A stretch of DNA of 41,650 bases, taken from contig MCFE01000731.1 of NCBI GenBank assembly GCA_002104905.1, positions 1 to 41,650 on the forward strand. The letters run 5' to 3'. The position numbers and the translations under genes were made by a program. This document shows, piece by piece, positions 1 through 41,650 of this stretch (positions are counted from its first letter, which is position 1; each line of letters starts with the position of its first letter). The DNA comes from Basidiobolus meristosporus CBS 931.73. Lineage: Eukaryota > Fungi > Basidiobolomycota. The notes below the pieces were generated by a model. That model did no database searches, was not told where the DNA came from, and saw only the letters and a program-made list of their open reading frames with translations.

Positions 1-687
1 TCATGGCTCAATGTGACACTATCCAACAGAACAAGTCTATTCACCTTTTTGCATTTTAGTTTTCCATAAGTTGCAGTTCAGATGTGCTTTCTTGAGTGGA
101 TCTTCAAAATGGCTGCAAAAGCGGTTTTAGCCAACTTTCCACACACTATTGAAAGAAATGTTCACCTCAACCCAGTCAGCATCTTGCATGGTCAGGTAGA
201 GAGGCAAAAGTCTAGCTCAATTGGTGTCAGGGTCTAGCTGGTGTGCAGCCAAGATGTGACTAAACTTGTGAAGAAACTCAGTGGAATTCTTGATCGCATT
301 GACTCCTTGAGCATAAAGAGGCAAGTATATTGGTACAATCACCAGGGCAGGTCTAGAGGGAGAGGTATATCTGGATGGCACAGAAGCATGAGTTGTTGGT
401 GGCTGATGCAGAGCAGGGCTTAGCAGATACTTAATGCTGTCAATTAAAATAGCAATATTTTATAGGGCTTCTCTGATTATTTGACTTTCATCCAGGTAAC
501 CAGATATAGCTTCAAGGAGTTCATCTCCACAATGATTGTTGGATCTTTTCTTGGCAAGCTTTGAGTACTCAAGCATCAAGGTGTTTCTTCCACACATGAT
601 GTTTTCAAGCTGCTCAGTAAGCTCTTGCTGATTCTTTTGAGCTTTTTCCTAAATGGAAAGATATGGATTGCTTGCTACTGAGGACAT
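1..687 (-). mobile_element. Decayed retrotransposon Gag-like ORF (Ty3/Gypsy-like), runs off the window edge
   Basis: One continuous minus-strand frame from the ATG at 687 (MSSVASNPYLSI*EKAQ...LPLYAQGVNAIKNSTEFLHKFSHILAAHQLDPDTN*ARLLPLYL...W...F.SHFEDP...KMQKGE*) with in-frame stops. The pattern resembles fungal retrotransposon capsid ORFs from memory; the region is CpG-poor. Confidence 0.55.
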
Positions 688-3015
688 CTTGTAAGGAGGT
701 TGAATGTAATGGAAATCACCAAAGAAATGTTGTATCAATGAGAAAAGTGTAATAAAACTCTTCAGTGGTTTAATTGAATCTAGGTAAACTACCAAGTGCA
801 GAATCTTCAAATTGTCCAAAAGTGGCAGAAGTATTAGCAGGGAGGTTCTGGTCTCATATTGGTCTTGTACATAGCTGGGTTTGGCTATAAAGGCATGAGG
901 TTTATTTTCTGTGAAGGCTAGGTCTGGCATACATAGAGTCCTAGATATGCTGCGCTTGGGTAGAAACTTGAATGTAATTGTAGAGTTCTTGATTTTGCTG
1001 AGACACTATCTTAATTTTGTTGAGAAATACACTAGACTCAAAGTTTCAGTAAGCTCTATTTATACTTTTCTGACCAAGTTGAATTATTAGGCACCAAGAG
1101 ACTTGACCAATAATAATCAGTTTGGATGTTGATAGGCACATAAAATAAATGAGAATTGCATCATCAGTCAGCTGATATCTTGCAACTGTTAGGTGGTTGG
1201 ATAGATCTCAGATGACTAATCACTTGGGAAGGCTTGGCAGAATAGTTGAGGACATAACAACCACATAAAAGTTGATCAGGTGTGACAGCTAAAAATGAAT
1301 TCTGAGAAGTAACAAAACAAACCACAGAATGGGATTAGTTGTGTTTGAGTTAGGGAAAATTAGTTAGTGTACTAGATTTTCTAACAAGTAAAATGGTTAA
1401 GCTTTAAATGTTGATTTACAGCACTCATCTGCCTGAATGTCCTTACATACAAGCCATTCTTGATGCTTCTGGGTGTATGCTCTACAAGATTAGACTTCTT
1501 TATCTTAGAGCTAAATTACATCTCAGACTTCACCTTTGTGGCAACCCACTAATCAAAGCCTGGAAGAACACTTGCCACACAGCATCTGACTTCTGTTGGA
1601 GAATCATACCTGGAGACACAGATGTCAAGAAGTTTGCTTCTCATATTCTGCAGTCAGAAAAGCTCTAGTTGGCCTACACAAAGTACTTGGCAGCCCTCTG
1701 ACAGCAATATTGCATGCAGCTTGCTCTCTTTATGATGAGTATAATTCTATTTCATGTCCCCTTATTGATGTTGTTGACAGATTGTTTTAGCCCCTCATGC
1801 TACCCCCTTTATGCAGAGTAGTGTTTTGAACACTAAAGAGCTATTATGTCACTTTATTTACTTACCTACTAGCTCCCCTCAGCTACACACTTTTGTATGT
1901 GAGTTACAACAGGAGTGCTGCCTTCTTTGCTTCAACTTGAATCAAGATTTTACATGTTGCTCACTGTTTCCCCCCTCTACTTGACTTTTCAACTTTTATT
2001 TTACACTTATCATCCAGTGAGCTTCACCACCTGGATAAGTTCCTCAATCAGTGGATCAGATACTGGATTCTTTAGCTCCTACCATCTACCTCTATCCATT
2101 CAACTAATGGAATCTTTGATTTCTATCCACTCCAAATCCAAATGGTTTACCTATGAGCTTTATTTCTTGTTAAGCTTCAGAAATTACATGCCCCCTTCAT
2201 AAAACAATGGATCAAGTCAAGATCCTCTCTGGAGTCTTGCTGCTCCCTCACCTCATGATTACTACAGTGATAATAGTGTCTGCCTTGAAGCTTCAAAAAG
2301 CTGAGAAATCTAGGCTATTAGCACAAGACCATCTGAGATCAATGTGGCAGAGGAACTTACAAGTCCACACCCCATTTCTACTATGCCTGATGTTATGGTT
2401 GGTGCCAGTCTTAGATAGTATTGATCAGAAACACTAACAGTTTGTATTACCCCCAAGCACTTGATTTTCATATTTACAACTGAAGAACTTTATTTTATTG
2501 AGACCACCATTAAACAAGAATAAAAACATAACTATTTTACATATTATAGAGGTTCTGTACCTCTTGATTGGCTTCTTGATTTATATGAGAGCTTAGAGTT
2601 GGAAGCAGAAATTGTACCCTTTGGGACCATCAAGAATGAAAGTAAGACAGTTTAAAGGGACCTCAAAGAGTAAGGGAGCTATATGGGGACTTTATTCCAA
2701 AAAATCCCTGCTTTTTTACCCTCTAGGAGACTGCATTCACCAGAACACCTGCTCTTCTAACCTTTTCTAGCACTTAGTACAACACCTACACCCAAACCTT
2801 CATTATTGCTCTCCATTCAGGGAAAGCTAACATTATATGCCTAGGTTTCAGTCAAATAATCTTGTAGTAAGAAATTCAAGTTGGCTGATATGTTTGGCAA
2901 TACGCAGCTCAAAGCCAGGGTATCAACTGTTACAAAACATTGTAATTGAGGCAAATAACATCTCCATCAAGTATTCATAAATGCTTATCCGTACATGCAA
3001 TATTTTATTCAGAAA

Positions 3016-3326
3016 TCAAACGCAAGGGCACTTAAGAGACCTTGCAGCTTTAGGGAATCTGCTATATCCAGCTTTATCAACAATGTAGGAGTTACCGCCG
3101 CGGAGTAAATAGTACACTTGTGAGATCCAGCCGAATATCCCGAAATGAATGGGCCGCCGGTCAAGTTGATACAGGCGTCACCACTGCTGACGTTGATACA
3201 CTTGGCTTTACCTGCTGCCTTGCAAACATACATGCTACTGCCACTTTTCCAGGGAGGACACCATGCGCTGCACTGAGTGGCGACGGTGAGCATTGCGATA
3301 CTGAAAAGAATAATGCCAAACTTCAT
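3016..3326 (-). pseudogene. Small secreted Cys-rich protein gene with a single frameshift (~3095-3105)
   Basis: ATG at 3326 gives signal peptide MKFGIILFSIAMLTVATQCSA, then WCPPWKSG...KCTIYSA. A shifted frame continues GGNSYIVDKAGYSRFPKAARSLKCPCV* (TGA at 3016-3018). The span is 311 nt, not a multiple of 3. Confidence 0.7.
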
Positions 3327-3974
3327 TGTAAGTATTTCGTGAAGAACTTGCAAACACCTATCCTTTTGTTGGTGTTTATATAGCTCGCTTGTGTGGGTCT
3401 CATCGCGTGGAAGCTGTTGGAGGAGGATGTTTGTCAATAAATGATGTATTAATAGAAGCTTAGACAAACAAGATGATCTTGCTGAATATGGTACGATCTA
3501 GGTGCATAACTGTACTACTACCCAACTTTGTAATGACTTTTGTTGGACATGAATCCTGTCCCCACCCTTACTCCCTTGCGTAACCAATGCAGAGGATATA
3601 GCAAGGTGGACTGTTGGGTGCCAGTAACTCATGTGAAGGGTTTTCTGTCTTACTGAGATCATGAGATTCAGTAGTCATATGAGATCATCCACCTAATGAA
3701 AACACCGCAAGCTAGGTCGTACTCAAGGGTTGTGGGCAAATATCCTCGACTTGCTCGCGTACAAAATCGGTAATGACCATACTTTTACAGAGTCAGGAAG
3801 CATGATACCCTCAAAGCGCTGACTGTGAATCTTTGCTAGACTCTGGAGAGTATGAGTTAATAGACTTCCACCTCGAGGGTAAAGCCACGTTTAACATGAG
3901 TTCTGACTGGCTTCTTAGGGGCCTTGATTGCTGAGGCCTTGTACTGTGGTTATATAGCTTTTGAACACAGCAGT

Positions 3975-4049
3975 GAGTAGGGCTCGTCAAGTTGTGGTTG
4001 AGTAAACCCTGTCAAGTTGTAATTGAGTAGACCTCGTCAAGTTGTTGCT
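3975..4049. repeat. 25-bp tandem repeat x3
   Basis: gagtagggctcgtcaagttgtggtt / gagtaaaccctgtcaagttgtaatt / gagtagacctcgtcaagttgttgct. Confidence 0.8.
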
Positions 4050-5009
4050 CGGTTTTTAGGATGAGAAAATTTGAAGATACCTCGCCAGTGAAGCGGAAAT
4101 CCACACCAATATAAAAGTTATGATGCGCGAATGCGACCATCAGAAGCAGTCCTGTGGGCATTCTAGCTACTCTTCAACAAATACTGGAGTGCTGGAGGCG
4201 GTGTTGTGCTTGATCCAGTGATGGAATTGCTGGGGTTCTCCGAGGACAGCTTTTTCACATGCTTAGTGAGCCAATACATACAAATATAGTACTACCACAG
4301 TTCTAGGAGAACAACAGAGTTGCACGGCTTTAGGATAATACAGCATGACTAAAGTATAAATCAACGAAGAAGGAACTTGCAATAAACAAGCCCTTTTTGA
4401 ATGTTGGACGGATCAGAATATAACAGTTTGTTACGATTTGCATTATAGCTGGTTGTTTCCGATCACTTGAGCACTTCAAATTGCACACCGCCGATCAATC
4501 ACTCTCAATGATAACCCAATTTATTTTGTATATCTCAGGCACTACTTTTGAAAGCTTACCCTATATTATCGGAACACCTCCTTCTGAAACTTTATCCATA
4601 TAAACCCTTTGAAAGATCGTTAATAAAGCATCAACTTGGGTAGTTTATCAACTCTCCGACTATCCATCTGAATAAGCCATCTGCTTCCTCTCTGTCTAGC
4701 CTCAAAACCATAACATGCTACACAAACGGTTTATATTCTACTTTCCCGTGGCTAGAGGCATATGACAAGTCAAAGTTCTTAATTAGCTAGAGCCAAGGAG
4801 GAGGTCAAAGTAATCGCTATTTATGCCATTTGTCAGCATGCGTTCTGAGCAACTCGCATTGACCATAAATGGATTGATAACTTGATTGCCAAATTGGGTG
4901 ATTAAGTGGAAATTAACCAGAAACTTCCAAACATTTGTCATCCAACTGCAAAAACCCATTATAAAATGCGATACGATAAGTTCAGGTTGGTATTCAGTAC
5001 AATACAACA

Positions 5010-5738
5010 ATGCCAGCCAATCTTCCACGCAGAGCACTACTAGCCATCACCAGCTATAACGAGCCTTTCTACGCCAATGGTAGTAAGACTGGACTCTTTT
5101 ATACGGAAGCGTTGCACCCGTTCGAAGCACTTGTCGAGGCCGGGTTCGAGGTTGACTTCGCCTCCGAGACTGGCACTTACGGAGTGGATGAGCACTCCTT
5201 GTCGAAAGACTTTCTCTCCGAGGATGATCAAAAGGTGCTGAACGACCCAGAGCATCCATTCAATGTCAAACTGAACTCACAGCTTCACAAGGCGTCGGAC
5301 CTCAACCCTGCTGATTATGGTCTATTCTTTGCTTCTGCCGGGCACGCGACCTTGTGGGATTACCCTACGGCTCGTGGCCTGCAGCATATTGCCGAGGACA
5401 TATACAAGCGTGGAGGTGTTGTTTCAGCTGTGTGTCATGGGCCAGCCATTCTCCCTGCAATCGTTGACAGCACCACAGGCAAATCCATCATCGCTGGCAA
5501 GAAGGTCACCGGGTTCACCACGGAGGGTGAGGTGATGCTCAGCCTGCTTGATATTATTAAATCAGCCAATGTGGCTACAATCGAAGAAGGAGCGGCCGCT
5601 GTTGGAGCCGAGTATGTGGCACCCCCCACTCCGTTTGCCGATTTTACACAAACTGACGGCCGAGTTGTCACTGGAGCTAACCCAGCAAGCGCACGATCCA
5701 CCGCTGAGGATGCCATCAAGGTGTTCTCGAGCCTCTAA
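5010..5738 (+). CDS. HSP31: DJ-1/PfpI family Hsp31-type glutathione-independent glyoxalase/chaperone, 242 aa, intronless
   Basis: Motifs ALLAITSYNxxFYxxGxKTG, EALHPF, GFEVDFASETG, DEHSL, AGH, VCHG (catalytic Cys-His) and VVTGANPASA follow the yeast Hsp31 pattern. The ORF is intact. Confidence 0.93.
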   Translation: MPANLPRRALLAITSYNEPFYANGSKTGLFYTEALHPFEALVEAGFEVDFASETGTYGVDEHSLSKDFLSEDDQKVLNDPEHPFNVKLNSQLHKASDLNPADYGLFFASAGHATLWDYPTARGLQHIAEDIYKRGGVVSAVCHGPAILPAIVDSTTGKSIIAGKKVTGFTTEGEVMLSLLDIIKSANVATIEEGAAAVGAEYVAPPTPFADFTQTDGRVVTGANPASARSTAEDAIKVFSSL

Positions 5739-6639
5739 AGGGCAACATCTGTGTATAGAAGTAGATAGACATTCAATAAATTCCTTAATTAACTCTCAAT
5801 ACTGTATACATTGGTACTTCATGTTTAAAGATTTCTTGCATCTGGTGATGATAAATCTATTGGATGCTATAGAGTACCAGAAAAAATCCTCTGGCTTCTT
5901 GTTGCAGCGTTGTACTTTTGTATTTTCTACAATGCAGAGAGGACTAACAGAAATGACATGTGTATTCGGAGAGCTGAGAAACTGTGAAAGTCAAAGACTT
6001 TTCCCAGTCTTTCTAAAGGATTTTATAGAGATGACTCTAGCAAAGGAGCCACAAGACATCATCAATGCTATCATTATGATTGATTAGTTAGCAGTATTTG
6101 GAGTCAATGGGTATGACCAGTTGTGGTGTAAAGCACAACACACACTCACACTTGTAGCGTTCTTTTATCTTAAGGAGCCTGTTTGTCAGACTTTTTATAC
6201 CAGTATGTAGTTTGCCAACTATAGTTCTCTGAATTTCACTACTTGGAAAGTGCCACTGTTGATCATTTTATCTTGCCTGACCTGTCTACTGGCCGAAGCA
6301 TATTGAAATATATTTTTCTTGCTTACTATTTCTACAATAGATAAGACCATTAGGATTACTCTTGACCACATCCGCGCACTTGCTCCCACGCCAATTGTGC
6401 AAGAGAACAACACCGCAGAGATGAAGAATCCATATGATGGCTTTCCTGTTTGTAATCCCGCATGGTTCTCTAGGGAGGTGGCATCTGGACAAGTCCCTTC
6501 AGCCAAAAGGCCATTGAGGATAGCAACATAGCCAATGGTGCTTATCACATATCCAAAGTTTGGGCAGTGTGCAAACATTGAGAATAACGGAAGCCATCTA
6601 TTGCTTTTATGGCATGATTTCACATGGCCCTGGCTCTCA

Positions 6640-6872
6640 ATATAACACAATCATCCCTGCTGTCTCCGCTCTGATTGATACCGCCATTGCCAATACCTTC
6701 AAAATCACAGCTTCCAGCCCCGTTTCCGTTATGGCCACCATTGCTAACCCCTCCGCTCCCACTATCACTACCGCCACTACTGTTACCAGTATCAAAAGCA
6801 CCACTACCACAACTACCATTCCTATTATCACCACTGCTACCGCTATTTCCATTGCCAGCGCCGCCACCTCAT
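6640..6872. other. Low-complexity tract (Thr-rich on +, Gly/Ser/Asn-rich on -), probable gene remnant
   Basis: (acc/act)-rich. The minus frame reads GGGAGNGNSGSSGDNRNGSCGSG... but is bounded by stops and has no credible start. Confidence 0.3.
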
Positions 6873-7097
6873 AGTTTCAGCCATCAAGGCCTTTTCCTCC
6901 GCATTATTTAAGCAGGCACTGTAACATCGCTACGTACAATTGACCAATGGATGACTGAAACTAATTTTATGCAATATATGATATCTGTTGCTTGACTAGC
7001 ATGAAGTTAATGTCACAAATAAATAAATGGTAATTTGAATGGCGTAGAGAAAGCAATGGAAGTACGGCAACTTTCGGAGGGGTTCCGCCATCTAGTC

Positions 7098-7215
7098 ACG
7101 CAGCTTTCCTTCCTCTTGCTTGTTGCGGCAATCACATCTTTGTCAACCTCAGGTATCTCACAACAACAACCTATGTGCTGAGCAGTTGGGAGCTTGTTAT
7201 CAGGAGGCACTGGCT
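7098..7215 (+). pseudogene. Family B 5' fragment (start ATG>ACG)
   Basis: gtcacgcagctttccttcctcttgct...gagcttgttatcagga aligns with the start of the 18432 gene (gtcatgcagctttccttcctcttgct...gtgcttgttatcagga). Confidence 0.65.
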
Positions 7216-9775
7216 TCCAACAACAAGGACCAATCCTTGACTGGCAATGAAGGTGACTTAGATATGAGTGATTGAATTCTAATAAATAAAGTTGCAAAGA
7301 ATTGACATTTTTAAAGGCTCCTTTTCCAGTGAGGCCAATGCATTATTGAACCTTAAGTAGTTTGACAAAGCATAGGTCATCAATTAGACCCTTTATCTAC
7401 CCATCATGAATGTAAGAGATTTGCCTGGTGGTTATACTCTGACTTGCCAGCCTCATGTGCTTCAAAGTTGTTGAGAACCATTGTTGATTATTACATAGAA
7501 CTATGCACCTCAAGATGGCTTCATGTTACTGTGTGCTATTAGCCAGCTTTTGCTTCCTTAATAAGTGAGTAAACAACTGAGTTCCATACCAATCACACAC
7601 AAGTATGAAGGCAGCAAGTGCAGCTAAGATATAAACATTGTGAATGCACATTTAAATCTACCACTACATGCATATACAGAGAGCTTAGAATGCAGGATTT
7701 CCAGCAGTTCTCATCTAGCCTATGCTCCCATATATAGCACTTCTAGGCCACATCAAGGAGTTAGCTTGTAATTCCCAAGTTCATACTGGTGTATATGTTT
7801 TGCTTCAAATATTGTTTTTATTTACCAAAGTGTTATTGTGTAGCTATAGTGGCATAGTAGCTTTCCTCTGCACTGAATACTTGCATTGTAGATTGAAACT
7901 ATTGGTTCATGACCAAGCAATACAGTTCTACTATTGTTGGTATATATTGGTGACTATATATAGTTTGATCAATATGGTATTATTTATGCTATACATAAAT
8001 CACTTTTAGTCAGCATACACACATATTTTGAAGAGCATTACCAACATGCACTGGAGCTAAAGCATCTCACTCATTGCAATGTTGTATAAAATCAAGGAGT
8101 GCTCAACATCCTGAAGGAGCCCAACACTCAATACAATATGCCTAATTCACCAGTTTGCATGAGTATCCATACCTTGTGCACCATCAAGATTCTCAAGGAT
8201 ACATTGAATTCACCCTAATATATATGAGCTAGTCTTTATGAGTAATGATGAAAGGCTGCTATGTATTGGTAATATCCATGGTAAGTGTTGAAGGAATTTC
8301 TAAAATTGTAGACAAAGGTAGCTAAACTTTATGTGAGCAATTTTGACACATGCTATCAGTTTGTTGCAGGATTCTTGGAGATATTGGAGTTTACTGAGTG
8401 AGTAAGTAGATTATTTAGCATTCACTCAATGATATGTTGTAAGTAAAAGTAGTATTTGTACTTTTGGACACTTTTTGCAAGACAAGCATGTAAAATATGC
8501 TGAGGAATGTTCCAAGAGTATGTGTGCAAAGTTTGGGGCTGTATTGGCTACTTGGTGATATTTCATTTCCTAAGTGCCTGTACTTTTAGGTGGAGCTATT
8601 TCAAGTGAATGCCAACAAGAAGCTTGGTTGGAGCTCTCTTAGACCTGTAGGCTATAATCTAAGTGATCAAGTTAGGTGGATGTTTAGGTGTAATTACAAA
8701 ATTTAACATGTAATGTATTTGATGTGTGCAATAGTTTTGTGTGCCTGAATATCTAGTTCATTATCTTGGGCATACATTAGAAGACACAATGTAATATGCA
8801 TGGAGCTCTGGGCCCAGTATACTTTGTCAGGAGTGTAACCCCAGCTTCAGTGATCCAACCAAAAAGCACCTGTATAGTACACCCAGCCCTCCATTTGGTT
8901 TTTGATATTACCATATCCTATTCTCTTCTACTGCCTTTGGTTCAGTCCAATCTTGACTATATAAGCTCCCAAGCTTCTGGTCTAGCAAATATCTGGTTGA
9001 GGCAGAGAGATGATGGTGAAGAAAATGCTGTGTACCTGAATCATAAGCATTATCACTGTCAAAACTTAATTATTCATATATAGTTAGAACTGATTAACAG
9101 AGTCAAAAAATCTTTTAATAGGTTCATTGCCTCATCATGGTAATGGTAAATGCCAAATATTGACCTCTAGGTGCTCACTCAACTCAAGTGACCCCAGTGA
9201 AGCGGTACTAATGCAGTGCCCTTGCCTCCCCAAGACAGTCTTAAATGCAATCCTGAACAAGGAGTGAAGGAACACACTGCTGGCCTTTACATCAACAAAT
9301 TGGCCAAGATTGACTTCATTACCCTGACTTTCAATGCCGCCAACCAAGGCAAGAATGAAGGTCTCAACCACAGAGTGAAGGACTTAAATCTAGCTATCTT
9401 GGATGAGGCTGATACCTCTGCATCAGGAGGATATGCTACATTTGCCGTATAAACTTATTTTATGGGGAGAAGCTATGCATGGCAGTCATTTATTCAATGA
9501 CTTGGAGTGTGGCGCCTTCCTGCTTAGTGATGGAACATGGGTACCAATGGGCTCGCATATCAAACCTTCATTCAGGCAAGCTACACTGATAAATCAATTG
9601 TGGGAATCCAGGTTTTCGAGTGTATTGGCACAGTCAATGCCGAACACATATAACTAATCTAAAGTGCGTATATTACAACAAGAAAGTCCAAGATAGCCTC
9701 AACTAATCCATGTATATTGTCGACTCTTGACAAACAACCAATAAATTTATTCAAACCAGTACTATAAGCCAACCG

Positions 9776-9852
9776 GGTTAAATCAATCTATCTTGCATAA
9801 TGCTATGAACGAAGCCTAATTGAATGGGATTGAGAAGGTTTAATAAATCGGG
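9776..9852 (+). promoter_or_regulatory. Orphan copy of the family B upstream/promoter module
   Basis: ggttaaatcaatcta...gcataa...tgctatgaacgaagcctaattga.tgggat.gag...taaatcgg also occurs at 10460-10510, 18322-18400 (directly upstream of the intact B gene, with TATAAA) and partially at 20609-20640. Confidence 0.6.
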
Positions 9853-10533
9853 AAAGCTCCGCGTAGATGCGTAGAAGATTGTATATCAACGACTGAACCA
9901 GCTTTACGACCAATCAAAGGATTATTGCAATTATGGGTGCAAACAAGAACCATCCTCAAAAAAGCAAAGCAATATCCGCTAGTTGTTAGGAGTGACCATT
10001 CAAGAAACACTTAACGACAAAATGCTTTTCATAAATATCCTCTTAGCTGGATCGCTTTGAGCAGACAGCAAAAAGCTCAAACCTCGTCTGTGGGATTACT
10101 AAGCAAAAAGGCGGCAAGGATATGTAACAAAGGCTACTGCTGGAGAAGGGTAAGTTGCCATGGAGTTTTCTGTACAGAAACAGTAACTTACAAGGTATTC
10201 AGTGCCATGGAGGAGTAGCGATTATCTCGTTTGGCATTGGATATGTAGCAAAGTGCACCAGAGTGGTGTTACATCAACAATATCCAAAGGTTTAGTAAGT
10301 TTGCATTCTTACTGACGCTAAAGTCTTTTTGCAGTGGCTCCGAATATCATACTGCTAGCTTTATACTATAAAGCACTTGGTTGAAATTAAATGCTGATTA
10401 CTATTTCGTGTATGCACTGTCTCACATTTTTTGAGAAGTAGCAAACGGCGAGGCACCCAGGTTAAATCAATCTAGCTCGCATAAAGCTAATTGTGTGGGA
10501 TCGAGAGAGTCCGCATGACTTCACCAATCAGTC

Positions 10534-10970
10534 ATGCAGCCTTCCTTCCTGTTGCTAGTTTCCGCCATCGCTTCACTGCAAGCAATCTCCGCTACCCCAC
10601 TTGGTGGCTCCCAGGTAGCCTCAACCAATGAGCCATGCGTCGAACAACTGGGTGCTTGTTATCAGGACACTTAGGCCCCTAGTCAAGAACACCAGCCGTC
10701 AACTGAGGAGGTGGATGATTCGGAGATGAGTGGGCCAATGCAAACGAGCCAGACTTCGGGTTGCAAGGGTTTGACATTTCAAATTTACAACCATGCCTTA
10801 CTGGACAACATCAATGGCCATTCTGCCAGTAAAGCCAATGCCTTGTCCAACTCAAATCAGTTCGATCAGGCGCAAGTCATTGATCAAACCCTCTACAAAT
10901 TATCATCACTCAGCCAGCAGTAGAGGTGGGTACAAGAAGTATTTTAGCTCTGCTCGTCGCCACTTCAAAG
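10534..10970 (+). pseudogene. Family B pseudogene
   Basis: Highly similar to 18432-18956. In-frame TAG at 10672 (TCG in the intact copy), plus internal deletions that shift the frame. Confidence 0.9.
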
Positions 10971-11184
10971 ATACTCCAGAAAATCATCGTGAGTTCCACA
11001 AAATAATGGAAGAAAATTGAAAAAATAACGAGTGAAGGGAATGCAAAATACCGATGGTACTCAAAAAGTATAATAATTGTGTGAGTAATGACCTGATTAA
11101 TCCATGAAATATATAATAGCAATTTTCCCAGCTAACCCATATTGTATGCTATACAACAGCCTACAAATACGTTATTCGCTCCAC

Positions 11185-11667
11185 ATGCGCTTTATTACTG
11201 TAGGCCTTGCCGCGAATCAAGTTGCCGTTGCTGCCCTAATCGGCTGTTCTTCTACATGCACTCGCGAGTATAGAAGGGTTCATTATCGCAGTTTACCATG
11301 TGTACAGTATGCGACCGATTACCACCAAAACGTTCGAGTTTTGCCTGTTTTTAAGACACCCAATGTCCGATCCCCGTTATTGCGTCAGGTTTTCACCACC
11401 GTGACCAGAAAGCAAGATAGCCTGAACACTGCTAATGCCAACAGCAATAAGGGCTTCAGTGTCAAGTATCAAGCAGGGCCCAGTCTTGAACTGGAGGGTC
11501 GGGGCAACGCATTAGAATATGCCAAGCAAAATGACTGTAGTTCTTTCTCTCCCTACGTTCTGATGCAGCCCAACCAAGATGTACAGTACACAACCCTAGT
11601 AACAGAGATACAATGCGTAAAAGAACAAAATATTCCATACACTCATTGTGCTGACAATTGCACCTAA
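11185..11667 (+). CDS. Family A secreted protein, 160 aa, open frame but shortened signal peptide (possibly decaying)
   Basis: MRFITVGLAANQVAVAALIGCSSTC...PLLRQVFTTVTRKQDSLNTANANSNKGFSVKYQAGPSLE...HCADNCT*; a paralog of 19318, 27870 and 32394. Confidence 0.7.
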   Translation: MRFITVGLAANQVAVAALIGCSSTCTREYRRVHYRSLPCVQYATDYHQNVRVLPVFKTPNVRSPLLRQVFTTVTRKQDSLNTANANSNKGFSVKYQAGPSLELEGRGNALEYAKQNDCSSFSPYVLMQPNQDVQYTTLVTEIQCVKEQNIPYTHCADNCT

Positions 11668-12139
11668 TAGATAAATCAACCTTAACTGAGAATATTGAGT
11701 AGGCAAGACAAATAAGCCCTCTTTGCACGACTACCCTACTCTCACAGTATCATAGACTTTCAATCCACGGTAGACACAGTTTACCAGTCCAAAAAGAATC
11801 GACATTTGATAACAGCTCACAACGACACTCACCGTAGGAACAGGGACACTTTACATTTGGTTGGTGCAAGGGTGAATAGTGCATGCAACATAGCCGGGTA
11901 GAGAAGCTCAATCACCGTTGTGTATCAACTACCGCATTTGGAGAACTGGTGGGCTCTTACTTTGAGATGTCAGTGAGCCCTTTTCAGCGCCAGTTTCAAT
12001 GTTTGTGTACTCATTCCATCGAACTGTAAATAGTTGTATCGATATTGGGAGTTAAATTGCCGTTTAAGTCAACATACCATTGTATAATTCGTGAGACGCA
12101 AAACGACTCATACTACGATTTCTCAAGCAAGGGCTTGAA

Positions 12140-12560
12140 GCGTGCACACAGGAATGGCACTATTCTTACGTAGTTGGTTATTTCATAGTCAATTACTCTA
12201 GTCCGGAGTAGTATATATAATACTGTTATTTTCGTCGATTTCAATATTATGGGATTTATCCACCAAATGAGTGAAAATTTTTATCGATTTTTTCCCTATA
12301 AATAGGGGGCATCTGTCGTTTGGTATCGTTACGACTGTACTTTACAGGATTATGTATATAGTACATTCCCAGTCTTTGTTTCCCAACAAAGACACTAATA
12401 CCAAGCTGGTAGATGAGATGTAGTGCGCTGTCCGTAAAGGGAAGTGTGAACTGTGGCCGATCGGTCTTTCGGGACCTTAGGACCTGTTCAGTTGATGAAC
12501 TTGCCGGTTGATTATTCCAACAGCCTGGCGAGGACGGTCTGCACATTCTGACAGCTTGTT
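12140..12560. repeat. Conserved non-coding block (copy 1 of 3; others ~27290-27640 and ~31745-32090)
   Basis: Shared strings gaagcgtgcacacaggaatggcac, gtatatagtacattcccagt, gatcggtc.ttcggga and ttgatga...cctgg.gaggacgg...ctga. Confidence 0.8.
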
Positions 12561-14925
12561 GTTAACCAAATATCATTCAAAAATCAAATCAAAATACCAA
12601 TATCTTTCGCTACATATTCATTTTGAAAATCAGCAAGCAAAGAAAAGAAAAATACTTAAAATTTTGTTTGCAAAATGACATACTTGTTTGATTACGATTA
12701 CAGTTTTCTGATCTTTAAAATCAAAATTCATAACTGGATGTTTAAGCGGGCACACAACTTTGCATAAAAATCGGAAAAGAGTAATTCGGTAGTCGAACTT
12801 TATTGTAGCGGCTACTGGTGACCATCCACTCAGACTTGCCAACCTCTGACTGCTCCAGTGCGCTTGGTTTTCGTTGCTCTGTTGCCAGCCTCACGCGTTC
12901 CCCAAGTCTTTAATAACCTTGCCATCTCGCAATTACTTGAAGATGCCAATGTCAACACTAGGCTCCAGAGGACAACGCCCTCGACATGGATCGAAATCAT
13001 CAGCAGGGACCCACTACTCAAGCCTTCACCCAACCAGTTCTCCAGAAGCTTGAGCTACAGATAGACGCCACTCTACCCAACTGCTCACTTAATCGAAAAT
13101 TCAAATTTAGCGAAAGATAGAATGAAGGGGCTAAGAGTTATGGGATTGAGATTATTTATTACAATGCTTTAATATTCATTACCATCGCTTTAGGTTACCT
13201 TTACTGTTCCTTAGTAGACCCATACCACACTCACATACCTCAGGAATGACTGTATGGTGACACTCCTGCGTAATGATTTCGGGCAATAGCTATCTGTGCT
13301 GGGGCATAGGGCCAGTGGGGGGGTACAGAGAGGCATTGTAATCATCAATCTATTTATCTCGCTTCTAGCTCGATCCCCTAGTACCACAGACACTGTTTCA
13401 AAGGTGAAGTCCTTACTCCGGTAAGTCAGGTCCAAAAGCGTACGTGTTCTCTTAAAATATGCCTTGCATTGTTGTATACTACACTCACATCTCAGTAACC
13501 ATGGTCTATGGGTAGACAAATGCGCCAAAGAAAACGCTCAATCCGGAAGAAGAGTGTTTGACACGGTTATTCTGGAGATTGCCGACTTGATTCCTCATAG
13601 CTCATCTTACAATGGGAAGTGCGGAGTTTGGCCGGCATACCAACGCATGCACCGAAGTATTGAGGATGCATGGCTGTTATCGTACTTCTATTTCTCATCC
13701 AAAAAGGCTTCATTGAAATGAATGAACAAACCTGCGGTGTTACATACTCAGTTTTCTTGCCACCAACGCAGTGAATGTAGCCTCGATTCGGGTCTATCAT
13801 CTCAGCCCACCACTATGCCAAGACTTAGCCCGCTCTAGAGACATGAACAACTTGAATGGATTGATGGCCTAACCGAATATTTTGTTATGGCTTGACAAGG
13901 ACAATGAATAGCACTTATTGATTCATTAAATTGCACTTCGCTCATTTCACCAGTACTCTTGGTTCAACTCTAAGTAGGGCAATAGTGGCAATACCAAGTC
14001 TAACAACGCACTTGTATGCACAAGCACATGTCGGGATATGAGGGAAAGAGGATCAGGCAGTTAGTGCCCAGATGGTAAATATCTTAATCTTCAGTGTGTA
14101 TTTCCACGGGTAAAGTCTTATTAATGTAAGCTGTGGATAAACTTCACCACTAGTCACTACTTTAATGAATGAAAAGTAGTAAGCTTCTTATCCACAAAGC
14201 CATTGCATACCACTTAGTCATATCTATATTTACTTGTGCAAAATCAAAGAGTCATCCAACAAACACTTGCGTGTTATTGCAAATAGCGGCATCTAGATTT
14301 AAAATCAAGATTCATCGGTATTTTTGGGGTTCTCTAGCTAGTGTTTATCGCAGACCATGTGCAACAATGTTATATATCATTTATACTTTATAAGCGACAG
14401 TGCTACCTAGGGCGTTGCATATGTTGATTGAATATCATTACCGCTTTAAGTCTCAAACGGTATTCACTCTCATTCCATTGTTACAGACTGCTTAGCCACA
14501 ACAGCCATAGAATGTACATGCTACAGTAAACGTAATTATCAACATTGTCTATGCATCTCGAGGTCCTGATTTACTTTCCCGTTAGAGACCAAAGATGCCT
14601 TATTGGTGTAGAACTACCCCTACACAATAGCATATCTGATGAGCAACCCGGTTTATGGATTTTGATTTTGTGTATTAATACCACATTAACTCTGTACCAC
14701 TATGCCATAATGCTGCAGCTTTGTGTAACTGGTTTACATTACCCAGGTAACCTTCTGAGCTGGTTTACATTACCCGGGTAACTTTATTCTCTTGCACAAC
14801 CATTTGTAGAGCTAGCCACAGCGACTATCGACGAAAGTATGTGCAACAATGTGGAAATGATGCCTATATATTGAGCCAACCCTGCTGCTAGACATCATTC
14901 ACACACTAAGCTCTCAATCAAAACA

Positions 14926-15123
14926 ATGATGAAGAAATTTGCTGTCTCCTTGATGGTCGCCTTCCTTGTGGCCAGCTCCAGTTCCGGCTCCGTAGATGCT
15001 CTCTCGTGCCAAGCCCAAGGGAACTCAAGAGGCTCCTTGTGCGTTTCCGGTAGCTGCCCCACCGGTTGGAGATCCGTGTTCTGGGATACTGGATGCAAGT
15101 CTGGCCAAAGATGCTGTATCTGA
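14926..15123 (+). CDS. Secreted beta-defensin-like 6-Cys peptide, copy 1 (65 aa; ~40 aa mature)
   Basis: Signal peptide MMKKFAVSLMVAFLVASSSSGSVDA plus LSCQAQGNSRGSLCVSGSCPTGWRSVFWDTGCKSGQRCCI; Cys spacing C-x10-C-x4-C-x12-C-x5-CC. TATATA at ~14865. Confidence 0.85.
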   Translation: MMKKFAVSLMVAFLVASSSSGSVDALSCQAQGNSRGSLCVSGSCPTGWRSVFWDTGCKSGQRCCI

Positions 15124-15589
15124 TAGTTAATAAATCCAATATGTTCAATGTTGAATTTACACACAATAACGCAGATGCTAGAAACAGGACAGAGTATTCG
15201 GAGATTGACGCTTGAGAAGCAAGCAGCAACTATATAGCCAAAGTGTAGCAAAATATGTTTGCCTCCTCTTTATGTGAGAGAGTGTTTTGCACAGAGGAAG
15301 GATAAGTAACAGTGTACATGATGTTCTATATTGCTCATGCGTCAAGAGGACTTGCTTACTTTACATATTACAACTTTCCTTACCTGCCATTATGGAGGCC
15401 AGTTGTGTTGACACTCTCTACTTGCGCCCTTCAGGCATAAGTCAAATTTTGATATTCCGGAACACCAAAGATGTTGTATCTACGTAATAAATTATCTAAT
15501 GAACTATCGCCTAAGTCGTCGTAAAGAACACAACATATTTCAACCTTGCTGCTAGACATCATTCACACACTAAGCTCTCCATTAAAACA

Positions 15590-15787
15590 ATGATGATGAA
15601 GTTTGCAGTCTCCCTGATGGTTGCCTTCCTTGTGGCCAGCTCCAGTTCCGGCTCCGTAGATGCTCTCTCGTGCCAAGCCCAAGGGAACTCAAGAGGCTCC
15701 TTGTGCGTTTCCGGTAGCTGCCCCACCGGTTGGAGATCCGTGTTCTGGGATACTGGATGCAAGTCTGGCCAGAGATGCTGTATCTGA
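15590..15787 (+). CDS. Secreted beta-defensin-like 6-Cys peptide, copy 2
   Basis: Tandem duplicate 664 bp downstream of copy 1, with an identical mature peptide. Confidence 0.85.
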   Translation: MMMKFAVSLMVAFLVASSSSGSVDALSCQAQGNSRGSLCVSGSCPTGWRSVFWDTGCKSGQRCCI

Positions 15788-16176
15788 TGATTAATAAATC
15801 TATTACGTTCAATGTTGAATGCTAGAAATAATGCAAGTATACAAAGTAGCTGGATAAAGAAGTAAACAGTGTATGTTGGGGTATTCTAACCATACATGCT
15901 ACACATCATTTACAACAGTATAAATAAAAGTGCTACTCTGCCAAAAACCTCTGGTGGATGCTGGACAATAAGTATAAATCCACTAGTAGATGTATGTGAC
16001 TATTTATTCCCATAAGATCAGGGCCTGGGATCCCATTATAATCACTAATTAGTCTTAGTGCTTCTGTTTGATGCTTTCTATTCTGTTTATAGAATCATCC
16101 ACCTAGACTAGTGCTTCCAACAGTAATACTTGTGTGTGAATTTCATGATAGCATATTACCAAATCTTGTGAAAGGT

Positions 16177-16234
16177 TATTCACCCTATTCACCCTACTCA
16201 CCCTACTCACCCTATTCACCCTATTCACCCTATT
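16177..16234. repeat. 9-bp tandem repeat x6 (TAYTCACCC)
   Basis: tattcaccc x2, tactcaccc x2, tattcaccc x2, tatt; reads (GGGTGARTA)n on the minus strand. Confidence 0.9.
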
Positions 16235-16399
16235 AGGATCACTTAGACTACAGGCAAGCTCCCAAATACATAAACTGCCATTAGACAGTATTTGCGTGAT
16301 ATCAGGGTAAAACAAATCTAGCAAAATACCTATATGGCTGCAGGAGTACTCAAAATAAGAGTTCTAGATAATCTATTTTTCCTGCTTAGAAACACGTTG

Positions 16400-17660
16400 A
16401 TTTCTTCAGCACCTACATAGATCAGCGCAATAGCTGTTGCAGATTCAAAGTGGCGTCCGGCTGATAGATGCTTAACGGTCTCAAGGTTATTTAGGATATA
16501 CGCTGAGTTCTAGATTGTTTGGCAACATAAATTAAACAAAGCCTTTTCTAAAGGAAGCCAACGCTACTAAGGCAAAAGCAAAGACCTCAGGGGTGCCATA
16601 TCATATTGACCGCAACAGAAAAGGATTGTCTTCAGAAGTGCGGAGCGTGTGACACGATACTGATTGCTGGAACGGATGCCTATACATGGCAGTTGTACAC
16701 GTATATCTGATCAAAGTAGCAGTTCACACATATGTTAGATGCTCACAGTGCAATGAGCATAATACAGTTGGGTCAAAGGAATGCGGATTTGAACTCATTT
16801 ATTTCACAATGCTTCAGCTAAATATCCATAACAGCAACATCTCCAAGAGTCCACCGGCTACATAGGCACCAACCAAACCCTACGAAATTACCCATGTCTG
16901 GCTATCCACGCAGGCGGTCCCCTTTCTTCCTTCGAGGATCTGCTTGAAGGACAGCTCGCCAGTTCCGGGTCCTCTCCAAGTCCAGCGAATCCCTTTGACT
17001 GTGACTGAGGCGTAGTTCCCGTTGTTAGCTCTCTTGGCTCTGGCAATTTCTTCTCTGACATCGGCAGAATACAAACGGGCTTCTTGATCGGATACCATGG
17101 CTGAGAAAGTGGAGTGCAATAAGTCTTGAGACTGACAAGCCCACACCTGCTGCTTTATATCACCTTATCCAGGTGGTGGCTTAGTGTTGGCTGCTTCATA
17201 TGCCCTTTTCTACTAAGTATAGCGGCTTCCCACCTAAAGTGCTGAGTCTTAGGCCAAGCTTGGAGAAATGATCCAGAAATCATGAATGATTACAGTTGAG
17301 GCCAAATCTGCAACATTACCTGAGGAAACCAGTACTAGCTAAACACATCCATGAATATTTCCTTCTTGCCGGCACCGTCTCTATGCACCATGCCGGTCAT
17401 TGGTGACAAGGATTTACACCAATCAGCAATGAATCTGTTCTTGAAATAACAGGTTATATAATCAACCTGCCCAAAAGAATGACCGTGGTAGTCGGTGGCT
17501 GAGCTCTTAATCCGACGCTGTACTCCATCTGTGGCAGGGTAAAGTTTGCAATAGATAAGTGCATGTGTCTTGCAAGAAAGCATCGCCATCCAAGCTATCG
17601 ATGGTAGCAGCATAGCTAAAGCGTAACACAAATAAAGTGAACAGGCACAATTGGCTTGTT
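16400..17660 (-). pseudogene. Decayed secreted-enzyme gene, possibly class 3 lipase-like
   Basis: Minus-strand frames give a signal-like LCLFTLFVLRFSYAATID, then GMVHRDGAGKKEIF, WVIS*GLVGAYVA (resembling VxGHSLGGAxA) and YRVT, broken by stops and frameshifts. The family call is weak. Confidence 0.3.
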
Positions 17661-18431
17661 TCTTGACAAATAACTAATTGAAAACGCGTGTACTACAACA
17701 AGAAATTCCAAGGCAGCCTCAACTATCCCAAGCACTATCCACTCAATATCCCCAACTCTTGGCAAAAAACTAACCAATTTATTCTCGCCTGTACTGTGCT
17801 GTACACCCCATGACAGTCGTATCGTTCACCAATCAGCAACAACCCTAGGTTCTTGTAATAACTGGTTAATTTAATAAGCCTGCCCCAAAGCTTGACTGTG
17901 GTTGCTGCTCTCCAGTTGCGGCAGGGTCAGATCAGCAATATATTTAATCATGTGTAAGAAAACAGCACTACCAAAGGACAATACCTTCCAGGCAATGACA
18001 GGACTATTGTAAGAGACACTTGCCTTAAAGATGGAATAAAGATACCAAAAGTGGATGTTAAGCTCATAGGACTACACTGATACAAAAGAGTACCAAACCC
18101 CATTGAAATTGACCGCAATGACCTTGGACTTTCTCGACGGTAACCCTCAAGCTCATTAGTAAAAAATTACCGAAGTCCTTACTAACACGGATAGTTATTG
18201 CAAAAACTGAGAGAATTTGGAACGATATTAAGGATATCATTGACCAGATCGCCCTCATTCCTCACACTTTGAAGTGCAACCTATACTGTGTAGCCTTGGT
18301 ACGAAGAGGTAAAGTAGCAAAGGTTAAATCAATCTAGCTCGCATAAAGCAAGTGCTATGAACGAAGCCTAATTGAGTGGGATCGAGGTGATATAAATCGG
18401 CAAAATTCGCATGAGACTCCACCAGCCAGTC

Positions 18432-18956
18432 ATGCAGCTTTCCTTCCTCTTGCTAGTTTCCGCCATCGCTTCGTTGCAAGCAATCTCCGCTACCCCACTC
18501 GGTGACTCCCAGGTAGCCTTCACCAATGAGCCATGCGTCGAACAACAGGGTGCTTGTTATCAGGACACTTCGGCCCCCAGTCAAGAATACCAGCCGTCAA
18601 GTGAGGAGGGTGATGATTCGGAGATGAGTGAGCCAATGCAGACAAGCGAGACTTCGGGTGAGCAGCCAGGATCCTCTGGGTTGCAAGGGTTCGATATTTC
18701 CAATCTTCAACCATCCCAAGCCTTGCTGGACAAAATCAATGGCCATTCCTCCAGTAAAGCCAATGCCTTGTCCAACTCAAACCAGTTCGACCAAGCGCAA
18801 GTCATCGACCAAACCCTGTACCAGCCCAAGCAGCAACAGCCACAAATTATCATCACTCAGCCAGCAGCGCGTGCGCTTAGAGGTGGGTACAAGAAGTATA
18901 AGAGATCTGCTCGTCGCCACTTCAAAGTGAGATATTTCAGTGGAAACAGACATTAA
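18432..18956 (+). CDS. Family B secreted protein, 174 aa (acidic N-half, N/Q core, basic tail)
   Basis: MQLSFLLLVSAIASLQAISA signal; PCVEQQGACYQ; LLDKINGHSSSKANALSNSNQFDQAQVIDQTLYQP; tail GGYKKYKRSARRHFKVRYFSGNRH. TATAAA at ~18391. An alternative in-frame ATG lies at 18411. Confidence 0.85.
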   Translation: MQLSFLLLVSAIASLQAISATPLGDSQVAFTNEPCVEQQGACYQDTSAPSQEYQPSSEEGDDSEMSEPMQTSETSGEQPGSSGLQGFDISNLQPSQALLDKINGHSSSKANALSNSNQFDQAQVIDQTLYQPKQQQPQIIITQPAARALRGGYKKYKRSARRHFKVRYFSGNRH

Positions 18957-19317
18957 GTCCAGTAAAAGCAAATTTACGAAATAAAATGAGCAATATATTA
19001 CTAGGCATACTGATGATGTACAAGTATTCAAGAATTTACTGATATGCACACGCAGAAATAGCGTTCCTTATCGTTGTAAATAGTGGCATAATTTGTATTG
19101 AAGAGAATTATGGGCAGTGGTGATAGAACCATATAATATATACAGAGGCTGTCATTCCAGCGCATGTGTTTTATATGTTACAGGTTTCCTCAATAAAGTC
19201 CATAACAGAATGTATCTAATAATACTCACTTTATGCCCTCAGTTTAACCTTATTATATAGCCTCCCATGCTATATAGCGTCGTATGCAACTAACTTATTT
19301 CTCAGCTATTCTTCAGT

Positions 19318-19815
19318 ATGCGCTCTACTACCGTAGCAGTGATTCTAAGCCTTGCCGCTCTTCAAGTTGCCGTTGCTGCCCCAATCGGCTGTTCTTCTCC
19401 ATGTACTCGCGAGTATAGAGGGGTTCATTATCGCAGCTTACCATGTGCACAGTATGCGAGCGATTGCTACCAAAACGTTCGAGTTTTGCCTGTCGTTAAG
19501 ACGACGAATGTCCAATCCCCGTTATTGCGCCAGGTTTTCACCACCGTGACCAGAAAGCACGATAACCTGAACATTGCTAACGCCAACAGCAACAAAGGCT
19601 TCAATGTCAAGTATCAAGCAGGGCCCAGTCTCGAACTGGAGGGTGGGGCCAACGCATTAGAATACGCCAAGCAAAAGGGAGCGGAACACTCGGAAGATAG
19701 TTCTTTCTCTCCCTACGTTCTGATGCAGCCCACTCAAGATGTACAATACACGGCCCCTGTCGCAGAAATGCAATGCGTAGAAGATTGCCCAGAGCAAAAT
19801 GTTCAATACAATTAG
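19318..19815 (+). CDS. Family A secreted protein, 165 aa (C-terminus truncated by TAG just before the last Cys pair)
   Basis: MRSTTVAVILSLAALQVAVA signal; family A core PLLRQVFTTVTRKHDNLN.ANANSNKGFNVKYQAGPSLE. Confidence 0.85.
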   Translation: MRSTTVAVILSLAALQVAVAAPIGCSSPCTREYRGVHYRSLPCAQYASDCYQNVRVLPVVKTTNVQSPLLRQVFTTVTRKHDNLNIANANSNKGFNVKYQAGPSLELEGGANALEYAKQKGAEHSEDSSFSPYVLMQPTQDVQYTAPVAEMQCVEDCPEQNVQYN

Positions 19816-20204
19816 TGCGGCGACAATGCTTCAAATGTAGGTAGCCATCACCACACTATTACTGAAAATCTCCAATCAATAAAATTGAAATGACATTCTT
19901 ATATTTGTTGTTACTTGTGGTTATCATTAACTGGGTCTCCAGTGCTTTTTACTTGCACACACCTGTATCATTATCAGAACTGCGGGCATTAATATTAGAT
20001 ATTCACTTACGTACTAACATACTCACCCTCAGTCTTTAGTGATGCTGCCCTCCACCGAAAAGGTTGATATTAGAGAGAGTGTCTGGCAGGGTTACCGGAT
20101 TGACTTTGGTAACACAAAGATTCGAGATTGACAGACTGCCCAGTGACTGTTAGCATTGTGATATTTCCTCTTATCATTTTTGTGCAAGCTAAGAGTAAAA
20201 TAGA

Positions 20205-20286
20205 TGATGAGGGTGGGGTTCGAACCCACGCCTCCGAAGAGACTGCGACCTGAACGCAGCGCCTTAGACCACTCGGCCACCTCACC
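20205..20286 (-). tRNA. tRNA-Leu(CAG), 82 nt, intronless, long variable arm
   Basis: GGTGAGG acceptor stem pairs with CCTCATC (one G-U), followed by A73. D-arm GCCGAGTGGTCTAAGGC; anticodon stem CTGCG-TT[CAG]GT-CGCAG; T-arm GTGGG-TTCGAAC-CCCAC; T-run terminator downstream. Confidence 0.97.
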
Positions 20287-20608
20287 AGCTTGTACTAGGA
20301 CCTTACGAAAGAGTTTGAAAGGAAATATTCTTGAAGTACTACTATCACTCGAAGCAAGCATCATAAAGTATCTTTACCTATTGTTTTGTCGTTACCCATC
20401 AGTGTCTTTTCATAATGAAGATATGGCAATTGAATTTACGATCAATAAAAACAAAATCCCGGGTTTGGCAGACTAAATTAAACTGAAAATCAGTCGAGGA
20501 ACATAGATCTTTTCCTATGTAAATCATTTGTAAACGGAGCAATTGTCTAGATGATACTGAGTAAGAATATACAAAGGTAGCATATAAGTATCATTCGGTC
20601 ACTCTTAC

Positions 20609-21060
20609 TAAGTGGGATCGAGAAGGTGATATAAATCGGGAGTACAAGAAGTTACGCCACTTCAAAGTATGCTCCAGAAAATCATGGTGAGTCCCACAAA
20701 ACAATGGAAGAAATGAGTAAAAATAAGAACTATGGACATGTGTGAGGGGAATGCAGAATGCTGACAATCGTTAGAAGTGTGCCTGCAGGAACGCAACAGT
20801 AGCAGAGACAGAACTAAACGTTCAATACAATTAGTGTGCCGACAATTGCGCCCAACAGATAAATAAAGTTGAACTGAGAATAATCATTCTTTGCACAGTC
20901 TCACAGACTATTGCTCCATCCTCATTAAAATCAATTTCCATAACTGAATGTTCAAGTGGGCACACAACTTTGCATAAAAACTGGGAAATAGTAAGTTGGT
21001 AGTCAAACTTTATTGTAGTGGCTACTGTTGACCATCCACTCATACTGCTAATACCCACTC
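20609..21060 (+). pseudogene. Collapsed remnant of a B+A tandem unit (B promoter, B 3' end, A 3' end, downstream block)
   Basis: agtgggatcgagaaggtgatataaatcgg; gtacaagaag...cgccacttcaaag; gttcaatacaattagtgtgccgacaattgc. 20940-21050 matches 12720-12840. Confidence 0.7.
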
Positions 21061-22537
21061 TCCTTGTGTCACTTGTATTCTCCAACTATAACAGAGAGGT
21101 TGTGCTTTTTAGGAACCAGATGAGAAATATGGTAATCAATATGCATCAACATTTAAAACTTAGCCAACTTTGCTGCATTAGGAATTCTAGTACCCTGACT
21201 GATTTTCTCAAACCCAGACATAACTAATCCCAGTTATAGTTTACTTTATCCCACCTCACAATCTATTTTTAGCTGTCACACTTGATCAATTTGCATGTGG
21301 CATTACATTATCAACTTATCTGCCAAGCCTTCCCAGGTGGTTAGTCCTCTTAGATTCATTCAACCACTTGGCAGTTACTAAGATATCAACTGATTGATGA
21401 TGCAAACACTTTCCTGTGGAAGTGCTCAATGAAGGACAGCCAGATGCCTGCTGAATGCTGTGTAAAATACAAGTCTCCTTAACATTACAGCTTTCAGTAT
21501 TTGAAGTAACAGCTACTTGGAGAATATGTAGATGTATCATACCAAAGGACATGTGTCAAATTAGGTCTCATACCATCATGGGTAGCAACTAGATTTCTGT
21601 ACCCTGTATTGAAAGCATATGAAGAATCAATGCAATATACTGGCTGAATCCAGCAAATTGCCAGTAGAATGCCAGCTGAATATCATCAAGTAAAAGTAAA
21701 AAGTCCAAGTATGAAACATTTCATAGTGAGGTTCATTAGGAAAGCTGTCATTTATCTTGACAGTTATAACATACTTTATTTCAATAACTTGGTCAATTCA
21801 ACTCAAATAGTGCTGCATGCCACTTGACAAAGTAAGCCTGTATATTCTTATTGCAGCCAGCCGTTCTTGTTGTTTTAGTCATATGGTACCCTCAGAGACC
21901 TGCAACAACTACTTGCATATAGCTACAGATTTTGGCATTGCATTTGGCAACTAAACTTGTGCTTGCAATTGCAACTACTTGATGAGCCAGTATTGCCTAA
22001 AATTCCTTCAATCCTATAAACTTGAAGTTGTATCTTGAACTTGGCAGGAAAGCATTAATGAGTTCTGAGAACATTGAATATTACTTTGCTAATAGTGTGG
22101 AACATAGTAAAGTGATGTATGCAATTACATATGATTGTGTTAGGTGCTGGACATAAGTTGGGTTGGCAATACAGAAAACACAAGTTGACACATTTGGTCT
22201 GATTGGACTAGCACTGTTGTGCATGCAAGATATACACTACTAAAATGCACATAGCACCCTATGAAAACTTCAAATTCTGATATTCTACTCTTACTACATG
22301 GTGTTTGGGTGGTATTCTACTGGCATTTAGCTGGGATCCAGTCAGTGAACTTCATTAAATTTTTCAAGTGCATTTAACTCTGGAAACAACAGTCTAATTG
22401 CCACCAAGGTTGGTATGAGTGTCAATGTGGCCCAAGTCCCTCTGTTTGATATATCCACAGGCTGCCAAAGTTGCTGTAACATCAAATTCTGAGAGAGAAC
22501 TTCACAAAGTCCTGCTCTCCTATGGTATCTGACTGGC

Positions 22538-25190
22538 ATCCTGTGGTGGATCCACTGTCCTCTAAATTTTGTCCCCAATCAATATCAGGGTATCACAAAA
22601 GATCCTGTAATGAGCTCCTACAAGTGTACCTCAAGTGTCTCAGCAGATCTATTTAGTTATCTAAAATCAGCATAAGTGCCACAATAACATTGGATATATA
22701 GTACTGATTGAGCTGGCACACAATTGCCACTGAATATACAATATTTGGGTATGTTCTAATCAGATATACATTGGGCTGCTAGCCATATATTGGTAAGTGA
22801 ATACTGGGCTTTCAGATGGCGCCAAGCCCTGTTGATTTGGTAGAATGTTGACCAAGATAAGATGTATCTCCACTGTAATAGCTGCTGATTCACAGTTTTT
22901 CTTTTGGTACTTCTTAAGTATTTCTTGAATGTACTTGAACTGGCTGAGAATAGTAGTCTGGGTTCCTCTGACTTTGGAGTATGTTTTCCTTACAAATTAA
23001 CTGAGCTCTCCTAGATTGGACATTCTGAACTCCTTAAATTGGATGAATTTATTCACCTCTGATTTTTCTTGCTTATTGGTGGCTATAATAAGATTAGACA
23101 TATATAGAGCTAGTAAAACTGGAATCTCACTATCTATTGTACAGTAGATACTATGGTCAGAATCACTACTCTGAATACTAAAAGATTATAAATAGGGATC
23201 TATCTTGCAATTTGAAGCTCTTGGTGATTATAAGATACCATATTGAGATTTTTTAAGTTTGCAGATCTGATAAGGGTTATCTTGGTCAAAGAACTCATCA
23301 GGCTGGTTCATGTTTACTTCCTTATGATGTTTATCACTCAAAAATGCTGCTTATACATCTATTTGACACATTTACAACTTTGACTTGGCTTCAGTAGGCA
23401 ATATCAATCTGATGGAATTCAATTTGACTACTAGTCAAAGATATTGGTGTGGCCCAGTCCAATTGATTGAGAGTACCCTTTTGTCACAGGCCTTGCTTTG
23501 TATCCTTCAGTTGTACCATCAGCCTTAATTTGTCTTGAAGACCCATCTGCATACAGCTGATTTTTAGTTGACTGATAATTTAACACAGCCCAAAATTTAA
23601 TTATCTGTTGGGACCAGATATTTCTCAGTCATTGCAGATCTTCAAAACCTTCTCTGAGGGCTATTGCAGGCCTCCTTTACAGTCTGGGGCCCATCACTAT
23701 ATACTGAAGAGGCATAGGCCAAGTCTGGACCCTTATTGATTTAGTAATTTGGGCTATATGAAATCCAGCTGAATATCCTGCCTTGTGAAACTCTAAAGAT
23801 CACCTCTGGGATATTTCTGAGCACTGGTTTGGACTGAAATCTAGTTGAAGAGTCCTCTGGAGTGAAAAGATTCCCATTGCTTTGCTCCAATTCAATTGGA
23901 ACTACTGGTGGATATGAGATTGAATTTCTGTTATCATCAAATAACATCTTGTGTGAAGATATTGAGTTTTACTAGACAACACATCCCTGGATCTGCTCAG
24001 CCTTTTTGCTTTGGCACTGTGGTGAATGTACACCTTACTACCATCTAAATAACCCAAAGGATGCATTTTAAACTTTTTAATGCATATTTTGGCCAATTTC
24101 CAGACAGTCTCTAAGCATATGATGAGCAGTCAACTGTTCCAAAGAGCTTTGCACTTGGTATGTAGCCATACCATGCCTTAGATGGAGTAGAATCACAACG
24201 TATGACACTATAATCCCAATTGTTAAGACATACAGCTGTGGCAAGTGATTTCTCTCAGAAATCTGAGGATAATAGCTGATCTCAGATCTTGCTGTATAGG
24301 TTATTTATCTGTGGGAATGCTCTGACACTGCAATATACTGTGTGGAGTATGGTACAGTAGTCTCTTGCTTCATCCCATGAGCTTTGCATAAGTGGATGAG
24401 CAGTTCTGAGATATATTTTCTGCCAATGCCTGAGTGTACTTTCCTAATTTATTTCTCCAGTTTCTCTCTCCACCATGCCTTTGAGCTCCCAAAGCTTAGA
24501 CAGAGCTTCTTCCTTTACTTCCATGCAAGAGACCTGCATGTATCTTGCATAATCATAATAAATGTGATTAAACATTCCATTCTGCCAAATATTATATTTT
24601 GCATAGGTCTATGCATATCAGAGCATTTTAGATCTAATGTTTTCTTAGTTTTGACTGACCCATGGCTCTCCAATGGCTATCTGGCCTGTTTCCCCTATAT
24701 GACAGCCTCACAATGCTCCTAACTGGCTGGGGGTAATCTGATCTTTAATTGTTTTGCACAAATATTCATAGCAATGTGTCCAAATGTCCTGTACCAAGGC
24801 TTTGGTGTTACTTCATTTAAGTAACTTACATCAACTTGCAGATACAATAAAGATGAGCCAGCATGTATGGATTCCAGCTTCTAATACCTAGAGCAATGTG
24901 GGCAACTCTTGTTTGTGTGCATATTTAGTTCAGATATGTATAGTCTACTGGTGGCTGATAATGCCTTCCAGGCATTCATTGTAATTTGCTGTTGCACAAT
25001 GGACTAGCAATTTGTCTTTATTGTTGGGCAAATGCAGTTAACAGCACTTTGTTCTTTCTCCTGGTACTTTAAGGCCTATGCTCCTACAGTTCTAGGAGGG
25101 CATTCTTTTCCCATAACAATGTCCCAAAGGCCTCTTTCCTGTAGCAGCATATTCATCTTCACCATCCAGACTTGATGTTAGATCCAGAAT
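22538..25190 (-). mobile_element. Truncated, internally deleted Ty1/Copia element (same family as 36695-41110), no LTRs recognised
   Basis: The reverse complement aligns with the gag start (VWMVKMNMLLQERGLWDI), integrase, RT and the start of RNase H of the intact-structure element. Many stops. Confidence 0.9.
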
Positions 25191-25609
25191 GGCATTCCTT
25201 TCACCAGAATCACCATTGCAGCTCTGCTGTCACCTCCAGTACCAACTTCTCTACATATAGATTATGCAATTACTGAAATGATTTCCACTTTGTCAACCAC
25301 TCATGCCTGCCTTGCTGTTAAAGCACCATTCTGGTTCCCTTATTGCAACTCCATACATTTATCTACAAAGATAGTAGTTACCCTCAGATATGTGCAGTTA
25401 ATAAACTATACAGGTTATCAACATCTTGAAAGGTACCCAACATACATAATTGGGGATAACCCTTACCCTCTTATATATATTCACTACTACATAGGTTGGC
25501 TGATAAGCTGTGAAGCACAATCCGTCTGTAATGATGATGATGAAGTAGAACATATATACGTATATACCTCATTTGTCACTAAAAGCCTGAGGATGGGATG
25601 AGTATTTTA

Positions 25610-25979
25610 TTATTGACAGAGTAGGAATCTTGGTTTTGCATATATACAATAATATCTGCGGAGGCGTCGTTCACAACAAATACACGATGGTTGATCATAA
25701 TCGCCCTCATCTGGGATAGGTGGCTGAATGTATGTAGGCGTAGATGGTTGGAACAACGTCTGATCTACTAGCTGCACTTGGGAGTATTGATTCGAGTTGG
25801 AGAGAGCTTGGGCATCTTGCGCAGAGTTAGCCTGGATGCTGTCCAGCAACGGTGAGGCATCTGGGACATCCGATGGGTAGTCTGTCGATGAATATGATTC
25901 AAGGTATGGTGTCTGGTTGTTGTATGTATCGATGGGCCAAGAATACCATGGTGGATAGAATGTAGGTATTGTGGTGCAT
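25610..25979 (-). pseudogene. Family C pseudogene (20-nt frameshifting deletion after the signal peptide start)
   Basis: Relative to 33277-33657 it lacks cggtgcatcctatgcatctc (20 nt) and ttcaactga (9 nt). The downstream frame retains LLDSIQANSAQDAQALSNSNQYSQVQLVDQTLFQP. Confidence 0.85.
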
Positions 25980-26386
25980 ATTGGTACTTAGTGATACTCG
26001 ACAATTACTTTTATCCATACTTTTATACATGATAGGCATGATTGATCAACGATTGTCAGCTACCAAAGTACAGTATACTAAATTATTTAGCCAAAGTTAA
26101 TCATCATTTTATTCAGAACAACTAAATGAAGAGGCGATTATCATTGGTTTGCATGACGAAAAATAAATAAACATCAATTGCCAATTGGCATCCAAGATTG
26201 GCATTCATAAGTATTGTTCTTATGTAGCCTAATATCTAGCTTTGTCAATATTACGGGATAAAATCTATGGATATTTGACCCATTGGTCAATACTTTGCTG
26301 AGCTAGATATAGGATTTAGCATAACAAATTATGCCAACTACGGTTATAAAATGAGCCTGTGAATAGTGCTACACTGCTCATCAAGA
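25980..26386. promoter_or_regulatory. Head-to-head (bidirectional) promoter module between C(-) and B(+)
   Basis: TATAAAA on minus at ~26021-26027, TATAAA on plus at ~26345, and CCAAT/ATTGG boxes at ~26180-26205. The core ccaaagttaatcatca...agaacaactaaa recurs at 26091, 29237, 30861, 33769 and 34848. Confidence 0.6.
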
Positions 26387-26968
26387 ATGCAACTCATTAT
26401 CGCTTTATTGGCCTTCTACATTGCCTCCATCCAGGCAATCCCTGTTGCAATAGATGAAGCTTCTCAGGTCAGCTATGGTAACAATTCATGTGGGGAGCAA
26501 GTAAGCCCCTGTTACCAAGAAGCTCAATCCCCCGGATACGACTATCAACCAGAACAGGATGACGGTAGCGAGGAAGATTTCGATATGACTGAGGGCGAAG
26601 GCAAAGGTGAAGGTGAAGGCGAAGGCGGAGACTCAATGGAAGACACTACCACCCAGCCAGAGTTATCGTATAGTGCTGAGTCGGGTATTCCTGACTTCAA
26701 TATAGCTGACATACAGCCACGACAGGCCTTGTTGGACAAAGTAAATACTCACTCCTCCAATAAGGCTGATGCACTATCAAACTCCAATCAGTTTGACCAG
26801 GCCCAGGTCATCGACCAGACCCTCTATCAACCCAAGCAGCAGCAACACCAAATTATCATTACTCAGCCAGCGCCTCGTAGCTATGGTGGCAGCAGAAAGA
26901 AGTACAAGAGGTCAGCCCACAAGGATTTTAAGATCAGATATTTCAGCGGGAACAGATACTTGGATTAA
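26387..26968 (+). CDS. Family B secreted protein (divergent subtype B'), 193 aa
   Basis: MQLIIALLAFYIASIQA signal; SCGEQVSPCYQ; EG-rich acidic tract; LLDKVNTHSSNKADALSNSNQFDQAQVIDQTLYQPKQQQ; basic tail ending KIRYFSGNRYLD. Confidence 0.85.
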   Translation: MQLIIALLAFYIASIQAIPVAIDEASQVSYGNNSCGEQVSPCYQEAQSPGYDYQPEQDDGSEEDFDMTEGEGKGEGEGEGGDSMEDTTTQPELSYSAESGIPDFNIADIQPRQALLDKVNTHSSNKADALSNSNQFDQAQVIDQTLYQPKQQQHQIIITQPAPRSYGGSRKKYKRSAHKDFKIRYFSGNRYLD

Positions 26969-27869
26969 TATTACGAATAAATATCCCATTTGAAGTCATT
27001 GAAACATCAGCAGCCTTAGTGTGAAAACTGCTATACCACAGGTATTAACAATGGTTGCTACTAGCCTTGTTCAAAACCGCAACTTTAATTGAGTTTTTGC
27101 ATATAAATTCTTGATAAGCACTATTTTTTAACTTTTTGAATTTCCAGTAAGAACGCTTCTTTTGCCCCTAATATCGCTCAAAGTCACAGTCTGCCCATCT
27201 ACAGAGCCAGTAGATAAACTCAGGGAAGTGTTGGAGAGTGTCATTGAGGAAGCAAAACGCGATATGACTCATACTACGAGTTGTCAAGCGAGCGCTCGAA
27301 GCGTGCACACAGGAATGGCACTGTTCTTACGTAGATCATTATCTCATTGTCAGTTTGCAGAAATATCTTTCATCATAAATAATACCTTCGATTTTTTATC
27401 CCCAAAATTGTGGGTCTAATTATGAAAATTTTCCTCACTTCTTCTGTGGTAAATATAGCGCTACACCCTCTAGGCAACGGTAAGACTGTATATAGTACAT
27501 TCCCAGTTGCTAGTTGAGTTATAGTGAGCAGTGACTGATCGGTCCTTCGGGATTAAAGGTTGTATTCGGTTGATGAACTTGCCGGTGATTATTTCAACAG
27601 CCTGGCGAGGACGGCCCGCTCATTCTGAGAGGTTGCTAATTGATACACAGGCTAAAATAAACCATTTGATGGAAAGTATGCTTAATACAAGCAAATGAAC
27701 GAAACCTCAACAAACTCCATATAGATATAGATATATAAGCACTACCTAGCAGTTTGTTTGTAATCTATTAGTAGTGTATGGGAACCATGGGTATCCAAAC
27801 CATACTATATAACTTGCTGTGCTATATATTCATCAGTGCACTTCCGTGTGAACGGAACTATTCGACAAG

Positions 27870-28406
27870 ATGCGTTTTGCTACAGCAGCAGTGATTTTGG
27901 CCCTCGCTTCTCTTCAACTGGCGGTTGCTGCCCCAATCGGTTGCTCTTCCCCTTGTACCAGTGAGTATAAAAGGGCTCATTATCGTAGCTCACCATGTGC
28001 ACAGTATGCGGAAGGCTGCTATCAGAATGTCCAAGTGTTGCCAACCATCAAGACAACAAATATCCAAGCCCCATTGTTACGTCAGGTGTTCACTACTGTT
28101 ACCAGAAAACACGACAATCTGAACACTGCAAATGCCAGCAGTGATAAACGCTTCAACGTGGAGTACCAAGCAGGCCCCAGTCTCGAAGCAGAGGGCTCAG
28201 CTAGCGCATTAGAATACGCCAAGCAGAAGGAAGCTGAGCACTCGGATGACAGTTATTCGAATCCCTATGTCTTTATGCAGCCCACCCATGATGTGCAATA
28301 CTCAGAACCCATGGTTGAGACCCAATGCGTCTCAGACTGTCCTGAGCAAAATGAACAATATACAGAGCCTACGGAGAATACCGAGTGTGCTGATAATTGC
28401 GCTTGA
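27870..28406 (+). CDS. Family A secreted protein, 178 aa
   Basis: MRFATAAVILALASLQLAVA signal; CSSPC, PCAQYAEGCYQ, family A core and two C-terminal C-x3-C repeats. Confidence 0.88.
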   Translation: MRFATAAVILALASLQLAVAAPIGCSSPCTSEYKRAHYRSSPCAQYAEGCYQNVQVLPTIKTTNIQAPLLRQVFTTVTRKHDNLNTANASSDKRFNVEYQAGPSLEAEGSASALEYAKQKEAEHSDDSYSNPYVFMQPTHDVQYSEPMVETQCVSDCPEQNEQYTEPTENTECADNCA

Positions 28407-28764
28407 AGTAGCCTAATAAAGCTTACCTACTCTTTCTTTCAACCATGAAGAAATAGGAAATTTACTAGAAACAGTATGAATAGTATGATGCCAAGGGAGC
28501 AATACACCAATTAATGGGCACATATACCCGGGCTTAAATCTAACCCTCCCATAAATATTCACTTCATATGATGGCTGATAAGCAGGGAGGCATAATCCGT
28601 CTGTAATGATGGTGATGGAGTAGAACATATATACGTATATACCTCTTTTCTGACTAAAAGCCTGCGGAAGGGATGAATATTTACACAATGCATATCTCTC
28701 CATGTACTCTGGTTTCCCTATTTTATTATTAACAGCGTAGGAATCTCAGTGCTCCATGTTTACA

Positions 28765-29116
28765 TTAATATCTGTAGCGGCGTCGTTCACAACGACTACA
28801 CGATGGTTGATCATAATCATCACTTTGGTATTTGTCTTCGTCCTCATCTGGGATCGGTGATTGCACATATGTGGGCGTAGATGGTTGGAATAACGTCTGA
28901 TCCACCAACTGCACCTGGCCATATTGATTTGAGTTGGAGAGAGCTTGGGCATCCTGCGCAGAGTTAGCCTGGATGCTGTCCAGCAACGGAGAGGCATCTG
29001 GGACATCCGATGGGTAGTCTGTCGATGAATATGATTCAAGGTATGGTGTCTGGTTGTTGTATGTATCGATGGGCCAAGAATACTATGGTGGATAGAATGT
29101 AGGTATTGTAATGCAT
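28765..29116 (-). pseudogene. Family C pseudogene (same 20-nt and 9-nt deletions as the 25610-25979 copy)
   Basis: The 3' part is near-identical to the intact 33277 copy (PDEDEDKYQSDDYDQPSCSRCERRRYRY); the 5' part is frameshifted. Confidence 0.85.
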
Positions 29117-29883
29117 TTTGGTGCTTAGTGATACTCGACAATTACTTTTATCCACACTTTTATACATGATATACATGATAGGCATGATTCATCAATGATC
29201 ATCAGCTACCCAAGCACAGCTTACTAAATTATTTAGCCAAAGTTAATCATCATTCTATTCAGAACAACTAAATGATGAGTTGATTATCATCTCACATTCA
29301 TATCACAATCAATAGTGAAATCAATGGTGTTAATCAGTGACCAAGTTAGCCTACCATTGGGCTGCATGACGAAAAATATGTAAATATTAATTGACCAATC
29401 GGCATTCAACATTGGCATTCAATATCAGGTTTGTACTAGCAAATATCGAACCTCAAGTCTTCAACTAGGCGAGACCACTCGTGATAACTACGATTGTTTA
29501 TTTATCGTATTTACGAACCAAGTATTGTTCTTACAAAGATTATATGATATCTAGCTTTGTTAATATTACGGAATAAAATCTATGGATATATGAGCCTTGC
29601 TTTCCTGAGTTAGGTAATTATCAATTGATAGCGAGAATGCTACTTGTTGTTGCTTGGCTGGTTTTATGCGTTCCTACTATCCAAGTGACTCCTGGTTACG
29701 TTGAGATCATTTGAGCGGATATCAATAGCGTTCTTATTACCTATCCTTCATCTATCACAGCTATCTATTAAAATGTGAATACATCAACGTAGTTATGCTC
29801 ATCAATATCCAAGCCTTGATATATAGTCAAACGCACTATATATGAAAGATTGTATGAGGCAAAATACTCATTCGTCCTTCAAG

Positions 29884-30438
29884 ATGCGTGCAACTACTAT
29901 TATGATGATTTTGGCCCTTGTGTCTCTTCAGACCACCATCGCAGCCCCAGTCCCATGCTCTTCATGTTCCCGCAAGTATAGAAGAGTCCGTCAACGTAGC
30001 TCACGATGCTCTGACCAAGAAAGCAACTGCCACTCGAGTAACCAAGTTCAACCGATTGTTGAAGTGCCAAATGTCCAAGCCCCATTATTGCGACAGGTGT
30101 TCACTACCGTTACAAGGAAAAATGACAATCTCAACACTGCTAATGCGAATAGTGACAAGAGCCTTAATGTGAACTATCAGGCTGGCCCCAGCCTTGAGGC
30201 AGAAGGTGAAGCAATTGCCACTGAGTTTGCTAAACAGAAGGGGGACTCTTCCTCTGCAGATGATTCATCATATCCCGTGGTTGTGGTTCAGCCCTCGCAA
30301 GACGTTCAGTATGCAACACCAGTAGTGGATACTCAATGTATTGAAGGTTGCTCAGGCCAGGATGTACAGTACATGGAACCCCTGGCAGATGCATCATGTG
30401 GTGACAATTGTGCTGATCAGTTAACTGAGCCTATGTAA
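29884..30438 (+). CDS. Family A secreted protein (divergent subtype A'), 184 aa
   Basis: MRATTIMMILALVSLQTTIA signal; PCSSCSRKYRRVRQR; PLLRQVFTTVTRKNDNLNTANANSDKSLNVNYQAGPSLEAEG. TATATA at ~29836. Confidence 0.87.
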   Translation: MRATTIMMILALVSLQTTIAAPVPCSSCSRKYRRVRQRSSRCSDQESNCHSSNQVQPIVEVPNVQAPLLRQVFTTVTRKNDNLNTANANSDKSLNVNYQAGPSLEAEGEAIATEFAKQKGDSSSADDSSYPVVVVQPSQDVQYATPVVDTQCIEGCSGQDVQYMEPLADASCGDNCADQLTEPM

Positions 30439-31343
30439 GACACTCTGTAGTTGATCAATAAACCTCATTGATTCATATATAAGCGATCAGAAGTAGGCAC
30501 GTTACCTCTGTACTGTAACTGGAGCCTCCATTCGAGTATGTGCAATTGCCACTATGGGTGCTTCATGCTGACATGAACAACAGTGCAATTGCAACATGGT
30601 TTGTTCAATCGTAGAGTTAGTGAGGGGAGCGTACAGAGCTGCGTACTAATCAACACATATACCTTAGTGTTTATAGACCAACTAATGGGGAAAGTAGCAC
30701 ATATGGAGATAGCCTTATTTACTTAGAAATCAGATGCATAGAACACACCAACCAAGAATGTAGGCATTGTAGTATATCTCGGCGCTTAGTGATGATCGTT
30801 TATCCATACATGACTCATCAACAATCCTCGCTACCTAATACAGTTTACTAAATTATCTAGCCAAAGTTAATCATCAATTTGTTTAGAACAACTAAATGAA
30901 GAGCCGATTATCATTTCATATGCATTTCACATTCAATAGTAAAATCAGTGGTACTGATCAGCGGCCAACTTAGCCAATCATTGGGTTGCATAACGAAAGA
31001 TAAATAAACATTAATTGACCAATTGGTATTCTAGATTGGCATTCAATATCAGGTTTGTACTTGTAAATATCGAACCTCAAGTCTTCAACTAGCCGAAACC
31101 ACTCCTGATTATAAAATAAGTCTGTAAGTATGATTTTTTAGACGTATTGGCGCATCAATTTATCTTATTTACGAGCCAAGTATTGTTCTTACATAGATTA
31201 CATAAAATTTAGCTTTGTCGATATTACGGGATAAAATCTATGATGTTTGAGCCATTGTCCAATACTTTGCTGAGCTAGATATAGAGTTTAGCAACTACGG
31301 TTATAAAGTGAGCTTGTGACTGGTGCTACACTGCTCATCAAGA

Positions 31344-31419
31344 ATGCAACTCGCTATTGCTTTACTGGCCTAAGTACTCTAAGATCAGATATTTCAGTGG
31401 GAACAGATACTTGGATTAA
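31344..31419 (+). pseudogene. Family B' pseudogene with almost the whole CDS deleted
   Basis: atgcaactcgctattgctttactggcc is joined, via a few nt, to aagatcagatatttcagtgggaacagatacttggattaa. The flanks match those of the 26387 gene. Confidence 0.85.
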
Positions 31420-32393
31420 TATTACGAATAAATATCCCATTTGAAGTCACTGAAACATCAGCAGCCTTAGTGTGTGAACTGCTATACTACAGGTATTAAC
31501 AATGGTTGCTACTAGTCGTATTCTATAATATACATGAATCGCAACTATATTTTACCCTTTATGAATTTCCACGCTCCTTTTCTCTCTTGCAAACTTGTAT
31601 ATGAGGCAATTCCTATGCTCTGATGTAAATATCACTCACAGTAACAGTCTGCCAATCTACAGAGCCAGTAGATAAACTCAGGGAAGTGTTGGAGAGTGTC
31701 ATTGAGGAAGTAAAAAGCGATATGACTCATACTACGAGTTGTCAAGCGAGCGCTCGAAGCGTGCACACAGGAATGGCACCGTTCTTACGTAGATCATTAT
31801 TTCATTGTCAAGTTGAAGGGATATCTTTCATTATAAATAATACCTTCAATTTTTTATCCCCAAAATTGTGGGTCTAATTGTGAAAATTTTCCTCATTTCT
31901 TCGGTTATACACATAGCGCTACACCCTCTAGGGAGCGATAAGACTGTATATAGTACATTCCCAGTTACTAGTTGAGTCCTAGTGAGAAGTGACTGATCGG
32001 TCCTTCGGGACTAAAGGTTTTATGCAGTTGATGATTGATTATTTCAGCAACCTGGAGAGGACGGCCTGTTCACTCTGACAGCTTGTTTATTAATATTCAA
32101 ACTAAACTAATCCATTTGATGGAGAGTATGCTCAATGCAAACAAATGAATGTCTAAACTACTGGAGACTGATAAAACTACTATAGCCTATACAAGTGAGT
32201 ATGTTATTTCACTTGCTGGATAACTCAACCTCAATAAACTCCATATAGATATAGCTATATAAGCACTACCTAGCAGTCTGTTTGTAATCTATTAGTAGTG
32301 TATGGGAACCATGGGTATCCAAACTATACTATATAACTTGTTGCGCTATATATTCATCAGTGTACTTCCGTGTGAACGGAATTATTCAACAAG

Positions 32394-32930
32394 ATGCGTT
32401 TTACTACAGCAGCAGTGATTTTGGCCCTCGCTTCTCTTCAACTGGCAGGTGCTGCTCCAATCGGTTGCTCCTCTCCTTGTACCAGCGAGTATAAAAGGGT
32501 TCATTATCGTAGCTCACCATGTGCACAGTATGCGGAAGGCTGCTATCAGAATGTCCAAGTTTTACCCACCATCAAGACAACAAATATCCAAGCCCCATTG
32601 TTACGTCAGGTGTTCACTACAGTTACCAGAAAACACGACAATCTGAACACTGCAAATGCCAACAGTGATAAAGGCTTCAACGCGAAGTACCAAGCAGGCC
32701 CCAGTCTCGAAGCAGAGGGCTCAGCTAGCGCATTAGAATACGCCAAGCAGAAGGAAGCCGAGCACTCGGATGACAGTTATTCGAATCCCTATGTCTTTAT
32801 GCAGCCCACCCATGATGTGCAATACTCAGAGCCCATGGTTGAGACCCAATGCGTCTCAGACTGTCCTGAGCAAAATGAGCAATATACAGAGCCTATGGAG
32901 AATACCGAGTGTGCTGATAATTGCGCTTGA
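32394..32930 (+). CDS. Family A secreted protein, 178 aa (recent duplicate of 27870)
   Basis: Near-identical to 27870-28406; intact ORF with a signal peptide. Confidence 0.88.
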   Translation: MRFTTAAVILALASLQLAGAAPIGCSSPCTSEYKRVHYRSSPCAQYAEGCYQNVQVLPTIKTTNIQAPLLRQVFTTVTRKHDNLNTANANSDKGFNAKYQAGPSLEAEGSASALEYAKQKEAEHSDDSYSNPYVFMQPTHDVQYSEPMVETQCVSDCPEQNEQYTEPMENTECADNCA

Positions 32931-33276
32931 AGTAGCCTAATAAAGCTTACATACTCTTTCTTTCAACCATGAAGAAATAGGAAATTTACTAGAAACAATA
33001 TGAATAGTATGATGCCAAGGGAGCAATACACCAATTAATGGGCATATATACCCGGGCTTAAATCTCACCCTCCCATAAATATTCACCTCATATGATGGCA
33101 TAATCCGTCTTTAATTATGGCGATGGAGTAGAACATAGATATATACATTTATGCCTCTTTTCTCACTAAAAGCCTGCGGAAGGGATGAATATTTACACAA
33201 TGCATATCTCTCCATGTACTCTGGTTTCCCTATTTTATTGTTAACAGCGTAGGAATCTCAGTGCTCCATGTTTACA

Positions 33277-33657
33277 TTAATATCTGTAGCGGCGTCGTTC
33301 ACAACGACTACACGATGGTTGATCATAATCATCACTTTCGTATTTGTCTTCGTCCTCATCTGGGATCGGTGATTGCACATATGTAGGCGTAGATGGTTGG
33401 AATAACGTCTGATCCACCAACTGCACCTGGTCATATTGATTTGAGTTGGAGAGAGCTTGGGCATCTTGCGCAGAGTTAGCCTGGATGCTGTCCAGCAACG
33501 GTGAGGCATCTGGGACATCCGATGGGTAGTCTGTCGATGAATATGATTCAGTTGAATCAAGGTATGGCGTCTGGCTGTTGTATGCATCGATGGGAGATGC
33601 ATAGGATGCACCGGCCAAGAATACTATGGTGGATAGAATGTAGGTATTGTAATGCAT
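33277..33657 (-). CDS. Family C secreted protein, 126 aa (only intact C copy)
   Basis: MHYNTYILSTIVFLAGASYA signal; PLLDSIQANSAQDAQALSNSNQYDQVQLVDQTLFQP; acidic tract; C-terminal CSRCERRRYRY. The ORF track starts 20 codons upstream. Confidence 0.85.
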   Translation of the reverse strand: MHYNTYILSTIVFLAGASYASPIDAYNSQTPYLDSTESYSSTDYPSDVPDASPLLDSIQANSAQDAQALSNSNQYDQVQLVDQTLFQPSTPTYVQSPIPDEDEDKYESDDYDQPSCSRCERRRYRY

Positions 33658-34221
33658 ATTGGTGCTTAGTGATACTCGACAATTACTTTTATCCATACTT
33701 TTATACATGATAGGCATGATTGATCAACGATTATCAGCTACCCAAGCACAGCTTACTAAATTATTTAGCCAAAGTTAATCATCATTTTATTCAGAACAAC
33801 TAAATGAAGAGGCGATTATCATTTCACATGCATTTCACATACATTTCACATTCAATAGTGAAACCAGTGTTGTTGATCAGCGACCAAGTCAACCAATCAT
33901 TGGGTTGCATGACGAAAAATAAATAAGCATCAATTGACCAATTGGCATTCAAGATTGGCATTCAATATTGGGTTGGTCCTAGCAAATATCGAACCTCAAG
34001 TCTTCAACTAGGCGAGACCACTCGTGATTATAAAATCAGTCTATAAGTATGATTTACACTATACGTGTTAGCGTATTTATTTCTCGTATCCATGAGCTAA
34101 GTATTGTTTTTACATGGATTACATAATATCTAGCTTTGTCAATATTACAGGATATAGGAGCCATTAGTCGATACTTTGCTGAGTTAGATATAGGATTTAC
34201 TGTTATGCAGTTCTAGAGTTC

Positions 34222-34470
34222 TAACCAGAACAGGATGAGGGCGAAGGTGAAGGTGAAGGCAGAGACTGAATGGACGGCACTACCACTCAGCTAGAGTCAC
34301 GTGTTCCTGACTTCAAGACAAAGTCAAAGCTCACTCATCCGAGTCACCCAACCAACAACGCGGATGCACCCTCTCAGTCCAATCAGTTTGACCAAACCCT
34401 CTACCAGCAAAGCAGCAACAATCCCAAATTACCATCACTCAGCCAGAAACCGCTAGCTATGGTGGTAACA
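34222..34470 (+). pseudogene. Family B' internal fragment
   Basis: accagaacaggatga...gaaggtgaaggc...tccaatcagtttgacca...atcactcagccag...tagctatggtgg aligns with 26550-26890, with deletions. Confidence 0.75.
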
Positions 34471-35938
34471 TAATCATTGAATATACAAATCCATTGATTC
34501 ATAGAAATATACATGAATTGGGTAACTATAAAGTAACTGCGAGAATGCTACTTGTTGTTATTTGACAGGTTCAATATATTACTACCATTCAAGTGAGTCC
34601 TGGTGATATCGAGAGCGTTCTTACATCCGTCACAGCAATTGAAAGCTAATCAGCTACATCAACCATCAATATCCAAGATATAATACGTAGTCAAATGCAC
34701 TATATATCTTCCCAAGTGTATGAAGCAAAATACTCAGTAACCCTTCAAGATGCGTCTCGGTGCTTAGTGATGTTCGTTTATCCATACAGTTATACATGAT
34801 TCATCAACGATCATCACTACCCAAGTACAGTTTATTAAATTATCTAGCCAAAGTTAATCATCATTTTGTTTAGAACAACTAAAAGAGTCGATTGTCATTT
34901 CACATGCATTCCACATTCAATAGTGAAATCAGTGGTGTTAACCAATCATATGACAAAAAGTAAATAAACACCTATTTAAGATTGGCATACAATATTAGGT
35001 TAGTACTGGCAAATATCAATCCTAAGGTCTTCAACTAGGCGAGACCACTCGTGATAACTACGATTGTTTATTTATCGTATTGTTCTTACATAGATTACAT
35101 GATATTCAATATTACAGCATAAAATCTTAGATATTATTGCCATTGGATAGACCACCCATGATTATACAAATAAGCTACAATTTTCCTACACATGTTGGCG
35201 CGTTTATTAATTGTAGATATGAGCCAAGTGGTCTTCCTACTTCAAACATCTTCAAATAACACTTTATACTATTGCCAATGCTTATTTCTATTGTATAAAA
35301 TAATGGGGAGTAGGACAAGGCTATCCAGTTTGCAAGCCAGCTACGATTAGTAGTTAATTCTTAGATCGTGTCACAGTAGAAATAAACAATAAATCATAGT
35401 AGCTGGGGAAGTTGTTGGCTGGTTGTTACTAAACGTGCTGTATTAGCACGCAGTGTACACACACAAATTCATTGATGACAGAATGAAAAAGGTTTGATTA
35501 TATTTGTTTGCATTAATATCTGCGTCTACGGTTGCGTCGTTGACAACGGCTGCATGCACGCCTTCATCCAAAACGTATGACGGCACAAGCTATCAGTGTA
35601 CTGAGCAGCAATATTCTATTATTGGTAATATCTGGATATACTTGATATGTCAAAGCTTTCCTGAGTTGGGTAGTTATACAGAGATGGCAAGAATGTTACT
35701 TGCTGTTGCTTAGTTGTTTCTATATGTTGCTACTATCCAAGTGACTCCTGGTTACATTTTGGTCATTTGAATGGATATCAAAATTGTTCTTATTACCTAT
35801 TGTTCATTGATCCCAACTATCTATTACAGTGTGAATACATCAACATAGTTTTACTCACCTATATCCAAGCCTGATATATAGTCAAATTGACTATATATAA
35901 ATGAATGTATGTGGTAAAATACTCAGTAATTCTTCAAG

Positions 35939-36630
35939 ATGTGGGCAACCACTATTATGATGATTTTGTCCCTTGTGTTTCTGAAGGTCACCATTGCAGC
36001 CCCAGTTCCATGTTCCCCTTCATGTTCATACATGAATAGTAGAGTGTGCCAATGTAGCTCCCAACACTTCTACTAAGAAAGTGACCGCTACCTGAGTGAC
36101 CAAGTACAATCAATTGCTGAAGTACCAAATGTCCAAGCCCCATTATTGTAACAGGTGTTCACTACCATTACAAGGAAAAAGGACAATCTCAACACTGCTA
36201 TTACAAATAGTGACAAGTGCCTTAATGTGAGCTATCTATATGAGGTGGAAGGTGCAGCAATTGACACTGAGTTGGCTGAATACCAGGGTGCAGAATCATG
36301 TGTTGATGGTGCATTGTATCCAATTGTGGTGGTTCAGTGCTCTCAAGACATTCAGTACAATATTTTTTTATTGACAATTCAGATTAATATCCTACCCAAA
36401 GCTTGTCTAACAGTCAATTGGGATCATATGAATACATATTAAGAAAAGTCTTGATCTGGGTACCTGACAATCTGATGAAGATATTTCAAGTAAATCCCAA
36501 CAAGAAATTTCAGCAGGAAGTAGTAATAATACAGACTTAGATCTATATTCTTTGGTTAGCATGAATATTTAGGTGACAACTCAATAATTACAACAACAAT
36601 TGTGCTGATTAGTTGACTGGGCCCATGTAA
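35939..36630 (+). pseudogene. Family A' pseudogene, CpG-mutated and interrupted by an inverted LTR fragment
   Basis: Aligns with 29884-30438. It carries stops (e.g. CGA>TAA in PLL*Q), deletions and an insert at 36362-36595. Confidence 0.88.
36362..36595 (-). mobile_element. Inverted partial LTR related to the adjacent Copia LTR
   Basis: The minus strand starts TGTTGTA and contains cacctaaatattc and aaatttcttgttgggatttacttgaaatat...caggtacccagatc (compare 36716-36838). It is flanked by ACAAT direct repeats (36357-61 and 36596-600). Confidence 0.7.
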
Positions 36631-36694
36631 GACACACCAAAGTTTGTAAATAAACTGCCTTGATTCATCTATAAGCAACCAGAAGTGGCCATGG

Positions 36695-37042
36695 TGTTGT
36701 AAAAGTTTGTAACTCCACCTAAATATTCTCCTAACTTAGTCACTTATATCATTACCATCAAATCCTAGAGAATACTGGCCAAATTCCTTGTTGGGATTTA
36801 CTTGGAATATTTTCACAAAAATACCAGGTACCCAGATCATGAAAATTCTCAAAGTTGTCCAAACAGCCCCAAACTTTGCACACATGTTCTTAGGACCTTT
36901 TTAACCTATTCTATGTGACTGTTATGCCAAGATCATGTAGAAGTATAAATATTACATTTACATTCAATAAATCATTGAGTGAAAACCACATAATCTACTT
37001 GTTCTCCCAATCACTTCCAATATCTCCAAGACTCTTACAACA
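36695..37042 (+). repeat. Copia 5' LTR (348 bp)
   Basis: TG...CA termini, with TATAAA and AATAAA inside; roughly 90% identical to the 3' LTR by eye. Confidence 0.95.
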
Positions 37043-37046
37043 GGCT

Positions 37047-40000
37047 ATGAGCCCCAAGCTGTCACTCTCTGCAATGTCTACTACTATCATTACTGGAATT
37101 TTTCCCTCTGCTGAAAAGTTGGATGGCTCTAACTACCAAGTGTGGAAGGTGAAGATGAAGATGCTGCTACAAGAAAGAGGTCTTTGAGATATTACCATGG
37201 GAGAAGAATGCCCTCCTGAAAATGTGGGGGAGGAAGCCTCAAAGTATCAGAAGAAAGAATAAAGTGCCTTTAACTGCATTTGCCTTAATGTCAAGGACAA
37301 ATTGCTAATTCTATGCTCAAGAGCAAAAAGGGCAAAGAATGCCTGGAAAGCATTAGAAGACACATACCAGTCATGTTCAGCTGCCAAGAAAATGTATCTG
37401 AGACAAATATTCTTTACTACCAAGATGCAGCCAGAAGAAGAAATGAAAAATCTCATTAACAGAGTTACCCTGCTGGTGGATGAGATGGAATCTGTAGGTG
37501 TACCAACTACTAATGAGGATGTGATAGTAACCATCCTGAATAGCCTGACAGATAAGTTTCAGGATCTTGTATCAGCCCTAGAGTCCAGAACTGAAGATTT
37601 AACCTTGAATTACATATATGGAAGGCTCCTCAATGAAGAATTAAGAAAATCAAGCACCAATAAGAAAGAAGAAGAAAATACTTTAATAAGCAATGATAAC
37701 CAACAAAGGTGGTACCCAAGACCCTACAAAGGCAACAGCAACCCTAACACTTGATGCAGTGGGAGAAGAAAATACCCAATTAAGCCTTAGAAGCAGTGGA
37801 GGAAGCCATACACTGACCTTTAAAGAAGTACTCTATGTACCAGAAATAGCCAAGAACCTACTATCTGTAAGCAAGGCCACAGCCAAAGGGCCCAGTTTCA
37901 GTTTGACAATTCTGGATGCAGGATCACTGACCAAAATGGTACCCATATTGCTTTGGGTATCAGAGAACAGAATCTATGCAAGTTAATTTATATTCCATCA
38001 TATCTGGAAGCCAATATAAGTAACTTAAATGAAGAAACACCAATGCCTTGGCACAAGAGATTTGGACACATCAATTTTGATTATTTGCGCAATATGATCA
38101 AAGATCAGCTAATTTCTGGAGTAAAAATTGATCCTCCAGCTAATTTGGAGCACTGTGAGGCCTGCATATATGGGAAACAAGCCAGACAACTGTTCAAGAG
38201 CTCTGCGTTAATCAAAATTAAGAAAAATTAGATCTAATCCATGCAGATCTGTGTGGACCTATGCAAAATTTATCCTTATGTGGGATGAAGTATTTAAGCA
38301 CTTTTATTGATGATTATACATGATACACATAGGTCTGCTTCATGGAAAGAAAGGAAGAAGCTCTGTCTAAGTTCAGGGAGCTTAAAGCCATGGTAGAGAG
38401 AGAAACTGGTGAAAAAATCAAGAAAATACACTCTGACAATGGTGGAGAATATACCACAAAACTCTTCATCCACTTCTGCAAAATTTATGGGATAAAGCAA
38501 GAGACTACTGTACCATACTCCCCACCGCAAAATGGAGTAGCAGAATGTGCTAACAGATCAATAATGGATATGGCAAGATCTACAATCCATGATCAAATAT
38601 TATTCTATGGTTTTTGGGTGGAATCAGTTGCCACTGCTGTATACCTTAAGAATAGGAGTTATAACAGAATATTTTGTGATTCTACTCCATTTGAAGCATG
38701 GTATAGATACAGACCAAGTGAAGAACATCTAAGAATATTTGGGTGTACAGCATATGCCCAAAAACTTCCAGGAAATCTGTCAAAATTTGAGCCAAAAAGT
38801 GTAAAATGCATATTTTTAGGCTACTGCAATGAGAGTAAGGCATACACACTCTACAATATCAAAGCAAAGAAGCTGATCAAGTCCAGAGATGTGTTGTTTG
38901 ATGAAAATTCAAAATTTTCACAAAAAATGACATCTGATGATGACAAAATTTGATCTCAAGTCCATCAATAGTCAGGATTGAATCAGCGCAAAAGAATGAA
39001 TATTTTTCCCTTCCAGAGGACTCTACAAACCGTGGTTCTGCCAGAATCAGTGCCCAGCAATATCCCAGAAGTGATCATTCCAGTATCAAATGCCAGGGGA
39101 TCCAATCAGACAAGAAATAGCCCAAATTACTATATCAATGAGGGTACCAGCTTAGCCTTTGCCTATTCAGTCCATATTGAGGAACCCCAGACTGTAAAAG
39201 AGGCCGTGAATAGCCCTCAGACAAAGCTTTGGAGAGCTGCAATGACTGAGGAATATCAGGCCCTGATGGAAAATCATACTTGGGACTCATTCAAATAACC
39301 AATCAGCCTAAAATCAATTGGATGCGGATGAGCCTTTAAGACAAAATACAAGGCTGATGGCTCAATTGAAAGATACAAAGCAAGAATTGTGGCCAAAGAA
39401 TATTCTCAAACAAAAAGAATTGACTATACTGAGACCTTTGCACCGGTAGCAAAGTTTAATTTCATCAGAATGATATTGGCTATTGCAGCCAAAAACAAGC
39501 TTTTATACATCAAATGGATGTAAAAGCTGCATTTTTGAATGAAGTACTTGATGAAAATGTGTATATGGACCAGCCTGATGGGTTTGTTGACTAAGATAAC
39601 CCCCATTTGGTCTGCAAGCTTAAAAAATCTCTATATGGTCTCAAACAATCACTGAGAGCCTGTATTGAAAGATAGATTCTTATTTGGAATCTTTGAGTTT
39701 CAAAAGGAGTAATGCTGACTATAGTATATACTACAAGTCAGATAGAGTAAATCCAGCTCTATTGGCTCTATATGTGGATGATCTTATTATAGCTGCCAAT
39801 AACCTAGCAACATTAGAAGAGACTAAATCCAGCCTATCTGAAGAGTTCAAGATGTCCAATCTAGGAGAGCTCAGTTACTACTTAGGGATAAAGTTCTCCA
39901 TAGACAGAAGTACCCAGACTATTACCCTAAGCCAATCCAAGTATATTCAAGATATACTCAAGAAGTACCAAATGGAAGACTGTAAACCAGCAGCTACCCC

Positions 40001-40727
40001 AATGGAGACAAACCTTAACTTGGTCAAAGCTCAACCAAATCAAGAAAGCTTGGTGCCATCTGAAAGCCCTGACTTTTGTTATCAATCTATGATTGGCAGT
40101 CTGATGTATATTATGCTTGGAACATGTCCACATATCTCTTATTCAGTGGGAGTTGTCAGCCAGCATAATCAGAACTATGGATCTGATCATGTTGCAGCAG
40201 TTTAGCGGATTTCTAAATACCTAAAAGGAATTGCTGATATCTGCTTCAGATACACTTATAAGGGTTCAGAACAGGATCTTTTGGGATACTCTGATGCTGA
40301 TTGGGGACAAGAATTATAAGACAGAAGACCCACCACAGGATACACTGTTCTTTACTGTCAAGGTGCAATTTCATGGAATTCAAGAAAACAACCAACCACA
40401 GAACTTTTTACCACAGAGGCAGAGTATATGGCAGCCTGTGAAGCTACAAAAGAAGCAATGTGACTAAGAAAGCTTTTTACAGATTTAGGCCTATGTCGAA
40501 GAATGCCTATTATTTTATTTCAAGATAATCAAGGATGTATACAATTAGGTAGAAATCCAATTTTTCATGCTAGAACTAAGCACATAGATATTAGACATCA
40601 TTTTATACATGAAGCTATAGAGAATATCTTAGTTAGCTTGGCTTACTGTCCTTCAGATGAAATGATTGCAGATATATTCACCAAACCATTAGCTAGAGAC
40701 AAGTTTGAATATCTTAGATCAAGTTAG
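37047..40727 (+). pseudogene. Copia gag-pol pseudogene
   Basis: KLDGSNYQVWKVKMKMLL (gag); WHKRFGH...CEACIYGKQ (integrase Zn finger); HSDNGGEY...TVPYSPPQNGVAE (integrase core); LYVDDLII (RT); GYSDADWG and RTKHIDIRHHFI (RNase H). Many stops; the gag zinc knuckle and protease active site are not seen and appear deleted near 37740. Confidence 0.93.
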
Positions 40728-40761
40728 GACTAGTCAGTATGAACATTTAGCTGAGTGGGAG

Positions 40762-41110
40762 TGTTGTAAAGATTTGTGATTCCACCTAAACATTCACCTA
40801 ACTTAGTCACTTAGATCATTACCATCAAATCCTGGAGAATACTGACCAAAATCCTTGTTGGGGTTTACTTAGAATATATTCACCAAAATATCAGGTACCC
40901 AGAACATAAAAATTCTCAAAGTTGTCCAAACAGCCCCAAACTTTGCACACATGTTCTTGAGACCTTCCTTAGCCTATTCTACGTGTTTGTTATGCCAACA
41001 CCATGTAAGAGTATAAATACCACTTTTCCATTCAATAAATCATTGAGTGAAAGCCACATAATCTACTTGTTCTCCCAATCACTTCCAATATCTCCAAGAC
41101 TCTTACAACA
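40762..41110 (+). repeat. Copia 3' LTR (349 bp)
   Basis: Follows the PPT, ends CAACA and is followed by the TSD CATGG. Confidence 0.95.
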
Positions 41111-41650
41111 CATGGTACCTCTGTATTGCAACTGGAGCCTTCATTGAATTGCCACTATTAGTACCACATGCTGATATAAGCAACAGTGTATTTGCAACAT
41201 GAAAAAGCTTTCAATGGTTTGTTCAATCAAAGGGCTGGTAAGGGGAGAATGCAAAGTTGTATACAAACTAAATCATGTGCAGTAGTGTTTACAGACTAAA
41301 AAATGGGGAAAGTGGCACATATGATCTGTAATTGTGGTGGCTGCCCACAATGAGTGTTTGCTACAAGCCTTATGTACAATAGCATCTGATGCATCAGACA
41401 CCCTAACTAAACACAAAAAGAAAATAAAAATCAATTAGCAAGTTGGCACCTAAGATTGGCATATAGTATTAGGTTGGTACTGGCAGATATCAATCCCAAG
41501 ATCTTTAACTTGGCAAGACCAGGAGCTATTAAAGAATCAGACTATAACAGCAATTCTTAACTTATTGTATTTATAAGTAAAGTATTGTTATGACATTATT
41601 ATTTATTAGGAAAAGGGTGTGAATGCTTAAATATCTAACTTGAAATCACT

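Follow-up and report, generated by a model that had tools for sequence, protein, structure and literature searches.

The window analysed here, 41,650 nucleotides in length, is contig MCFE01000731.1 of Basidiobolus meristosporus CBS 931.73, in which copies of three kinds of genes, A, B and C, were inventoried by tblastn and six-frame HMM searches (Table 1). Six copies of A (four intact, one open but with damaged signal peptide and one relic) and six copies of B (two intact) all reside on the plus strand, and all three copies of C (one intact) on the minus strand, the basic unit having the layout B→ A→ ←C. The same numbers, four to five open A genes, two intact B genes and one intact C gene, had been obtained in an earlier sequence-only reading of this DNA, and its description of the genes as intronless agrees with public gene models, which are single-exon for the intact copies. 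Relics, to which roughly every second copy in the window belongs, are indeed present as that reading stated, their number being about eight instead of ten. A B-A unit assigned by it to 20.6-20.9 kb is reduced to short non-coding scraps, for which the six-frame search found neither a coding remnant nor an HMM match. The region is interrupted by copia-type elements. Two genes for 65-aa six-Cys defensin-like secreted peptides (14926-15123 and 15590-15787) are also situated in the window.

Table 1. Copies of A, B and C in the window and open reading frames uniting alpha and beta cores
Feature	Position	Strand	Evidence	Remarks
B fragment, N-terminal acidic part only	7105..7272	+	HMM A2 E=8.8e-8; tblastn	
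B relic with in-frame stop and frame changes	10534..10987	+	tblastn, HMM	broken form recurs in gene models of other contigs
A copy, frame open (ORF 11104-11667)	11179..11667	+	ORF, tblastn, HMM	signal-peptide core shortened; one Cys of N-terminal motif missing
B1, intact, 174 aa, single exon	18432..18956	+	ORF, gene model, HMM	
A1, intact, 165 aa, single exon	19318..19815	+	ORF, gene model, HMM	
Non-coding scraps of B-A unit	20611..20882	+		pieces of B upstream region, B-A spacer and A 3' end
C relic, frame broken	25637..26039	-	tblastn, HMM	divergent from B2 across ~350 bp
B2, intact, 193 aa, single exon	26387..26968	+	ORF, gene model	
A2, intact, 178 aa, single exon	27870..28406	+	ORF, gene model	
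C relic, frame broken	28768..29176	-	tblastn, gene model, HMM	public annotation (model 28765-29367) places an intron over the break
A' (divergent A subfamily), intact, 184 aa, single exon	29884..30438	+	ORF, gene model, HMM	
B tail fragment	31360..31410	+	HMM, self-comparison	loose end at 31380; remnant at start of second copy of duplicated [B]-A-C segment
A3, intact, 178 aa, 96% identical to A2	32394..32930	+	ORF, tblastn, gene model	
C, intact, 126 aa, single exon	33277..33657	-	ORF, gene model, HMM	longer ORF reaches 33717
B relic, core region only, frame broken	34285..34535	+	HMM	
A' relic, three frame pieces	35939..36442	+	tblastn, HMM	adjoins LTR of copia-type element
Fusion alpha+beta+B tail	L002:3770-4735		uninterrupted ORF	
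Fusion alpha+beta+B tail	L007:5900-6985		uninterrupted ORF	
Fusion alpha+beta+B tail	L009:8001-8879		uninterrupted ORF	
Fusion alpha+beta+C tail	L004:86-856		uninterrupted ORF	
Fusion alpha+beta+C tail	L007:860-1642		uninterrupted ORF	

Intact copies of A, B and C encode an N-terminal hydrophobic leader with a small-x-small cleavage motif, as recognised by inspection; an N-terminal helix appears in AlphaFold2 models of A and B, and some members bear the UniRef name "Secreted protein", in line with the signal peptides proposed before. Asn, Gln, Ser and Thr together account for 29-36% of residues, GRAVY ranges from -0.6 to -1.2, each mature protein contains 5-10 Tyr, and the number of Cys is even (6-8 in A, two in B and two in C). 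The putative signal peptide is followed by the motif Y-x4-C-x6-C-Y-Q, found in A, B and fusions, then by a core, which in A is about 45 residues long with the centre PLLRQVFTTVTRK (alpha) and in B and C about 38 residues long with the centre ALSNSNQFDQAQ..DQTLYQP (beta), and by a tail that is acidic with C-x3-C repeats in A, composed of Lys/Arg/Tyr/Phe in B (the last 36 residues of B1 have a charge of about +11) and, in C, leads from an acidic stretch to C-x2-C and poly-Arg/Tyr. Charge is segregated in the manner noted previously, with basic N-terminus and acidic tail in A and acidic front and basic tail in B and C; the complementarity suggested along with these blocks is weaker, its simple inter-family form failing because every mature protein is net acidic (-2 to -15). 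Given AlphaFold2 mean pLDDT of 37.8 for A and 51.2 for B, computed from alignments of only 19 close paralogues, and pLDDT of 0.37 in the ESM model of fusion P0058, these proteins are probably intrinsically disordered, low values from shallow paralogue alignments not being proof of that.

Profile comparison by hhalign revealed a common 38-residue core in B and C (98.5%, E=2e-15, 38 columns), and the N-termini of A and B, comprising signal peptide and Cys motif, match with E=4.7e-5. Since the core of B and C is homologous and the N-terminal module is common to A and B, what had been regarded as three separate families constitutes one modular superfamily. In B. ranarum single ORFs join the core of A to that of B or to that of C (Table 1). 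At the locus L008 the B body follows the A tail in frame. Such fusions support a functional link between A, B and C, as far as gene structure can tell; they could also represent the ancestral form instead of Rosetta-stone joins, which would make co-location of the genes a matter of descent.

Searching 1.84 billion representative proteins with a profile of A, B and fusions yielded 42 matches, and, judged by the 31 of them traced to their source, all from B. meristosporus or B. ranarum (the other 11, mid-ranked, were not traced), the superfamily is found only in the genus Basidiobolus. Word-indexed searches returned Basidiobolus again, plus one ENA metagenome contig. Its members in one genome fall into no fewer than about 60 distinct protein clusters, spread over about 40 contigs. 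None of the Pfam-A families passed the gathering threshold for A, B or C, the only match being Myticin-prepro (17 bits against a cut-off of 28.5), which in two A proteins extends over the signal peptide and the first Cys residues, and no PDB chain sequence matched the A+B profile at E<=10. The initial impression that no known domain is present therefore holds.

Amplification of the genes as a unit, also anticipated by the sequence-only reading, is evident in the window, where 26921-29575 matches 31372-34154 with 83-89% identity, and on contig MCFE01000512.1 (L001), where 20 kb hold at least five repeats of the B, A, C(-) unit, the majority of the copies being intact; B→ A→ ←C units have multiplied through tandem segmental duplication with birth-and-death turnover. 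Values of dS are matched across families both between the younger unit of the window (B2, A2/A3, C) and L001 (about 1.3-1.7) and within arrays (0.03-0.3). In B. meristosporus gene order and orientation are fixed across arrays with saturated synonymous sites. With contigs told apart by length, A is also present on about 10 of 19 B-bearing ones. The statement that duplication always involves the families jointly does not hold for B. ranarum, where at least nine copies of B, eight of them full-length, are arrayed on one contig without A or C, and five A genes reside on another without B or C. Because A and B are held there in separate homogeneous arrays, the triad is not a required unit. Units with dead B genes were copied too, or else are uncollapsed haplotypes; copying of such units implies that co-duplication alone is no evidence of selection for co-function.

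By their substitution patterns, A, B and C are genuine genes on which selection acts. Overall dN/dS of 0.1-0.3, with dS above 1 between subfamilies, indicates purifying selection, and pN/pS amounts to 0.02-0.19 in the cores versus 0.4-0.66 in the flanks; pS is equal throughout, so the constraint is imposed on the protein and not on DNA. The cores are nearly invariant between B. meristosporus and B. ranarum, and neither the core/flank pN/pS nor the dN/dS comparisons gave a sign of diversifying selection. Strongly conserved cores combined with relaxed flanks fit a structural or dosage role better than that of arms-race effectors. A family-specific TATA box lies some 40 nt ahead of the start codon and is kept in all intact copies, and no 8-mer is common to upstream regions across families; instead of the shared promoters supposed earlier, each family thus possesses its own conserved TATA-type upstream region.

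Among known systems, arthropod cuticular proteins with their conserved chitin-binding core and vertebrate SCPPs (caseins, enamelin) resemble A, B and C, themselves probably secreted and disordered, as secreted, disordered products of tandem arrays serving dosage, in which a short conserved core lies between variable acidic low-complexity flanks. They are also the nearest language-model neighbours, but sequence and profile homology is lacking, no polysaccharide- or mineral-binding motif was recognised in A, B or C, and Atlas scores of 0.6-0.79 for caseins, enamelin and cuticle proteins, being below 0.8, are at noise level. Like two-component functional amyloids (curli CsgA/CsgB) and fungal hydrophobins, A, B and C are rich in Asn and Gln, probably secreted and specified by neighbouring genes, and they contain short beta-prone segments (QVFTTVT in A and QIIITQ in B). 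Hydrophobins are recognised by eight Cys in the order C-CC-C-C-CC-C together with a Pfam hydrophobin match, whereas the 6-8 Cys of A form C-x3-C and C-x6-C pairs with neither CC doublets nor such a match; curli subunits have tandem Curlin repeats S-x5-Q-x-G-x2-N-x-A-x3-Q forming a beta-solenoid, whereas A, B and C gave no Curlin_rpt match, contain no internal core repeats or strand-turn-strand repeats, and the low-confidence models of A and B are devoid of beta structure. Kex2-processed repeat proteins (KEPs), whose count among surveyed fungi is highest in B. meristosporus (PMC7329392), are similar in secretion, predicted also for A, B and C, in species of origin and in dibasic sites; they differ in having tandem peptide repeats bounded by KR/RR, which are absent from our alignments.

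We favour, tentatively and at somewhat less than even confidence, the reading that A, B and C belong to one modular superfamily of disordered, secreted proteins peculiar to the genus, and that the A modules and the B/C modules work jointly in extracellular material. Alpha-bearing proteins and beta-bearing ones would cooperate outside the cell, most likely as plentiful constituents of surface or matrix material that bind one another and can be cross-linked; candidate materials are the adhesive of capilliconidia and a layer of the wall or spore. Contact would be made by the conserved cores, electrostatic and disulfide (possibly also Tyr) cross-links by the tails with their charges and Cys, and high copy number would provide dosage. 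A narrower version, which we consider doubtful, takes the two cores for partner motifs of a hitherto undescribed two-part fungal biomaterial, in which secreted disordered block-polyampholytes bind via the cores and are locked by close Cys pairs and Arg/Tyr tails into an adhesive or spore coat, resembling a coacervate or amyloid and peculiar to Basidiobolus, for instance the sticky haptor of capilliconidia, gene number being raised for dosage. Basidiobolus is an early-diverging fungus of unusual life cycle and an occasional human pathogen, which forcibly shoots its conidia, produces adhesive capilliconidia and passes through amphibian and reptile guts; to our knowledge, its extracellular proteins have received hardly any attention. 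Should the cores mediate interactions within a surface material, a new type of fungal structural protein would be defined by them, and they would offer a handle on the attachment of Basidiobolus to its animal carriers and its dispersal with them.

It is unlikely, in our estimation, that the genes encode independent secreted proteins, each binding a conserved external target of host, prey or microbe, and that their adjacency reflects nothing but a common ancestral gene and segmental duplication without co-assembly. Homology of A to B and of B to C, the A-only and B-only arrays of B. ranarum, the copying of relic units together with live ones and the lack of a common promoter motif all agree with such independence, as does the fact that clusters of lineage-specific small secreted proteins and candidate effectors are common in fungi (Ustilago, rusts, Rhizophagus). 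The latter share with the Basidiobolus genes signal peptides, short and often intronless frames, absence of homologues beyond the lineage and tandem birth-and-death arrays beside transposons. At least five independent uninterrupted ORFs, however, hold both cores in one chain under conservation, and the fixed three-gene unit amplified in B. meristosporus keeps its order and orientation despite synonymous saturation; unlike in effector clusters, the uncharged N/Q-rich cores are the most conserved parts, purifying selection is very strong, diversifying selection is not seen, and the modules recur fused in the sister species.

Somewhat less probable still is that B, C and perhaps A are precursors of bioactive peptides, in which the anionic front masks a cationic Arg/Lys/Tyr tail released or exposed outside to act on gut or soil microbes like an antimicrobial peptide, or as a signal. 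The succession of signal peptide, acidic region and strongly cationic end in B and C recalls antimicrobial prepropeptides with anionic propiece (amphibian skin peptides, some defensins), B of B. meristosporus has a KR site ahead of its last 16-18 residues, and both the defensin-like genes of the window and the leading KEP count of the species (PMC7329392) would suit this explanation. Yet the strongest constraint falls on the neutral cores (pN/pS 0.02-0.15) and not on the tails, which are neither amphipathic nor hydrophobic; the tail of A is acidic and offers no cationic end; and KK-F stands in place of the single KR in every B protein of B. ranarum, so that Kex2 cleavage at this site is not conserved. 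In peptide precursors the leader is usually conserved and the mature peptide varies. Were A, B and C such precursors, they would represent a new fungal peptide class, and under either reading, cooperating matrix proteins or peptide precursors, the question can be put to a direct test with the A-B and A-C fusions that occur in nature. That the cluster is largely non-functional, a set of decaying gene models never made as proteins, is very improbable: the abundance of relics and the disruption by copia-type elements would accord with it, but low dN/dS at dS above 1, core pN/pS down to 0.02, preservation of the cores between two species and intact conserved TATA boxes upstream all speak for functional genes.

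Copies of the three families of small, putatively secreted proteins, A, B and C, were located in the window (GC 36-46%) by tblastn with intact copies and by running family profiles over all its six-frame segments with hmmsearch. This gave six A, six B and three C copies, listed in the table together with neighboring elements and related genes from other loci. Public gene models are single-exon for all intact copies, and the model placed over the C relic at 28.8 kb bridges the frame break with an intron. The B-A unit that the sequence-only reading had placed at 20.6-20.9 kb turned out to lack any coding remnant, being reduced to 30-125-bp scraps of B upstream region, B-A spacer and A 3′ end; a tRNA-Leu(CAG) gene adjoins this gutted unit. 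Just outside the array, open reading frames matching DJ-1/PfpI (E=2.5e-8) represent an ordinary housekeeping-type gene. Two tandem near-identical genes lie between the B-A units, set in 280-bp repeats 95% alike and 664 bp apart; their 65-aa products have a signal peptide and a mature part of ~40 residues with six Cys, a CC end and defensin-like spacing.

Table. Positions of family copies, neighboring elements and fused genes
Feature	Locus	Positions	Strand	Located by
A1, intact	window	19318-19815	+	tblastn, hmmsearch
A2, intact	window	27870-28406	+	tblastn, hmmsearch
A′ (divergent A), intact	window	29884-30438	+	tblastn, hmmsearch
A3, intact	window	32394-32930	+	tblastn, hmmsearch
A, frame open, signal-peptide core shortened	window	11179-11667	+	tblastn, hmmsearch
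A, broken	window	35939-36442	+	tblastn, hmmsearch
B1, intact	window	18432-18956	+	tblastn, hmmsearch
B2, intact	window	26387-26968	+	tblastn, hmmsearch
B, relics and fragments	window	7105-7272, 10534-10987, 31360-31410, 34285-34535	+	tblastn, hmmsearch
C, intact	window	33277-33657	-	tblastn, hmmsearch
C, broken	window	25637-26039, 28768-29176	-	tblastn, hmmsearch
DJ-1/PfpI match	window	5010-6087	+	
Defensin-like tandem pair	window	14926-15123, 15590-15787	+	
tRNA-Leu(CAG)	window	20203-20287	-	
Copia-type LTR retrotransposon	window	36694-41110 (LTRs 36694-37042, 40761-41110)		
Copia-type copy, degenerate, inverted	window	22538-24902		
Solo-LTR-like piece	window	8362-8708		
Fusion P0058, B-type tail	L002, B. 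ranarum	3770-4735		
Fusion P0074, B-type tail	L007, B. ranarum	5900-6985	+	
Fusion P0075, B-type tail	L009, B. ranarum	8001-8879		
Fusion P0082, C-type tail	L004, B. ranarum	86-856		
Fusion gene, 260 aa, C-type tail	L007, B. ranarum	860-1642	-	
A-B join	L008, B. meristosporus	381-1127		

The segment 26921-29575 recurs at 31372-34154 with 83-89% identity, and A2 shares 96% identity with A3, so that the unit of duplication is B→ A→ ←C, with C and the next B in divergent orientation 0.35-1 kb apart. The same order, B(+), A(+), C(-), is repeated at least 5 times, with the majority of copies intact, in a B. meristosporus locus outside the window (L001, contig MCFE01000512.1), where 20 kb are occupied solely by A, B and C genes. 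Family members are present on ~40 contigs in all. Of the 19 contigs with B, told apart by their length in the search results, ~10 have A as well and several have C, and this co-occurrence is far above chance given the hundreds of contigs in the assembly. Synonymous distances are matched across families, as whole-unit co-duplication predicts, both between the window's younger unit (B2, A2/A3, and C) and L001 (~1.3-1.7) and inside arrays (0.03-0.3). The three-gene unit was multiplied by tandem segmental duplication with birth-and-death turnover, and, as the duplications are tandem segments, unequal recombination is the favored way of amplification. Transposon cargo was rejected as its cause because the copia-type elements of the window interrupt the array and do not flank the units. 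One of these elements has 350-bp LTRs 90% alike, with gag, integrase and RT pieces in different frames; the inverted copy shows 73% identity, and a solo-LTR-like piece is present as well. At 10.5-11.7 kb, the broken B-A unit has frame breaks that recur in gene models of three other contigs, where identity reaches up to 100% over 65 residues, implying either that dead units are copied too or that certain “paralogues” are haplotypes left uncollapsed. For this reason the copy numbers given here are upper estimates, and selection for co-function is not proved by co-duplication alone.

The families had been regarded as three, but they are not unrelated. Profile-profile comparison of B and C revealed a 38-column core in common (probability 98.5%, E=2e-15) with the pattern (A/P)LLD..., then ALSN(S/Q)NQ(F/Y)(D/E)Q.Q..DQTL(Y/F)QP, while between A and B the alignment spans the signal peptide plus the Y-x4-C-x6-C-Y-Q motif (E=4.7e-5, 68% probability); A and C gave no profile-profile alignment. 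The A core covers ~45-60 residues, PLLRQVFTTVTRK(H/N)DNLNTANA through KYQAGPSLE.EG. Both cores are found in natural fusions, uninterrupted B. ranarum open reading frames in which signal peptide, Cys motif, A core, spacer, B/C core and tail follow one another. The common B/C core, the N-terminus shared by A and B and these fusions make A, B and C one modular superfamily. Cryptic internal duplication as the origin of the two cores was discarded, since hhalign gave no core-to-core match. One B. ranarum locus (L007, JASJQH010006971.1) carries a minus-strand A+C-core and a plus-strand A+B-core fusion 4 kb apart, with an unrelated 293-aa gene without Pfam match between them. At L008 of B. meristosporus an A tail runs directly into a B body retaining its own Cys motif, which looks like a recent read-through join, although the upstream A part has a frame break. 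With the tree unrooted, the ancestral state may be either the fusion, with its one Cys motif, or the split arrangement. Split forms of B. ranarum reside in homogeneous arrays, one contig of 11.7 kb being filled by at least 9 B copies (eight full-length) and another of 8.7 kb carrying five A genes; the triad unit is therefore the arrangement of B. meristosporus.

By pairwise Nei-Gojobori estimation in all three families, old pairs (dS 1.2-2.3) have dN/dS of 0.10-0.24, and recent ones (dS 0.03-0.3) have values of 0.17-0.85, most of them 0.2-0.5. In 15-codon blocks pN/pS drops to its minimum in the cores (0.05 in A, 0.02 in B, and 0.08 in C) and reaches 0.4-0.66 in acidic spacers and leaders, with pS roughly uniform along the genes, so that the constraint acts on the core peptide sequence rather than on DNA or RNA. 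Two short cores are under very strong protein-level constraint and recur in one chain; the same block-wise pN/pS gave no sign of diversifying selection in any of the three families. Upstream regions are conserved family by family and include a TATA box ~40 nt 5′ of ATG, but the shared promoters proposed by the sequence-only reading were not recovered, as any 8-mer common to the upstream sequences of A, B and C occurs in at most 4 of the 19 genes.

Protein searches with the three types of open reading frames returned almost exclusively “hypothetical protein K493DRAFT_*” of B. meristosporus and some K7432_* of B. ranarum. A HMMER profile of 25 A, B and fused proteins run against 1.84 billion representative proteins (E<=0.001) gave 42 matches, and all 31 whose source was checked, the weakest included, belong to Basidiobolus (11 mid-ranked matches went without source look-up). 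The sole outside sequence is a C-like open reading frame from an ENA metagenome contig of 774 bp. In JGI metagenomes, scanned twice with profiles of B and A, there were pattern matches and no true relatives. The superfamily is genus-restricted, modular and secretion-signal-bearing. The initial impression that no known domain is present was borne out: Pfam gave nothing above threshold among 25 members, and a profile search returned no PDB sequence at E<=10. Some members (P0035, P0009, P0019, P0047, P0048, P0066, P0070, and P0083) bear UniRef names such as “CBM1 domain”, “SCP domain”, “C2H2-type” or “C3H1-type domain-containing protein”; these look like pattern-based mislabels, P0035 having zero Pfam matches and the inspected sequences only the close Cys pairs of the family. 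A RiPP cluster was rejected because genes for modifying enzymes are absent from the window array and from L001. Our literature search found no description of these proteins, annotated as hypothetical only. Among fungi, amplified clusters of small secreted proteins confined to one lineage are already known; what is new here is the fixed three-gene unit, two near-invariant neutral cores in otherwise seemingly disordered proteins, and natural fusions.

Mature A proteins (144-163 aa, pI 4.5-5.9) contain 6-8 Cys in C-x3-C and C-x6-C pairs and carry a charge of +2 to +7 over the first 20 residues and about -8 to -13 over the last 60. Their acidic tail consists of 1 to 4 copies of a ~20-residue motif, Q-D-x-Q-Y-T-E-P-M-x-D-x-Q-C-x3-C (alignment A1), so tail length and Cys number differ between paralogues. 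B proteins (156-176 aa, pI 4.5-5.6, 2 Cys) run from about -14 to -23 over the first 100 residues to +8 to +11 over the last 36, and C (106 aa, pI 4.1, 2 Cys as C-x2-C) is acidic throughout, -2 to -7 per 20 residues, with a +4 end. N+Q+S+T account for 29-36% of residues, each protein has 5-10 Tyr, and GRAVY lies between -0.6 and -1.2. Complementary charge, suggested previously, is retained between blocks but not between whole proteins: every protein is net acidic, and complementarity can work solely block to block. AlphaFold2 on family alignments gave mean pLDDT of 37.8 (A) and 51.2 (B), far below usable confidence, with no secondary structure except the signal-peptide helix, and the Atlas ESM model of fusion P0058 has pLDDT of 0.37; these models are consistent with disorder of A, B and the fusion, which alignments of 19 close paralogues do not prove. 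Neighbors in the ESM Atlas score 0.6-0.79, the best ones 0.68-0.79, below the level often reached by shuffled proteins, and are at noise level; that most of them are secreted disordered matrix proteins (caseins, enamelin, and insect cuticle proteins) is a lead only.

The combination of invariant cores with free-running acidic spacers, closely paired Cys, Arg/Tyr tails and very high gene number leads us to propose, tentatively, that A-type and B/C-type proteins are abundant, mutually binding structural or adhesive proteins, which would work together outside the cell. This pattern, devoid of diversifying selection, fits such proteins better than arms-race effectors. That the products are instead independent secreted binders, kept as neighbors through descent alone, appears rather doubtful. 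A role as peptide precursors, in which an anionic propiece precedes a cationic tail, would account for the acidic-front/cationic-tail layout and agree with the defensin-like genes nearby and with the richness of B. meristosporus in processed peptides (PMC7329392); nevertheless, the strongest constraint falls on the cores and not on the tails, and KR of B is not kept in B. ranarum, which leaves this explanation unlikely. Non-functional decay is contradicted by the selection data and highly improbable.

Our literature search found no Basidiobolus transcriptome or proteome study bearing on the A, B and C genes. A look-up of sequencing runs for a 6-kb stretch listed none of RNA, and a search with the A gene alone recovered only runs judged to be probably DNA. 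When runs X1-X4 were compared with 27800-33799, short contigs of X1 and X2 covered genes and spacers evenly, so both represent genomic DNA and are uninformative on expression. In the same DNA runs, contig word depth over the spacers 31600-31799 and 33600-33799 is 5-8x that of the A′ region (about 1,500), which means that these spacers occur as many near-identical genomic copies.

Follow-up and report, generated by a model that had tools for sequence, protein, structure and literature searches.

Defensins are divided into a cis group, described from plants, fungi and invertebrates, and a trans group, described from animals only (PMC5234102, PMC8877149). Those described in fungi are of the cis (CS-alpha/beta) type only (PMC8877149, PMC5234102), in agreement with what an earlier note on the DNA studied here had stated for the characterised ones. 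PMC5234102 cites the definition of Shafee et al., by which trans-defensins have their two most conserved disulfides exiting the final strand in opposite directions. We found no fungal beta- or trans-defensin in the searchable literature, and within that literature the beta-defensin fold class is so far reported only from animals. One paper considered as a report of a fungal beta-defensin (PMC6461984) was discarded as a mere text match to "Cs-alpha-beta-defensin".

Here we analyzed two genes of the fungus Basidiobolus meristosporus CBS 931.73 that encode a small cysteine-rich peptide. They lie in a stretch of 41,650 nucleotides, the whole of which we refer to as the window, and correspond to two plus strand open reading frames (ORF) of 65 amino acids each (14926-15123 and 15590-15787). 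Both ORFs lie in a direct repeat family (D9; 280 nt, 14877-15156 and 15541-15820, 95% identity). At the DNA level the two genes share 97% identity; their prepeptides differ by a single residue (K3M), and their mature peptides are identical. The features of the locus are as follows:

14865..14872, plus strand: TATA-like box of gene 1, ATATATTGAG, read directly, about 55 nt 5' of the ATG
14877..15156, plus strand: repeat unit copy 1 (D9), with 5' leader, coding sequence and poly(A) signal, 95% identical to 15541-15820
14926..15123, plus strand: gene 1, intronless, 65-aa prepeptide (signal peptide 14926-15000, mature 40-mer 15001-15120)
15129..15134, plus strand: AATAAA signal of gene 1, 6 nt past the stop, read directly
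15464..15500, plus strand: decayed 3'-end fragment of an older copy, a short and weak match with the gene 1 end in a local alignment
15541..15820, plus strand: repeat unit copy 2, whose similarity to other copies begins just 49 nt 5' of the ATG
15590..15787, plus strand: gene 2, intronless, 65-aa prepeptide (signal peptide 15590-15664, mature 15665-15784)
15793..15798, plus strand: AATAAA signal of gene 2, read directly

Gene 1 ends with TGA followed by TAG, and gene 2 with two consecutive TGA codons. The decayed fragment contains codons resembling Q-R-C-C-I and an AATAAA, without a stop, and is located within a spacer common to other loci. The N-terminal 25 residues of the prepeptide look like a standard signal peptide: MMKK is followed by a 12-residue hydrophobic core and by SSSSGSVDA, which places V at -3 and A at -1. 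The mature 40-residue part begins two residues ahead of the first cysteine and has Cys at positions 3, 14, 19, 32, 38 and 39 (C-x10-C-x4-C-x12-C-x5-CC). The elements from which the earlier note started (a 40-mer with six Cys, a terminal CC, C-x4-C-P-x-G and G-C-x5-CC) are all read in this part, and its computed net charge of +3 (pI 8.7) agrees with the value of about +3 given there.

The same gene was found in arrays of two to three copies at at least four further loci of the B. meristosporus genome. The peptide together with about 3.5 kb of flank matches contigs of strain CBS 931.73 at 94-97%, confirming the suggestion that the DNA is from a fungal genome and not from an animal contig. Across loci, the ORF with its CC-I end and double stop is intact in 11 of 13 copies; this conservation, and relatives detected down to E=2e-16 (see below), indicate a peptide beyond chance. 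In the mature part of the 11 intact paralogues, the varying codon positions comprise five synonymous and four non-synonymous ones. The TATA-like ATATATTGAG is present in 12 of the 13 copies and absent upstream of copy 2 in the window. An AATAAA follows the stop in 12 of the 13 aligned copies, with AACAAG instead at L003:4266. Compared with the three-copy arrays at L001 and L004, the window misses about 1.9 kb, which hold the middle copy plus the third copy's promoter region. The peptide gene has a GC3 of 0.65 versus 0.43-0.57 in neighbouring genes, a difference that is uninformative on foreign origin.

The beta-defensin six-Cys framework is C-x(4-8)-C-x(3-5)-C-x(9-13)-C-x(4-7)-CC. Four of the five spacings of the fungal peptide are within its ranges, and the first loop is longer. 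Like vertebrate beta-defensins (hBD1, hBD2, AvBD3, AvBD11 and the crocodile CpoBD13), the peptide has six Cys ending in CC and the spacing Cys2-x4-Cys3; it also shares with them a signal peptide, a length within 36-45 residues, a cationic charge (+3 in the Basidiobolus peptide) and, as in several of them, a Pro directly after Cys3. In contrast, the first loop has 4-8 residues in the vertebrate proteins and mostly 9-12 in the fungal family, and where they have G-x-C the fungal peptide has Gly immediately before Cys4. The fungal family further differs in its long invariant aromatic loop, its anionic members, its fungal host and its intronless gene. Neither the C-x3-C nor the C-x-C motif of CS-alpha/beta defensins occurs in the window peptide; the adjacent Cys pair is Cys5-Cys6 at the C-terminus, as opposed to the usual Cys3-Cys4 of knottins, which are paired 1-4, 2-5, 3-6; and the N-terminal hydrophobic domain of big defensins is absent from the mature peptide.

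Sequence homology to vertebrate beta-defensins was undetectable in our Pfam and PDB searches. In Pfam hmmscan, run to E<=10 with the window peptide and to E<=1 with 28 aligned members of its family, no defensin family came up, and Defensin_beta, Defensin_beta_2 and Defensin_big (PF00711, PF13841, PF14862) were all without a match. Nothing significant was obtained from Pfam with the peptide, the deposited models or the 28 members, phmmer and hmmsearch against PDB sequences returned no defensin and no relevant chain, and an ESM Atlas search with the mature part yielded no usable match. The language-model features of one member (P0016) were nearest to a chordate "beta-defensin-like" cluster (score 0.78), which we treat as a lead only.

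Searching 1.84 billion representative proteins with HMMER, we obtained 30 matches at E<=1e-3, 28 of them genuine (best E=2e-16). The other two, P0012 (Ranatra, 1298 aa) and P0015 (656 aa), were dropped as artefacts in which short repeats were summed over many copies. A final profile search added 16 new proteins, and about 45 relatives carry the motif CP-x-G-[WYF]-R-S-V-F-[WY]-D-x-G-C...CC-[IV]. The fungal relatives cover more than 25 named species in four phyla, with members in Mortierellomycota, Agaricales, Eurotiales, Hypocreales and Dothideomycetes. In animals the family was found in hexapods only, namely sciarid fungus gnats and one springtail. The hexapod relatives were taken as database proteins, with exons read by reference; the signal-peptide exon of Orchesella was inferred from DNA. 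The closest relative of the Basidiobolus peptide is P0005, which is found in the Logan runs SRR34115466, SRR34115526 and SRR34115462. None of the relatives carries an annotation or belongs to a Pfam family.

In the alignment of 28 sequences (A1), Cys2, 3, 5 and 6 are present in every row and Cys1 in at least 90%; rows of the Mortierellomycota type have Cys4 displaced by 2-3 residues, and one Cys is missing from each of P0031 and P0027. The CC pair is invariant in alignments A1-A3, and the central loop has near-invariant P, G, V, D and G. The first loop has mostly 9-12 residues (shortest 6), the last loop 4 to 17, and the family domain of P0034 measures 44 aa. Roughly half of the 40 positions show strong conservation. 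The domain's net charge differs between members (-3 to +6), with the loop unchanged. Several relatives are thus anionic, which is unusual among defensin-type antimicrobials. In ascomycete members the pro-region ends in K-R directly ahead of the domain, an arrangement known from other secreted fungal peptides. The peptide is a member of an undescribed family, widespread but patchy in fungi.

The peptide is predicted to fold like animal beta-defensins. The AlphaFold model built with the family alignment (m70962c8f110e) has a pLDDT of 86.8, and a single-sequence model (pLDDT 78.1) has the same strands. Both consist of a three-stranded antiparallel sheet with a short N-terminal helix; DSSP places the helix of the alignment-based model at 3-6 and the strands at 13-15, around 25-31, and 37-39. 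The earlier note had proposed such modelling followed by a fold search, and the matches were almost exclusively to the beta-defensin (trans-defensin) fold. When the alignment-based model was compared with 48,161 chains using VIA-align, 22 of the 23 chains at Z>=2 were of this fold: beta-, alpha- and big defensins, sea-anemone defensin-like toxins, crotamine, the tick carboxypeptidase inhibitor and helianthamide. For the single-sequence model, all 18 chains at Z>=2 belonged to the beta-defensin class. The best VIA-align chains were AvBD11 (Z 3.3, rmsd 2.2 over 34 of 40 residues) and hBD2 (Z 2.9), and the superposition on vertebrate beta-defensins extends over 33-34 of 40 residues at rmsd 2.0-2.5. 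The top Foldseek rows were also of the beta-defensin class (hBD1, TM 0.55-0.63 over 33 columns), the first match being a sea-anemone channel-active peptide. On an absolute scale these are low scores (the best Z being 3.3 and the best Foldseek E 0.4, none at E<=1e-3), because a 40-mer sets a ceiling on them, and a chance topology still has room. Identity to the beta-defensin structures is 18-30% over 33-34 aligned residues, an indirect hint in that such values would be expected were the six Cys equivalent to those of beta-defensins, which are paired 1-5, 2-4, 3-6. The CS-alpha/beta, knottin, hevein and CBM1 folds were not among the matches of either model (Z>=2, 48,161 chains), so that two folds named beforehand as possible refutations, knottin and hevein, did not appear. 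With regard to the strand geometry of trans-defensins, the invariant CC lies within the predicted last strand (37-39). The interpretation of the earlier note is supported: "beta-defensin-like" holds on the predicted fold, and sequence methods give no link to the beta-defensin family proper.

Other described families compare as follows. The C-terminal domain of big defensins (oyster Cg-BigDef1) matched the model at Z 2.6 (rmsd 2.1-2.6 over 32-35 residues) and shares with the fungal peptide the CC end and a long Cys3-Cys4 loop; the fungal peptide, however, lacks the N-terminal hydrophobic domain and has no sequence similarity to big defensins. Plectasin, micasin, eurocin and copsin are likewise small secreted fungal peptides with at least three disulfides, a signal peptide, a K-R-ended pro-region in some cases, and a presumed role against competing bacteria. 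Unlike the peptide with its terminal CC, they have C-x3-C...C-x-C on a helix and a strand (cis), and they were absent from the fold matches.

Our overall reading, to which we give roughly even odds, is that of a secreted defensin-fold peptide of an undescribed fungal family, with a role in defence or competition, which hexapods acquired from fungi. Each gene is a compact intronless unit with a TATA box, a short leader, 65 codons and an AATAAA signal, and the gene is amplified as tandem arrays at several near-identical B. meristosporus loci. The signal peptide would be removed after V-D-A, presumably leading to secretion, and the freed 40-residue peptide would be stabilised by three disulfides of putative pairing. 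It would form a short N-terminal turn or helix and an antiparallel three-stranded sheet with the CC on the last strand, from which the two bridges of this pair would face opposite sides. Outside the cell, the peptide would serve in defence or competition against other microbes, and a secreted peptide against competing microbes is the most likely function. We propose a specific target because the charge varies from -3 to +6 while the loop is fixed; general cationic membrane damage is unlikely as the mechanism. The target could be one conserved microbial structure, such as a cell-envelope lipid or glycan, bound via the invariant aromatic-cationic loop (G-[WYF]-R-S-V-F-[WY]-D) together with the conserved [KR] that precedes CC.

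It is a minor but real possibility that the models are wrong, and that this is a genuine secreted cysteine-rich family with another connectivity, e.g. an unrelated disulfide-rich hairpin or a clip-domain-like structure. All fold scores are weak and the structure-model alignment is shallow (28 sequences), and the cysteine pattern by itself may have led AlphaFold to a memorised defensin shape. Against this, two independent runs, with and without the alignment, agree on strands and match class, and adjacent Cys on a terminal strand must face opposite ways, which is the trans-defensin geometry. Clip domains have a six-Cys pattern ending in CC with defensin-type pairing. Arthropod clip domains further resemble the family in their occurrence in hexapods, and two members match the clip-domain model CLIP_SPH_mas faintly (E=0.27). 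The fungal peptide is, however, free of a protease, its Pfam matches to clip domains are not significant, and no clip-domain structure was found at Z>=2; on these grounds the clip-domain reading was rejected.

We consider it unlikely that the peptide has the same fold but an animal target, acting as an anti-feedant toxin, ion-channel modulator or enzyme inhibitor against fungivores or in the host gut. The presence of sea-anemone toxins, crotamine, helianthamide and the tick carboxypeptidase inhibitor among the structural matches, with a channel-active peptide first in Foldseek, is consistent with such a role, as is the habitat of Basidiobolus, in animal guts and on insects; conservation of about half of the 40 residues while charge varies would fit a single protein target. 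Yet members are known from saprotrophs, thermophiles and mushrooms, whose contacts with animals differ greatly, searches of PDB sequences with sequences and profiles revealed no similarity to those toxins and inhibitors, and the retention of the gene by fungus-feeding hexapods is more easily explained by a microbial target.

A small carbohydrate-binding module (CBM1), gripping cellulose or chitin by an aromatic strip, is very unlikely. Five deposited Basidiobolus models (P0001-P0004, P0037) are labelled "CBM1 domain-containing protein" in UniRef. In the peptide, the first three Cys are spaced much as in CBM1 (C-x10-C-x4-C) and the conserved loop contains three aromatics; fungal CBM1 domains are also disulfide-stabilised and have about 36-40 residues. 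They have four conserved Cys and no terminal CC, though, as opposed to six ending in CC, and the homologues of other species carry no CBM1 name. Neither the window peptide (E<=10) nor the 28 members (E<=1) matched Pfam CBM_1 (PF00734), and both searches of the 48,161 chains were free of CBM1 structures at Z>=2. With no profile match, no fold match and a six-Cys framework, this reading was rejected. Finally, animal DNA, whether contamination or recent capture of a vertebrate beta-defensin from an amphibian or reptile host, is suggested by nothing other than the cysteine pattern and the gut habitat, and is extremely improbable given that the locus sits in fungal sequence at at least five loci of a deposited fungal assembly, that over 25 named species from four fungal phyla have relatives, and that no vertebrate protein was among the matches over 1.84 billion representatives.

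Returning to the secreted peptide of a fungal family, the question raised by the earlier note, convergence versus horizontal transfer, takes a different form: since the family is mainly fungal, it becomes one of transfer from fungi to hexapods. Such a transfer is likely, and would run to fungus-feeding hexapods, not from a vertebrate to the fungus. Its direction is drawn from parsimony of distribution, as the 42-column tree is mostly unresolved; trees on these columns neither supported nor rejected a single hexapod clade (p-AU 0.34). The sciarid flies and the springtail are a candidate case of fungus-to-animal effector peptide transfer, in a group in which transferred genes have already been reported (PMC11665903). 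A more far-reaching reading, which we regard as doubtful, is that the family shares true ancient descent with the trans-defensins and is their first branch outside animals; the beta- and big-defensin fold would then be older than the split of fungi and animals, or would have crossed kingdoms. On that reading, the copies in fungus gnats and springtails would represent a ready-made immune or competition effector passed from fungi to hexapods that feed on them, with insect-associated fungi such as the Basidiobolus lineage as possible donors. A conserved fungal family with a trans-type fold would blur the cis/trans division, and would provide a test case of convergence versus shared ancestry in tiny disulfide-rich peptides. 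The family also offers a new, compact and highly conserved scaffold of 40 residues, with about half of the positions fixed over four fungal phyla, whose putative target may be a conserved microbial structure.

We also observed that the last Cys is spliced out in the deposited Basidiobolus gene models. Their C-terminus looks like an annotation error and needs correction.

Two tandem ORFs in the window, each encoding a 65-aa prepeptide, read as a compact eukaryotic gene layout, with the following elements.

Elements of the gene pair in the window
14926-15123, + strand, copy 1 ORF, 65 codons
15590-15787, + strand, copy 2 ORF, 65 codons
14877-15156 and 15541-15820, direct repeat of 280 nt enclosing the ORFs, 95% identity
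14865-14872, TATA-like box of copy 1
15001-15120, mature peptide of copy 1, 40 residues, followed by two stop codons
about 15464-15500, short decayed 3' fragment of an older copy, in the spacer between the copies

The two copies are 97% identical in DNA and differ in a single residue, near the start. The leader of copy 1 is kept between copies; its ATG opens a standard signal peptide with a predicted cleavage site after V-D-A, and an AATAAA lies 6 bases past the stop. The mature peptide has the Cys spacing C-x10-C-x4-C-x12-C-x5-CC and a net charge of +3, and the elements described in the earlier note (C-x4-C-P-x-G, G-C-x5-CC and the charge) were recovered in every detail. In copy 2, similarity to other copies starts just 49 nt upstream of the ATG and the TATA box is missing, because the window lacks about 1.9 kb relative to three-copy arrays, made up of the middle copy plus the third copy's promoter region. 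Judged from sequence, the gene pair is real and expressed-looking, and is predicted to encode a secreted six-Cys peptide. Directly downstream of the pair, at 16180-16235, is a microsatellite of about 8 heptamer units (CACCCTA type).

An animal-derived contig, the outcome that the earlier note had named as fatal to a fungal defensin-like peptide, was not what we found. A word-index protein search matched solely proteins of Basidiobolus meristosporus CBS 931.73 (97% identity), and the window aligned to the four contigs carrying them (L001-L004; GCA_002104905.1 contigs MCFE01000283, 991, 651 and 763) with 94-97% identity across some 3.5 kb of flanking sequence, which identifies the contig as fungal. 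The same segment occurs in at least five near-identical loci of the genome, which carry arrays of two or three copies spaced about 1.27 kb apart. Eleven of the 13 copies seen are intact, and two are frameshifted, one by a 2-nt deletion in the signal-peptide part (L004:4275) and the other by two 1-nt deletions (L001:3961).

The deposited Basidiobolus protein models end differently. In P0001-P0003 and P0037 an intron splits the terminal Cys-Cys pair, deleting the last Cys, and a tail that varies between copies is added; P0037 extends into a decayed gene fragment, and P0004 is a fusion of two adjacent genes. Every intact copy has CC-I and a double stop, whereas the putative second exon is broken by indels in some and missing from others. 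In other species, too, the CC-[IV] end is kept in all but two of roughly 50 aligned relatives, mostly as the terminus and in a few with a short tail after it, the exceptions being P0001 and a partial Benniella model (P0042). This comparison indicates that the deposited 3' ends are wrong and that the true product is the predicted 65-aa peptide of the unspliced ORF.

A HMMER search of 1.84 billion representative proteins (E<=1e-3) gave 30 matches, of which P0012 and P0015 were ruled out as short-repeat artefacts. The remaining matches have in common six essentially invariant Cys, within the motif [SG]-C-Q-x-Q-G ... C-x2-G-x-C-P-x-G-[WYF]-R-S-V-F-[WY]-D-x-G-C ... [QW]-[RK]-C-C-[IV], and two profile searches of a 5.8-billion-protein collection added further members, with names. 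The named sources from all these searches are as follows.

Taxa with named family members
Zoopagomycota: Basidiobolus
Mortierellomycota: Benniella (at least 6 adjacent genes), Mortierella, Entomortierella
Agaricales: Pleurotus eryngii, P. djamor, Leucoagaricus, Coprinopsis, Agaricus bisporus
Eurotiales: Thermomyces, Aspergillus, four Penicillium species
Hypocreales: Beauveria, Torrubiella, Aphanocladium, Fusarium
Dothideomycetes: Pseudocercospora
Hexapods: the sciarid flies Bradysia odoriphaga and Pseudolycoriella hygida; the springtail Orchesella dallaii

All named members carry the database names "hypothetical" or "uncharacterized", and a Pfam scan of family members matched no family. On sequence evidence, then, the Basidiobolus peptide is not an orphan but a member of an undescribed family of fungi and hexapods. 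Some relatives have other architectures: P0008 (Logan, 136 aa) contains the domain three times in tandem, P0035 (ENA, 330 aa) has it C-terminally after three G-L-K-A-D-x-G-K-Y...R-C repeats, and in P0031 (202 aa) it lies downstream of a hydrophobic, membrane-anchor-like stretch.

The mature peptide was modelled with AlphaFold, alone (pLDDT 78) and with a 28-sequence alignment (pLDDT 86.8). The two models share strands at roughly 13-15 and 37-39, with a short N-terminal helix as an extra feature of the alignment-based one. Foldseek against PDB returned nothing at E<=1e-3; its best row was a sea-anemone defensin-like peptide (E 0.42), and its top rows included human beta-defensin 1 (TM 0.55-0.63 over 33 columns, 27-30% identity), hBD2, avian beta-defensins and alpha-defensins. 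In a search with VIA-align, a method independent of Foldseek, against 48,161 representative chains, 22 of the 23 chains with Z>=2 for the alignment-based model, and all 18 for the single-sequence model, had a beta-defensin-type fold, which is in line with the fold proposed in the earlier note. The matches included AvBD11 (Z 3.3, rmsd 2.2, 34 residues), AvBD3, a crocodile defensin, hBD1, 2, 3, 4 and 6, oyster big defensin, alpha-defensins, crotamine, sea-anemone peptides, tick carboxypeptidase inhibitor and helianthamide, with absolute scores that are low, as is unavoidable at 40 residues. Neither VIA-align list contained a structure of the CBM1, knottin, hevein, CS-alpha/beta or clip-domain type. 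Since the lists are near-exclusively of beta-defensin type, the models have that fold, and the remaining uncertainty is the correctness of the models. The invariant CC pair lies on the last predicted strand, so that its two bridges would leave in opposite directions, the arrangement that defines trans-defensins (as cited in PMC5234102). The ESM Atlas offers no more than a lead: the cluster nearest to family member P0016 is a chordate "beta-defensin-like" one (score 0.78).

In UniRef the Basidiobolus models go under the name "CBM1 domain-containing protein", presumably assigned through an automatic profile match, and the spacing of the first three Cys is CBM1-like. We reject this membership: Pfam CBM_1 gives no match, the conserved Cys of the family are six, the models have no CBM1 structural match, and the name is not given to homologues elsewhere. 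Glycan binding via the aromatic loop is possible. Pfam scans and PDB sequence and profile searches gave no sequence link between the family and animal defensins, and canonical beta-defensins have a shorter first loop. Convergence is fully possible as the source of the likeness; we call the peptide beta-defensin-like for its predicted fold and its framework, without filing it as a beta-defensin family member. Reviews and primary papers place fungal defensins in the cis superfamily (PMC8877149, PMC5234102), and the literature searched, with incomplete coverage of subscription journals, contained neither this family nor any fungal peptide of beta- or trans-defensin type. Our reading is of a predicted beta-defensin-type fold in an undescribed fungal and hexapod peptide family.

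Contamination does not account for the hexapod copies, which are resident animal genes. In the sciarids they are carried by a 193-Mb chromosome and a 2.8-Mb scaffold whose GC is insect-like (34-36%), and each gene has a phase-1 intron of about 60 nt within the Asp codon just upstream of the cleavage site; at the matching junction, the Orchesella locus seems to carry a phase-1 intron too. The Basidiobolus genes are intronless, as is the Pleurotus gene, which is flanked by ordinary fungal housekeeping genes. The closest relative of the Basidiobolus peptide, P0005, from sequencing runs (domain identity 78%), has the sciarid-type intron and DNA resembling Bradysia, not Basidiobolus, and so is probably from a hexapod. 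On Pseudolycoriella chromosome CM055403.1, an inverted second signal-peptide exon (L005:9239-9481) is present some 500 nt upstream of the fly gene, so duplicated copies occur at the fly locus too; two of the fly gene models, P0014 and P0036, are adjacent.

Resolution was low in the trees, which were built on 42 columns. They supported one clade of ascomycetes and one of Mortierellomycota, and all hexapod sequences fell in an unresolved group with Basidiobolus and Agaricales, where a single hexapod clade was not rejected (p-AU 0.34). The fungal part of the family tree disagrees with the species tree: one tight, well-supported clade (P0020, P0041, P0058) unites Mortierella sp. with Aspergillus sclerotialis and Agaricus bisporus, and the Aspergillus lentulus and Aphanocladium album domains are identical (P0048, P0051). 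Such a pattern points to ancient paralogy followed by many losses, or else to gene transfer from one fungus to another. Given four fungal phyla with deep subtypes on one side and only a few fungus-feeding hexapods on the other, the simpler reading, though not proven, is that the family passed from fungi to hexapods; horizontally acquired genes have already been reported in sciarids (PMC11665903).

Domain net charge ranges from -3 to +6 across the family and about half of the positions are fixed, including the aromatic-cationic loop and the basic residue preceding CC, which argues for one specific conserved target and not general cationic membrane damage. The signal peptide, the pro-regions ending in K-R immediately upstream of the domain in ascomycetes, the tandem amplification, the setting among duplicated secreted-protein genes and the retention by animals of microbe-rich decaying matter fit extracellular use against competitors. 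Most likely, we infer, the peptide would act as an antimicrobial by binding an envelope lipid or glycan; the main alternative is a toxin or inhibitor acting on animals.

The window also holds a cluster of duplicated small secreted-protein genes (11104-11667, 19318-19815, 27870-28406, 32394-32930 and 29842-30438), whose products have a signal peptide followed by A-P-I-G-C-S-S-P-C, and within it a segmental duplication of about 4.5 kb (repeats 27170-29137 and 31628-33649). This places the defensin-like genes in a compartment where secreted-protein genes and repeats abound. A Ty1/copia-type retroelement occupies 36694-40966, with flanking direct repeats of 206 nt (36694-36899 and 40761-40966, 91% identical) and its ORF in separate pieces (gag 37302-37754, integrase 38342-38953, RVT_2 39684-40205). 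The sole clear housekeeping-type gene near the locus is an intact ORF of the DJ-1/PfpI family (5010-5738, 242 aa, Pfam E=2.5e-8).
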